64,000 nt of DNA from an uncultured Hormoscilla sp. (GCA_963921275.4 OZ001293.3:1856001-1920000), one strand, 5' to 3'; shown: positions 1 to 64,000, counted from the first letter of the stretch. Made by a program: numbers and translations. The notes: generated by a model not told the origin, from the letters alone.

Positions 1-146
1 ATCCCCTCTAACTCTGCAAGTAAGTTGTCTAGGTCAATTCCGTTAAAAGCCCGATCGCGCAACTGCTCGATCGTCTTTTCTAACCACAGGTTGTAATCGA
101 GATCGTAAAGCTTAGCAGAAGTCCCGATCGCTTCAGTAGTCATCAT
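1..146 (-). CDS. DUF29-family protein, N-terminal part (runs off window)
   Basis: Manual translation MMTTEAIGTSAKLYDLDYNLWLEKTIEQLRDRAFNGIDLDNLLAELEG; LY.DY.LW...DL.NL.E pattern; AGGAG upstream. Confidence 0.8.
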   Translation of the reverse strand, partial: MMTTEAIGTSAKLYDLDYNLWLEKTIEQLRDRAFNGIDLDNLLAELEG

Positions 147-366
147 GGCTGTTTTTCTCCTTCTCTTATTATCTCAAACCGATGTGCGATGGGTAGTGCG
201 AATACAATTGCTTTTGTGCTCAACTGCGATCGCGTAGCGTGCGCGCAGCGCAATCTTCGGGGACACCGATAGCGCAGCGCTGGGGGCGCAGCCATGCGCG
301 CAGAGCACATCGCCTCGGATGAGAAGCTGGGTTTCCGATCGCGCTAGGGTGGCGCCAGCCATGCTT

Positions 367-1821
367 CTAATTGACTGACACGAAGCGCCCATCCAAATCT
401 TGCGGTGTCACGCCAGTAACCACACCCAATATTAGATCCGATCCAGCAATTCTGATAACCGTGGCGCGGGCGTCCCCGCCTGCGCCCCCGCTACCATCTA
501 AAATCAGGTCATCCTGGGTTAACCCTTCAGTCAGTCCCACCCGATCGACCAGCAACTGGAAGTCCCGCACCTCATCTGCCATTGTCACATCAGTTATCGC
601 AGCATGGGTTGGCAGTACAAACACATCATTACCAGTCCCGCCGATCAGAATGTCTTCATCCAGGTCCCCACTCAAGGTATCATTGCCAGCCCCGCCTTCT
701 AGGGTATCATTCTGTTTACCGCCATAGAGGATATCGTTACCGCTATTGCCCTCAACTAGGTCATTTTCCTGGTTCCCCGACAGAAAGTCTGCCCCATCAT
801 TGCCACTGATGGTATCATTCTGTTTCCCACCATAGAGGGTATCATTCCCGCCCCGACCGCTAATCGAGTCATTACCTTGATTGCCATTGATGGTATCATT
901 GCCCCCACCGCCGATGATGGTATCGTTACCTTGTAAAGCCTGCACTTCCTCGCCGAAGTTCCCCAGGGTGATGAAGTCGTTTTCATCGGTAATGATGTCT
1001 GTATTGCCGTCGTTATCGATAATTGTCGCAGTCAGGGGGTCGATTTTTCGCGCAGCGTTCGCCGTACTATCATAATCAGGATCGTCGCTGTTGACATCAA
1101 AACTTATTGTACCCGAGTGGGTTTCTTCGACATCAGCATCATCAACAGCGGTTACTATCACTCTTTGGGTTCTATTCCAGTTATCGGGGGTAAAAGTACC
1201 CTCGGGACTAGAGATAGAAATTTGATCGTCTGTAGCAATATCCACCGTCACATCTGCTGTTGGCGGGCGAGTTAGCACTAAAGTAAAACTATCTGTACTG
1301 CTGCCTTCCGTTACCTCAATGCGATCGCCTGATAGTGTAATCTCTACATCTGCTGGAGTTGTATCAATATTAGTCACCTCCACATCAGGCGGGTTAAAAC
1401 GGTTGTAGTTAGAGTCATCACTAACCGCCCGTTCCGTGACGATCCTGTATTCAACATCATCATCAAATTCATTATCATCCACCCCAGTCACAGTCACAAT
1501 CTGAGGTGACAAAGCATTATCTAGCGTAAAGGTGAGAGTATCAGTCGAGACAGTCCCTTCCTCGGGTTCGTCACTACGAATATCAATAGTCACATCAGCA
1601 GTCGGAAGGCTGTTCAGTCTGACAGTGAAACTATCCGTCCCCCCATCCTCCGTAGTGGTTAATCCCGTTGTCCGCTCAACAATAATCTCAGCACTGTTAT
1701 TATCAATATTAGTCACCACGACATCATCGGGGTCAACTCCGTCGTAATTGGAATCCGCACTTTCAGCAGCAGCCGTGATAATATTATAATCTACATTCCC
1801 ATCCAGCAGGTTATCATCCAC
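367..1821 (-). CDS. C-terminal part of giant secreted protein B: Calx-beta-like repeats plus RTX (hemolysin-type Ca-binding) nonapeptides
   Basis: GGxGNDTLxG repeats; DSFTVxL..P...V..TAVDD repeats; joined to upstream ORF by a 1-nt deletion in a G run near 1822 (ACC GGG [G]TG GAT GAT). Confidence 0.85.
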   Translation of the reverse strand: MDDNLLDGNVDYNIITAAAESADSNYDGVDPDDVVVTNIDNNSAEIIVERTTGLTTTEDGGTDSFTVRLNSLPTADVTIDIRSDEPEEGTVSTDTLTFTLDNALSPQIVTVTGVDDNEFDDDVEYRIVTERAVSDDSNYNRFNPPDVEVTNIDTTPADVEITLSGDRIEVTEGSSTDSFTLVLTRPPTADVTVDIATDDQISISSPEGTFTPDNWNRTQRVIVTAVDDADVEETHSGTISFDVNSDDPDYDSTANAARKIDPLTATIIDNDGNTDIITDENDFITLGNFGEEVQALQGNDTIIGGGGNDTINGNQGNDSISGRGGNDTLYGGKQNDTISGNDGADFLSGNQENDLVEGNSGNDILYGGKQNDTLEGGAGNDTLSGDLDEDILIGGTGNDVFVLPTHAAITDVTMADEVRDFQLLVDRVGLTEGLTQDDLILDGSGGAGGDARATVIRIAGSDLILGVVTGVTPQDLDGRFVSVN

Positions 1822-2487
1822 CCGGTTACCGTTACTATCTGCGGTTCATCCCAGTTAGCGGGAGTGAAAAGCAACTCCTCACGGAATAGAGTCCCCTCAT
1901 CGCTGTTATCACTACTCAGGCCAATAGTCATATTTACTGTCGGTTGACTGGAAAGCACAACTGTGAACTCTGCCGTCTCCTCATCTTCGGTAGTGGTTAA
2001 TCCCCTGGTAGGTGATACCATTACCTCTGCAGCATCATTGTCGCTGATGGAAACATTGACTATTTCAGAAAAAAGGTTATCGTAAATTGCGTCCGTCTCG
2101 CTGCTGGCCGTCAGGACGAGCAAGCTTGTCTGTGAGTCTTCTATTAGGGAATCATCTACAGCAGTAACAGTCACAGCTTGAGGTTCATCCCAATTATCGG
2201 CAGTAAAGATCGGAGAACTCGGTTCCGTAGTAACTTGGCCATCGGACGTGATGTCGATCGTCACCTCACCCAAAGGTCTGCTATTGAGTACCACAGTAAA
2301 ACTATCCGTCTGGCCCCCTTCAGAGACATTCACAGAGTCCTCAACAATCACAGCAGGTTCATTATCCGTCACATTCACCGCGATCGGGGAAATATCAAGG
2401 GCCTGATAATTAGGATCGTCCGTATTGCCGACACGGAAAGTAATCCTGCTGATCTCGGTTCCCTCCGTCAGCAAATCATCTACAGCT
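1791..2487 (-). CDS. Start of exon 2 of giant secreted protein B (Calx-beta-like repeats)
   Basis: Same repeat type; frame continues to the intron 3' end at 2488. Confidence 0.8.
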
Positions 2488-3322
<835 letters not shown>

Positions 3323-5847
3323 TGCACAGCTACTATTTGTGGTTCATCCCAGTTATCGGGCGTAAAGACCAGAATGCTTGGTTCGACAACTGTATCGTCT
3401 GGGTCCTCAGCTGGTTCAATCACAAGGGTCACATTGCTTGTCGGTGGAGTATTCAGCGCCACCGCGAACAGATCTGCACGACCATTTTCCGTCACATCAG
3501 TGCTACCGCCAAACTCCGTAACATTCACTCCCTCAAACACAAACTTAGCAGCGAAAGCATCATTTGCTCCTGCCAGGGTATCTTGGAAAGCATCGTTGCC
3601 TGCCGTAGGGAAATTACCAGAGTTAGTGCCTCCTGTGATATAGGCAACTCCATTCCTATCTACCGCAATACCGTACCCCTCGTCATCCCCTCTGCCACCA
3701 AAGTAGGATGAGTATATGAGCGCGTCTCCTTCGGGGTTAATCTTAGTAATAAAAGCATCTGTATTACCTCCGCCAAACTCCGACTGTTGGGCCCCATCCG
3801 TAGTCGGGAAGTCAGTTGCAGCGGTACTCCCCACGACGAAAGCAGAACCTGCGCCGTCTACAGCAATGCCAGCGCTAGCGCGAGGCAGAGTATCTATGCC
3901 CTCATCTGACAAACCACCTATATATGTAGAATAATCCAGATCGTCTCCGGCTGGATTAAGCTTGGTAATAAAGGCATCAAAGCTACCGCCGCCGTAGTCA
4001 GGTTGGGGAACTCTTGAGGTTGTCGGGAAGTTAGTCGAAGCAGTCACCCCGGCAATGTAAGCTGCACCCTCTTCATCCAGGGCAATACTACCTGCTATTT
4101 CCTGTCCACTTCCACCAATGTAAGTAGCATATTCTCGGTTGCTGCCATCAGGACTGAGTTTGACAACGAAAGCATCGCCATCACCTGAGTTGCTTTCCTC
4201 GAATGCATCGGAGGTAGCGAAGTCTTCTGACTCCGTCGTACCTGATATATATGCAGATCCGTCCTCATCTACAGCAATGCCCGTTCCTTCGTCAAACCCT
4301 GCACCTCCCAAGTAGGTAGAGTATTCCAACTCGTCTCCCACTGGATTAATCTTCGAGACAAAAGCATCTCCCGAACCACCACCGAAATCCCTTTGTAAAG
4401 CTGCTTCTGTGGGAAAAGGTCTCGCTAAAATACTTTCACTTTCATTTGTAACCCCCGTTACGTAGGCCGCCCCGTCCCCATCTACTGCGATCGCCCTACC
4501 GCTTTCTCTCCCGCTGCCACCCAGATAACTGCTATAGTCCAGGGCAGTACCTGTAGGACTGAGTTTAACGATAAAAGCATCCTGGGAACCCCCACCGAAC
4601 TCACTTTGGAAAGGTGCGGGTATACTGTCCGCATTAGTCGGGAAGTTCTCCGACTCCGTTTCTCCTGTAATGTAAGCTGCACCGGAAATGTCTACCGCGA
4701 TCGCATTTGCCCTGTCCCGGGCGTCTCCACCGAAGAAAGTCGAGTATACCACCGAGTTTCCCTCTGGATCTAGCTTAGTCACAAAAGCATCGAACGACCC
4801 AGACCTCGACTCTTGCAATGCTTCTGGCTCTAGGGGAAAATCATCCGATCTTGTCTGTCCCGTGATGTAGGTTGCTCCCGTACTGTCCACAGCTATACCA
4901 TAGCCTACATCATTACTACCGCCCCCCAGAAATGTAGAGTATTCCAATATCGGATCGACGATCAACTCGTAGTCTGGGTCATACTCGCCCAAACTGAACC
5001 CTACATTTCCCGACTCTAGTATCTGAAAATCCGTCTCCACATAATGGCGCTGCCCATCTATTTCCTGGTATCCTACTGGGGCTGATTCCGTCAACTCTCC
5101 CAATGCCGTCTCCAATACCAGCGTTCCATCTTCGAGCAGCTTTATCTCTTCAACCCCACTATATTCTATTTCTATCTGCCTCGGATCTGCCCCAGGTTCT
5201 ACAATAAATATCCTCTCTAGTGAGTCATCATTTCCCGTAAATTCCTGAGTAATTCCCTCGTAGACGTCCCGATATTCTATCCCCCCATAAGTCGGCACCC
5301 CCGTGTAACTCTGGGAACCCATGAAGAAATTAGCTATGCCTGGCAGTCGATTTATAGGGGCTATTTCTGGGTTAACATTAGCATTTACCAGACTTTGGCG
5401 CACTACCGAATTTACTACGGATCCTTCCTGTTCTCCTTGACCGTAGGCACTGAATACTACCTCTTCTCCGGTAAAATATATCCTATGACCTGCACCCTTT
5501 AACATGTACTGCACCTGCAGGTCTGTTTGTCCTATATTTGCTATAAAACTTAAGAAGCTTGCGGTGTCTCCCCTTTTGTGCTCAGATGATGTCCCCCGGG
5601 TTTCGGCGATGTCTGAGGGGTTTTTGCGGCTGCGCAGCTGCTGCGCAGCCGCTAGCATCCCGTTCGCGCAGCGTTCGCGCAGCGCATAGACATCGAACGG
5701 CGTCCAGGGGACATCAAGCTCCCAGTAGACACTGTCCGACCTTCTCTCTGCTGACTCTAGCAGAACATCCTGACTCTTTGATGCTCCTTTTTCTGTTTCT
5801 TGCAGTTCTACGTTATATATTCCCATTTCCTCACCTTTCCTTCTCAA
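3323..5847 (-). CDS. Exon 1 of giant secreted protein B: SBBP (beta-propeller) repeat region; ATG at 5826 is a possible start
   Basis: LIVDPILEYSTFLGG and seven IAVD..G.AYITG.T.S.FP...DAF.K repeats; N-terminus carries an in-frame nested repeat insertion. Confidence 0.88.
5564..5732. repeat. Four-level nested palindromic element inside the coding frame
   Basis: Arms GTGTCT/AGACAC, TGATGTCCCC/GGGGACATCA, CGATGTCT/AGACATCG, GCGGCTGCGCAGC/GCTGCGCAGCCGC; relatives at 16531-16610, 22910, 26282. Confidence 0.85.
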
Positions 5848-6089
5848 TATCTAACATCTTCGCTGTCTCCTGAGAGCTTTCGGTGTCCCCTCGGGGACAC
5901 CGAACTCGCACTACCCAGGAGATGGGGAGTATCATCCCCTAAACCGCCATTAATAGTATCATTTCCCCGACCACCATTAAGCAGGTCGTCACCGTCCGTA
6001 CCATCTATCAGATTGTCCCCTGCCTCGTTCCCACGGCTCTGCCTGGGAACGTAGCATTTTGACTGGAGATGTTCGCTGCCCCAAAGGTG

Positions 6090-6956
6090 TTAGATGACTG
6101 CTGATGACTGTCGGGGAAAGGGATCGAACCCGCGCAGGAATACTTCGATCGCACCACCAGTAGTACGGGTAGCAAAATCTCCTATTAGCGCCCCGTCCGC
6201 CGTCAGGTTATCACCTGTCAACCCGAACAAATAACGCCGGATCGTCCGAGCATCGTTTGGTTCTATAATCTGATTGCCATCGGCATCCAGCATGCTATTC
6301 CCTAATATCAGATTCTGAATGTTCGTGGCTCGATCGAGGAATGCTTCGATCGCCTGAGCACTGCTGCGTATGGCATTGTCCCCCACGAACTCCCCATTAC
6401 CAGTCAGATCTGCACCTGTCAATCCTTGCACGTAATTTAAGATCAGCTGCCCGTCCGTTCTCGCTCTCGTTGTCCCATCCAGGTCTACATCCAGAGTAAT
6501 CTCTGTAGGAGGTGGCGGTTCTCCTTGGTCGTTGTCAGTTATATTGACTTCCAGACTGTTGGTCCCGGCCTCCCCATCAATAAAGAAAACATCCGTGCCG
6601 TCGTACAAAGGATCCTCGCTATTAGCAATATGCGCAATTGTGTCCGTATGGGGGCCTTCTCCAACGCTGTCATCTACCGCCGCCACTATCACCGCTTGCG
6701 GTACTGAGAAGTTTGCTGGCGTGAAAGTCAGCTCCGATGGCGAGTTTACTGTTTGGTTTCCCGATACGATCGAGATTGTCACCTCAGAAGTTGGCGGCCC
6801 TGCCAGGGCCACTTCGTAACGATCGCCCCTTGCCCCCTCTGTCACATCTATACTTTCATCTCCCGTACTAATCAGCACCCCATCTTCATTAGCGATCGCC
6901 TGAGCCGTAATCTGATCTACGCTAATCTCGTTGTAAGCCGAGTCTACGCTCACCAC
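6090..6956 (-). CDS. C-terminal part of giant secreted protein A (Calx-beta-like repeat plus duplicated LDVDxDG dockerin/EF-hand-like module)
   Basis: TLDVDLDG...YVQGLTGADL and MLDADGN...YLFGLTGDNL duplication; frameshift junction near 6965-6985; RTX remnant follows at about 5860-6030. Confidence 0.75.
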   Translation of the reverse strand: MVSVDSAYNEISVDQITAQAIANEDGVLISTGDESIDVTEGARGDRYEVALAGPPTSEVTISIVSGNQTVNSPSELTFTPANFSVPQAVIVAAVDDSVGEGPHTDTIAHIANSEDPLYDGTDVFFIDGEAGTNSLEVNITDNDQGEPPPPTEITLDVDLDGTTRARTDGQLILNYVQGLTGADLTGNGEFVGDNAIRSSAQAIEAFLDRATNIQNLILGNSMLDADGNQIIEPNDARTIRRYLFGLTGDNLTADGALIGDFATRTTGGAIEVFLRGFDPFPRQSSAVI

Positions 6957-6963
6957 ATCAAAA

Positions 6964-8850
6964 CTAATCGTGCTGATGCGGGTCTGAAGAGGACCGCTCG
7001 TTTACTGCGGTCACTGTAATCTCTTGCGGTTCATTGAAATCATTCGGAGTGAAAGTTACCGTCGCTGGGTCTACTGTCGTGTTCTCGTCCGTGTCGATCG
7101 TCACCTCCACAGGACCGTCCGGCTGGCTAGTTAGCACTAAGGAGAAGGTATCTGTAGCACCGTTTTCTACTACTGTCAGATCCTCCTGCGATCGAATCAC
7201 CTGGACCCTCGCCACATCGTTATCCGTGACCTCTACTATAATCGGGTCTATGGGAAAGCCGTCGTAATTTTCATCCTCTGCACTGGTTGCCGTCAGAGTC
7301 AGGGTGCTTTGGTGCGTGCCTTCCCGTTCCTCGTCATCGACTGCCGCCACTGTCACCGTTTGTGGTGTCGTTCCATTTTCTGGGGTAAAAACTAGACTCG
7401 TGGGGGCTACATTCGTCTCCTCATCTGATGCGATCGCTATTGTCACTGGCACAGATGGGAGAGTTCTCAAGGCCACTTCAAAACTATCCGTGGCACCACC
7501 TTCTGCTACTTCCAGGGTTTCTGCCGTTTCCATGATATCGATGCCGGCGTCATCATCTGCGATCTGGGCTATCACATCGGCGATCGCAATATTGTTGTAA
7601 CTGGGGTCTGCACTTACCGCTGTGTGAATTATCCGCGAATCATGAAGGCCTTCCACCTCTCCATCATTTGTCGCTGCTACCGTCACGAACCGGGGAATAT
7701 TCCAGTTGCCGCGAGTGAATGTCACCCGACTTCTATTCGTTAGAGATTGGAAGTCTGGGGCGATCGCCACCGTCACCGTCCCTTCCGGTTGAGTATTCAG
7801 GACGATGCTATAGCGGTCTACTCGACCCCCTTCCGCGAGTTCCAGTCCGCTTTCGTCTTCAATAATTGACACACCCTCAAAGGCTATCTTGCTCGCGAAG
7901 CCGTCTACGCTGGTTTCACCCGAAATGCCTATTGGGTCCGTTGCCTGCAAAGCTCCTGTTGTAGTAGTGAAGTTGGTTGAAGCCGTTTGCCCGGTAATGA
8001 ATGCTGCTCCCCTCCTGTCCAGATCTATAGCGAAGCCTGCGTCATTGCCATCGCCCCCCAAGTAGGAAGAATATAGCGCCTCCGTCCCTGATGGGTTCAG
8101 CTTCGTAACGAAAACATCACTCAATCCGCCGCCAAATTCCGACTGTGTTGCGTTTTCCGTGATTGGGAAGGGGGAGTCCGAGTCTTCTTGAGAAGATGTC
8201 GTCCCCACCACATAGGCCGATCCTGTGCTATCCACAGCGATGCCTGTAGCAGGCCGAGGCAAGGCAAAGTTTATCCCTTCATTGCCACTGCCTCCAATAA
8301 ATGTCGAGTAACCCAGGCGAGTTCCCCCGCCTTGGCTTTCCGGCCTCTCCACTATTTTGCTCACGAAAGCATCGAATTCACCGCCTTGGTATTCTTCCTG
8401 AAAAGCTCCCGGGGTTGTGGGGAAGTCTGTTGACTGGGTAATACCCGTGATGTATGGGTTTTCATCCCTGTCCAGGGCTATCCCGCCTGCGACCTCCTCC
8501 AGACTACCCCCCACATAGGTGAAGTATTCCTCTTCAGCGTCTTCATTCACTTTGGCCACGAACACATCGCTGCCATTGCCAAAGATCTGGGACTGCGCAG
8601 CCCCTGGAGTGGCCAAACCCCTTGACTCTGTCGTACCCGTGACGTATGCCACCCCATCGTCGGTCACTGCTACCCCTGTAGCTTCATCAAAGCCCGAACC
8701 ACCTATATAGGCAAAGTATTCCTGATTAGTGCCATCTGGATTTATCTTGGTGATGAATGCGTCCGTTCCCCCTGCTGGTCCAGTATCTTCTCCTGCCAAC
8801 CCCGTGGAATTTGTGCTACCCACAATGTAGGCATTTTCCGAAGGATCCAC
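6964..8850 (-). CDS. Middle part of giant secreted protein A (SBBP repeats plus Calx-beta-like repeats)
   Basis: SBBP motifs; frame continues upstream to a 1-nt deletion near 8948 (GGS-Q-DAFVFRLNP expected). Confidence 0.85.
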   Translation of the reverse strand: MDPSENAYIVGSTNSTGLAGEDTGPAGGTDAFITKINPDGTNQEYFAYIGGSGFDEATGVAVTDDGVAYVTGTTESRGLATPGAAQSQIFGNGSDVFVAKVNEDAEEEYFTYVGGSLEEVAGGIALDRDENPYITGITQSTDFPTTPGAFQEEYQGGEFDAFVSKIVERPESQGGGTRLGYSTFIGGSGNEGINFALPRPATGIAVDSTGSAYVVGTTSSQEDSDSPFPITENATQSEFGGGLSDVFVTKLNPSGTEALYSSYLGGDGNDAGFAIDLDRRGAAFITGQTASTNFTTTTGALQATDPIGISGETSVDGFASKIAFEGVSIIEDESGLELAEGGRVDRYSIVLNTQPEGTVTVAIAPDFQSLTNRSRVTFTRGNWNIPRFVTVAATNDGEVEGLHDSRIIHTAVSADPSYNNIAIADVIAQIADDDAGIDIMETAETLEVAEGGATDSFEVALRTLPSVPVTIAIASDEETNVAPTSLVFTPENGTTPQTVTVAAVDDEEREGTHQSTLTLTATSAEDENYDGFPIDPIIVEVTDNDVARVQVIRSQEDLTVVENGATDTFSLVLTSQPDGPVEVTIDTDENTTVDPATVTFTPNDFNEPQEITVTAVNERSSSDPHQHD

Positions 8851-8924
8851 CGCGATCGCCAGACCTCTGTCACGACCCGTGCCACCTATGTAGGACGAGT
8901 AATCTAGACCTCCACCAGTGGGGT

Positions 8925-10178
8925 TTAACCTGAATACAAAAGCATCTTGGAGCCCCCTCCGAAACTATCTTGGAAATTGTTTATTTGAGCTAAATTTGTT
9001 GACAGTGATTCTCCCGTGACGTATACAGCTCCATTCAAATCCACTGCAATGCCATTTGCTCTTTCGAGATTCGGTCCATCCTGAATTACCGACCCTCCTT
9101 GAAACTGTTCGCCCGAGCCTATATAGGTCGAGTATACTTGCCCTGTTCCCTCCCTGTTTAGTTTCGTGACAAATATCTTTTCTGTGAAATTGACTTGTTC
9201 TGAGTCTTCAAATGTCAGTACCGTTCCCGGGAATAAATTTGACAGCGTTTCACCCGCGATGTATGCTGAGCCAGCTATGTCTACCGCGATCGCCAAACTT
9301 GCGTCATCTGCGCCGCTTTCCAGTTCTAATGGACTTGCTGGTACTGTTTCCCCAGTAGTTTCGTCAGTCTCTGTCGCCACCTCTAGAGTTCCGCCCAGGT
9401 AGGTCGAGTATTCCAACACTGGGTCAATCACCAGAGTATAGTTCGGATCGTAAGCTTCCACATCGAAGCCCACTTGCTTATTGCCCAGCAGCTCGTAGGA
9501 GCCCTTTACCTCCACATCTCCGGCGTCGTACTTGCCATCGCTGTTACGATCCTCGAAGATAAATGGCGCTGTTTCCGTTACTTTCCCCCAGCCGGACTTC
9601 TCTAATATCAGATTTCCCTCCTCGTCGATGCTGAGCCGATCGACACCGCTGTATTGGATCTCGATCTCCGAATAGTCTGCTCCCGGTGCTACATGAAATT
9701 CCTTTGTCAGCTTCCCTTCGTTTCCTGCTGCATCTGCCTCCCCCTTGAATATCTGCGTAATTCCTTTGTATACATTCTCATAGGCGATCTTGCCAAAGGT
9801 CTCCACATCTGTTATCGTCACCGTTTGGCTGGGGTTGTTCGGATCTGGGACGTTGATGAAGTTTGCTACCCCCTCTAGTCGATCCCATCCCGCGATGGTG
9901 GGGTTTGTTACGGCTCCCACTAGGCTGCTTTCCACCGTCCAGATTCTGGCTTCTGGTAGTCCGTCACCGTCCCAGTCTTTTTCTATAGCCGTATTGAGCT
10001 GAACCTTATCTGGAGCAAAGCTGAAGTTATAATCTTGGCCCTTCACCTCGAAGGCCCACTCATCAGACATCTGTCCCGCATTGGGAATAAATGCCAACTC
10101 CATCAGGTTTCTCCCATCTGGGTTGGTTACCTGTCCATTTTCTGCTGCTGCTACGTTTACTGTTCCCATCTTCCTCAC
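8925..10178 (-). CDS. N-terminal part of giant secreted protein A (SBBP-associated N-terminal domain)
   Basis: LAFIPNAGQ...YENVYKGI...FHVAPGAD...LVIDPVLEYSTYLGG; paralogous to 3323-5847. Confidence 0.85.
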   Translation of the reverse strand: MRKMGTVNVAAAENGQVTNPDGRNLMELAFIPNAGQMSDEWAFEVKGQDYNFSFAPDKVQLNTAIEKDWDGDGLPEARIWTVESSLVGAVTNPTIAGWDRLEGVANFINVPDPNNPSQTVTITDVETFGKIAYENVYKGITQIFKGEADAAGNEGKLTKEFHVAPGADYSEIEIQYSGVDRLSIDEEGNLILEKSGWGKVTETAPFIFEDRNSDGKYDAGDVEVKGSYELLGNKQVGFDVEAYDPNYTLVIDPVLEYSTYLGGTLEVATETDETTGETVPASPLELESGADDASLAIAVDIAGSAYIAGETLSNLFPGTVLTFEDSEQVNFTEKIFVTKLNREGTGQVYSTYIGSGEQFQGGSVIQDGPNLERANGIAVDLNGAVYVTGESLSTNLAQINNFQDSFGGGSKMLLYSG

Positions 10179-10307
10179 CCTTTAGCAATCAATTACCTGC
10201 GATGAAGCCATCTTTTGATGCCGTCGGAGTGTCGCGCTACTCGCACTACTCCTCGCGCGCGCATCGATGTGTCCCTTGACTCGCATTTATAAAATAGTAT
10301 CTCATGC

Positions 10308-10377
10308 CAGTATCACTTGACATAAATGATAATCTACTATATCGCGCTATGTCAAGTGATACTGACGTGTCAAGTGA
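10308..10377 (-). promoter_or_regulatory. 17-bp perfect inverted repeat overlapping a candidate sigma70 promoter for the giant-gene pair
   Basis: CAGTATCACTTGACATA (10308-10324) / TATGTCAAGTGATACTG (10348-10364); minus-strand TTGACA-N18-TATCAT; third half-site 10368-10377. Confidence 0.55.
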
Positions 10378-10892
10378 CATCGCCCCCTAGTCGCACATGC
10401 ATAGGAGACACCGCTGAGTCAATACTTGCTTGCTCTCCAACGGGAGGTCAAGATTTAAAGCATACCACAGTTACTGCTTTGGGAGCCCCCTCGCCATGAC
10501 ACCAATAGCAACATTTAAGCGCAAGTCGTTCGCGCAGCCGTATCCCTTGCGGGAGCGCAGCCGTTCCCTTTCCAAGTATAGCTGCGCTCTTATTCTCGGT
10601 TTTTAGCTTCTGCTCTAGGATAAGACAGTTATGCCATTGGAGCCAAATTGGCTATTGAGCAGCGCCAAAACCCGATTCAACGCGAGTTCTTCCCACCGTT
10701 CCGGAAAAATCAGAAAGCGCTCATTCACATCTAATTGAGAAAATCGATAGTGATTATCAACTATAATTGCTTATTAAGAAAATATGTCAGCTCACCGAAT
10801 GCTAGAAACCAATGCTGGCAAGGCTATCAGACTTTTTGGCTTGTAGAACTTACGCGAGCCAGTATCGGCAATACCGGGCCCATAATAAAAAA

Positions 10893-11081
10893 TACATGGT
10901 CGAAAATTGGCAATACATGGTCGAGTATCGGCAATACATGGTCGAGTATCGGCAATACATGGTCGAGTATCGGCAATACATGGTCGAGTATCGGCAATAT
11001 ACATGGTCGAGTATCGGCAATATACATGGTCGAGGATTGGCAATACATGGTCGAGTATCGGCAATACATGGTCGAGTATCG
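10893..11081. repeat. Tandem repeat, about 9 x 21 bp TACATGGTCGAGTATCGGCAA
   Basis: Head-to-tail units, two with an extra TA, two with substitutions; no spacers. Confidence 0.95.
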
Positions 11082-11388
11082 ACGTTTCCTGGCCAGGTTG
11101 TAGTCAAAACCCGTTGGGAAATAAAAGGTCTGCGGTCAAGATATAGTGATTTGACTACGGCCCCGTGTCCCTCCCTTTTGTGCGAATACGATATCTCCTG
11201 GATAATGGGATTACGATGTTTTTCGGGTAGTGCGACAGCGATCTTTTTTTCTGCCGCCGCTTTCGGAGATAGTTGGCTCCCCCCAGCAGCACTAGCCCCG
11301 GAATAGGGAAAAATTCCCAAAGTACACTCGCACCACTGTTGCTATACTCCCAACGGTCAGAAACTGCGTTTTTTGGAACAGTACAGAA

Positions 11389-11580
11389 TGTCCGGAGCGA
11401 GGGGGGGGAATAATTGAGAGGTCTTTGTGTAGTAGGAGTAAGTCCCCCCCGGAACGCGCAGCGGCCCGACGCCGGAGGGCTAGCAATCTCGGTGGTGCTG
11501 TGGGCAGGGAGATTGCTTCGGGGGGGAGCCAGTGATTTCTCCTACTGCTTCGGTAAGGGATCCCCCCCTCGCTCCGGACA
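11389..11580. repeat. Nested palindromic dispersed element
   Basis: Ends TGTCCGGAGCGAGGGGGG / CCCCCCTCGCTCCGGACA; inner GCAATCTC/GAGATTGC; modules shared with 30345-30510, 42549-42752, 52367-52531. Confidence 0.8.
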
Positions 11581-11789
11581 CCAAATTCCCACTCATGCGC
11601 AAGTTGATCCCTTTCGGAGTATAGCACTTTCGCCAAAGGCAACTTCGTGAGCGCCGACAAGACGCTTATTTCCGTAAAGGAGTTCCAAAAAATAAATTCC
11701 CCAATTTTTCTCCCTGTACCAACTGATGCATCTAGACTACCGGATAATTCTGGAGGATTATTTATTTGGAGTTCCGTAAAGTTGAATAT

Positions 11790-13454
11790 TCAAATTGCAG
11801 CATTAGTTAGATGCTTCTGTAATGTTGCTAGGGGTAGGGGTCCTTGCAGGTGATGCCAGGGTAAGATTTGTGCTAAATCCCAATTATCATGGACGTAGTA
11901 TTCTAAATCTGGCAGTTGGCCTCGCAATTCCTTGAAGGCCCGGCGGTAAGCACCCAGGGAATCTCCATATTCTCTGGTTAATTCTAGCAGATGGGATAGA
12001 CGCCGATCGCCCTTGGCCATGAGTCCCTGGATGACAGACCAATTATAACTCTCGGGACGGAACTCAATGGACAGACGTCCCAATTCTTTCTGCAATAATT
12101 GCAGTCGTTTTTTGGCTTCCATATTGACTCCCAACCACTGAAAGGGCGTATGGGCCTTGGGGACAAAGGTACTGCATCCTAAGGTTAAGCGCAACCTGGG
12201 TACTGCTTTTTTAATCTCCGACATCATCTGGATGGTTGCTTCGACATCGGCGGGTTCCTCCCCCGGGATCCCCACCATGCCATAAACCTTCATCCCTTTT
12301 AATCCCCCCGCTTTGGCATTTGATGCCGCTTGGAAGATCTCTGCTTGCTCTAGCTTTTTGTTGATGATTTCCCGCAGTCTTGCCGAACCCGTTTCTACGG
12401 CAATAGTTATGGAACCTGTATGCCGTTTCCCTAGGGTTTGGGCTAACTTCTCGGTTACGGTATTGGCCCGCACTGAGGCGACAGACAGTCTCAGGTTGTC
12501 ATATGCGGGCTGAGTTAAATAATCTAGTAATTCCTCAAATTCGGGATGCTGAGTAACAGATGGTCCGAGTAACCCCAGTCGGTTCGTTACTGCTAATCCT
12601 TTCGCGATCGCGGGCAGCAAGGAACCAGCGATACTTGCGGTCCGGAAGGGCAGGGTGAGATAACTCGCTAGGCAAAAACGGCACATTTCCGGACAGCTGC
12701 GCGCGACTTCTACCATATAGATGTTTTCCCAGACTGCTTTGCTTGTTACTACTGTTGAGGCCGAGAGGGTATTGCCTCGGTAGGTCTGCTTTTCCACCTG
12801 AGCCGGAACTTCTTTGCTGACCGGACTGATAGAGGCGATCGGGCCTTTAACATGGGTGTAAACTACCTGATAGAGACTGGGAACGTAGACTCCTGGGACC
12901 CGTGCTAGCTGGTGCAGCTGTGAGAGTCTGTCACAATAGCGGACTTGCTTGTAAGCATTGATGAAATTGGGCAGCAGGTTTTCCCCATCACCCAGCAATA
13001 TGGCATCAAAGAAATCTGCAAAGGGTTCGGGATTGGCGGTTAATACCGGTCCGCCACCGAAGATCGGGGGATGGCGATCGTCCCGTCGGGCGGCACGTAA
13101 GGGGACTTGGAGAACTTCCAGCAAATGGAGGATATTAGCATAATCCAATTCCCAGGACAGGGAGAAGCCGACCAATTCCGGTGCTGAGGGCAATGGTTCG
13201 CGGACATCGGTGAATAGACGGGCCACTTGGACGTCGGGGCGCATTGCCAACATTGCCCAGATTACTTGATATCCCAGGCTAGTGATGCCGACGCTGTAGC
13301 AGTTGGGGAAAGCGTAGATGGTGGGTATGGCATCAGGGTCCGGGGTTACCGGGGTAAATATGAGACGTTCCTGGGCAAATACGGGCTTTTTCACTGTTAT
13401 TTTGCTGTCTGGGGGATGGTTTGGTGGTTGGCTGCCTATAGGCACTGTTTTCAA
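11790..13454 (-). CDS. Radical SAM protein (B12-binding-like N-terminus)
   Basis: CxxxCxxC motif RSCPEMCRFCLASY; GGPVLTANPEP..GDGE; true start probably slightly downstream. Confidence 0.9.
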   Translation of the reverse strand: MKTVPIGSQPPNHPPDSKITVKKPVFAQERLIFTPVTPDPDAIPTIYAFPNCYSVGITSLGYQVIWAMLAMRPDVQVARLFTDVREPLPSAPELVGFSLSWELDYANILHLLEVLQVPLRAARRDDRHPPIFGGGPVLTANPEPFADFFDAILLGDGENLLPNFINAYKQVRYCDRLSQLHQLARVPGVYVPSLYQVVYTHVKGPIASISPVSKEVPAQVEKQTYRGNTLSASTVVTSKAVWENIYMVEVARSCPEMCRFCLASYLTLPFRTASIAGSLLPAIAKGLAVTNRLGLLGPSVTQHPEFEELLDYLTQPAYDNLRLSVASVRANTVTEKLAQTLGKRHTGSITIAVETGSARLREIINKKLEQAEIFQAASNAKAGGLKGMKVYGMVGIPGEEPADVEATIQMMSEIKKAVPRLRLTLGCSTFVPKAHTPFQWLGVNMEAKKRLQLLQKELGRLSIEFRPESYNWSVIQGLMAKGDRRLSHLLELTREYGDSLGAYRRAFKELRGQLPDLEYYVHDNWDLAQILPWHHLQGPLPLATLQKHLTNAAI

Positions 13455-13555
13455 CTCATACCTTCCATCCTAGTCTAAAAATGCAAATTTGTCAAATATG
13501 CTTTTTGGCGCTCTATCTTTGAACGGGAAACTGTTAGGAAACTGTTATCCCGCCT

Positions 13556-13677
13556 TCCGTGTCTCGTGGTCGCTCGATGTTCCTCGGGAACTCTTGCGAA
13601 GGCCGCGCTAGTCGCACTACCCAAGAGACTCGCACTACCCGGGGAACATCGTACTCGCACTACCCACGAGACACGGA
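13556..13677. repeat. Triple-nested hairpin element carrying three TCGCACTACCC motifs
   Basis: Arms TCCGTGTCTCGTGG/CCACGAGACACGGA, CGATGTTCCTCGG/CCGGGGAACATCG, CTCTTG/CAAGAG. Confidence 0.85.
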
Positions 13678-13789
13678 TGGTTCAAACCCCCTGCTAATAG
13701 CTAAAGGAAACTGTTATCCCGCAGGGGGTTCCAAACTCCCTGCTAATAGCTAAAGTCGGTTGAAAACCGACTAAAAACATTGTCTATTT

Positions 13790-14446
13790 GGTATTATACC
13801 CCACGCGATCGCGCCCCAAGCAAGAAACCGGGTAATGCCGACAATTTTGGCATCTTGACCGAGATTTTACTCTTGAACTCGGTTTCTGAACCGGAATGCG
13901 CTCGCTCCTACACCGCTTCTCCATCATCATCAGGATCTGCTTTTGCAGGATACCCCGCTGCAAAAACATAATCTTCTTCCGCCGCTACTTCATTTAAATC
14001 ACCAAATTTTACTGGTTCATATCTTTATCTTTGTCTGGCAAATTCCAAAATAGCTAAATCATTTCGCCCAAATCTATTATCATTCCTGTGTAGCTCGATA
14101 TTCGTTGCCAGTGTATGTCCTGATCTTATACGAGTCTGATTTTTTCGCAACATGTTCATTCGTTAATACCGTATGATTTTGTTGCAAACAGATAATAATT
14201 CCCGAACATAACTGTTCCCTTCTGTCTCCGCTTCTAACTTGAAATGTTATTTTACGGGCTCTTTTATAGAGTTTCTCATAGCTTGAGTCTCCTTGAGCAA
14301 TAGGTCTCACTAATTTTTGAAGAATAAGTATCTAATTCGGGAGCTGCCGGATGTTTTTGCCATGACAAAACCCCTTGTTTAGTTACAACAGCTAATGGCA
14401 GTCATACTGCCCCAATCAGTATTGAGAATAGCGAATTTTTATTCAT
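13790..14446 (-). pseudogene. Trypsin-like serine protease pseudogene
   Basis: CSGIII..VLTNEHVA, DLAIL and VFAAGYP segments in different frames with stops; truncated. Confidence 0.75.
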
Positions 14447-14546
14447 TTTAGCTCCCCTTTTCTTATTCAATCCCAGTATAGTATGAGGTGTCTACTTATT
14501 ACCCTCTAATTGATTAACCGTTCTGGCAAGGAATGGGAAGAATTAT

Positions 14547-15905
14547 GGCTCTTCGGTACCTAGTTTGCTAAACTATCAAATAAATCCTCGTAAAATTCAA
14601 CCACAATTGTTATCCTTGAAGAGTAAACATATTGCTGTACTTGACTTGTAGCGGTTTTTATCCTTTACTGAACTTGAGGAAAAATTGAAAATTGAGTGAA
14701 ATCATCATGGCAGGACAACTCAAACTACTAACCGATTTTCTTAACATCCCAGATGTTAAAGTTATTCATTTCATACAGGATCCATCTCTAGGAATAATCC
14801 TCTCCGTAGCTAGTTTAAATTCTGAAGTAGCTTGTCCTCACTGCGCTCAAATGAGTCATAAACTTCACCAAAATCATTCAGATCTCATTAAAGACTTACC
14901 TATGAATGATCAAAATGTTTATTTACAGGTAAATAAACGACAAATGTGAAAATTGTTTAAAAACTTTTAGTGAGCCTTTGGGTTTTTGCGAATCAAAACG
15001 CAACTATACTAAAAGACTTGCCTCAGATATATTGAGTCAGGTAAAACATAGTAATATTAAAAGTGTTGCCGAAAGGACAGGGGTAAGTGAGTCAGAAATT
15101 GAAACTATTTTAAAGGATTTAAAAAACATTTGGTAGGTCAAAAACCTCAAGAGTTAAAAAGATATTGATGAAATTAGTTTAATAAAAAGACAAGGTAATT
15201 ATTGTGCGGTATTAGTAGATTTGGACAATAGTCAACTTCTAGCTTTAGTTTCTGATAGAAATCAAGAAGCTATTGAGAAAGTGCTGATGGATATAGAGGT
15301 TTTGGAAGGTATAGAAGAAGTTAGCATTGATTTGTCCTTATAAAAGTCTGGTAGAAAAATTAATGCCCAATGCTGATGTGGTAGCTGATAGATTTCATGT
15401 AATGAACCAGGTTCAAAAAGAATTAGACAATAGTCGTAAACAAGCAAAAAACGAGGTAAAAAAATGGATGAATCCGATAACTGCCAAACTAAATGCAATT
15501 AATCACAGTAAATATGTGCTACTTGCTAACTCAGTTAAACGAAGTTAAAAAAAGTAAATTATAAGAAATCAATAAATAATTTACAAAACCTCAAAAGATG
15601 CATGAATTAAAAGAGAAATTTAGAAATATTTTTGATGAAAATATTAATTGGTTAGATGCTTTATTAAATTTAGCGGTTGAAAAAATCAGCAGAACTTTTT
15701 CCATCAAGGTACAATTCGTCGCTGGTTAGTAGAGATAACAGCATATGCGGAGAAAAACTAATGGTATAGTAGAGGGAATCAACCAAAAAATTAAGTTAGT
15801 CAAACGGAGCGGATTTGGTTTTCGTAACCTAGACAATTTTGAGCTAAGATGTTTGTTATCTTTTCAAGATTAGCAATAGTTTAGCAAACCAAGTACCGAA
15901 GAGCC
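14547..15905 (+). mobile_element. ISL3-family element, degenerate transposase
   Basis: TIRs GGCTCTTCGGTAC..GTTTGCTAAACTA; 8-bp TSD AGAATTAT on both sides; CPHC, VVADRFHV, EGINQKIKLVKR motifs. Confidence 0.95.
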
Positions 15906-16119
15906 AGAATTATTTGTCTTACATTCCCTATAACCGGCTACCAACGTAAAGCGGGACAAATTTGCGGTTGTGCGATCGGGCCAAATGCCTGTGGGCTGGA
16001 AGCCTTGCATCATGGGCTGTCCCGGCTTAAGTTGGTAGCCTCCCGCAGCATCCAGGATCGGAACTAAAGCAACTATCCAGAAAATGCGAGCATCTTTTAA
16101 GCCTCTGCATCGCACGGGA

Positions 16120-16495
16120 TCCATCTCTAACAGAAGAGCAGCAGGAGAACCTGAAAATGATTACGATTCTGTGGCGAGCATTTACTAGAGTTGATTGAAA
16201 AGATTTTGTCAATGTCTAAAATAGATGCAGCCAGGATTGATCTGAACCTGAATAGCTTAGACCTGTATTATCCGATCGACTCTCTGGAAGAAATGTTTCA
16301 AAGGGACCATGGCTGTTGAGTGGGTAGAACAGCTAGAGCAAGCAGCGCTAGAATTGGATGAGGACGTCTTGACAAGCTGATGGAGCTTCTGGCGCAGGAA
16401 TTTGCCTCTCTGGTAAATTGCTTGTCGGATTTGGTGCAAACATTTAGGTTTGACCTCATGGATTTAGCTGAACAAGCTATTGCCAGTTATCAGTG
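16120..16495 (+). pseudogene. Hybrid histidine kinase remnant (HisKA fragment and C-terminal tail)
   Basis: LTEEQQENLKMI...ILSMSKIDAARIDLN and EWVEQLEQAALELDED...FRFD segments with stops and deletions. Confidence 0.6.
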
Positions 16496-16758
16496 AACGG
16501 GCTGTGTCCCCCGGGTAATGCGATTAGCGCGCTGCGTCTCCTCTTTTGTGTGAATATGATGTCCCCCTCGCCGTGCGTCCGGGGGACATCAAGCTCCCAG
16601 GAGACGCAGCACCGAGGGACACAGGAAGTGTAGGGGGCCGAGCTCGTCCAGAGGGGGTTGGCAACGGTCCTATACAGTTGAGAGGAAATAATGAAATAGG
16701 CTTGACAAAGAAAAAATTGTAATATAGTAATAGTTAAGGGTTCAGGAGAGTAACTATT

Positions 16759-17100
16759 ATGGCAATGGATGTCCAGAGTGTAAAATATGGGATAGTCATG
16801 GTAACAGCGGGTTCCCGTTCGGAGGCAGAGGCGATCGCCTCCAGTTTAGTTGAAGCAAAACTAGCCGCATGTGTGAGCATAACCCCCATAAAGTCCATCT
16901 ACAGCTGGGAAGGAAAAATAGAATCTCAAGAGGAATGGCAACTGACGATCAAAACAGACTTAGGTCAATTTGCGGCCCTAGAAGCCCAAGTACTCCAATT
17001 GCACTCCTACGAAGTGCCCGAAATCATCGCCCTGCCGCTGGTAACCGGTTCTCAACCATACCTGGAATGGATATCTGCAAATGTGGTCGATGGCAAATAG
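16759..17100 (+). CDS. cutA: Divalent-cation tolerance protein CutA
   Basis: LAACV..SIYSWEGKIE..E..IKT...HSYEVPEIIALP...YLEW; AGGAG RBS. Confidence 0.95.
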   Translation: MAMDVQSVKYGIVMVTAGSRSEAEAIASSLVEAKLAACVSITPIKSIYSWEGKIESQEEWQLTIKTDLGQFAALEAQVLQLHSYEVPEIIALPLVTGSQPYLEWISANVVDGK

Positions 17101-17159
17101 CAAGAAAAAATAGCGGCGTTGCACAATCACGGGATGATGAGCATAGTTGCAGAAGTTTT

Positions 17160-18476
17160 GGCTCTTCGGTACTTGGTTTGCTAAACTATTGCTAATCTTG
17201 AAAAGCTAACAAACATCTTAGCTCAAAGTTTTCTATGTTACGAAAACCAAATCCACACCGTTTTATCAATTTTAGTTTTTGGTTAATTCCTTCCACGATT
17301 AGTTGTTTTTTTCTCAAAATATGCTGTTATCTAAACTAACTAACGACGGATTGTCCCTTGAATTTTTGGAAATAAATCTGCTAATTTTTTTAACCATTCC
17401 GCTAAATTTAACAAGCCATCTAACCAATTTATATTTGACTCAAATATTTTCCTAAACTCTTCTTTAAGTTCGTGCATTTTTTGAATCTTAGGAAATTCTT
17501 TCTTGACTTCTTCTAATTTACTTTTTTGAACGTCAGTTATTTGAGTTGGCAAGTATTACAAATTTGCTGTGATTAATTGCATTTCGCTGTTTTTTTCTCA
17601 GATTCAGCCATCTTATTGACCTCTTTTTTAGCTTGCTTACGACTGTTGTCTAATTCTTTTTGAACCTGGTTCATCACATGAAATCTATCAGCTACCACCT
17701 CGACATTAGGGATTAATTTTTCTACTAAGCTTTTATAAGGACAAATCAATACTAACCTCTTCTATGCCTGAGAACACGTCTATTCCCCAATCCATCAACA
17801 CTTTTTCAATGGCTTCTTGGGTTCTGTCAGGGACTAAAGCTAAAAGTTGACTGGTGTCCAAATCTACTAACACTGCACAGTAATTACCTTGTCCTTTTCT
17901 CATTCCTTATTCATCAATCCCCAATCTTTTTAACTCTTGAGGTTTTTGACCCACTAATTCTTTTTTTAAATCCTTTAACATAGTTTCAATTTCTGACTCA
18001 CCGGTTTTTTCTGCAACACTTTTAATATTACTATCTTTTACCTGACTCAATATATACTCAGCCAGTCTTTTAGTATAGTTGCGCAAAAATCTAATTGCTC
18101 GCTAAAAGTTATTAAACATTTTTGGCATTTAAATTGTCGCAGATTTATTTGTAAATAAACATCTTGACCACTCATAGGTAAATCTTCGATTAAATACGAA
18201 TGATTTTGATGCAGATGATGACTCATTTGACCGCAGTGAAGGCAAGCCGCCTCCGAACTCAAACTGGCTACGGTGAGGACTATTCCCAGGGATGGTTCCT
18301 GTATGAAATGAGCAACTTTAATATCCCTGATATTGAGAATATCTGTTAGTAGTTTTAGTTGTGCATTGGAAGCCATGATAACTTTACCCCTTAATTTTCA
18401 ATTAACCCTAAATATTATTGAAGCATAAAAATGGCTACAAGTCAAGCTATTCAATAGTTTTCTGGTTATAAAATAC
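17160..18476 (-). mobile_element. ISL3-family element, degenerate, left end missing
   Basis: TIR GGCTCTTCGGTACTTGGTTTGCTAAACTA at 17160; transposase fragments similar to 14547-15905; no second TIR. Confidence 0.9.
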
Positions 18477-18477
18477 A

Positions 18478-18936
18478 CCGGGTCAATTGTGGCGCTTTGA
18501 GATTAACCGGAACGGCCAAACAGTGCAGCGTCAATTGTTAGAAAGTCGCTGTTGTGAGTTTCCCTTTGTGCATTCCCGACGAGTGGGACGGCCTTACCGC
18601 TATCTGTTTATCGGTGCAGCTGATCGGGCGAGGGGAAATGCTCCCCTGCAAGCTATACTCAAGATTGACTGGATGTCAGGAGAACGGCAACTCTGGAGTG
18701 CTGCACCCCAAGGATTTGTGAGCGAACCGATTTTCGTTCCGCGCCCTGGTGCTGCTGAGGAAGATGATGGCTGGGTGCTCGCTCTGGTGTATGATAACGA
18801 GCATCACCGCTCTGATGTGGCGATCTTGGATGCCCGTGACTTGAACAAAGGACCAGTGGGGAGACTGCATTTAAAGCATCATATCCCCTATGGGTTGCAC
18901 GGTAGCTTTACTCCTGAGTGGTTCGGTCCGCAATGA
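18478..18936 (+). pseudogene. Carotenoid oxygenase (RPE65/ACO family), C-terminal fragment only
   Basis: CCEFP, SEPIFVPRP..EDDGW, HHIPYGLHGSF; 5' two-thirds absent; abuts ISL3 remnant. Confidence 0.88.
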
Positions 18937-18959
18937 CATTGGCACTGGGCCATGATAGT

Positions 18960-19240
18960 CAATATTTGGGAATTACCTGCGCTACGATGTAATATAAACG
19001 AGGGGCGATCGCTTCCTTTTATAATACATAAATTACAAATAATACAAAATATTTGAATTACGTGTACTACGATACAATATAGAAGGAAAGCGATCGCCTG
19101 GGTACAATAATACAAAATTTACAAATAAATATTTGAATTACGCGCCCTATAAAGTAGTACAAAAAGGGGATTAATAATACAAAATTTACAAATCCTACAT
19201 TTTTGATTACGTGCGCTACGATGTAATATGTATGCGATCG
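18960..19240. repeat. Four degenerate AT-rich 70-85-bp direct repeats
   Basis: Recurrent AATAATACAAAATTTACAAAT...TTTGAATTACG.GC.CTACGAT. Confidence 0.6.
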
Positions 19241-19834
19241 AAAGTAGTTGAATTAGTAAAGCAATTTATGCTCTCTCAACTGGTGAAATAGTCAGATATG
19301 AGCTTTGTTTTACCAACTGGTTTTGACCACACCCTAGAGCGTCGATCCATTAATAGGTAGTGGGTCACAAGTAGTGATTTTAGCGCCTGAGACAACTGTG
19401 GCAAGACCCCGATCGCGCAGCGACTGCGCAGTCGCCCGGCCTTGGCCACTGCCGCCGTTCCAGAACAGTATATCTCATTGGTCCCTCAACCGGGCTATAA
19501 GGGATAAAACCTTCAGAGATTCAGAACCGCTGTTGGTGACGGGCTGGGGAGACCAATAATGCAAATGTAACCAACTGAGCAGCCAAATGCAAGCTAGAGA
19601 TGAGCAAATTGAAAACCATCTCTTTTTGACGATGGAGAAGGCGATCGCTCTTTGCAGTAATATGGGCAAGAGCAGCAAAGGGACAAATATGCCCAGAAAT
19701 GCTACAATCAGTTGATCCCAAAAGATTAGTCGGAGCAGTAAATAGCAAATAATTAATCCTGAGTAGCTGTAGGCTAAGAGGGCGATCGCCTTTTTGAGCG
19801 ATCGGCAAATATTTATCTTACCTATGGGGAGATG

Positions 19835-20768
19835 GTGCGATTCGTTCAGGCGTAAACTGGCGACGGTGAAGTCTGGTCTGGTTTCATTTGCCGGATAACT
19901 CTGGTTATCATGGGGTTAAATTCCCTCTCCCCAGGTGTGGGGGGTCGAGGGTACTACCGGTCCTTAGTGCTGCGGGGTCACATCGCCGTGGTGCTCCGCT
20001 AGGACTTAAATGTAGGATAGCTGGCAGCCTAACCCAGTGACGCCGCTAGGAAAGATGCTCATGGTTAGAATAAGCGAACCTGTTAAAGCCTCGTTACATA
20101 GAACCAGCGGAATAAGGCTTATACGCTGGCCCAAAAGGGAAAATGGTAGTTAGTGTTGGTAGTCATCTATTGCCAGCATCGCACCCAAAGAACTCCCGGG
20201 GTATAGCAGGGGCCTACAAGCATCGAGAAATGATACCAGGGAACGAAGTAACCTCACGTGAGCTGTCCCCATTTGGACCAGTTAGATGTAAAGCGCAAGC
20301 CGCGAAGAGGAAGGATGTTCTAAGAAGCCAACGCCTGGGGTAATGCCTGGGATATGCAGACGTAGGACGGATATGGTAAGAAGCCTTTGGTGAAAGTAGC
20401 CCTAACACGTCGCAAAACTTAGGAGAAATCCAAAAGTATGAATATGGACTAGAGTCTCAGCCGGGTAAAGTTCAGAGCCCCGATAAATTGCCAGAATGGG
20501 GAAATGTTAGAGAAGAGCGGCTAGAATGGTTTGCTGAACTACCCTCCGCGATCGCGCAGCGTGCGCGCAGCGCATACCTTCCGGAGCTGAAATCATTAAC
20601 GGTCCAATAGGATTGACCATAAGGGGTAAAATTACAGAGGGTAAGGGGAATACGGGGTAACCTAATTATTGATGATGATATGCCTAAGGACAAGCCCCAG
20701 CGGTGAAAGTCGCAAGTCCGGTTCCCCTCTTGGAGGGTTGGGGAGTGATTCCCAGCTCGACCCCGACC
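19835..20768 (+). ncRNA. ORF-less group II intron 2 (934 nt), domain V damaged
   Basis: GTGCGATTCGTTC start; colinear with intron 1; EBS1 CATCT matches exon end AGATG; ends CTCGACCCCGACC; DV 5' arm AAGCCCCAGCGG is mispaired. Confidence 0.88.
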
Positions 20769-20864
20769 ATTCATTACGAAGCGCTGCGCGCCGCTGCGCG
20801 ATCGGAAATCTTAAGTTGAATGTAAGGTGGGCAGTGCCCACCCTACAAGCGCCACAACGAGCCT

Positions 20865-22586
20865 TTAATAAAAACTCCCTGACTTACGGTGATGTACGGA
20901 GGTAACCCCTTCAGGGTCGAGGACTTTGCCTTCATTGACAACAGCATAGACTACCCAGTGGTCGGCGCATTCCATCCGATCGCCCACAGTACATTCTAGA
21001 TAAGCTAGGGCATCCGTGAGGACAGGACAACCATTGTTTGCTGCCGTGGTGTTCAAACCGGCAAAGCGGTCTTCGCCTGGGGTAAACTTTTTAGTAAAAT
21101 GCTTAAACAGTTGTTGATTTCCCTCACTCAGAATATTGATCGCAAATTTGTCTCCGGTATGAGTCAAAGATTCCATCGCCCGGTCCTTAGCCACAGCGAC
21201 TGTCAAACCCGGAGGATTAAAGGTGGCTTGGGATACCCAGCTAGCTAACATGGCACTGGTAACATCCCCCCGCTTGGCAGAAACGATGCAGGTAGAACCA
21301 ACTATCCGCCCTACTGCTTGGGCCGTGCGATCGGTCGCACTTACTGCTGGTTTGGGGGTGCGTCGTTTCTGAGATTTTTTCAATGCTTGGGCAAACTTAA
21401 TCCCCGTTTCTTTGCATTCTTGCAGGGTGACATCTGTGGGTTTGAACTTGACGCGGATGGGTTCAAAGCCCAACTTATAACCCCCATCTTTTAATTTATT
21501 TTCGATCAGGTCGATCGCCTCTCCACTCCAACCGAAGGAACCAAACACCCCCGCCAATTTATCTTTAGCAACCGTGGAAAGCACAATACCCAAAGCGGTT
21601 TGAATTTGCGTGGGTGCGTGACTGCCGAGAGTGGGAGAACCGATAATAAAGCCATCGCATTTTTCCACAGCTGCTTGCATTTCTGCCGGTTCAGCCGCTT
21701 CGCAATTGATCGATTCTACTGCGACTCCTGCTTTGGTAATCCCACGGGCGATCGCCTGGGCCAGGGATGCCGTATTTCCGTAAGCGCTAGCATAAAGTAG
21801 GGCAACTGTCAAGTCCCGATCGCTTTGTCGAGCACTCCACTTGCGGTACTCTTTGGTAAGTTCCGTCATCCCGTCGCGTACCAGAGGACCGTGACTGGGC
21901 CCATAGAACAATATCTGCAAATCAGCGATTTTGTCCAGGGCGGAAACTACCTGTTTAGCCTGTGCCGCGTGCAGGCAATCATAATAGAAACGACGGTCTT
22001 CCCTGTAAACTGCCCAACCCTCATCAAATACTTGGTCGCCGCAAACGTGGGCACCGAAAAATTTATCCGTAAACAGGATTTGCGTTTGGCGATCGTAAGT
22101 TAATAGACCATCAGGCCATCGGGGCGTGGGCGCAGCGATGAATTGTAACTGATGTCCCTTGCCTAAATCAAGGGTATCTTCCCCGCGCACCACAGTAATG
22201 TTCAATTCTTGCTTTTCAAAGAACTGCCGCAGGGCGATCGCCGCCGGATTTGAACAGACAAAAGTTAGCTGCGGTGCCAATTCTAGCAAAGCTTTCAGAG
22301 TTCCACCTCGGTTGGCATTAAAATGTCCCAGAATGACATAATCAAGCTGACTCATATCCAGGCGCTGCTGCAATGACTCTAGATAATTTTTGGTGAAAGA
22401 TTCACCCGGCGGGTCTATTATAGCAGTGCGATCGGCTTGGATGAGGAAACTATTTGCCGTCGTCCCCTTTTGCAAGGAATACTCCACCTCGAACTTGAGA
22501 CGGTCCCAAGTGCGAGACCTTAATGCTTTTGTCTCGCTAGCGATCTGGACGATCTGGACATCTCGTTGCTTAGTAGTCTGTAACAT
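20865..22586 (-). CDS. flv1: Flavodiiron protein, Flv1 type
   Basis: LRSRTWDRLKFEVEY..GTTANS, PTPRWPD; flavodoxin and flavin-reductase domains; non-canonical iron ligands. Confidence 0.85.
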   Translation of the reverse strand: MLQTTKQRDVQIVQIASETKALRSRTWDRLKFEVEYSLQKGTTANSFLIQADRTAIIDPPGESFTKNYLESLQQRLDMSQLDYVILGHFNANRGGTLKALLELAPQLTFVCSNPAAIALRQFFEKQELNITVVRGEDTLDLGKGHQLQFIAAPTPRWPDGLLTYDRQTQILFTDKFFGAHVCGDQVFDEGWAVYREDRRFYYDCLHAAQAKQVVSALDKIADLQILFYGPSHGPLVRDGMTELTKEYRKWSARQSDRDLTVALLYASAYGNTASLAQAIARGITKAGVAVESINCEAAEPAEMQAAVEKCDGFIIGSPTLGSHAPTQIQTALGIVLSTVAKDKLAGVFGSFGWSGEAIDLIENKLKDGGYKLGFEPIRVKFKPTDVTLQECKETGIKFAQALKKSQKRRTPKPAVSATDRTAQAVGRIVGSTCIVSAKRGDVTSAMLASWVSQATFNPPGLTVAVAKDRAMESLTHTGDKFAINILSEGNQQLFKHFTKKFTPGEDRFAGLNTTAANNGCPVLTDALAYLECTVGDRMECADHWVVYAVVNEGKVLDPEGVTSVHHRKSGSFY

Positions 22587-22854
22587 GGGTAAGGAATCAG
22601 GATTATCCAATTTCACGATCGGTTCACGATCTAGAATAATCCCGATCGCCCCTTAGATACATAAATAGCTTCGGCCTCCAGCAGGGGATAGCACCAACAG
22701 CATCTCAATTTTGAATTAAGAAACCCGGTTTTTTGAGAAAAACCGGGTTTCCGCTCTACCAGTGAATATACTGACCGCAAAAGTGAGATTCACCCACTGA
22801 TAACCGCATGCGCTGCGTGCACGCTACGCGGACGCGCCGATGGCCGATCCGCTG

Positions 22855-23535
22855 TTAAGAAGCTTCAGCACCTACCCAATAATAGCTGCCACTTTTGCGG
22901 TGATGCACCGATGCCTGAGGGGTTTTTGCGAAGCATCCCGAAGGCATCGAAGCGCTGATACCGTCAGGTTGCAAGACCTGACCTTTTTCCGTGACCCCAT
23001 AGATAACCCAGTGGTCGCCACATTCTATGGGATGATGGACGGTACATTCCAGATAAGCTAAAGCCTCAGTCAGAATGGGACAACCATTATCACCGGTATC
23101 CGTTGACAAACCAGCCAAGCGGTCTTCTCTCGGGGCAAAGCGTTTCATGAAGTGCTTCTGTAGCTGCTTCCCCTCACTCAGGATGTTCACGACAAATTTG
23201 TCTCCCGTGTGCATTAGAGATTCATCACCCGTTCTTTGGCCATCGTTGGGGGTAAATTTGACCCGGATGGGTTCAAAGCCAAACTTATAGCCAGCATCTT
23301 TCAATTTACCTTCGATCTGATCGATCGCTTCCCCACTCCAGCCGTAGGAACCAAAAACACCCGCGAGTTTATTTTTCGAGGCCGTCGAGATCGTGATGCC
23401 CAAAGCAGTTTGAATTTGGGTCGGCGATGTCTCCTGTGTGCCGATGGCGCTGCGCTGGGGGCGCAGCCATGTCCCCTGGGACAAGAGCTCTGGCAGAGAT
23501 ATCGAAGCGTGACCGCCCAGGGTAGGGGAATCGCA
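22855..23535 (-). pseudogene. Partial duplicate of a flv1-type gene with an internal deletion and two in-frame repeat insertions
   Basis: SPTLGGHA[27 aa]PTQIQTALG ... PDGISA[14 aa]VHHRKSG versus intact flv1. Confidence 0.85.
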
Positions 23536-23816
23536 GCCTTGCTGCAAGAAACCGGGTTTCTCAGATAGCCTCTGATTTGTACCCAAAGTTAAAAAAAGAA
23601 ACAAAGGTGATGGTGCTTGGAGTAGGTGCGATCGCCCCTTTGCTAGAAACCAGGTTGGCGCGATCGCCCCGAAAATGTCTTCCCGGTGTCTGGAGCATGC
23701 CGATCGCGGCAGCGCGGCGCCAGCCGTGTCCTTCAGGACAAGAGCATGCGGAAGACGCAGAGGGCTATCGCTTCCTTGACAATACCGTTGGGTGCCCCGA
23801 TTGTATTTTACCCCCT

Positions 23817-24656
23817 TTACCCTGAGGATGATTGACGCCCTTCCCGTTCATCTTCCAGTTCCCGTAAATGAGCTTCCAATTCGGTGAATTTCGCTTGCCA
23901 TTCTTGCTTTTGAGCTTCCCATTCCTGCTTTTGGGCTTTCAATTCCTGATTTTGGGCTTTCAATTCGGTGGATTTCAGCAACCGTTCCCCAGTTTCCATG
24001 TCTGACAACACCAAACGACCATCCTGCATACCGATCCACAACCCGATCGTTTCGCAGGGAATGCGTCCGTCATCGTCTGAAATAATCGGTAGATAACGTC
24101 CAGCTACTAACCGATAACCCAGCACTTCATCTATTTCTTGACCGCGCCGACTGCGGCGATCGATAATTACATATTCACCAATGGAAGCCTGTTCGTATTG
24201 GAGCACTTTAGTTTGCTTGTCTTCCTTGCGATAGCGAGGGGACACCACTTCCAGAACAAAAACTGGTCGCACACCTTCATCCCTCACTACAAAAGTAGAA
24301 CGATACTGCTCCTTGTTGCGGATGCCAAAGGCCACAAACATGTCCGGACAGTGCTTTTTCAAATCGGGAATATCCCATTCGATGGACAGATCTGTGAATA
24401 CTCCCACAGTGGGGTCTTCTTCATAGCGATTGCGCAACATATCCCGGGCATCGCTCGTAACATCCTCATGAAAAGTATTGCTAGGCAAATAATAACCCTC
24501 CTCTGGGTGCAAAAACTCCATAGGGGTAAGAGGAACCTGGATCTTTTTAACTGTACCGTCCGGTTGCATTTCCTCTACATCTCGCCAACCTGTTAATGCC
24601 AGATCCTCAGCCTGTGATGTTGCTACAGTAGGTGATAGTAACCCAGACTCAACCAT
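23817..24656 (-). CDS. Uma2-family (DUF820) endonuclease-like protein
   Basis: PD.FV...FVLEVVSP...K...Y..IGEYVIID; coiled-coil tail. Confidence 0.9.
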   Translation of the reverse strand: MVESGLLSPTVATSQAEDLALTGWRDVEEMQPDGTVKKIQVPLTPMEFLHPEEGYYLPSNTFHEDVTSDARDMLRNRYEEDPTVGVFTDLSIEWDIPDLKKHCPDMFVAFGIRNKEQYRSTFVVRDEGVRPVFVLEVVSPRYRKEDKQTKVLQYEQASIGEYVIIDRRSRRGQEIDEVLGYRLVAGRYLPIISDDDGRIPCETIGLWIGMQDGRLVLSDMETGERLLKSTELKAQNQELKAQKQEWEAQKQEWQAKFTELEAHLRELEDEREGRQSSSG

Positions 24657-25160
24657 CTTACATCCTCCTTACCTTACTCTAATTTAATTATAACCCAATT
24701 ATAACCATTCGTGTATCTCAACTGCATATTCTCTAATGCTAGCCCAAATACAGATAAACCCGGCTTCTGGTTTATTGTAGGTGCGATCGCCGTTGCCAGA
24801 AACCGGGTTTCTAGGATATCCTCCGATCTTTACCCAAAGTTTAAAAGAAACCCGGTTTCTGGTTTATGGTGTGGGTGCGATCGCCCTCTCCTTCAGGATC
24901 CAAACCGGTTTGGTGCGACATCCTCTGGTCTTCACCCAGGGTTGAACAAAGAAACAAAGGTGATGTTCCCGTAGGTGCAATCGCCCCCTTGCTGCAAGAA
25001 ACCGGGTTTCTCAGATATCCTCTGATTTGTACCCAAAGTTGAAAAAATCAACCCGGTTTCTGGTGCTGGGAGTGGGTGCGATCGTCTCAAAAATATCAGG
25101 GGCGATCGCACAAGTTGTCAATACCGTTGGATGCCCCGATCGGATTCGATCGCATAACCA

Positions 25161-26057
25161 TTATGATGATTGACGGTCTTCCTGTTGAGCTTCCAGTTCC
25201 CGTAAACGAGCTTCCCATTCGGTGAATTTCGCTTTCAATTCCTGATTTTTGGTTTTAAATTCCTGATTTTCTGCTTCCAATCCCTGATATTTCGCTTCCA
25301 ATCCCTGGAATTTCGCTTCCCATTTCTGATTTTGGGCTTTCAATTCCTGATTTTGGGCTTTCAATTCGGTGGATTTCAGCAACCGTTCTCCAGTTTCCAT
25401 GTCTGACAGCACCAAACGACCATCCTGCAAGACGATCCACAACCCGATCGTCTTGCAGGGGATGCGTCCGTCATCATCTGCAATAATCGGTAAATAGCGT
25501 CCCGCTACTAACCTATAACCCAGTACCTCATCAATTTCTTGACCGCGCCGACTGCGGCGATCGATAATTACATATTCACCAATGGAAGCCTGTTCGTATT
25601 GGAGCAATTTAGTTTGCTTGTCTTCCTTGCGGTAGCGAGGGGATACCACTTCCAGAATAAAAACTGGTCGCACACCTTCATCCCTCACCACAAAAGTAGA
25701 ACGATACTGCTCCTTGTTGCGGATGCCAAAGGCCACGAACAGGTCCGGACAGTGCTTTTTCAAATCGGGAATATCCCATTCGATGGACAGATCTGTGAAC
25801 ACTCCCACAGTGGGGTCTTCTTCATAGCGATTGCGCAACATATCCCGGGCATCGCTCGTAACATCCTCATGAAAAGTATTGCTAGGCAAATAATAACTCT
25901 CCTCTGGGTGCAAAAACTCCATAGGGGTAAGAGGAACCTGGATCTTTTTAACTGTACCGTCCGGTTGCACTTCCTCTACATCTCGCCAACCTGTTAATGC
26001 CAGATCCTCAGCCTGTGATGTTGCTACAGTAGGTGATAGTAACCCAGACTCAACCAT
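25161..26057 (-). CDS. Uma2-family protein, tandem duplicate
   Basis: Near-identical to 23817-24656 including about 230 bp of upstream DNA; longer heptad tail. Confidence 0.9.
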   Translation of the reverse strand: MVESGLLSPTVATSQAEDLALTGWRDVEEVQPDGTVKKIQVPLTPMEFLHPEESYYLPSNTFHEDVTSDARDMLRNRYEEDPTVGVFTDLSIEWDIPDLKKHCPDLFVAFGIRNKEQYRSTFVVRDEGVRPVFILEVVSPRYRKEDKQTKLLQYEQASIGEYVIIDRRSRRGQEIDEVLGYRLVAGRYLPIIADDDGRIPCKTIGLWIVLQDGRLVLSDMETGERLLKSTELKAQNQELKAQNQKWEAKFQGLEAKYQGLEAENQEFKTKNQELKAKFTEWEARLRELEAQQEDRQSS

Positions 26058-26360
26058 CTTACATCCTCCTTACCTTACTCTAATTTAATTATAACCCAAT
26101 TATAACCATTCGTGTATCTCAACTGCATATTCTCTAATGCTAGCCCGAATACAGATAAACCCGGCTTCTGGTTTATTGGAGGTGCGATCGCCATTGCCAG
26201 AAACCGGGTTTCTAGGATATCCTCCGATCTTTACCCAAAGTTTAAAAAAGAAACCCGGTTTCTGGTTTATGGTGTGGGTGCGATGCCTTCGGGGTTTTTG
26301 CGTCAGCGCAGCAGCTGCGCAGCAGCTAGCATCCCGAAGGCATCGAAGATCGCTTCTACT

Positions 26361-28100
26361 CTAGTAATGATTGCCGACCTTACGATGGTGAACTGCTGAC
26401 AGGGCATCGGGGTTGGATACCCGACCTAACTCTACCTGGGAATATACAATGTGATGGTCGCTCAATTCCATCCGACTCACCACTTCGCATTCTAGATAGG
26501 CCAGTGCATCCGACAGAATGGGACTGCCATTTTTGGCCGGTTGGGTTTTTACCCCGGCAAAGCGATCGGCCCCTGGGGGAAAGCGTTTCAAAAAATGCTT
26601 CATTAGTGCTTGATAGTTATCCTCAGCTAGCACGTTGAGCACGAAAGTATCGCCCACTTGCATCAAAGCTTCGATCGCCCGGTCTTTGGTAACAGCAATA
26701 GTTAACCCCAAAGGCTCAAAACTTGCCTGGGTTACCCAAGAGGCTAGCATGGCGCTGCTGACTTCACCCTTCTGAGCCGTGATAATGTACAAACCACCGC
26801 TGAGGCGTCCCAAGGCTTTATCCAAGTCGCTATCGAGGGACTTCATCTGTTTAATAGCCTTCTTGAGACCCAGCCATTGTCCCATATCTGTCCCCGCTTC
26901 TTCACAGAGTTTGTAGGTTGCCTCTGTCGGAGTTTCCTTAATCAGAATATTAGGAAATGCTTCTTTCAGCCCCTGTTCTTTGAACTTGTTCCGCAGGGGA
27001 TACACTGATAAGTCATCGCCACCGCCAGACTCAAATAAACTCACAGTTTGCTTCTTGGAAGCCGCTGCTAAGATGGTATTGATTGCCGCCTCAGACGACG
27101 CCCCAACCGCACCCGATACCGGCGGCGCACCAATGACAAGCCCTGCTGCCATCTCGGTCAGTTCCCGGACTTCTTGGATATCTGCCGATCGCAGGTCTAG
27201 CATTTCTACAGCGATGCCAGTCTTGGTGATGCCGTGGGCGATCGCTTGACAGAGGCGATAGCTATAGCCGTAATCAGAGACATAAAATACAGCTACAGTC
27301 TTCTCAGCCTTAGTTTGTTCCTTGCTCCACTGTTCGTAGCGACCGGTGAGTTCCACCAAATTATGACGCAGCAGGGGTCCGTGACCCGTAGCAATGGTGG
27401 TTATTTCTGGCAGTGCCTTCATCCGCTTCATCGCACTCAGCACCGATCGGGCATTGGGAGCCATCAAGCATTCATAATAAAATCGGTAATCAGCCTCGAT
27501 CGCACTCAAGTCCTCGTCATAGGTGCTGTCAGAACAGTAATGCATGCCAAAAGCATCGCAAGTAAAGAGAATTTGGGTTTTGGCATCGTAGGTAAAGATG
27601 GTGTCCGGCCAGTGCAAATTGGGAGCTGACACGAATTCGAGCGCGTGACCGTTACCCAAATCCAGTTTCTCTCCGTTCTTGACAATTTTACTCTGAAATG
27701 GAGTGTGAATCAAATTTTCCAGAAACTGAATCGCCACCTTGGCCCCGACTACTGTCGCCTGGGGAGCCAGTTCTAGTACATCTTTCACCAAACCGCTGTG
27801 GTCTGGTTCGGTGTGGCTGATAATCAGATAATCAATCTGGGCCGGGTCGATGATACCTGTGAGCCGATCCAGGTACATTTGGCGAAACTTGGCATGAGAT
27901 GTATCAACTAGGGCTACCTTCTCGCCTCGGATCAAATATGAGTTGTAGGTAGTGCCGTTTTGCAGCCCGAACTCAATGTCGAACCGATCGCGGTCCCAGT
28001 CCAGCGATCGCATCGCTGTCGTATCTGCCGCGATCTCCACCTTCGTTTCCATCGTCAGGCGCTTTTGGGTTATTTCCGTTCTTTCCGCCAGGGCTACCAT
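26361..28100 (-). CDS. flv3: Flavodiiron protein, Flv3 type
   Basis: RSLDWDRDRFDIEFGLQNGTTYNSY, SHTEPDH, HWPD, DAFGMH canonical di-iron ligands. Confidence 0.88.
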   Translation of the reverse strand: MVALAERTEITQKRLTMETKVEIAADTTAMRSLDWDRDRFDIEFGLQNGTTYNSYLIRGEKVALVDTSHAKFRQMYLDRLTGIIDPAQIDYLIISHTEPDHSGLVKDVLELAPQATVVGAKVAIQFLENLIHTPFQSKIVKNGEKLDLGNGHALEFVSAPNLHWPDTIFTYDAKTQILFTCDAFGMHYCSDSTYDEDLSAIEADYRFYYECLMAPNARSVLSAMKRMKALPEITTIATGHGPLLRHNLVELTGRYEQWSKEQTKAEKTVAVFYVSDYGYSYRLCQAIAHGITKTGIAVEMLDLRSADIQEVRELTEMAAGLVIGAPPVSGAVGASSEAAINTILAAASKKQTVSLFESGGGDDLSVYPLRNKFKEQGLKEAFPNILIKETPTEATYKLCEEAGTDMGQWLGLKKAIKQMKSLDSDLDKALGRLSGGLYIITAQKGEVSSAMLASWVTQASFEPLGLTIAVTKDRAIEALMQVGDTFVLNVLAEDNYQALMKHFLKRFPPGADRFAGVKTQPAKNGSPILSDALAYLECEVVSRMELSDHHIVYSQVELGRVSNPDALSAVHHRKVGNHY

Positions 28101-28527
28101 AAGTCTTCTCCTGCTTGCATTGCTGACTGGTGAGGTGGCGATCTGGGAATCTTCCTGGTGACCCGATCCCCGATCGCTCGTCACCTGTTTCTTTAATTAT
28201 GGCATTTTGTTAAGATTTGTAACTTTATTATAACTAATGATACGATAAGAGAAAAACTTATCTTCAGTAGTTACGACATTTGAATGTATTATATGCTACA
28301 AATTATATAGCAAGTCTCCCCCTAGACTAAGACTGGCGATCGCCCGCAAAGAGTCAAAAAGTCAAAAGTCGCCCAGAAACCCGGTAGGTCGTAAAAACCG
28401 GGTTTCTTAATTCTTGCAGATAATAATTACTGCGGTTCTGGAAACATTCCGGAAGGAGAAAGGCTCAAAGAGTAAAGAGAAAGAGATTTCCCCCTCCTCG
28501 TCAAAATAATAAATACCGAGCTGGAAA

Positions 28528-30296
28528 ATGGATAGAGTAATTTCCTTATTTTCGCCAAACCGCTTTGCTAATCTCCCCAAAGAGCGATCGCCACGGGCGT
28601 TGCTGTTAATGGTATCGATCACGTATTTGATGGGTGCTTTTGGTTTCCGTCTGGCCGAGTTGCAGTTGGTTCAAGGCAGGTACTACCGCAGCAGAGCAGA
28701 CGTTAATCGCATCCGCCAAGTGCCCATTCCTCCGGAACGGGGCAATATCCTCGATCGGGAAGGAAGAATATTAGCGACTCATCGTCTGTCTCGGGAAGTA
28801 TATTTGTGGCCTCAGGAATATACCAAAGCACAATGGCAAGTGAAAGCGGTGCAATTGAGTCCGATACTGGATCTGCCCGCGGATGAGATTCTGACCAAAT
28901 TGGCACAGACTGGTTACAACTCGGCTCTACCCGTGCGAATTAGCCGGGATATCGGACAGGAGGGTTACTTGGCCCTGTCGGAGATTGGTTTTCGGGGGGT
29001 GGAAATGCGCCCAGAATCTAACCGCTACTATCCTCACAATAGCATTGCCAGTCACGTTCTGGGATATATTAGTGAAGCTAGCTTGGCAGAGTTAAAAGCA
29101 CATCCAGAATACCCCATGGGGGCGATCGTTGGTAGAATGGGAGTGGAAGGCTTGGCGAACGATCTCCTGCTAGGTGTCTGGGGCAAACGGATATTGGAGG
29201 TAAATGCTAGTGGTTCGGAATTTGGGGAGTTGGGAATTCGCCCCCCGATCGCCGGAGAACCCGTACAACTGACTCTGGACTTAGACTTGCAAACTGCTGC
29301 GGAAACAGCCCTGAAGGAACGGCGTGGTGGGGTAGTAGCCCTAAATGTGAAAACAGGGGAGGTGTTGGCGATCGCATCGGGACCGACTTTTGACCCGAAT
29401 ATGTTCACCCGGCGGATAACATCAGCAGAGTGGCAGCATCTGGAAAGTCAGTCGAATCCGTTTTTGAATCGGGCCTTGCAAGGCTATCCTCCGGGCAGTA
29501 CTTTCAAAATAGTTACTGCTGCTGCGGCTCTTGAGTCCGGGAAGTTTTATCCTAATTCTCTTCTCTGGACTTCCGATTATATCACTGTTGGCGGCATTCG
29601 CTTCCACGAACATAGCGGCGGTTATGGTGAGATCGGTTTTCGCGATGCTTTTGCCTTTAGTAGCAATACCTTTTTTTATCAGGTAGGGATGTCAACTGGG
29701 CCAGAACAGATTTCTCATTGGGCTGGCCGCCTGGGTATTGGCACAACAGATCTACAGCTTTTGGGGTTACAAGGGGGACGTCCGGGTTCTGTCCCGACAC
29801 CCGATCGCAAAGAAAAAGTTTATGGCGAACCCTGGTATCTGAGGGATACTGTCAGTATGTCCATCGGTCAGGGACTGGTGTTGGCTTCCCCTTTGGAGTT
29901 AGCAGTGATGGTGGCCAGTATTGCTAATGGCGGTTGGCGGGTCAAACCCATCTGTTGACTGTTCAAACTAATACAACTGCTACTCAACCGGAACCTACGG
30001 GTATGACTCCGGAAACTTTGGCCGCGATTCGCGAGGGCTTAATTGCTGTGGTAGAATATGGCACGGGACGCAGGTTGAATGATGGTACTATTCCCCCCAC
30101 CGCTGGTAAAACCGGGACTGCTGAAGTGGTCGGACAACCCGATCATGCCGTGTTTGTTGCTTATGGACCGGTCAGCGACCCGGAAATCGCCATCGCTGTG
30201 GTGGTGGAAAATGGCGGCTATGGCAGCGTTGGCGCTCTCCCGATCGCCCAAAAAATATTTCAGGCTTATTTCTCGAAACATACAGCCCAAATCTGA
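28528..30296 (+). CDS. mrdA: Penicillin-binding protein 2, one frameshift near 29948
   Basis: RGNILDR, PGSTFK, SSN, KTGT motifs; AAA CCC [C]AT CTG lacks one C (real lesion or homopolymer error). Confidence 0.88.
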
Positions 30297-30613
30297 TACC
30301 TGCTATACTTTAAAAGGGATCGACGATCGCAAAATGTTTTGCGTTGGTGTCCGGAGCGAGGGGGAGATCGGAATCTGTAACTGTGGTATACTTCAACTTT
30401 TGACCCCCCCCGAGAAGCATACAAGAGGCTCAGGGCGAGGAGATTGCTTCGGGGGGTGTTAACTCTTAACTTACAAGGAGCTCGTTATTGAGCTGCCCCC
30501 TCGCAATGACATATTGGCTGCAATGGGTAAGCGTAGTTCCTTAAAATTCGTGGTATATCTTGAAAATAGATTAAGCTGGAAATATGCCATGCTGTAGTGC
30601 CAGAGGTAGATTA

Positions 30614-31204
30614 ATGAGCAATTCCGGAACTAAGGCGATCGCCAGCGAGCTGAAAACCCAAGCTACGATCCTGGGAGGCTTAGTCGCCATTTTGTGGATT
30701 GTAGAAATTATCGACCAGATTTTCTTCTCCAAGGGGATGGGACTGGCTGTTTACGGGATTCTACCCCGTAACCCGATGGGACTGCGGGGAATTCTGTTTG
30801 GGCCTTTCCTCCACGGAAATTTTCCTCACCTAATTGCTAATACTATCCCTTTCCTGACACTGGGCTGGTTTATTATGCTGCAAGAAACTAGCGATTTTTT
30901 GATCGTTACAGTCATAACAGCGATCGTGAGTGGGTTGGGAGTCTGGCTGTTTGGTTCCCCTGGCTTTCACATTGGTGCCAGTGGGGTGATCTTCGGTTAT
31001 CTGGGTTTTCTGCTGCTACGGGGCTATTTTGAACGCAGCTTTGCCGCGATCTTTTTCTCGGTAGTTGTGGCTTTCTTCTATGGTAGTCTGATTGCTGGCG
31101 TCTTGCCAGGACAGGTGGGAATATCCTGGGAAGGTCATCTGTTTGGCTTTATCGGTGGGGTGCTGGCGGCAAAACTCATGGCCCGCCGCCAAAAATACCG
31201 TTAG
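30614..31204 (+). CDS. Rhomboid-family intramembrane serine protease
   Basis: FLHG..HL..N, GASG, WEGHLFG. Confidence 0.92.
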   Translation: MSNSGTKAIASELKTQATILGGLVAILWIVEIIDQIFFSKGMGLAVYGILPRNPMGLRGILFGPFLHGNFPHLIANTIPFLTLGWFIMLQETSDFLIVTVITAIVSGLGVWLFGSPGFHIGASGVIFGYLGFLLLRGYFERSFAAIFFSVVVAFFYGSLIAGVLPGQVGISWEGHLFGFIGGVLAAKLMARRQKYR

Positions 31205-31218
31205 CTAATTGGATAGCG

Positions 31219-31467
31219 ATGCCTAAAAAACAGAAGTTTCCTCACCTAGTTGGTTCTAAATGGACTGCTCGGCAAACAACCTGGGGTTGGCGACATTTTC
31301 AGGTGGTTAATCGCAAGAATGAAGGGAAATGGGTGTTCGCAGAAATAGTGGCATCCTGCGACCCCTCTGTCCGTTTCTGGTTGAATGCTCAACAGCTTAA
31401 GGATCGATCGCTCTGGCAACCGGGTTGGCAAACTTTACAGGAAATACAAGAGGAAAGCAATTGTTAG
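31219..31467 (+). CDS. TIGR02450-type Trp-rich protein
   Basis: LVGSKWTA...WRHFQV...LKD..LWQPGW. Confidence 0.85.
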   Translation: MPKKQKFPHLVGSKWTARQTTWGWRHFQVVNRKNEGKWVFAEIVASCDPSVRFWLNAQQLKDRSLWQPGWQTLQEIQEESNC

Positions 31468-31530
31468 GCGATCGCCCCGTTCGTAGTAAGCACTAAAGTG
31501 CTTCCCAGGCGCGAAAGCGCCCTAGAGATT

Positions 31531-32100
31531 AGCTTGACCGGCTGTTAAATGAAAACCCGTTGGGTTCCCCAATGCGTCACAGGTCGCGTGAATTTTGGTA
31601 CTCAAACCCCCTTTACGGCGTCCGATGGCTTGGTCGCAATCTTTTTTTTGAGCACCTGCACTATGTTGATGAGCCCTTTATATCGTGGCATCAATCATCG
31701 CATATTCGTTATCGGCATCGGACGCAAGTACCTTGAATACTCTTTCCCATACCCCGGATTTTGACCACCTACTATGGCGCGTATGAATTACCCTCAAGTC
31801 CCCAAATCGCTCGGGTAAGTCCCGCCAAGATATCCCAGCTCTATATTGATACAAGACAGCATAGACAAATAAGCGGTTATCCTTAGCTGTCCCCCCCACA
31901 TAACCCTCCCGACCTGGCAATAGGTCCCTGATTCTCTCCCACTGGTCATCTCTTAAAGCATAGCGACGCATTTCTCAAATTCTCCTGCTCTAACCTTTAC
32001 CCTCTTAGATCACACCAATATATCCTGGTTGTCAACTCAATAATCTTGTTATATATTTTTGGTGGGGACCCATATCGTTAATCTAACTGATGACACGCCC
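31531..32100 (-). mobile_element. Truncated IS5-family element (same type as 40994-41892)
   Basis: Nearly identical 5' half; TIR TGATGACACGCCC followed by TA; 3' end missing. Confidence 0.9.
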
Positions 32101-32103
32101 TAG

Positions 32104-32560
32104 AATCTCTCGGCATTAATATTATTACCACAGAGTCAGAAGTTAACCGCAAAGATGTCCTGCAACTGCTACGGGAAATACAATATTACCAGCGCAGTCG
32201 CCGCATTCGTCAAGGACATGCCCGCAAACGCCTGCAAGGTAAACCGCCACCGGGTAAAGTACCCTACGGATACAAGCGGGGTAAAAATAGCTATGCGATC
32301 GATCGGGCGGCGGCGCCAGTAGTGAAGGATTTTTTTGCACAATTTCTGCTGTATGGTTCTTTGCGGGGTGCCGTGCGCTATTTGGAGAAGAGATATGGCA
32401 AGAAGATATCGGTTTCTACAGGACGGCGGTGGCTGACTAACCCCGTGTATCGGGGGATACGGCTTTCCGAGATGGTGAGATTATCTCGGATACCCATGTA
32501 GCAATTATTTTACGAGAAGAGGCGGCCCAGGTAGACAGAATCTTGCGGACGCTCGCGTAG
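32104..32560 (+). pseudogene. Serine-recombinase-family protein, internal fragment
   Basis: GKPPPGKVPYGYKRG, FLLYGSLRGAVRYLEKRYGK, WLTNPVYRG; stops and frameshifts; cut by IS5 and a palindromic element. Confidence 0.75.
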
Positions 32561-32760
32561 CATCCCGATTTTTCCGGAACGGCAGACATCGAAAGCTAAA
32601 TTAGCTACCAATTATTATCTCCCCACTCCTCGGGGTTGAGGGTTGGGGGTTGATGATATGAGTGATTCCCGAATCGAAGTAAATTAGGGGGGGCCGAGCT
32701 GCGGGAACCGCAAGATTTGACGGCCACAATTCGTCCCCTGCAATGCTGCGGTGCTGAGCT

Positions 32761-35700
32761 CTAGGTCGGTAGGAGAGGAGTGCTATTCTGATCGCTCACG
32801 TAAATCTTTGAAATTTCCTGCAGGGTAGCCAGGGTTTCCCTTTCAAAGTTAATCAAGGTATCTAGGCCCTGATAGACGATCGCCAAATCTACCGTTCCGG
32901 AAAAATCGCGTCCAGCCCGATCGCGTCCAGCCCCGTCCGTATAATCTTCAAAGTCTATGATAGTACCCATCATGTCCGACTCCAGAACAAAAATATTGGC
33001 CTCTGATCCTTCGTAGAGACGATCGCTTCCATGGTTTCCGTAGACGCGATCTCTTCCCTCCCCGCCGATCAGAGTGTCCTCCTCCTCCTTCTCAAAGAGT
33101 GATAAAGTTAGGGGTTGGGGGTTGAGAGTTAGGGGTTGACGAGTATTGCTGAAGTTAAGGTCAGTAGGAGATTCGGCAACATCGTTCACATTAATAATCA
33201 AAGCCTCCGAGTAACTGGCCCCAGTAACGTCAGTAGTCTGAACGCGGATGCTGTAACTCGACCTCATCTCCAAAGCCGGAGAACTATTAATTAGCAGTTG
33301 GTCCCCTACTATAGTGAAAGCAGCGTTATCATCGTCACCAAAACCCGAGATTAACCCGTAGGTAAAAGTATTTCCCCCGTCCGGATCGCTAGTTCCGAAA
33401 GTCCCCACGATCGCACCCACACGGGAATTAGAATTAATGCTGCCATTACTAAGAACTATATCAGTAGGAGACTCAGCAACATTGTTCACATTAATAATCA
33501 AAGCCTCCGAGTAACTGTTCCCAGTCGAGTCGGTAGTCCGAACGAATATCCTGTAAATCTCCTGAGTCTCAAAATCCGGAGAACTGTTAATTCGCAGTTG
33601 GTCCCCCACTATGATGAAAGCAGCGTTATCATCATCACCAATCGCGTAGCGTGCGCGCGGCGCATAGCCCGAGATTAACTGGTAAGTAAAGGTATCTCCA
33701 TTATCGGGGTCAGTAGTTCCGAAAGTCCCTACAACTGCACCCAATAGGGAATCTTCATTGATGCTGCTGCTGCTAAGGACTAGGTCGGTAGGAGACTCGC
33801 CGACATCGTTGACGTTAATAATCAAGACCTCCGAGTAACTGTTCCCAGTCGAGTCAGTAGTCTGGACGCGGATGCTGTAACTCGACTGAGTCTCAAAGTC
33901 AGGGGAACTGTTAATTCGCAGTTGGTTCCCTACTATGGTGAAGGCAGCGTTATCATCGGCACCAATCGCGTAGCGTGCGCGCAGCGCATAGCCGGAGATT
34001 AACTGGTAGGTAAAGGTATCTCCATTATCGGGGTCAGTAGTTCCGAAAGTCCCCACGACAGTATTGGCTGGGGAGTTTTCGTTGATATTGATGCTGCTGC
34101 TAAGAATTATATCAGTAGGAGAGGAGTTCAATGCTTCATCATTGACCTTAATAGTCAAGACCTCCGAATAACTGTTATTAGCCGAGTCAGTAGTTTGGAC
34201 GCGGATGCTGTAACTCGACTGAGTCTCAAAGTCCGGAGAACTGTTAATTCGCAGTGAGTTCCCTTGTATGGAGAAGGCGGCGTTATCATCGGCACCAGCG
34301 CCGGAGACTAACTGGTAGGTAAAGCTATCGGAAGCGTCGGGGTCGGTAGTAAAGAAAGTCCCCACAACTGCACCCAATGGAGAGTTAGAATTGATGCTAC
34401 TGTTGCTGAGGTTGATGCCCGTAGGAGATTCGGCAACATCATTCACGTCAATAATCAAGACCGACTCCAAAGCGTTATTAGTCGAGTCAGTAGTCTGGAC
34501 GCGGATGCTGTAACTGGACTGGGTCTCAAAGTCCAAAGAACTGTTAGTTAGCAGTTGGTCCCCTACTATAGTAAAAGCATTGTTGCCCGAGACAAGCATA
34601 TAGGTAAAGCTATCTCCCTCGTCGGGGTCAGTAGTAGAGAAAGTCCCCACAACTGCACCCAATGGAGAGTTAGAATCAATGCTACTGCTGCTGAGGTTGA
34701 TGTCCGTAGGAGATTCGGCAACATCGTTCACGTCAATAATCAAGACCGACTCAAAAGCATTATTAGCCGAGTCTGTAGTTTGGACTTCGATGATGTAAGT
34801 CGACTGAGTCTCAAAGTCCAAAGAACTGTTAGTTAGCAGTTGGTCCCCTACTATGGTGAAGGCGTTGTTGCCAAAGACTAACTGGTAGGTAAAGCTATCA
34901 GAATTGTCAGGGTCGGTAGTAGAGAAAGTCCCTACGACTGCACCCAATGGGGAGTTTTCATTGATGCTATTGTTGCTGAGAACTAGGTCGGTAGGAAACT
35001 CGGCAACATCATTGACGTTAATCATGAAAGCCTCCGAGTAACTGACCCCAGCAAAGTCAGTAGTTTGGACGCGGATGAGGTAACTCGATTTTGTCTCAAA
35101 GTCCGGAGAACTATTAATTCGCAGTTGGTCCCCTACTATGGTGAAAGCGGCGTTATCATCGGCACCAGCGCCTCCGACTAACCGGTAGGTAAAGGTATCG
35201 GAATCGTCAGGGTCGGTAGTTCCGAAAGTCCCTACAACTGTACCCTCAGTGGAGTTTTCATTGATGCGGCGGTTGCTGAGTTCGATGTCCGTCGGAGACT
35301 CGTTAATATCGTTGACGCTAATAGTAAAGACCTCCGAGTAACTGGCCCCACCAAAGTCAGTAGTCTGGACGCGGATGCTGTAACTGGACTGGGTCTCAAA
35401 GTCAGGGGAACTGTTAATTTGCAGTGAGTTCCCTACTATGGTGAAGGCGGCGTTATCATCGGCACCGTCGCCTGTGACTAACTGGTAGGTAAAGGGATCG
35501 GAAGAGTCAGGATCGGTAGTTGAGAAAGTCCCTACGACTGCATTATCAGGGGAGTTTTCATCAATGCTGCTGCTGCTAAGGACTATGGAGGTCGGAGGTT
35601 CGGGAACATCGTTGACGCTAATAGTCAAGACTATGGAGGTCGGAGGTTCGGGAACATCGTTGACGCTAATAGTAAAGGCCTCCGAGTAACTGGCCCCGGT

Positions 35701-38700
35701 CGAGTCAGTAGTCTGGACGCGGATGCTGTAACTGGACTGGGTCTCAAAGTCAGGGGAACTGTTAATTTGCAGTGAGTTCCCTACTATGGTGAAGGCGGCG
35801 TTATCATCGGCACCGTCGCCTGTGACTAACTGGTAGGTAAAGGGATCGGAAGAGTCAGGATCGGTAGTTGAGAAAGTCCCTACGACTGCATTATCAGGGG
35901 AGTTTTCATCAATGCTGCTGCTGCTAAGGACTATGGAGGTCGGAGGTTCGGGAACATCGTTGACGCTAATAGTCAAGACTATGGAGGTCGGAGGTTCGGG
36001 AACATCGTTGACGCTAATAGTAAAGGCCTCCGAGTAACTGGCCCCGGTCGAGTCAGTAGTCTGGACGCGGATGCTGTAACTGGACTGGGTCTCAAAGTCA
36101 GGGGAACTGTTAATTTGCAGTGAGTTCCCTGTTATCGTGAAGGCGTCGTTATCATCGGCACCGTCGCCTGTGACTAACTGGTAGGTAAAGGGATCGGAAG
36201 AGTCAGGATCGCTAGTTGAGAAAGTCCCTACGACTGCATTATCAGAGGAGTTAGAATCAATGCTGCTGTTGCTAAAGACTATGGAGGTCGGAGGTTCGGG
36301 AACATCCTTGACGCTAATAGTCAAGACTATGGAGGTCGGAGACTCGTTAATATCGTTGACGCTAATAGTAAAGGCCTCCGAGTAACTGGCCCCGGTCGAG
36401 TCAGTAGTCTGGACGCGGATGCTGTAACTGGACTGGGTCTCAAAGTCAGGGGAACTGTTAATTTGCAGTGAGTTCCCTGTTATCGTGAAGGCGTCGTTAT
36501 CATCGGCACCGTCGCCTGTGACTAACTGGTAGGTAAAGGTATCTCCAATGTCAGGATCGCTAGTTGAGAAAGTCCCTACGACTGCATTATCAGAGGAGTT
36601 AGAATCAATGCTGCTGTTGCTAAGGACTATGGAGGTCGGAGGTTCGGGAACATCCTTGACGCTAATAGTCAAGACTATGGAGGTCGGAGACTCGTTAATA
36701 TCCTTGACGCTAATAGTAAAGGCCTCCGAGTAACTGGCCCCGGTCGAGTCAGTAGTCTGGACGCGGATGCTGTAACTGGACTGGGTCTCAAAGTCAGGGG
36801 AACTGTTAATTTGCAGTGAGTTCCCTGTTATCGTGAAGGCGTCGTTATCATCGGCACCGTCGCCTGTGACTAACTGGTAGGTAAAGGTATCTCCAATGTC
36901 AGGATCGCTAGTTGAGAAAGTCCCTACGACTGCATTATCAGAGGAGTTAGAATCAATGCTGCTGTTGCTAAGGACTAGGTCGGTAGGAAACTCGTTGACA
37001 TTGTTGACATTAATAGTAAAAGCCTCCGAGTAACTGGCTCCAACAGAGTCAGTAGTCTGGACGCGGATGCTGTAACTGGACTGGGTCTCAAAGTCAGGGG
37101 AACTGTTAATTTGCAGTGAGTTCCCTGTTATCGTGAAGGCGTCGTTATCATCGGCACCGTCGCCTGTGACTAACTGGTAGGTAAAGGTATCTCCAATGTC
37201 AGGATCGCTAGTTGAGAAAGTCCCTACGACTGCATTATCAGAGGAGTTAGAATCAATGCTGCTGTTGCTAAGGACTAGGTCGGTAGGAGACTCGTTGACA
37301 TTGTTGACATTAATAGTAAAAGCCTCCGAGTAACTGGCCCCAACAGAGTCAGTAGTCTGGACGCGGATGCTGTAACTGGACTGGGTCTCAAAGTCAGGGG
37401 AACTGTTAATTTGCAGTGAGTTCCCTGTTATCGTGAAGGCGTCGTTATCATCGGCACCGTCGCCTGTGACTAACTGGTAGGTAAAGGTATCTCCAATGTC
37501 AGGATCGCTAGTTGAGAAAGTCCCTACGACTGCATTATCAGAGGAGTTAGAATCAATGCTGCTGTTGCTAAGGACTATGGAGGTCGGAGGTTCGGGAACA
37601 TCGTTGACGCTAATAGTCAAGGCTTCTGAGTAACTGTTCCCAACAGAGTCAGTAGTCTGGACGCGGATGCTGTAACTGGACTGGGTCTCAAAGTCAGGGG
37701 AACTGTTAATTTGCAGTGAGTTCCCTGTTATCGTGAAGGCGTCGTTATCATCGGCACCGTCGCCTGTGACTAACTGGTAGGTAAAGGTATCTCCAATGTC
37801 AGGATCGCTAGTTGAGAAAGTCCCTACGACTGCATTATCAGAGGAGTTAGAATCAATGCTGCTGTTGCTAAGGACTATGGAGGTCGGAGGTTCGGGAACA
37901 TCGTTGACGCTAATAGTCAAGGCTTCTGAGTAACTGTTCCCAACAGAGTCGGTAGTCTGGACGCGGATGCTGTAACTGGACTGGGTCTCAAAGTCAGGGG
38001 AACTGTTAATTTGCAGTGAGTTCCCTGTTATCGTGAAGGCGTCGTTATCATCGGCACCGTCGCCTGTGACTAACTGGTAGGTAAAGGTATCTCCAATGTC
38101 AGGGTCGCTAGTTGAGAAAGTCCCTACGACTGCATTATCAGAGGAGTTAGAATCAATGCTGCTGTTGCTAAGGACTATGGAGGTCGGAGGTTCGGGAACA
38201 TCGTTGACGCTAATAGTCAAGGCTTCTGAGTAACTGTTCCCAACAGAGTCGGTAGTCTGGACGCGGATGCTGTAACTGGACTGGGTCTCAAAGTCAGGGG
38301 AACTGTTAATTTGCAGTGAGTTCCCTGTTATCGTGAAGGCGTCGTTATCATCGGCACCGTCGCCTGTGACTAACTGGTAGGTAAAGGTATCTCCAATGTC
38401 AGGGTCGCTAGTTGAGAAAGTCCCTACGACTGCACCCTCAGCGGAGTTTTCAGCGAAGTTTTCATCAATGCTGCTGTTGCTAAGGACTAGGTCGGTAGGA
38501 GACTCGTTGACATTGTTGACATTAATAGTAAAAGCCTCCGAGTAACTGGCCCCAACAGAGTCGGTAGTCTGGACGCGGATGCTGTAACTGGACTGGGTCT
38601 CAAAGTCAGGGGAACTGTTAATTTGCAGTGAGTTCCCTGTTATCGTGAAGGCGTCGTTATTATCGGCACCGTCGCCTGTGACTAACTGGTAGGTAAAGGT

Positions 38701-38720
38701 ATCTCCAATGTCAGGGTCGC
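32761..38720 (-). CDS. Cadherin-like repeat adhesin, 3' part (18 repeats of about 100 aa plus short RTX-like tail), separated from its 5' part by IS5
   Basis: About 300-bp periodic VVGTFSTxDPD...PDFETQSSYSIRVQTTD units. Confidence 0.92.
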
Positions 38721-38722
38721 TA

Positions 38723-39595
38723 GGGTGTGTCATCAATCAAATTGCTTGACAGAAGTAGATGGATACGGTATGGAGTCCTTATCCAGCAATAACAATCAAG
38801 AGGGCATGATATGAGACGCTATGGCTTGCGAGACGACCAGTGGGAACGGATCGAACACCTTTTACCTGGTAAAGAGGGTGACCCAGGCGCTACAGCCAAG
38901 AACAATAGATTATTCGTGTTCTGCCGTGTTATATCGATATCGTGCTGGCATTCCCTGGCGGGATTTACCGGAGTGTTTTGGGGATTTTCGGGTTGTTCAT
39001 ACCCGCCATACCCGTTGGTCTGAAAAGGGAGTTTGGAAGCAGGTATTCGATGTCTTGGCCTCAGACGCCGATAACGAATACGCCGCGATTGATGCCACCA
39101 TCCTGCGTGCCCATCAACGAGCGTGCGGGTGCAAAAAAAAACACCCTCAGATACGTGCGAAACCCAAGCCATAGGCCGTAGTAAAGGGGGACTATCGACA
39201 AAGATTCATGCCACTTGCGATTGCCCAAGGCAATCCCACAGGATTTCATCTTACCCCTGGCCAAGCCCACGACGGGAAAGGCGCTGACGTGCTATTGGAT
39301 AAAATCGGTGAGATTGGCGCGCTGCTTGCAGATAAAGCCTATGATGCGGAACAACGTGTGCTCGAGCGCCTGAAAGAGGCGGATTGGATGGCTGTCATTC
39401 CTCCAAAAAGTAACCGCACAGAACACAGAGAATACGATGAAGAAATGTACAAGTGGCGGCATCTAATTGAAAATCTATTCCAAAAACTCAAGCAATACAG
39501 GGCTCTGGCGACACGCTACGATAAAACGGCTCGCAATTTCTTGGGTGCCATCTACCTCGCGGCAGCTGTAATATGGCTTAATTGATGACACGCCC
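38723..39595 (+). mobile_element. IS5-family element (IS427-like), 873 bp, frameshifted transposase
   Basis: TIRs GGGTGTGTCATCAA/TTGATGACACGCCC; TA duplication in CTAG; ADKAYD, IENLFQKLKQYRALATRYDK. Confidence 0.95.
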
Positions 39596-40949
39596 TAGTT
39601 GAGAAAGTCCCTACGACTGCATTATCAGGGGAGTTTTCATCAATGCTGCTGCTGCTGAGATTGATGTCGGTAGGAGAGGAGTTGCTTGTGCGGATGATTC
39701 GGTTGCCGAACAGATCGTCATTGTCCAGCATGGTGCCCAAGGCGATGAACGGTGGAGTGGGGCCTCCCATATCATTAGCAGCGTTATTGTCCGAGAAGGT
39801 TACCTGTGCGAGGGTCACAGTCGGCAGGCTGCTGGGCATGCCTTGGTTGTTTCCGTTGCTATTGGTGGTGATGTGCAGGGCGAAAATGGCGCCCCCCAGA
39901 CCTCTGCCGTTGTTCGCGCCAGTGCCACCTCGAGCGTTATTATTGTTAAAGCTGCTGTTCAAAACGTTGAGTTCGCCCTCGCGGATGAATATGGCTCCGC
40001 CCATGCCCGCGCCGCCGCCGCCGCCGCCGCTGCCGATTTCGCCGCCGTTGACGAAGCCGCCGCCGCCGCCGGGGACGCCGGGGCCGCCGAGGCCGCCGCC
40101 GAAGCCGCCGCCGCCGTTGCCGCCGAAGCCGCCGCCGCCGAGGCCGCCGTTGCCGCCGCCGCCGCCTAATTTGCCCAAGTTGCCGGGGCCGCCGTTGCCG
40201 CCGCCGCCGCCGAAGCCGCCGAAGCCGCCGTTGCCGCCGTTGCCGCCAAAGCCGAGGCCTTGGGCGGCGCCGAAGCTGCCCTTGCCGCCGGGGCCGCCGC
40301 CGCCGCCGAAGCCGCCGGGGCCGCCGGGGCCGCCGGGGCCGGGATCTATGCCGTCGCCGCCGAAGCCGCCGGGGCCGCCGGGGCCGCCGTCGCCGCCTCG
40401 GTTGGTGCTGAGACTGAAGCCGCCGAGGCCGCCGTCGCCGCCGTCGCCGCCGAAGCCGCCGGGGCCGCCGGGGCCGCCGTCGCCGCCCAATTCGTCGGCG
40501 TCGCGGCCGATGCTGCCATTATTACCAGTAGGAGTGACGAAATTAGCATTACCACCCGTTCCACTGCTGTTGCCATTGCCACCCCTGGCGCTATTATTCT
40601 GGAAAGTGCTATCGGTCACCGTGACTGTCCCGTCAAAGACAAACAGGGCGCCGCCCATGCCTGCTGCCCCGCCGCCGCCATTGCCTCCCTGGGCCAGACC
40701 GTCGCTAAAGGTCAGGTCATTGAAATTGACTGTACCGCCGAGGACAAAGAACAGCCGGTGTCGGTCGGAGCCATCAATGGTGTTGTCGTTCCCATTTATC
40801 GTGAGTTGGACGTCTTCTTCAATAAGGGGTAGCAACCCGGTCAGGGTAATATCTCCCATGATGTTAATGGTATCTGCCTGACCGTTACCCGCGGAATTGG
40901 TAATGGCTTGGGATAGTTCTGCTGGTCTGTCTACGTTAAATGTAGCCAT
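39596..40949 (-). CDS. 5' part of the same adhesin: beta-helix-like N-terminus with GC-rich Gly-rich (GGX)n segment
   Basis: Ends ...NAVVGTFST at the IS; IS removal gives FST-SDPD and a 2437-aa ORF. Confidence 0.9.
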
Positions 40950-40993
40950 AATATCTTCTGTAAGGGATAGACTTTTTTAGGGGTTGGTCACTA

Positions 40994-41892
40994 GGGCGTG
41001 TCATCAGTTAAGCCAAACAACAGTAGCAGCCAGGTAGATAGCACCCAAGAAATTCTGAGCCCTCTTATCGTAACGGGTGGCAATGGCTCGATATTGCTTG
41101 AGTTTGGCAAAAAAATTCTCAATCAAATGACGTGCTTTGTATAGATATTTGTCATAACGGCGTTGTTCTTTTCGATTGGATTTAGGCGGAATCACAGGTT
41201 CGCATTGCTGGGCTTCAAGACGTTTCAAAACCCGTTCGTCAGCATCAGAAGCTTTGTCTGCGAGTAACGCATCAGCCTTAATATTATCAAGTAACACATC
41301 AGCCCCTTCCAAATCGTGAGCTTGACCGGCTGTTAAATGAAAACCCGTTGGGTTCCCCAATGCGTCACAGGTCGCGTGAATTTTGGTACTCAAACCCCCT
41401 TTACGGCGTCCGATGGCTTGGTCGCAATCTTTTTTTTTGAGCACCTGCACTATGTTGATGAGCCCTGACAATCGTGGCATCAATCATCGCATATTTGTTA
41501 TCGGCATCGGACGCAAGTACCTTGAATACTCTTTCCCATACCCCGGATTTTGACCACCTACTATGGCGCGTATGAATTACCCTCAAGTCCCCAAATCGCT
41601 CGGGTAAGTCGTCCCGCCAAGGTATCCCAGCTCTATATCGATACAAGACAGCATAGACAAATAAGCGGTTATCCTTAGCTGTCCCCCCCACATAACCCTC
41701 CCGACCTGGCAATAGATCCCTGATTCTCTCCCACTGGTCATCTCTTAAAGCATAGCGACGCATTTCTCAAATTCTCCTGCTCTAACCTTTACCCTCTTAG
41801 ATCACACCAATATATCCTGGTTGTCAACTCAATCATCTTGTTATATATTTTTGGTGGGGACCCATATCGTTAATCTAACTGATGACACGCCC
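40994..41892 (-). mobile_element. IS5-family element, 899 bp, two-ORF transposase
   Basis: TIRs GGGCGTGTCATCAGTTA/..ACTGATGACACGCCC; TA TSD; orfA 41401-41763 and orfB ending 41004 overlap at an A9 run. Confidence 0.95.
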
Positions 41893-42329
41893 TAGGTTTG
41901 GCACTTCTCCAAAATCAAGTATACCTGCACCCGATCGGGCGCATGATTTTTCCCATAGCTCCTCAGAACAAACCACCAGTTCGGGAATTCTCGATGAATC
42001 AACTTCTGTTCTAACTCCCGTCACGGGGGCGCAGCCATGCTTGGAGCTAGCCACGTACCCCAAGGTGTCATGGCTAGAATAACGTTTACCCTTCCGGGTG
42101 AGCTTGACCAACCTGAGGAGCGAGAGAACAGCTTTAGTAGTCTTTAGCTAAGGTTTGTGGTTGGTCATATGACTTTAGACGCCGATTTGGTAGACTGACA
42201 TCAATATATCGATTTTACTTCAGGATCTGAGCTTGGTGGCGGTAAAATCAACCCAAAGGTAGGTTTAAACCCGAGTCTCACCGGTGCTATTTCAAAGGCG
42301 GCCGCAAGTCAGAAGCACTGCCACCCCTG

Positions 42330-42500
42330 CCTGCACCGGTTCTGGGAAGTCCAGTGCCAGTGTCAGCGGCGATCAAAATGGGCGATCGCACCCTGACGGA
42401 GAAATCGAAATCAACCGCATCAGTTCCGCGCCAAAGCGTCAATCACCTGACAGGGAAACTAAAACAAGAAAACATCAGACCCTACCGGTACTGTCTAACG
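42330..42500 (+). pseudogene. Degenerate partial copy of the 5' region of the downstream pilB-like gene
   Basis: AGTCCAGTGCCAGTGTCAGC, GCGATCGCACCCTGACGGA, ATCAACCGCATCAGTTCC, CTGACAGGG.AACTA.AACAAGAAAACAT recur at 43500-43695. Confidence 0.75.
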
Positions 42501-42548
42501 ATACAAGTTGCGTCAGTCAAGGCTATAATAGAGACATAAGCTATTATA

Positions 42549-42752
42549 TAGCAGTTCTCTTGCTTAGTGTGATATGCTGTTGGAGCATAGTTGGCCCGAC
42601 GGAGGGCCGCTGCGCTTTTTCGTATACGAAGTGCTGCGCAGCAGCTAGTGCGCGTAGCGCTACGGGGGATAAGTTAACTCGCTACTTTTCCCCCCTCGCA
42701 ATGACTTCTAGGCGATTATTCTGTACCACATCAATGCCTTCGAGATGAGCTA
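42549..42752. mobile_element. MITE with TAGC...GCTA ends and TA duplication, carrying palindromic modules
   Basis: Ends and subterminal sequence shared with 52367-52531. Confidence 0.75.
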
Positions 42753-42786
42753 TAAGTAAAAAATAGATTGAATCAGGAGTGAGTAG

Positions 42787-42966
42787 TTGCCGACAGTAGA
42801 GCAAGCCCTTAAGGCTGTAGTGTTGTGTCAATGGTTGTCTAATTGCTATCGACCAATTAATGTTTTTCGTTACGATTATAAATTAAGGACAATCTACATT
42901 CAAGCTGGTGCTAGCGATGAAATTGCCCTTGTAATTTTTACGGATGGAAACTGGAGGTTTGTTTGA
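42787..42966 (+). CDS. Small protein, DUF6888-like
   Basis: Manual translation MPTVEQALKAVVLCQWLSNCYRPINVFRYD...IYIQAG..EI..VIFTDGNWRFV; AGGAG RBS; overlaps next gene. Confidence 0.65.
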   Translation: MPTVEQALKAVVLCQWLSNCYRPINVFRYDYKLRTIYIQAGASDEIALVIFTDGNWRFV

Positions 42967-43166
42967 TGACTGACTTAAAGCAAATGACCGTCACTGAACT
43001 CAAGCAATATCTCTCCGAGCGGAGAGGGGATGATGACAGGTTTAGCGAAGCGTTGAGGGAGTTATTGAGTCGCGATCGCAATCCGGTCATCTATCCTGCT
43101 GATATGTCGCTAAAGGAAATAGATAGAGTGATGTGGGAGAAAATAGAGCAAGAACGACCAAGCTGA
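42963..43166 (+). CDS. Small protein, DUF6887-like
   Basis: MT..ELKQYLSE.R.DD..FSEAL pattern; coupled to previous gene. Confidence 0.65.
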   Translation: MMTDLKQMTVTELKQYLSERRGDDDRFSEALRELLSRDRNPVIYPADMSLKEIDRVMWEKIEQERPS

Positions 43167-43266
43167 AGCGATCGCCCTCCCGATGGCGATCGCGCCTTGA
43201 TTTGGCATGGGTGCTAGAAAAAAATAACAGGATGTCAACAGAAAGTAAGTTAGATTCAGCAGCATT

Positions 43267-44922
43267 ATGCAAGCATATTCGGAAACGCCCACCGTTACAG
43301 AAAAATCAGCGTGGCAATTACTGAAACAAAAAGAAATAAACTGCTCAGAGGCACTAAAAATGCTGATAGACGTCGAAGGAAATCTCAACCTCTCACTGCT
43401 AGATCCAGAAGTATATACAAGATTTTGGCGAGAATTTCCCGATCGCAGCAGTTTACCGCCAGTAATACCCCTGCTGCTGTGGCGCAACTGCTACTATCTG
43501 GGGAGTCCAGTGCCAGTGTCAGCAGAAGCGGTCGGAAAAATGAGCGATCGCACCCTGACGGACATCAAAATCATTCCGATCGCCGACAAAAGCTATAGCG
43601 CCTGGCATCACACCCGCAACTTCGATATCAACCGCATCAGTTCCACCCCCCTAGTAAACCCCCTGACAGGGGAACTAGAACAAGAAAACATTAGCGAAGT
43701 CACCGAACTGTATCTTTCCAAAGCCGTTGGTCAGATTAGTCGGATTAAAACCATTATCTCCGGAGCCCTGCGCAACCGGGCCAGCGACATTCACCTGGAA
43801 CCCACCCCGGAAGGTTTAAGAGTCCGCTATCGCATAGATGGCGTGCTGCGGGACATTACCAAGCTAGCACTAGCAGTGAGCCGGAAAGTAGTAGTCGCCC
43901 TGAAAGTAATGTCAAACATGGACATCGCTGAGAGTAGGCGTCCCCAGGACGGACGAATCGGAGAAAAGTATGCCAGTGGCGAGGAAGCAGAACTGGGGAT
44001 GGACATGAGAGTTAGTACCCTCCCCTGCGTCGGCGGCGAAAAAGCCGTAATTCGCTTACTGCCCCGGAAAAACCCCTTTATCCAGATCGAAGACCTCGGG
44101 TTCACGTCAGAAGCACTACCCATCTACAAAAGCTGGTTAGAACAACCCCAGGGAATGATCATCCTCACAGGCCCCACAGGTTCGGGTAAAACCAGTACCC
44201 TCTACACCAGCCTGCAAGCAGTGGCCACTGAGGAAGTGAATGTGGTAACAGTAGAAGATCCCGTGGAGTATGTCCTATCTGGCATCACCCAAACACAGGT
44301 ACATGAACGAGCAGGCATGACCTTCGCAGCGGGCTTGCGATCGATCCTCCGCCAAGACCCGGATATAATCATGGTAGGGGAAATTAGAGATAGCGAAACA
44401 GCAGAGACAGCAGTGCGGGCGGCACTTACAGGTTACCTAGTATTTACCACCCTGCACACCAACGATGCGGTCGGGGCCATTCCCCGCTTGAAAGATATCG
44501 GTCCAGATCCGGGCTTAATCAGTGACGCCCTGTTAGGAATTGTCGCTCAGCGGTTAGTGCGTCGGGTTTGCCAGCATTGTGGAGAAGCTTACGCCCCAAG
44601 GTCGGCAGATTTGTAAGCCCTAGGCATAGATACCCAATCCAATTTTCAATCTTGGCGTCGGGGGGCTGGCTGCTCGCAATGCTTCGATTCTGGCTATCTG
44701 GGGCGAGAGGCGATCGTCGAACTGCTGGATATGGATGACAGGATCCGAGAGCTAATCTATGAAGGAACGATAACTCAGCTGCGCCGCTACCTGCGCTCCA
44801 TCGATTTTACTTCCTTTCGCAAGGCAGCGATCGCCAAAGTGACGACAGGCGTGACTACAGTAGAAGAAGTGCTGCGAGTGCTGCCTAGAAGCGCAATGGA
44901 CAAGCCAGTCCCAAAGCCCTGA
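43267..44922 (+). pseudogene. GspE/PulE/PilB-family ATPase with one in-frame TAA at 44614-44616
   Basis: ASDIHLEP, GPTGSGKT, LRQDPDIIMVGEIRD, CxxC pairs; same frame continues to 44922. Confidence 0.88.
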
Positions 44923-44981
44923 CTCCGCCATATACAGCATCCCCGAGGGTAGTCAAGTGAAGTATAACGGAGGCATCTCCA

Positions 44982-45250
44982 ATGGAATCTAGCCACAGAA
45001 AAGATATGGAAGACCGGCTGCTGGATTTAGGCCGCAATATGGCACCGTTGATTGAAGCACTGCACCAGGCCGATCGGAGATTAGATAACATGATGTCGTA
45101 GAGATTCTCGTCCCTTGCCAGCACAATGAATGAGTTAGAGCCTGGTTTTTAGTCGAAGTATATGACTCATCGTCAGGAGATTTTTCAACAGTATATGTCT
45201 GAACGCCAGCAGCGCCAAAATCAGGCCAACTCTAAATCCCCTAGGGAGAT
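44982..45250 (+). pseudogene. Small hypothetical protein with in-frame stops
   Basis: GGAGG RBS; helical-looking frame interrupted by two TAG codons. Confidence 0.4.
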
Positions 45251-45480
45251 AGGAATGCGCTGCGCGATCGCGCCAGCAGTCACCCTTCCCGTCAGCGGCT
45301 TCCGAACAGGAAGTGGGCGACGGAGAAGCTAGCGCTTCTCCAGAGGAGACACCAGAGCGAATCTCTTTATTCTCGGAAGTTTTGGATCGCGAATTCTCCC
45401 CCCTGAAGCGTTACGATCGGGAGTAAGCAGCCCATAATTAGCCCAGAGTACCCAAAGAAACTATTCCCCATTCAAAATAG

Positions 45481-45841
45481 ATGTCAAGTAAAGATTTCAG
45501 TCAACCCATTCGAGAAATTACTGTCCAAGAACTAGCGACCCGTCTGAAAACATCCACCTCAAAGTTACAGCTGCTGGATGTGCGAGAACCCTTGGAAGTG
45601 GAGATGGCCTCCATTGCAGGCTTTGAAGTTCTCCCGAAGAAGTCAATTTTCCGAATGGTCCACACAGATTCACTCTCGCTTCGACAAGGACGCAGAAACG
45701 TTTGTCATGTGCCATCACGGGATCCGTTCCGCCCAAATGTGTCAATGGTTGATAGATCGAGGTTTTACCAAGGTCAAAAACCTGGCTGGAGGGATCGATG
45801 CTTACTCCATACTGGTAGATCGGACTGTTCCCCGCTATTGA
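45481..45841 (+). pseudogene. Rhodanese-like protein, frameshifted near 45638
   Basis: LLDVREP.E in one frame; MCHHGIRS..NLAGGIDAYS in another. Confidence 0.85.
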
Positions 45842-46160
45842 GGAATTGTTCGGGACGATCGGGCTCTACCGTAAATTAGAATAATCATGATTGAGATGCT
45901 ACATAATAATAAAAACAATATATCTTTAGTGATTGTCAAGTAATCAATATGAATAAACGGTAAGTATTATAACTGTAGCAAATGTAAATAGAAAGAAGAA
46001 TAATAGGATAAAAGTATACCAGATAATTAGAGATTAAGATAAAATTAAAATAAAAAAGCTGCTATCTTGAGTAAATAATGCAGGTTTAGCCACCAGTACT
46101 TACCTGGAAGCAGGAGATCGGGCTGGCAATTGCGCAAGAGTAAATAGGGCTGAGACTCAA

Positions 46161-47234
46161 ATGGACTTTAACCTCAATAACCGGCAGCAACGTGTTCTCC
46201 AGGCAACAGTGCGTCAGTACATTGCCACAGCTGAACCAGTGGGATCGAAATCCCTAGTAGAAGAGTATGCTTTTGCAGTTAGCTCTGCGACAATCAGATC
46301 GTGCCTGGGCTTTTTAGAAAAGGCGGGGCTACTATATCAACCTTATACTTCAGCGGGGCGGGTGCCAACCGAGTCGGGTTATCGCATTTATGTGAACCAG
46401 TTGATGACGCCCAATGAAGCCACAGGGAGAGAAGTAGAGAAATTACTACGGGATCGATTGAATTGGGATGACTGGAGTTTTGAAGGATTGCTCAGAGGTG
46501 CGGCTCAAATTCTGTCTCACCTGAGTGGATATATTACCTTGATTACGATGCCCCAGACAAGTAGCACGGGAGTAAATCACGTGCAGCTGGTGCAGGTAGA
46601 TCCGGGAAGGGTAATGTTGATTGTGGTGACGGATACCTACGAAACTCAGTCATCCTTGATGGAATTGCCTCAAGCAGATCCGGGGTGCGAACTGGATGGA
46701 AAAATAGTAGAACGAGAATTGCAGATTTTGTCGAACTTTTTGAACAGCAAGCTGCGGGGCCGATCGCTCGGAGAATTAGCTAAGTTAGACTGGAGTGAGT
46801 TAGACCGGGAATTTGAAAAGTATGCGGATTTTTTGCGGTCATTACTGACAGAGTTAAGCCGTCGCAGTCAGTCGCCAGCTGCTACCCAATTGTGGATATA
46901 TGGTGTCGCTGAGGTGTTGCGGCAGCCATAATTTTCCCAGCTGCAACAAGTTCAGACTCTGCTTCAGCTGTTAGAAAAAGAACCATTACAGCTATTGCCT
47001 TTAATTTTTGAAGACCCGGATGTGGAAGGCACAGGCAGACGAGTGAATGTCTGGATCGGTTCTGAGAATCCCTTGGAACCGATGCGTACCTGTACCCTGA
47101 TTTCCTCTCCCTACTGGAAAGGTGCAGTACCTGTCGGGAGTGTAGGGGTTTTAGGACCAACTCGGATGGTGTATGAAAATGCGATCGCAGTAGTTGAAGC
47201 CACTGCTGATTATCTCTCGGAAGCTTTAAGTTAA
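46161..47234 (+). pseudogene. hrcA: Heat-inducible repressor HrcA with in-frame TAA at 46929-46931
   Basis: [30 protein letters not shown] (QPEF expected); GVLGPTRM.Y follows in the same frame. Confidence 0.92.
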
Positions 47235-47238
47235 TGAT

Positions 47239-48177
47239 ATGAGCACGTCAAAAGTATTGTCTGGTTTAATGGGTGTCTGTGTCGGCGATGCCTTAGGAGT
47301 GCCAGTGGAATTTACCAGTCGCGCCGCGCGACTACAGGCACCCGTGACAATGATGATCGGTTATGGTACTTATAACCAACCTCCCGGGACTTGGTCAGAT
47401 GATAGTTCCCTGACTTTGTGCTTGGCCGACTCTCTCTGTCAGGGGTTTGATTTAAGAGCGATCGGTCAATCTTTTTGTCGCTGGTACAATGAGGCTTACT
47501 GGACTCCCCACGGCGAGGTATTCGACATTGGCGGTACAACCTGCGATGCTATTGAAAGTCTGCTAGAGGAAGTTGCACCTGTGGAAGCGGGCGGGACTGA
47601 TGAATGGAGTAATGGCAATGGTTCGCTGATGCGAATTTTGCCCCTTGCTTACTATCACCAAACCCTCGATTTTCCAGAATTAATGCAGCGGGTGCATGAC
47701 TGTTCTTGCATCACTCACGGTCATGCCCGATCGCAAATCGCTTGCGGCATTTATATTAGCATAGCCGTTTGTTTGCTGCAAGGGTTAGAACCAAAATCAG
47801 CGTATCTCCAAGGGATTGAAAAGGTCAAAGAAATATATTCACCAAGAAAGTATGCCATAGAAATGTATCGGTTTGAACGAGTAGGCAGTGGCACGATCGA
47901 TAGTTTATCAATGGATGAAATCAAGTCAGGAGGCTATGTAATAGATACTCTAGAAGCAGCGCTGTGGTGTTTGTTAACAACATCTGACTATGCCGAAGCA
48001 GTCTTGAAAGCAGTGAACTTGGGAGACGATACCGATACGACGGGTGCTGTAACGGGTGGTTTAGCAGGAATTTACTACGGGGTAGAAAACATTCCCACAG
48101 AATGGATCGAACAAATTGCGAGAAAAGATGATATTATAGATTTAGCAAATCGTCTAGAAGCAGCAATCTACGGTTAA
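47239..48177 (+). CDS. ADP-ribosylglycohydrolase family protein
   Basis: GDALG, WSDD, GNGSLMR, ITH, GDDTDT motifs. Confidence 0.93.
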   Translation: MSTSKVLSGLMGVCVGDALGVPVEFTSRAARLQAPVTMMIGYGTYNQPPGTWSDDSSLTLCLADSLCQGFDLRAIGQSFCRWYNEAYWTPHGEVFDIGGTTCDAIESLLEEVAPVEAGGTDEWSNGNGSLMRILPLAYYHQTLDFPELMQRVHDCSCITHGHARSQIACGIYISIAVCLLQGLEPKSAYLQGIEKVKEIYSPRKYAIEMYRFERVGSGTIDSLSMDEIKSGGYVIDTLEAALWCLLTTSDYAEAVLKAVNLGDDTDTTGAVTGGLAGIYYGVENIPTEWIEQIARKDDIIDLANRLEAAIYG

Positions 48178-48192
48178 CTAATATCTCAGCCT

Positions 48193-48411
48193 ATGAAAGC
48201 TATCAAAGTTATGGGAACGATTGATGATGGAGGACAACTGGCGTTAGATGAGCATTTGTCAATAGATACAAACCAGGATGATGATGACGAACCCAAAACG
48301 CAAATTCTGGAGGATTTTCGGCAAGCATGGCACGAAGCAATGACCGGTCAAACAATTCCAGTTGCCCGACTGTGGGAGGGAATTGACGATGACCTCCGAA
48401 CCCTTAATTAA
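48193..48411 (+). CDS. Small hypothetical antitoxin-like protein; partner apparently lost
   Basis: MKAIKV.GTID..GQL...FRQAWHEAMTGQTIPV..LWEGID pattern common in cyanobacteria. Confidence 0.55.
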   Translation: MKAIKVMGTIDDGGQLALDEHLSIDTNQDDDDEPKTQILEDFRQAWHEAMTGQTIPVARLWEGIDDDLRTLN

Positions 48412-48712
48412 GGTCGGTGTTATATCTCAGGGCTTTAAGGTAACAGTTGAGGGACAGGTGGGGAGGAGATCGGGTCTTTGGATGTAAGCTTGTGTTAATC
48501 TATTTTATCTGACTGTCCCGCAAAGCAGGATTCATTCCCCGATGGTGGGCGGTGCCCACCCTACTTGCTTGCCGTGCGATCGCTCTTCCCACAATTCTAC
48601 CATAGTCCTTGCGGTTTGACAAAGTCGGCGGTCTGCGATCGCAGAAGAGAAGATGACCACCGCCGCCAATCTTGTGCTAGACTAGAGATAAAAGTATGGA
48701 GTTGATAGAGCT

Positions 48713-49465
48713 ATGGTTGCAAGTAGCAAGCCCGATGTACTAGAAGATCGGCAAAAGTTACTTTTGAGTGATGAACCGCCCTTGGAAACAGAACGCCATC
48801 TCAATCAAATCATGCTGTTACTGTGGTGCCTGAAGTGGTGGTGGCGCTCGCGCCCGGACGCACCACCTTCCCGACGCAACAATTTCTATGCAGCAGGAAA
48901 TTTGACTATATATTACAGTCCTCGTCAGCGCCGGAACGAGAACTTCCGGGGTCCAGATTTTTTTGTAGTATTAGACACGGAGTACAGGGAACGTACAAGT
49001 TGGGTAGTGTGGGAAGAAGATGGCAAGTATCCAAATGTGATTATAGAAATGCTATCCGACTCGACTGCCGAAACGGATAGGGTTACCAAGAGAGAACTAT
49101 ACCAGAATGTATTCAGAACGCCGGAATATTTTTGGTTTGATCCCTATAGCTTGGAGTTCCAAGGATTACGCCTTTCTCAAGAGGGAGAATATGTGGAGAT
49201 AACACAGAATGAGCGGGGGTGGATGTGGAGTGAACAGCTAGAATTGTATTTGGGAATAGTAGAAGAAAAACTGAGGTTTTTGATGGCAACGGGGGACTTG
49301 GTTCCAGATCCTACAGAATCATCTATCCAAGAAAGGCTAGAGAAAGAAGCAGAACGCCAACGGGCCGATGCAGAACGCCAACGGGCCGATGCAGCAGAGG
49401 TAAAATATGAAAGGTTGCGCAGTCAGCTACAAGAACGTGGGATAGATTCCGATGAATTCAATTAG
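48713..49465 (+). CDS. Uma2-family protein
   Basis: GPDFFVV, WEEDGKYPNVIIEMLSDST, PEYFWFDP; AERQRAD tail. Confidence 0.92.
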   Translation: MVASSKPDVLEDRQKLLLSDEPPLETERHLNQIMLLLWCLKWWWRSRPDAPPSRRNNFYAAGNLTIYYSPRQRRNENFRGPDFFVVLDTEYRERTSWVVWEEDGKYPNVIIEMLSDSTAETDRVTKRELYQNVFRTPEYFWFDPYSLEFQGLRLSQEGEYVEITQNERGWMWSEQLELYLGIVEEKLRFLMATGDLVPDPTESSIQERLEKEAERQRADAERQRADAAEVKYERLRSQLQERGIDSDEFN

Positions 49466-49579
49466 GAGCCGATCGCCCTTTTGTCATGGTGCTTCCAGCG
49501 GTGATGACAACTTAATTCCTTGCCCCCGATCGCCCATATAATTCTACTCTAGAACTTGGGGCGATCGGATAGAGTTAAT

Positions 49580-50109
49580 CTATTTCATCGCTTCCAGCAC
49601 TTCATATAAGGGTAAATCAACACGGCAATTTGTTCTGCTGTTAAACCGATTTTGGTTAACTTAGATACAGTATTTAATTTAGTTGCACGCCAAACATTCT
49701 CCACCGTTGCATTGGAATCTATTGTCTTTTGTAGATTTGATTCAGTATTTACCGCATCCCGGTTTTATAATTTGGCGGTTTCGGAATTATTGCAGAGATT
49801 AATATTATCAACACGAACATGATTTCCTATTACAGGGGACTGATAATTTGCGATTCCTAAACGTTCGATTGTGGCGGACAAATTAAATTTATTTAAATCT
49901 TCGCCAAAAATATCTGACAAAACTTGCTAGAGTTCGTATCCCTTATCCTTCGCATGACCAGTGGTGCATTTATACGTTTCTGCGATTTCTTCGTACTTCT
50001 GGCCATTGAGGGATCCCTTCAAAATTTCCATTTGCAGACTATCCAGGTGCTTCCCAGTTTGCTGGAAGACCAAATCATCGATCGACTTTAACACCGTTTG
50101 CCAGTCCAT
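49580..50109 (-). pseudogene. Pseudogene with N-terminal HTH-like domain of cyanobacterial NTPase/NB-ARC-type proteins
   Basis: GKHLDSLQ..IL.G...KYEEIA...GYEL*QVLS..FGE (W codon to TAG); further stops. Confidence 0.65.
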
Positions 50110-50399
50110 CCTCGCGATGACTCCTCCGAAACATCTACTTATCCGCCATTATCCGTCATTATCCGTCATTTTTGCATTTTTTAAGATAATTTTCGTATTT
50201 ATCCGTCTTTTTCCGACTTTTGCCTATTTCCCCTGCAAGGAACTTCCGAAATTTCTAGCTATCCGCCATTATCCGTTATTTTCACATTTTCTTAAGAAAA
50301 TATCCGTCTTTTTCCGTCTTTTTCCGTCTTGTCGATATTGAGACGACCAGGTGATAATAAGAATAGGAGTTGCGTATGTTCCTAAATAGATCGATGCTG

Positions 50400-50560
50400 G
50401 CAAGTTCTACAGGTGTAGCGGCGGCGTCAGCGCTGGATATAGCGGTACACCGAAGCAGTCCGCACCCAAGACGTGACATTTTGTATAGGTCCGGCGGGAA
50501 CGGGGAAAACCTATTTAGCCGCAGTTCTGGTGTTCCAAGCATTGCTAAATAATCAGTGCG
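50400..50560 (+). pseudogene. PhoH-family ATPase fragment
   Basis: [17 protein letters not shown]alker A segment only. Confidence 0.75.
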
Positions 50561-50584
50561 TAAGTTTCAAAAGGTTAAATGACA

Positions 50585-51717
50585 ATGAAAATTGTCAAGA
50601 CAATCACAAGCAGACTGTTTGTTGGTTTTACAGCTTTGGCCTTAATAGTTGGTTATTCACCTAAAGAAGTAAATGCACTAACAGGAAACGGAGGTAGCAC
50701 AGGTTGGAATAGAGTGGTGCGATGAGTTCTAGCCTAACGTGGTCAAACACGGAACGCTAGCCTAGGAAACTAGGAACTCTGGTAATCATGGGGGTTAAAT
50801 TCCCCCTCCCCAAGTACGGGGGTAACACCGGTCCTCGGTGCTGCGGAATAACATCACCGTGGTGCTAAGCGAGAACTTAAATGTAGGATAGCTAGCAGCC
50901 ACGGCTGGCGACTCCGCTAGGAAAGGTGTCCAAGGTTAGAACAAGCGAACCTATGTAAGCCTCGTCAGCCAAAACCGGCGAAATAAGGCTTTATGCGCCG
51001 GCACAAAAGTAGCCGTAGCTAGTGTTAGTTATCACTCCTGGCTAACAACGTACTCAAATAGCTATCGGGGTATAGTAGGAACCTAAAGGCATCGCGCTCC
51101 GGAGACCAGGGAACGAAGTAACCCCTCGCGAGCTGTCCGTCAGGACCAGTCAGATGTGAAGCGCAAGCCGCGAGCGGGAGAGATGGCCTAAGAAGCAAAT
51201 GCCCGGGGCAATACTTGGGATACGCAGACGTAGGTCGGTGATAGTAGGAAGTCTCGGATGAAAGTATCTCTAAATGTCATAAGCCCGTCACTGTTAATGA
51301 TTCCGAATGAATTGAAAGGGGAGAAATTGTAAGGGACAAGGGACAATAGGAGTAATCCTTATTAATCCTGCCAGTGGCAAAATGGCCTACTACCCAGTAG
51401 CCGGATGCGGTGAAAGTCGCAAGTCCGGTTCCGAATGGGAGGGTTGGTACGCGAGTACCAGCTCGACCCCTACTAGTACCACAGATGAGCAAAGTTGTGC
51501 GCAGAAAGCTGTACAGACAATGAACTGGTTGGTAGAGCAAGGAGAAATCCAAACCCTTACTGGTTCGAGTTCACGCTTTAGAAAAGGAAATAACGTCATT
51601 TTCAATGTTGTTTGCAGTCGTAATAGTGAAGTAAGGGTTGATGTTATTTGTTTTAATAGTTGTGACAAGGACACTTTTCGCCTTCGCTCTAGAATAGATG
51701 CACTTATGAATTGGTAA
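50585..51717 (+). CDS. Intron-split 124-aa secreted hypothetical protein (exons 50585-50716 and 51475-51717)
   Basis: Exon 1 is exactly 44 codons with a signal-peptide-like N-terminus; in frame with exon 2 after intron removal. Confidence 0.82.
50717..51474 (+). ncRNA. ORF-less group II intron 3 (758 nt)
   Basis: GTGCG start; DV AGCCGGATGCGGTGAAAGTCGCAAGTCCGGTT; DVI ending CCCCTACT; EBS1 CACTC matches exon end GAGTG. Confidence 0.93.
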
Positions 51718-51754
51718 AGAAAATCATTTTTTTTCAAAAGATTACAACAGAAAG

Positions 51755-51990
51755 ATGTGTTCAGAAACCCGGTTTCTTTATAAATGCGCGAAATGCGCGA
51801 TCGCCCCAAAATCAGAAACCGGATTTATACGATAACTTTTCCCTCACTACTGAAATATTTGTTCAGAAACCTGGTTTCTTTCGCTACCCGATCGCGGCCA
51901 GAAACCGGGTTTCGGCAATAAATTTGTTTGGCATCAAAACCGCAAGATTTGTTCAGAAACCCGGTTTCTTTAGCTACCCGATCGCCCGCC
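51755..51990. repeat. Cluster of AGAAACCCGGTTTCT palindromes paired with HIP1-like sites
   Basis: Five copies here; similar clusters at 22720-22750, 23545-23660, 24755-25085, 26155-26265, 57823-57850. Confidence 0.8.
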
Positions 51991-51999
51991 GTCAGTGAG

Positions 52000-52550
52000 T
52001 CACCAGCGTCGATTAATTCCATAACTATCAAATTTCGGATCTGCACTAATGATTTCCATGTTTTCTGCGATCGCCTGTGCGATGAGTAGTCTATCGAACG
52101 GATCGCGGTGATGCAAGGGCAGTTTTGCCACAACAGTGAGATGCTCAATTATAACGGGCAGAACTTCAATGCTGTTCAGGGTCAGTTGTTTTGGAATAAA
52201 TGTTTCATAGGCATCTGGCAGGGTCAATTTTTTGAGATTGACCTTGATGGCAATTTCCCACAAGCTAGCAATACTGAGCAATATATCAATATCAGATTCC
52301 AATAGCTCGGCGGCATTGTTCCTCAGATTGGGATGATCGTTGATAAACCATAGAAAAGTATGGGTATAGCAGTTCTCAGATTAGTGTGATCTGCTGTCGG
52401 AGATTGCTAGCCCTCCTGGCGTCGGGCCGCTGCGCGAACGGGGGGGGTAACTCATCAAGCATAAGTTACTCGCTAGTCTACCCCCCTCGCAATGACAAAT
52501 AGGCGATACCACATCAATTTGAGAAACGCTATATCGATGAGTATTTTCAT
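52000..52550 (-). pseudogene. VapC/PIN toxin interrupted by a MITE
   Basis: MKILID|THTFLWF restored by removing 52367-52533; SIASLWEIAIK, HHRDPFDRLLIAQA. Confidence 0.9.
52367..52531. mobile_element. 165-bp MITE, TA target duplication (IS630-like behaviour)
   Basis: TA|TAGCAGTTCTCA ... TGAGAAACGCTA|TA. Confidence 0.85.
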
Positions 52551-52774
52551 TCCATATATTCTCGAAAATATTCTAGTGGCTCATCAAAGTCGGGAGCCAT
52601 CTGGATCTGTCCTTTGGCACTTCCTCGTTGCCGCCGTTTGGCAGGAGACCCGAATTGAATCAGTTTAAGGATGGGTTGATTGTCACGGGTGATGATAATT
52701 TCCTCACCCCTCAGAGCAAATTGAAGAAGCTGACTAATTTGGACTTGAGCCTCAGTGATGTCAACCTGTTGCAC
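52547..52774 (-). CDS. Phd/YefM-like antitoxin
   Basis: GEEIIITRDNQP...GSAKGQI.MAPDFDEPL; ATGA overlap with toxin. Confidence 0.85.
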   Translation of the reverse strand: MQQVDITEAQVQISQLLQFALRGEEIIITRDNQPILKLIQFGSPAKRRQRGSAKGQIQMAPDFDEPLEYFREYME

Positions 52775-52785
52775 GATCTAGCCTC

Positions 52786-52986
52786 CTATTAATTATACCG
52801 CAAATATTTGTAATCGTAGTTGCTGGCAAATTAAATTTGTCCGCTTAAATCCAGTATATTCCGCTTTTTGCGGGTGCGGATCAGTTCTTACAAAGCAAAT
52901 TCAATCAATTCTTTTTCTGTCTTGAAGTTGGTTAAGCGCAATCCTTCTTGAACCAATTATTCATTAATTTAAACATTAGTTGCCAT
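52786..52986 (-). pseudogene. VapB-like antitoxin pseudogene
   Basis: MATNVKLNE*LVQEGL...KELIEFAL*E...NILDLSG..YDYK with three stops. Confidence 0.6.
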
Positions 52987-53376
52987 AGTCAATAGTTAAT
53001 TCAATTATCTAATTATGGCACGATCGCGCTGCAACCGTCAACCTCGCCCAACTCTCCTAACTCCTCCCCATGGAGGGCAGCTTTCTGCACACAAAGTGCC
53101 CCACTACCGACATCTTAGGGCAACTCGTCCTTTACGGCATCGCCAGCGAAAATCCAGGAGGTAATGGGCTATGACCGGTCAATCCCTTGTCGTGTCCAGA
53201 AAGTAGAACGAAACAGCCCTGTCGCTTCATCCAATCTATCCTGACTTGGCTGCAACGCACAATTTTATAAATTTAATCCCTCTCATCACCGGTTAAAATA
53301 GAAACACCAACTGATGATTACGCCCATCCATATTTTTGGCGCTATAATGTAGGTAATCAATTACAGCAAACAAGCG

Positions 53377-53565
53377 ATGGCTGAAATTACCCTAGACGAA
53401 ACCAAACTCAAAGAATTGTTCAAAGCAGCAATTCTTGAGTTACTGCAAGAACAAAAAGAAGAGTTTTCCGAATTTTTAACAGAAGCCCTAGAATATCTAG
53501 GGATGAAAAATGCGATCGCGGAAGGTGAAAATACCGAAACAGTCGGGAGTATATCAATTTTGTAA
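53377..53565 (+). CDS. Small hypothetical antitoxin-like protein, 3' end disrupted by an insertion
   Basis: LKELFKAAILELLQE..EALE..GM.NAIAEG; insertion 53545-53652 flanked by GAAACAGTC. Confidence 0.6.
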   Translation: MAEITLDETKLKELFKAAILELLQEQKEEFSEFLTEALEYLGMKNAIAEGENTETVGSISIL

Positions 53566-53784
53566 TCTAGCCCGCACAGGCGGGCTTTGTATCTGTAGCC
53601 CGACCCTTTAGGGTGAGGGCAGTGGTCGCAATTGCAAAGCGTGAGATGTACCGAAACAGTCAGCCGCCATTTTTGGAAATGAAACAGTTCTGTCCCAAGA
53701 CTCCCACCTCATCCAATCTATTATCAATTAGCTGCAACCGACTAGCAGCCTGAATTGGCAAACCCTACTTAATCGTAACCCCTT

Positions 53785-53991
53785 ATGACTCAAACCATTG
53801 ATTTTACCGGACTCACTCCCGAACAAATCTTACAGATTTATGAGATGATAGAGACATTTCGCGCTCTCAATAGACATCAGCACCCATTAACAGAGTCGGA
53901 AATATTAAAATTCGATCCAACTCCGTTATTTTTTGAAAGCGAAATTCTCCAACCCTTTAATCGTAGCACGCTCTATGGCAACAGAACCTAA
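53785..53991 (+). CDS. Putative antitoxin
   Basis: Small ORF overlapping the start of a PIN gene. Confidence 0.6.
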   Translation: MTQTIDFTGLTPEQILQIYEMIETFRALNRHQHPLTESEILKFDPTPLFFESEILQPFNRSTLYGNRT

Positions 53992-54424
53992 ACGAATGTA
54001 TCTCGACACCAACGTTCTCGCCTACGTTGTCAATACTAAAGCACCTCAACACAGGGCAGCATTGGAAGTATTGAGACCCAGTGAAACAGAAATTATCTGC
54101 GTTTCATCCCAGGTTTTAGCAGAATTTTATTCCTATATTACCAATCCTGCAATCTTAGCCAAACCCCTAGAGCCAAGGGAAGCCATTAGCCGCATTAAAA
54201 GGATTTGCCAGATGCCTCATGTCTGCTTGCTCTCAACTACTCTTGATCTCTTTGAACGTTGGATGACTTTACTCCAAGAACGACCCGTGACTAATGGAGG
54301 AATTTTTGATTTACTTCATATTGCGATTATGTTAGCACATCAAGTCACCAGGATTTACACCTTTAATGTCAATGACTTTTCTTGGTGTTCCCAAATTGAA
54401 GTCATCGACCCCAGTCAACTTTGA
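53975..54424 (+). CDS. PIN-domain (VapC-like) toxin
   Basis: YLDTNVL, QVLAEF, IFDLLHIAIML, IYTFNVNDF. Confidence 0.88.
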   Translation: MATEPKRMYLDTNVLAYVVNTKAPQHRAALEVLRPSETEIICVSSQVLAEFYSYITNPAILAKPLEPREAISRIKRICQMPHVCLLSTTLDLFERWMTLLQERPVTNGGIFDLLHIAIMLAHQVTRIYTFNVNDFSWCSQIEVIDPSQL

Positions 54425-54496
54425 AAATCCACTAAAATACAAATAAATGGAATAAATTATTTGTTCTATTAAGGACTTTCTCAACATAAATAACCT

Positions 54497-54697
54497 TCAT
54501 CTTACTTGTCTTTGTTGCTTATAATCATAATCTTCTTCATAGTCGATAGTACTAAACAAGTCCAACAGTTTCAGTTGTTGGCGACGTTGAATGTATTCGC
54601 GCAAAGCCTCTTCTATTAATTGATTAACTGTTGAATGGTTGCTCAAAGCCAGGGCTTCTTCGAGTAGTTGTTCGTCAATTTGAAGGTAACTTACCAT
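54497..54697 (-). CDS. VapB-family antitoxin (orphan)
   Basis: IDEQLLEEAL...EEALREYIQRRQQLK..DLF.TIDY.EDYDYKQQR. Confidence 0.8.
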   Translation of the reverse strand: MVSYLQIDEQLLEEALALSNHSTVNQLIEEALREYIQRRQQLKLLDLFSTIDYEEDYDYKQQRQVR

Positions 54698-54929
54698 GGG
54701 TTTTTTATAGCAAGTAATGGATGAAAAAAACGATCGCCCGACTACCATCCTCAAGTGCCAGGTCCACCCTTAAATGGACCAACAATATCGCTAGTGCGCC
54801 AACCGCCGTAGAAATCTCCAGCTTGCGCCTGCACCAGTTCGCCATCAACATAGCAAGCGTCCATCATTTGCGCATAAAAAGCCAAATAGCCCTCGATCGA
54901 TGCAAAGGATGGCGTCGGATTAGGATAAT

Positions 54930-56014
54930 CAGTCTGCTAACAGTACGTCCGATCAAGATTGCGATCGCGGGAGAAGTGAACAGACCAGGTTCGTACTCAG
55001 TAGACTTAAACAGAAACCAAAGTGTTAACATACCAACAGTAACGGGTGCGATCGAACTGGCAGGGGGATTCGCAGTCGGCGGATATACGTCGCATTCAGG
55101 TACGACGTACCCGACCATATACAGGGGAAGTGCAATCTTTTTTGAAGTCTGCTGAAATAATCACAGTAGATCTGTGGCAACTGTTGCAGAAGGCAGACTT
55201 AAGTCAAGACATAATACTGCGAGACGGAGACAGCATATTAATACCCACGATCGCCAGCGTCAACCTGGATGAGACCCCCCAACTGGCAGTAGCAAGCTTT
55301 GCCACGAACACCGGTCGTGCCCTGAACATAGCGGTGGTAGGAGAAGTAAAGCGTCCGGGTTCCTATACCCTCAGCAACAGTCAAAGCACCAAGGCGGCAA
55401 CTGTCACCCAAGGCATTCAAGCAGCCGGAGGGATCACCCAAGAAGCAGATATTCGCAACATACTGGTGCGCAGACGCACAAAATCAGGCTCAGAGCAGCT
55501 TGTAGAAGTCAATTTCTGGAATCTATTACAGACTGGAGACCTGCGCCAGGATTTGCCATTGCAAGAAGGAGACACGATAGTAGTCGCCAGGGCAAAGGAA
55601 ATGAGTCCCGATGAAGTGACAGAACTAGCAACAACAAGCTTCTCATCAGAGACGATAACGGTCAATATTGTAGGAGAAGCAATACGATCAGGGGCAGTAG
55701 AGGTGCAGCCGAATACACCACTGACCCAGGCGCTACTGGCAGCAGGAGGCTTTAATAGCGATGCGCAAAAAGGGGTTGTGGAACTAATTCGCCTCAACCC
55801 GAACGGTACGGTTTCCAGACAGACATTGCCCGTAGATTTTAGCCAGGATCTAAATGAAGAAAACAATCCAGCATTACGCAACAACGACACAATCGTAGTC
55901 AAGAAGTCTGGGACGAGAAAAATTGCAGATGCTGTCAACCCAATATTTAATATATTAGGTACGTTGGTGGGAATTTTCGCAATCCCCAGAAGGATAGATG
56001 ACTTGTTCGATTAG
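54930..56014 (+). pseudogene. Polysaccharide export protein (Wza/SLBB repeats), 5'-truncated and frameshifted
   Basis: GEVxRPGSY, AAGGIT..ADIR, LQEGDTIVV repeats; frameshift near 55070. Confidence 0.8.
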
Positions 56015-56109
56015 ATGAGATTACAACTAAATTCGCAGTGAAGGGCGGATTTGACAAGATGGTGTCAGAGATTTGTTGGGAAAAGACTGTAAACTAATAG
56101 ATATAAATC

Positions 56110-57777
56110 ATGCAAGCTGGAACCACCCCGAAAATAAGTCAACGCAATGGGCATAAGCCGACGAACCTGAGTTTATACCCAACTCAGGTTCTGGAGAAAA
56201 ATGAAGAGTTCGACCCGAAACAGATACCAGTCGCTTTACGTAATACTGCAAAGACAGCTGGGCTCCAGTCCTGCAGAAGCATTCGCAGCCTCAGCCCTGA
56301 GTGAGTCAGGGCGCTATCAGAGCTTACTCAACCAGTTGCTAGAAATCGAAACAGAGATAGCCGCAGAATCAGTGCGATTTCAGCCAGATAGCCCCAATAT
56401 AGAAGTGCTGCTAGAGAAGCGGGACTAGAGAAGCGGGAAAGGTTGTTACCGCTGATAAATAGGGAATCTGAAAGCATTCTGGGACCTCAGCAGTCGTCTG
56501 GTACGGCTAGAAATCTGGCACCGATTGCGGTAGCACTGAGCAAGCAATTGGTGCAAACGACTAACCAGTTGCAAGTGTTGCAGGTGCGATTGGGAGCCCT
56601 AGAGCAGGTAGAAAAAAGTCTCAAGGAAGAATTTAGCCTTATTCCGGCCTTGGCACGACAGTACACAGATTTACAGCGAAAATTAGTATTCGCCAATAAC
56701 AGTCTGGATCGATTCCTCGCAACCAGGGAAACCTTGCAGATAGAAGCGGCTCAGAAAGCAATTTCCTGGCGAGTGATCAGCAAACCTTTTGAGCCAACAG
56801 GAACGATCTCGCCCAATATACCCAGGAACATGGCCTTAGGCGCGATCGCGGGGTTGCTATTGGGGATAGGAGCTGCATTGCTGAGTGAGCAGCTGGACAA
56901 CGCATTCCATTCTCCTAACGAAATCAAAGAACTGACAGGACTGCCACTTTTGGGGACGATCCCATTCAAGCGGCGACTCCAACAATTCACCAAATCCCTA
57001 GGTAGCGGCTATAAAGCAAATCCCCAGAATTGGGAAATAGGCAATGGCAGCGTTATTACCCGATCAGGCTTCGGAGGACAACAGACTCAATTAACAAATG
57101 TCAACAGGAAGCATAATTACGGTTCATCACCATTTTTAGAAGCATTCCGCACGCTGTATACCAATATTCGCTTTCTCAGTTTGGATACACCCATCCGTTC
57201 CTTAGCGATCAGCTCCTGTTTACCAGCAGAAGGCAAATTCACAGTAGCGCTATTTCTAGCCAGATCGGCGGCGGCAATGGGTCAGCGGGTATTATTAGTA
57301 GACTCAGACATACGTAATCCTCAAATACATGAGAGGATGGGCTTACCGAATATCCGGGGTCTGAGTAATGTGATTACCACAGAGATAGACCCCAATGAAG
57401 TAATTCAGCGATCGCCCTTGGACGAAAACCTGTTTGTGCTCACAGCAGGTCAGATACCGCCAGACCCGATCAAGATCCTCTCGTCGAGAAAGATGCAAAA
57501 CCTAGTCGAGCAATTCCAAAACGCCTTCGACTTAACCATCTACGACACCCCACCCAGTCTCGGATTAGCAGACGGCAGCATACTAGCTACCCGTGCCGAT
57601 GGCATGGTTCTGGTGATAGGAATGGATAAAACCAGTCGTTCCGAGCTGAACCAAGTATTAGATAACCTGAAAATCTCCGACGTTTCAGTCTTAGGAATGA
57701 TTGCTAACGGTGTTAAAGGACAGACAAGCGGAGCGGATTACTATTATCGGTACTACAGTCCTCACCGAGACTCTTAA
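56110..57777 (+). pseudogene. Wzc-type polysaccharide co-polymerase / tyrosine kinase, internally deleted and frameshifted
   Basis: EAFRTLYTNI, AEGKF (altered Walker A), DTPP, C-terminal Tyr cluster; 14-bp tandem duplication CTAGAGAAGCGGGA at 56411-56438. Confidence 0.85.
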
Positions 57778-57950
57778 AGCTATAATTGAATTGCATTTGT
57801 TAATGTATTTCATCTTGAATCCAGAAACCCGGTTTTTTCACCGGGTTTCTGGGCAGTGAATATGCTCAGAACTTTATCTCAAGTTTCCAAGTCAGGCTTG
57901 ACTAGATAATAGCGATGCGATCGCCATTGATATCATTTGCGATCGACAAT

Positions 57951-58150
57951 CTACCAATGTAGGAGGACTTTAGACAAATAGCTGGCGTTCAAAACCACCC
58001 AATACTTTTGAGCAATAATCTCGGCAGTAAAATTTGACTGCAGATAACTGCGACCATTTCTGCCCAGCATATCTGTAAGCTGGGAGTCCGAAGCCAAGCG
58101 TAGAATAAAATCAGCCAAACCAGAGCCATCCCCATTATCGAAAGCCTCAC
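57951..58150 (-). pseudogene. Glycosyltransferase C-terminal fragment
   Basis: CGEAFDNGD...LA..I..L...LGRNGRSY...FT GT4-like tail fused to the preceding gene. Confidence 0.6.
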
Positions 58151-58872
58151 CGCAGCACAAAAACGGGCGTCTGTTGTTCGCGAACCAAAGTCACGATCGC
58201 CTTTAACAGCTGCATATTTTGCTCGAACTGCTGGTTGGGATCTATGGACGCAGCCGGAATCTCCGATGTGGGTGAATTGAGCTTTAATTTCCCGGCGATT
58301 CTCGGCCATGCATAGCGCGTCCAAGCTTCTTGGATTGCCAGTATTGGCCGTTGGTTGGGAAAATGGAGCGAGCCAACAGCATCACTGGTGCTGGTAGGCT
58401 GGAGCAGATCGTGGGTGCCAATTTGGATAATGACAGCATCGCTGCCAAAAGTCCCGAATTTCCGCAAATATCCTAATTGATTGCTAATCCCCCAAGAACC
58501 CGCAGAGGCGTTGAGGACTTCTGCCTGATGTCCAGATGCTGATAATTTATTCTTAAATAGTTCTGTAATCGTGCGAGGCTGATCCGTAGGATTGCCGCCA
58601 TTGAGTACAGAGTCACCGGTCATCAAAATTCTTATAGTTCCTGGAGCCTTTTGGGGGGCGATCGGCTCCGATCTTTGAGAATATTGATTATACTCTATTT
58701 TTCTACCAAAGCGCCAAACTTTCTGGTTCGCTTGAAACCGATAGCCCGAGTTGGGGTCAGCTTGAACGAGAACGGGGTTTCCTAATCCGAAAGCTAGTCG
58801 CAGGCTTAATTCGGTCGCTGCCAATACCGCTATTATACCACCTGCTACTTTATATTTTCCTGACCATTTCAT
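58147..58872 (-). CDS. SGNH/GDSL hydrolase family protein, 3'-truncated
   Basis: RILMTGDSV, VLNASAGSWG, IGTHDL; lacks the DxxH block. Confidence 0.8.
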   Translation of the reverse strand: MKWSGKYKVAGGIIAVLAATELSLRLAFGLGNPVLVQADPNSGYRFQANQKVWRFGRKIEYNQYSQRSEPIAPQKAPGTIRILMTGDSVLNGGNPTDQPRTITELFKNKLSASGHQAEVLNASAGSWGISNQLGYLRKFGTFGSDAVIIQIGTHDLLQPTSTSDAVGSLHFPNQRPILAIQEAWTRYAWPRIAGKLKLNSPTSEIPAASIDPNQQFEQNMQLLKAIVTLVREQQTPVFVLR

Positions 58873-59449
58873 CTCTCAGATTCTCTGGGCTTGATTCCTT
58901 CGATACAAACTGAATCTGCATGTCTAATTTCTTTCTCAACTGCTGCAAATCGCGGGTCAGACCATTCCCTATAATTGCACCTACGAATATTAATAAAACC
59001 CTGTTTAGCCAAAGCATTTTTCAGGGATGGTTCGTCCCACATCCATTGGTGTCTGTGGTTGGAGAATGCGTCCCGAAGTCGGTGATAAAAACTGCGGCGG
59101 CTTCCTGTCCGATCCATGAATGATGCATAAAATCAGTGGCAGCTTTGGTTGCTAACTCCTTGTCAGACCTATTCTTGATGTAGGCTTCTATATATTTTTC
59201 TAGGTCAGGAACAATTATTCTTAATATGCCTCCAGGTTTTAAGTATAAATAAACCTTTTCTAAGGCAACATAAAAGTCAGCAATAATCAAGTGTTCAAAA
59301 ACATGTGAGGCATACAGTAGGGTACAACTACCGGGAGCAATGCTCAGACCTTTTAGTAGATCGCCACACTTGGCTTCTTTTGACCAGTTTTGTCCCCCTA
59401 TCATAGATACTAATGGTCGTCCAATCAGCGGAATTTTTGATATTTTCAA
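58869..59449 (-). pseudogene. SAM-dependent methyltransferase, truncated and frameshifted
   Basis: YASHVFEH, LKPGGILRIIVPD; HQWMWD in a second frame. Confidence 0.78.
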
Positions 59450-60162
59450 ACTGGTGCCTCAATCAGCAGATCGGGACGCTTTTTATAATGCAGGCGAGAG
59501 AGAAACAGCACCACTGGCGTTTCTGGAGCTATGTTGTAGATTTGGCGTAGCTTCTGTGGAGCATCTGGCAATTCAATCTGCGGATCCACCCCAAAGGCAG
59601 GGTTATGGTGGGAGCAGTGATGCCAAGGTTACCCACGTCTTCTGCTTCACCGGCAGATGTACAATGGACTGCTGCGGCATGATTTAGATTATGGCGCTCT
59701 ACGATTAAGGTATATAGTTGTTTTTTCCGCCTACTCTGGGCTAATGCCCAAGGCGCGAGTTGTCCCATAGTACGGACCGTGTAGGGAACTTTTTGCCAGC
59801 GGGCGATCGCCCCTGCACAGGTAGAAGCATAGGAAAACAGATAGTGGTTGTCCAGAATGTCATAGTCTCGTATATGTTGCCACAGCCAGCGAGTGAGAGC
59901 AACAGAAAAGAGAAAGCCTCTATCTCTCCCCCCTTTGCTGGGTGGAGAAAACAGAGGTAAAAACCAGACTGGCACTCCCTGATACTCCGTGCGCTGGTTT
60001 AATGGCACATCTAGCAGTTGATCGTTTTCAGCTCCATTATCGTGTGGTGGCAATTTCAGCGTCAACCCCACATTCCCTCAATGTTTTCACCAGATTTAGG
60101 GCTACTTTAGTGGGGCCCCCGCGACTGGGAGATAGGGAAGGGATAACATGCAGGACTTTCAC
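59450..60162 (-). pseudogene. GT4 glycosyltransferase, N-terminal half, frameshifted
   Basis: [35 protein letters not shown]. Confidence 0.8.
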
Positions 60163-61325
60163 TCACTACCTCCCATCAGATAGTTTTGCATTATTTCCGC
60201 TAAGGTTTGCTGAAAACGCTTCCTACCAAAAATATCAATAACTTGCTGCCGCAAGGCTTCAGGCTGATACATGATAGGATTGGCATAGGTGCCCTGTAAT
60301 ATCTGAATGATGGTTTGGGCGATCGCGCCTACATCATCTGGATTAACCAAAGCCCCCAGCTTACCATGACACAGGGCATCAATGGCCCCATCCTGGTTTC
60401 CTCCCAAAGTTGGTTTACCGCAGGCTAAGGCTTCCAGATACACAATACCAAATCCTTCTCCTTTGCTGGGCATGGCAAATACATCACATAAATTGTAGTG
60501 GTCGCAGAGTTCTGAGTCTGGAATAAAGCCAGCTAAGATGACGTGATGTGGCAAATTGAGTTGTTGAATCAGTTGTTCCACGCCGATCGTCCCCTTTCCC
60601 CACTATCAGATAGTACACCTGGGGAAGATTTTCTATTATAGTCGGTAACGCTCTGAGTACGCGGTCATAGCCTTTATATTGCTCTTGACTATCCAGACGC
60701 CCTACAGTTAATATAATCTTTTGATCGGGAGATAAACTATAGCGTTTCAGTAAGTATAGGGGTTTGGGGGAAATTTGAAAGCGATCGCGATCGAATGTGT
60801 TGGGCAGCAGTAATACTTTTTTTGGATCTAGATGTTGTTCTTGAAGGAGGCGATCTCGAGTGTAGCTGCTGACAGCAAGAATGCGATCTGCATTCTTGAG
60901 GGCTTTCTGTAAGGCGGGACGCTGAGTGTTCCAGCCTTCTACCCCGTGGGCGCGATCGCCCAGTAGGGAATCCCCCTCAAGCGTTTGAGCCAGTAAGCCG
61001 CTTCTGTAAAATTAAGATGAGTGGCAATGACTAAACTCGGATGCCTCCAGATCCCATATCCCAGCAGTTTAGCAGCGAATGTTGGCGTTCGTAAACTATG
61101 AGGGTAACGACCAGCAAAGTGAAATCGGGTATGGTTTAAAAAAGTCAAATTTGGTGACTTATCCGTATCATGCTTGAGAAAAACCTCATAATTACTATTT
61201 GGGTATAAACTCTGTAATGCTTGGAGTAAAAATGCCGAATATACTTGAATTCCCCCTTTAAATCCAAATCTATTAGGAAACCACAAGTGAAAATCAGTTT
61301 GTTTTGAAGGGCTTTTATCTGGCAC
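60159..61325 (-). pseudogene. GT4 glycosyltransferase, two frameshifts
   Basis: KGGIQVYS; ILTVGRL...YKGYD; EGFGIVYLEALACGKP. Confidence 0.85.
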
Positions 61326-61598
61326 TGATGCCTTCCCCCCTTACATTATTCTTAATATCTTTTTCTTGACAAACATCTTCGTCGATCTGGGTAACATCCT
61401 CGATAATACTCTGCGAACTGCTAGTTCCGTTTCATTCCAATACCGCTCGATCGCATTTATATCTTCCTCCTCTATCTCTAATATCCGTTTATGTTTAAAA
61501 ATCGAATAAAGGGCGCAATCACTTAAATCTTTTTCTTGGAATGATTGGGGCTTTCTTGCTTTTATAAACACCCCTGGTTGTTCCGGATCTTTGTCTAA

Positions 61599-61730
61599 GA
61601 GGCTGTTTGAAAAGTACTTTTTGGTACCTCAAGGCGACCTGGAGCACCTATACTGAGTTGCTGAAAGCCTAATTATTGCGTTGAATATAAGTATGGTCAA
61701 AGTAGCAACTCTGACTTTTAAAACAACCTC
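61599..61730. mobile_element. 132-bp MITE with 17-bp TIRs and TAA duplication
   Basis: TAA|GAGGCTGTTTGAAAAGT ... ACTTTTAAAACAACCTC|TAA. Confidence 0.85.
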
Positions 61731-61883
61731 TAAGACTTCTATAATCATATCTGCAAATGTCACTTCCATGTCCGAGACTTGATAGCGCCAGTAATCTGCT
61801 GACGCACTGTGATAAGCAAACCCTATGGATTCGTCGTGATCAGCAAAACACCATCAGGTTTCAAAATATTCTTAAAGTTGCTA

Positions 61884-62756
61884 GGGCGTGTCATCAATTA
61901 AGCCATATTACAGCTGCCGCGAGGTAGATGGCACCCAAGAAATTGCGAGCCGTTTTATCGTAGCGTGTCGCCAGAGCCCTGTATTGCTTGAGTTTTTGGA
62001 ATAGATTTTCAATTAGATGCCGCCACTTGTACATTTCTTCATCGTATTCTCTGTGTTCTGTGCGGTTACTTTTTGGAGGAATGACAGCCATCCAATCCGC
62101 CTCTTTCAGGCGCTCGAGCACACGTTGTTCCGCATCATAGGCTTTATCTGCAAGCAGCGCGCCAATCTCACCGATTTTATCCAATAGCACGTCAGCGCCT
62201 TTCCCGTCGTGGGCTTGGCCAGGGGTAAGATGAAATCCTGTGGGATTGCCTTGGGCAATCGCAAGTGGCATGAATCTTTGTCGATAGTCCCCCTTTACTA
62301 CGGCCTATGGCTTGGGTTTCGCACGTATCTGAGGGTGTTTTTTTTTGCACCCGCACGCTCGTTGATGGGCACGCAGGATGGTGGCATCAATCGCGGCGTA
62401 TTCGTTATCGGCGTCTGAGGCCAAGACATCGAATACCTGCTTCCAAACTCCCTTTTCAGACCAACGGGTATGGCGGGTATGAACAACCCGAAAATCCCCA
62501 AAACACTCCGGTAAATCCCGCCAGGGAATGCCAGCACGATATCGATATAACACGGCAGAACACGAATAATCTATTGTTCTTGGCTGTAGCGCCTGGGTCA
62601 CCCTCTTTACCAGGTAAAAGGTGTTCGATCCGTTCCCACTGGTCGTCTCGCAAGCCATAGCGTCTCATATCATGCCCTCTTGATTGTTATTGCTGGATAA
62701 GGACTCCATACCGTATCCATCTACTTCTGTCAAGCAATTTGATTGATGACACACCC
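61884..62756 (-). mobile_element. IS5-family element, 873 bp, same as 38723-39595
   Basis: Identical ORF-track translations, TIRs and TA TSD. Confidence 0.95.
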
Positions 62757-62882
62757 TAATAACTTGGCGCCAATTCTTAACGTGTTCTATCACCTCTGTA
62801 CAAATCAGTAGGTCAAATTTTTCCGCACCATAATGGGTAAGTAAATCTTCAGCTGCGCGCACGCTACGCGAACGAGCAGAAG

Positions 62883-63595
62883 ATGGAAAGATACTATAGG
62901 TCCTTGTCCGAAAAAGACCGCAGGCGCTATGCGGCTATCGAAGCGCTCAAGCTGGGTCACGGCGGTATCAGCTACATCTGCTTAGTGCTGGGCTGTCATG
63001 CTCACACTATTCGGCGAGGGATGGAAGAACTATCTTCTGAGCAGGCTATGAGTGATGAGCGCATCCGTCAGCCTGGAGGTGGACGTAAAAGGGCCACCGA
63101 TCAAATAGAGGGATACTTTGCATTTTTGCGTGTTATAGAGAGCCATACAGCAGGTTCACGCCCTGGATGAGTCGGCGGTGTCTGGAGCGTGCCGAGTCCT
63201 TCAGGACAAGAGCACGCGGAAGACGCAGATAAAATGGACGCATCCGCCCTTCATACGCCGACAATTTGTTGCTTGATGCTGGGATTTCAGTTAGTGTCAC
63301 GGTAGTAGATCAATTGCTAGAAAAATACAACTTCCGTCGTCCTAAGGTCTTCAAGACCAAAGCCACTGGGGAGCATAAAGAGCGCGGCCCGAGCAATTTA
63401 AGAATATAGACTCTCTTGTGGAGAGCTATCAAAATGCTGGAAATCCAGTAATAAGTATGGACACAAAAAAAAGAGTTTATAGGTCAACTATATCGTGATG
63501 GGCTCTGCTTAACCCAAGAGAGAATCAATGTTTACGACCATGACTGGCCATCTCTGGCTCAAGGCAAGATAATTACCCATGGTTTATACGATCTC
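62883..63595 (+). mobile_element. ISAzo13-family transposase remnant
   Basis: [40 protein letters not shown]; frameshifts and a palindromic insert at 63177-63229. Confidence 0.85.
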
Positions 63596-64000
63596 AACTA
63601 CAAGGAGGGCTGCTAAGGCAATCTCCAAAGCGCGAACACCATCTTCAAGGGATATTAATGGAGTCGCTTTGCCTTCAATGCATTCCAGAAAATGGCGCAT
63701 TTCATCTAGAAACATTGTATTTCGTTGAGAGTTCTGTGGTGCTGGGATACTCTCCCATTGCTGCTCAGTTGTTTGGTATAACTCCACCTGACTAGTCGCC
63801 TGATCCCAACTAATGGTGCCGCCTTCGCCTGCAATGTGCAAACGGTGGGACGGCGGACGTTGTATGTAGTCTAGATGTACGGTAGCGATCACCCCTGAGT
63901 CAAAGGTTAGCTGAATATCGGCCATATCTTCTACATCTAACTCCAAGATGCCGCCCTGTTGCGTAGTTGCCATGACTGTTGTTACCTCACCAAATAACCA
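63584..64000 (-). CDS. Gfo/Idh/MocA oxidoreductase, C-terminal part
   Basis: DVEDMA....VHLDYIQRPP...GEGGTI.WD...EMRHFLECI...LEDG. Confidence 0.8.
   Translation of the reverse strand, partial: WLFGEVTTVMATTQQGGILELDVEDMADIQLTFDSGVIATVHLDYIQRPPSHRLHIAGEGGTISWDQATSQVELYQTTEQQWESIPAPQNSQRNTMFLDEMRHFLECIEGKATPLISLEDGVRALEIALAALLVVEIV

Follow-up and report, generated by a model that had tools for sequence, protein, structure and literature searches.

Nested mini-elements in the window

Are the GATG-ended mini-elements of this locus the products of an insertion mechanism that works in codon-sized steps, or are they mobile hairpins whose length inside genes is set by selection? The original prediction, made for the window (the whole 64,000-nt stretch analysed here, from an uncultured Hormoscilla sp.), described four such elements, and all four are present, on the plus strand, at the coordinates claimed and with the sequence, length and build given for them. 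The simplest is a plain unit of the family designated F1 (22909..22951, with the 42-nt core at 22910-22951; fold z -3.42). The second (26281..26347, the 66-nt element being 26282-26347; z -7.03) is an F1 core with a module in its inner loop (26303-26327), where 25 nt replace 1 nt of the 42-nt core (net +24), and with two stem letters changed (TC for GA). The third (5607..5697, the 90-nt element being 5608-5697; z -4.85) carries one module in the inner loop (5629-5653) and one in the right arm (5663-5687), both again 25 nt replacing 1 nt (net +24). The proposed modular, nested build of core, core plus module and core plus two modules is thus borne out. The fourth (23425..23506, the 81-nt element being 23426-23506; z -3.01), with a 27-nt GC-rich module at 23444-23470, had been taken for a relative of the others. 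Its ends are indeed similar, but it belongs to a separate family, F4, and since F4 lengths are random modulo 3, its own length, a multiple of 3 (3n), is a coincidence. Folded as single-stranded DNA, the elements have z-scores of -3.0 to -7.0 against 200 shuffles, and the 12-mer GGGGTTTTTGCG (at most one mismatch) has five matches in the window against 0.42 expected, a number reached in 0 of 100 shuffles.

The 90-nt element lies in the loop of a further, F3-type hairpin (5587..5716, plus strand, TGATGTCCCCC...GGGGACATCA; DNA fold -44.8 kcal/mol, z -6.45), itself in the loop of an outermost F2-type variant hairpin (approximately 5563..5733, plus strand, GGTGTCTCCCCTTTTGTGC...CCCAGTAGACAC), which makes four layers in all. 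This composite is located in the 5' part of a minus-strand frame (3307..5847) assigned by Pfam to a DUF7948 / SBBP beta-propeller protein, within the first ~100 codons counted stop to stop. Besides some degenerate copies, the window has three more members: a short F3-like hairpin of 33 nt with F2-loop sequence on both sides (16558..16590, plus strand, ..GAATAT / AAGCTCCC..), a three-layer composite of F2-type hairpins (13558..13676, loops ..GCGCTAGTCGCACTACCC..) and an F2-like hairpin with a small inner hairpin (5862..5925, GCTGTCTCCTGAGAGC...CACTACCCAGGAGA, inner GGTGTCCCCTCGGGGACACC).

On the minus strand, the element at 22909..22951 is an exact 14-codon in-frame insertion upstream of VHHRKSGSYY in a putative flavodiiron-type fragment, and corresponds to a 14-residue gap in homologues from three relatives. 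The degraded open frame concerned (22855..23604, minus strand), named by reading of its sequence, contains two elements and appears to be the end of a flavodoxin-like part followed by the C-terminal half of a flavin-reductase domain. The element at 26281..26347 is intergenic, directly beyond the stop of a minus-strand gene (26361-28184), and at its site relatives have unrelated sequence.

A superfamily of hairpins and its distribution

The elements belong to a superfamily of stem-loops whose ends, CGATGYC...GRCATCGAA, pair into a stem of ~13 bp. Families F1 to F4 differ in their loops and measure net 42 nt (F1), 45 nt (F2), 39 nt (F3) and 52-57 nt (F4), with small add-on modules of net +24, +21, +15 and +6. 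The chromosome (6.9 Mb) has 171 outermost clusters, obtained by merging 320 strand-hits into 212 intervals, plus 81 F4 copies. Nesting reaches five layers in cobN/chlH, and composites of 152 nt recur (5 hits). The 24-nt module, present in 12 of the F1-bounded hits (71 in all), always occupies one loop position; it may go back to a single old event and may since have been carried along by its host element. One-base length variants (38 vs 39 and 80 vs 81) arise from the length of T-runs, and F4 copies have runs of the 7-nt unit GCGTATC adjoining their GC-rich modules.

The stems are strictly kept. Among 43 simple F1 copies, covariation is found at stem positions 5 and 7-10; the stem cells comprise 527 Watson-Crick pairs, 7 G.T and 1 A.C, with a tandem G.A/A.G pair in 12 copies. 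The inner stem takes one of two forms, CGC/GCG (27 copies) or TGC/GCA (16), with no mixed case. The ends CGATG and CATCGAA are found in 43/43 F1 copies and in most of 19 F2 copies.

The host is a sponge-associated cyanobacterium whose nearest named records are Hormoscilla sp. A generic hairpin pattern that matches 74 times here occurs 5-21 times per genome in four of four genomes of the same genus, a ~4- to 15-fold difference in copy number, and matches nothing in the 60 further genomes of the order that were examined, which represent 50 genera; the 24-nt module, with 23 occurrences here, has none in a sample of 400 further genomes from the phylum. The view that the family is uncharacterised holds within the sources covered: no Rfam model matched between positions 5000 and 27000 of the window (E <= 0.1), keyword searches of a library of papers listed no account of a GATG hairpin family, and one Hormoscilla genome paper makes no mention of palindromes, transposases, mobile elements or insertions. 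We consider it quite probable that the GATG hairpins form a superfamily of mini insertion elements, non-autonomous and restricted to the genus, whose codon size within genes is due to selection.

Insertions within genes

Of the 171 clusters, 44 lie in frames that run for 600 nt or more without a stop. A Pfam scan of 39 loci, equal to 40 clusters in the longest frames, recognised families in 31 of the 39 host frames, among them rpoB (RNA polymerase beta), cobN/chlH (CobN/Mg-chelatase), PEP carboxylase (PEPC), glutamate synthase (gltS), GlyS, MetRS, RNase E and CcmM. Copies occur in both orientations, and also in a degraded gene fragment. The reading phase of in-gene elements is uneven (25/10/5), with the hydrophilic frame favoured; the commonest frame gives ..SMSLGSATRTTPETS.. 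The elements had been said to have no coding capacity, which is right in that they encode no enzyme and wrong in that many lie in frame within genes. The inserts would be translated and read through as extra loops, a reading drawn solely from the frame constraint.

Comparison of orthologous sites revealed insertions of 36 to 243 nt that are present here and missing in relatives, where alignment with the orthologues shows them as clean gaps. In cobN/chlH a five-layer insert of +243 nt occurs here only, the site being empty in four Hormoscilla records and six other cyanobacteria. Also confined to this genome are +243 nt in rpoB (five genomes compared; a metagenome contig, X6, reads across the empty form) and +36 nt in gltS. 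The Tab2 gene has +111 nt here and a different insert of +54 nt at the same site in G002. In ccmM the element is present here and lacking in G001, and G002-G004 have a 75-nt deletion bounded by 9-nt direct repeats, one of which is the element's own end. On the basis of these presence/absence comparisons and of the copy-number differences, we infer that the elements are mobile and spread by copy-and-insert.

The junctions are untidy, as the nucleotides adjacent to the inserts diverge from the empty site beyond the local background (5/8 changed at cobN/chlH; 2-4 nt replaced at gltS, the Tab2 gene and ccmM). This counts against a clean cut-and-insert model, which does not predict such changes; repair-mediated integration or later compensating changes could account for them.

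The same sites bear on whether the hairpins are instead functional host sequences kept by selection, either as structured RNA or DNA signals (terminators, RNase sites, protein-binding hairpins) or as recruited linker peptides. Both stems are preserved by strict covariation, the elements fold stably, the 26282-26347 copy comes directly after a stop codon, and one reading frame is strongly preferred within genes, all of which a host function would fit. Close relatives nevertheless differ as to which orthologous sites, in unrelated housekeeping genes, hold an element, copy number varies ~4- to 15-fold in the genus, both orientations occur, one copy sits in a degraded gene, and no Rfam family matches (window 5000-27000); moreover, the needs of mobilisation can also yield covariation. 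A host function is hence highly improbable.

Codon-sized lengths

Of the 39 intragenic clusters, 37 have a net size of 3n, as against 75 of the 116 others (Fisher p = 1.4e-4). The opposite reading, in which codon-sized insertion is inherent to the mechanism (42, then +24, +24) and length modulo 3 is its signature, draws on the fact that net sizes of F1 (42), F2 (45), F3 (39) and of the modules (+24, +24, +21, +15, +6, +39) are all 3n, as are 64 of 71 F1-bounded spans, and that the 75/116 clusters outside long frames exceed one third. The rule is broken, however, by 41 of the 116 clusters outside long open frames as against 2 of the 39 inside. F4, whose termini are alike in kind, has lengths spread at random over the residues modulo 3 (33/26/22), only 5 of its 81 copies being in long open frames; one-base T-run variants exist; and the +24 module, confined to one loop position, may go back to a single event. 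The 3n excess outside genes is accounted for by descent from few 3n founders. An inherently codon-sized mechanism is thus distinctly unlikely, and the claim that the fixed step is a sign of the insertion mechanism finds no support. The comparison of coding with intergenic lengths, proposed as a check, came out in part against that claim.

Selection is the best explanation of the codon size, since genic clusters are nearly all 3n, the others are less so, and the mostly intergenic F4 is random modulo 3. An insertion within a gene would persist only when the frame is kept and the added peptide is tolerable; families with 3n units would thereby last inside genes, read through as extra loops. F4, with the same ends and no 3n length, is nearly confined to intergenic DNA. 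Every founding unit in F1-F3 is 3n, and so are most modules; selection on single insertions would account for this only if the families compete for the genic niche. The units are not clearly poorer in stop codons than shuffled sequence (P < 0.05 in 2 of 7 tested, one of them the intergenic F4).

Insertion target and mobilisation

Neither target duplication nor flank complementarity was found at 48 non-nested sites over all 16 x 16 pairs of flank positions, in agreement with the earlier remark that no duplication is obvious; z rose above 3 at a single pair for identity and at no pair for complementarity. The left flank does carry a motif, with A at -10 in 31/48 of these sites (p = 2.9e-8) and T at -9 in 29/48 (p = 7.2e-7). 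At 16 non-nested sites of the four relatives, which are not independent because these genomes are close kin and the named Hormoscilla records are possibly the same assemblies, A stands at -10 in 13/16 and T or G at -9 in 16/16. This motif suggests directed insertion. Targeting of HIP1 (GCGATCGC), which had been raised, finds no support in the base after ...CATCG: of 113 oriented clusters, 95 have A there and 0 have the C expected of HIP1, and only 44/113 have G before CGATG.

A favoured insertion point would follow a C and have A at position -10 and either T or G at -9. This spacing is also available within the elements, both at their 5' end (CGAT + 8 nt) and in the F2 loop, and its presence there would account for self-nesting: copies would be added without target duplication, often into loops or left arms of earlier copies, and nested composites would subsequently be copied as whole units.

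As to the agent, no mobilising enzyme could be tied to the elements. A parent element was not found among the 25 largest multi-copy families, none of which has GATG hairpins at its ends and each of which has at most two members with a hairpin within 150 bp of an end; an IS of 79 copies has unrelated ends. The genome has many group II intron reverse transcriptases, and the GC skew of the chromosome is weak. Mobility by copy-and-insert would be the work of a trans-acting enzyme acting on a folded single strand, and we tentatively think of a DNA hairpin enzyme (HUH type or recombinase). An RNA route via a group II intron reverse transcriptase is doubtful, and so, to the same degree, is mobilisation by host replication or repair through template switching.

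A specific form of the first possibility is that these are REP/REPIN elements spread by the genome's own RAYT-type (Y1, HUH) transposases, of which two Y1_Tnp matches were found. The single-strand chemistry of HUH enzymes fits palindromes that are short and GC-rich, lack a target duplication, form their hairpin preferentially on one strand and have an asymmetric signal in the flank. In the available text of the sources, REP/REPINs share the high copy number and the occasional location in genes, clusters encoding 43-82 residues being recorded (PMC3733652), and bear a GTAG or CGTC tag at the palindrome end (Bertels and Rainey 2011, PMC3116915; Di Nocera et al. 2013, PMC3733652). Here the stem foot has neither tag, the ends being CGATG / CATCGAA and GTAG occurring only within the F2 loop; each of the Y1 genes is flanked by a different repeat array of its own, with no GATG hairpins beside it; the conserved flank bases, at 9-10 nt from the stem and with variable sequence in between, are unlike a target that abuts the end; and nesting is far deeper. 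This origin is thus unlikely. In both systems a single-strand hairpin is the likely substrate. Of the features of IS200/IS605-type single-strand mobilisation, the elements show hairpin ends, lack of duplication, a one-sided target signal and strand asymmetry, but the target signal is 9-10 nt away over variable sequence and no TnpA is linked.

Comparison with known systems

The closest known systems are the SDRs of Nostocaceae and the RPEs of Rickettsia. SDR1-8 are reportedly units of 21-27 nt nested in copies of one another, with the hairpin kept by compensatory change and a heptamer-array context. Compared by description, both systems consist of tiny palindromic units that nest in their own copies and in those of other repeats, with compensatory hairpin changes and no encoded enzyme, in a HIP1-rich cyanobacterial host and with heptamer runs beside some copies. 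Could members of the SDR family (Elhai and co-workers 2008) then have been carried into this lineage? Module size (net 15-24 nt), self-nesting and compensatory change agree with what is reported of SDRs, and the GCGTATC runs beside GC-rich F4 modules recall the heptamer arrays. Against this, core units here are 39-57 nt, only the add-on modules (15-27 nt) coming close to the 21-27 nt of SDRs, and the sequences were not found in the 400 sampled genomes of the phylum or in 60 of the order. SDR5 inserts between the 3rd and 4th base of HIP1, as given in the available part of PMC4390886, and the elements here are not in HIP1; they are often in frame in housekeeping genes, with nests of up to 243 nt. 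SDR-like repeats were, in the available text of PMC5861425, reported solely in Nostocaceae and found nowhere outside them, and the present host is of the Hormoscilla lineage. Such a transfer is quite improbable.

Cyanobacterial MITEs such as Nezha (Zhou et al. 2008; summarised in PMC3184786) are, as far as that summary goes, also small, non-autonomous repeats with stable folds whose mobility is inferred from filled and empty orthologous sites. They have the terminal inverted repeats of a parent IS and flanking direct repeats; here there is neither duplication nor parent, and the units are 3-4 times smaller.

The RPEs (Ogata et al. 2000), in the available text of PMC10969869, are ~150 bp long, form ten families and lie in frame in unrelated genes of Rickettsia. 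They are set apart, by description, by their size, as F1-F3 units are of 39-45 nt and size is built up by nesting; nesting between families is not described for RPEs in that text, the host phylum is unrelated and the left-flank motif is a feature of the elements here. What the two have in common, on the same description, is a set of several families of palindromic repeats in a host-restricted bacterium, in frame in many unrelated, functional-looking genes, to which the insert would add a peptide while leaving the gene unbroken.

Hairpin elements of the window

The original prediction had placed four small elements of 42, 66, 90 and 81 nt in this stretch, and each was found exactly where it had been placed. 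The 42-nt core (22910-22951) is a hairpin in which CGATGCCTGAGGG is paired with CCCGAAGGCATCG, with AA after it, around a small inner stem-loop (TGC-GAA-GCA). In the second element (26282-26347) 25 nt replace 1 nt of the inner loop (net +24), and the third (5608-5697) has the same inner-loop module plus a second net +24 block in its right arm. The 81-nt element (23426-23506) has similar ends and a different body, and is a member of the family referred to below as F4. The modular, nested build that had been proposed was likewise borne out, and is extended by the genome census and nesting patterns described in the next section; at the first locus of the window (5563-5733) there are four layers. 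The core 12-mer occurs five times in the window against 0.42 expected, and the window elements, folded as single-strand DNA, gave z-scores of -3.0 to -7.0. We also found other members of the superfamily that the prediction had lacked, F2-type hairpins as well as degenerate fragments, at 13558-13676 (a three-layer composite), 5862-5925, 11165-11240, 10215-10270 and 160-250. Rfam returned no match at E <= 0.1 between positions 5000 and 27000.

The 42-nt core lies in a frame (22855-23604, minus strand) that we take, from its sequence, to be a degraded flavodiiron-type protein fragment with an internal deletion. There it forms an exact 14-residue insertion before VHHRKSGSYY, which appears as a clean gap against the homologues of three relatives (tblastn). 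Some 210 nt of repeat-rich DNA separate this frame from the gene upstream (23817-24656, minus strand), presumably of the Uma2-type endonuclease kind, which it resembles. For 26282-26347 the intergenic DNA of the relatives was unrelated and gave no clean empty-site comparison; for 5563-5733 only one relative (G002) matched, over the first 157 of 951 bases, and an exact-word follow-up found nothing.

Census, families and nesting

The window belongs to a contig of 6.88 Mb, one of the seven in this genome. On it, GATGYC-type left arms paired within 500 nt with a matching right arm gave 320 strand-hits, which merge into 212 intervals, or 171 clusters when only the outermost are counted. Four families have the ends CGATG(Y)C...G(R)CATCGAA in common: F1, with the loop GTTTTTGCGAAGCAT or GTTTTCGCCGTGCGT; F2, with the loop GTAGTGCGAnTAGCGCTC; F3 (TGATGTCCCCCGGGTTTCGCCGTGCGTCCGGGGGACATCA), mostly located in an F2 loop; and F4, with 81 copies, the 81-nt window element among them. 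Nesting takes several forms: an F3 loop can hold an F1, an F2 loop an F3, and the left arm of an F1 a second F1, and small modules occupy the loop or right arm of F1. Composites recur as units (e.g. five hits of one 152-nt composite). The loop module of some F4 copies contains runs of the 7-nt unit GCGTATC together with GGTGGCGCAGCCATG repeats (chromosome contig, e.g. 699198-699600, 833454 and 1933292). Relatives also have another family of small hairpins, ..CGTTCCCAGGC...GCCTGGGAACG.., which occupies the loop of the F2 element that they share with this genome in the PEP carboxylase (PEPC) gene (loci L089-L091, from G002-G004); it is also seen in the rpoB cluster of sequencing run X5 (L053, ~1519-1524).

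Five positions of the stem covary among the 43 simple F1 copies. The stem cells comprise 527 Watson-Crick pairs and seven G.T against one A.C, a tandem G.A pair occurs in 12 copies, and for the inner stem 27 copies have CGC/GCG, 16 have TGC/GCA and none is mixed. This pattern of covariation, G.T over A.C and unmixed inner stems points to folding of a single strand, that of GGGGTTTTT sense.

Among the genomes sampled, the family is confined to the genus. The F1 pattern was present in all four same-genus genomes, with 2-10 copies each against 50 here, and in none of 26 genomes of other genera. A generic hairpin pattern gave 74 hits here and 5, 14, 19 and 21 in the four relatives, with none in 60 genomes (50 genera) from elsewhere in the order. 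There are 23 occurrences of the 24-nt module here and none in 400 genomes sampled from the phylum, a sample that excluded the four relatives, which have F1+24. For one gene the closest named records were Hormoscilla sp., at 91-93% protein identity. One contig of the assembly (C3, 31420 bases) has 17.6% G+C against 42-49% in the other six and no HIP1 site, and may be foreign to the cyanobacterium.

Insertion sites

No target duplication and no palindromic or pairing flanks were found at 48 non-nested sites. When these sites were oriented, the left flank had A at -10 in 31 of 48 (p = 2.9e-8) and T at -9 in 29 of 48 (p = 7.2e-7). In three relatives (G001, G002 and G004) 16 such sites, a few of which have their flank in common with the genome under study, showed A at -10 in 13 and T or G at -9 in all 16. 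The nesting points show the same spacing (cGATgcctgagC| in F1, tAGTgcgantaC| in F2), a match that would explain self-nesting. HIP1 (GCGATCGC) is abundant in the window, as befits a cyanobacterial host (54 observed, 0.77 expected); as an insertion target it is ruled out by the right flank, which is CGAA instead of CGC.

Orthologous positions with and without elements were compared between this genome and the four relatives, which are closely related to one another; the named records may be the same assemblies, so that the independent comparisons are few. In cobN/chlH a 243-nt nest of five layers is present here only, with neither four Hormoscilla records nor six other cyanobacteria having it, and gltS has +36 nt here only. 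The rpoB gene has +243 nt here and in none of the four relatives, with flanks 96-97% identical. Its read evidence consists of a chain of overlapping contigs and one joint, the contigs of X2, X3 and X5 being fragmented within the repeat cluster: chained contigs of the sequencing runs holding this genome (X2 and X3) span the insert without differences, these two runs being no independent support as possible sources of the assembly; the empty form is bridged by one sponge-metagenome contig (X6), and X5 has a different arrangement at the same spot.

The Tab2 gene has +111 nt here, is empty in G001, G003 and G004, and carries a different +54 nt at the same site in G002; the same codon position of this Tab2-like gene thus bears unrelated inserts (L130 of G002, L063 738-800), pointing to a preferred target or else to a place in the protein that tolerates insertion. 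In the PEPC gene an F2 element is common to this genome and three relatives, whose loops hold other modules (+23 or +24, and +42). In ccmM this genome has an F1 that G001 lacks, and G002-G004 have at this place lost 75 nt between a pair of 9-nt direct repeats, of which one is the end of the element itself. The net sizes fit a unit CGATG...CATCGA or, equally, GATG...CATCGAA, with a length of 42 nt in F1 and of 45 nt in F2. Beside the junction the sequence is often unlike that of the empty site (five of eight bases at cobN/chlH; replacement of 2-4 nt at gltS, at ccmM and in the Tab2 gene), which may reflect either integration chemistry or later change.

Elements inside genes

Elements were counted as intragenic when the cluster lay in a stop-free frame of 600 nt or more that extended 90 nt or more to either side of it, as was the case for 44 of the 171 clusters. 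A Pfam scan of the 40 clusters in the longest frames (39 loci) identified families in 31 loci and none in eight. The host genes so named include those for RNA polymerase beta, CobN/Mg-chelatase, PEP carboxylase, glutamate synthase, GlyS, MetRS, RNase E, CcmM, PEP synthase (two clusters), ARC6/Ftn2, Tab2, the CCA-adding enzyme, RnpA, ketoacyl synthase and CbiG. Open-frame analysis of the 40 clusters showed that the host reading frames run through the elements in frame, in 25 cases in the phase giving ..SMSLGSATRTTPETS.., ..AMPEGFLRSIPKAS.. or ..LMSPGRTAKPGGHH.., in ten in a phase that begins RC.. and in five in one that begins D(V/A)... Stop-codon depletion of the units relative to shuffles was not significant for five of the seven units tested.

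Net size was divisible by three in 37 of 39 clusters in long frames against 75 of 116 outside (Fisher p = 1.4e-4), and in 64 of 71 F1-bounded spans. The F1 inner loop measures 3 nt in 46 hits; 12 hits have 27 nt, in nine sequence variants, and single cases have 16, 28, 42 or 73 nt. Inserts in the right arm measure +6, +15 (twice) and +21 nt. F4 copies range from 52 to 202 nt, with residues modulo three of 33/26/22, and only 5 of 81 lie in long frames. F4 is thus a built-in control: because families with like ends differ in length class and location, mechanism can be separated from selection. Codon size had been put forward as the signature of an insertion mechanism, a claim that finds no support in view of the clusters of other lengths outside frames and of F4, whose lengths are random modulo three. 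In our reading the founders of F1-F3 would have been divisible by three, by chance or by selection, and so able to persist in genes, F4 would be unable to do so, and indel variants would build up outside genes and be purged within them.

The frame constraint is indirect evidence that the inserts are probably translated rather than removed from the RNA. Among the sequencing runs no RNA run of the organism turned up, the single RNA match containing a fraction of 0.06 of the words. Judging from these frames, essential proteins of a sponge symbiont would recently have gained up to 81 residues from such DNA. This is relevant to genome annotation, where the inserts could otherwise be taken for assembly errors or frameshifts, and to protein evolution in host-restricted bacteria.

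Candidate movers

A RAYT link finds no support in location, the two Y1 genes being each flanked by their own, different repeats. These Y1_Tnp (RAYT-like) genes (chromosome contig, 241500-242700 and 1348080-1348400) have each a palindromic repeat of their own arrayed in tandem beside them, and one array is of the classic GTAG-tagged kind (..GTAGCCCGCGCAGGCGGGCTTTGT..). A parent element was sought among a 79-copy IS, group II introns, TnpB copies and other repeat families, none of which ends in these hairpins. The IS (1041 bp, outside the window, e.g. 2832889-2833929 of the chromosome contig) has the ends ..GTTGCGACCTAT.. and a DDE transposase of 274 residues (Pfam DDE_Tnp_1 / DDE_Tnp_1_3). Identity among eight copies sampled exceeds 99.5%, a sign of a very recent burst. 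The group II introns number about 50 copies in six repeat families (17, 13, 9, 5, 3 and 3 members; e.g. 6408614-6412388, 6595597-6598020 and 5051769-5054162 of the same contig) and encode a reverse transcriptase and maturase, in some with an HNH domain. The TnpB-type gene is present in five copies. Cumulative GC skew is too weak for testing a replication-strand bias, and orientation by megabase is patternless. What stands of the uncharacterised mechanism originally proposed is a modular nested system whose mover was not found, and not codon size as a product of insertion.

An ambitious interpretation, which we consider possible though rather less than probable, is that of an active, undescribed self-nesting system, with one trans-acting enzyme, insertion at a measured distance, gene-adapted sub-families and remodelled essential proteins. 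A single putative enzyme would recognise the common CGATG...CATCGAA hairpin and place copies roughly a helical turn away from an A-T/G dinucleotide. Every new copy would carry a new target, and for this reason copies would pile up, five deep. Sub-families would have specialised for genes, being codon-sized with a benign frame rich in Ser/Thr/Pro/Gly. If this were true, the elements would now be remodelling RNA polymerase beta, CobN/ChlH and RNase E in a host-restricted sponge symbiont.

Comparison with known systems

To our knowledge, the movement of the smallest bacterial repeats (REPs without RAYT, cyanobacterial SDRs, Rickettsia RPEs) has so far had no explanation. The present genome offers a dense and recent case, with several same-ended families, filled and empty sites in close relatives and a reproducible flank motif. 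The SDRs of Nostocaceae, those of Elhai et al. 2008, reportedly combine nesting, tiny modules and a covarying hairpin, features that the present elements share as far as descriptions go. The GCGTATC runs of F4 also recall the heptamer arrays said to house Nostocaceae SDRs. SDR5 is reported to insert within HIP1 (PMC4390886), and SDR-like repeats are reported as not found outside Nostocaceae (PMC5861425). In-frame residence in many unrelated genes is a likeness to the Rickettsia RPEs, which are reported as ~150 bp in ten families, with 44 insertions in R. conorii (PMC10969869), and residence in genes is also shared with the intragenic REP clusters, reported to encode 43-82 residues (PMC3733652). 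None of the defining features tested for REP/RAYT, MITEs and SDR5 was found in our elements. We found no description of them in Hormoscilla genome papers or in work on cyanobacterial in-frame palindromes or intragenic MITEs, paywalled papers and supplements lying outside the search. The elements are a new, lineage-bound form of a kind of mini-element already known, notable for how deeply they nest, for lying in essential genes, for their flank motif and for having F4 as an internal control.
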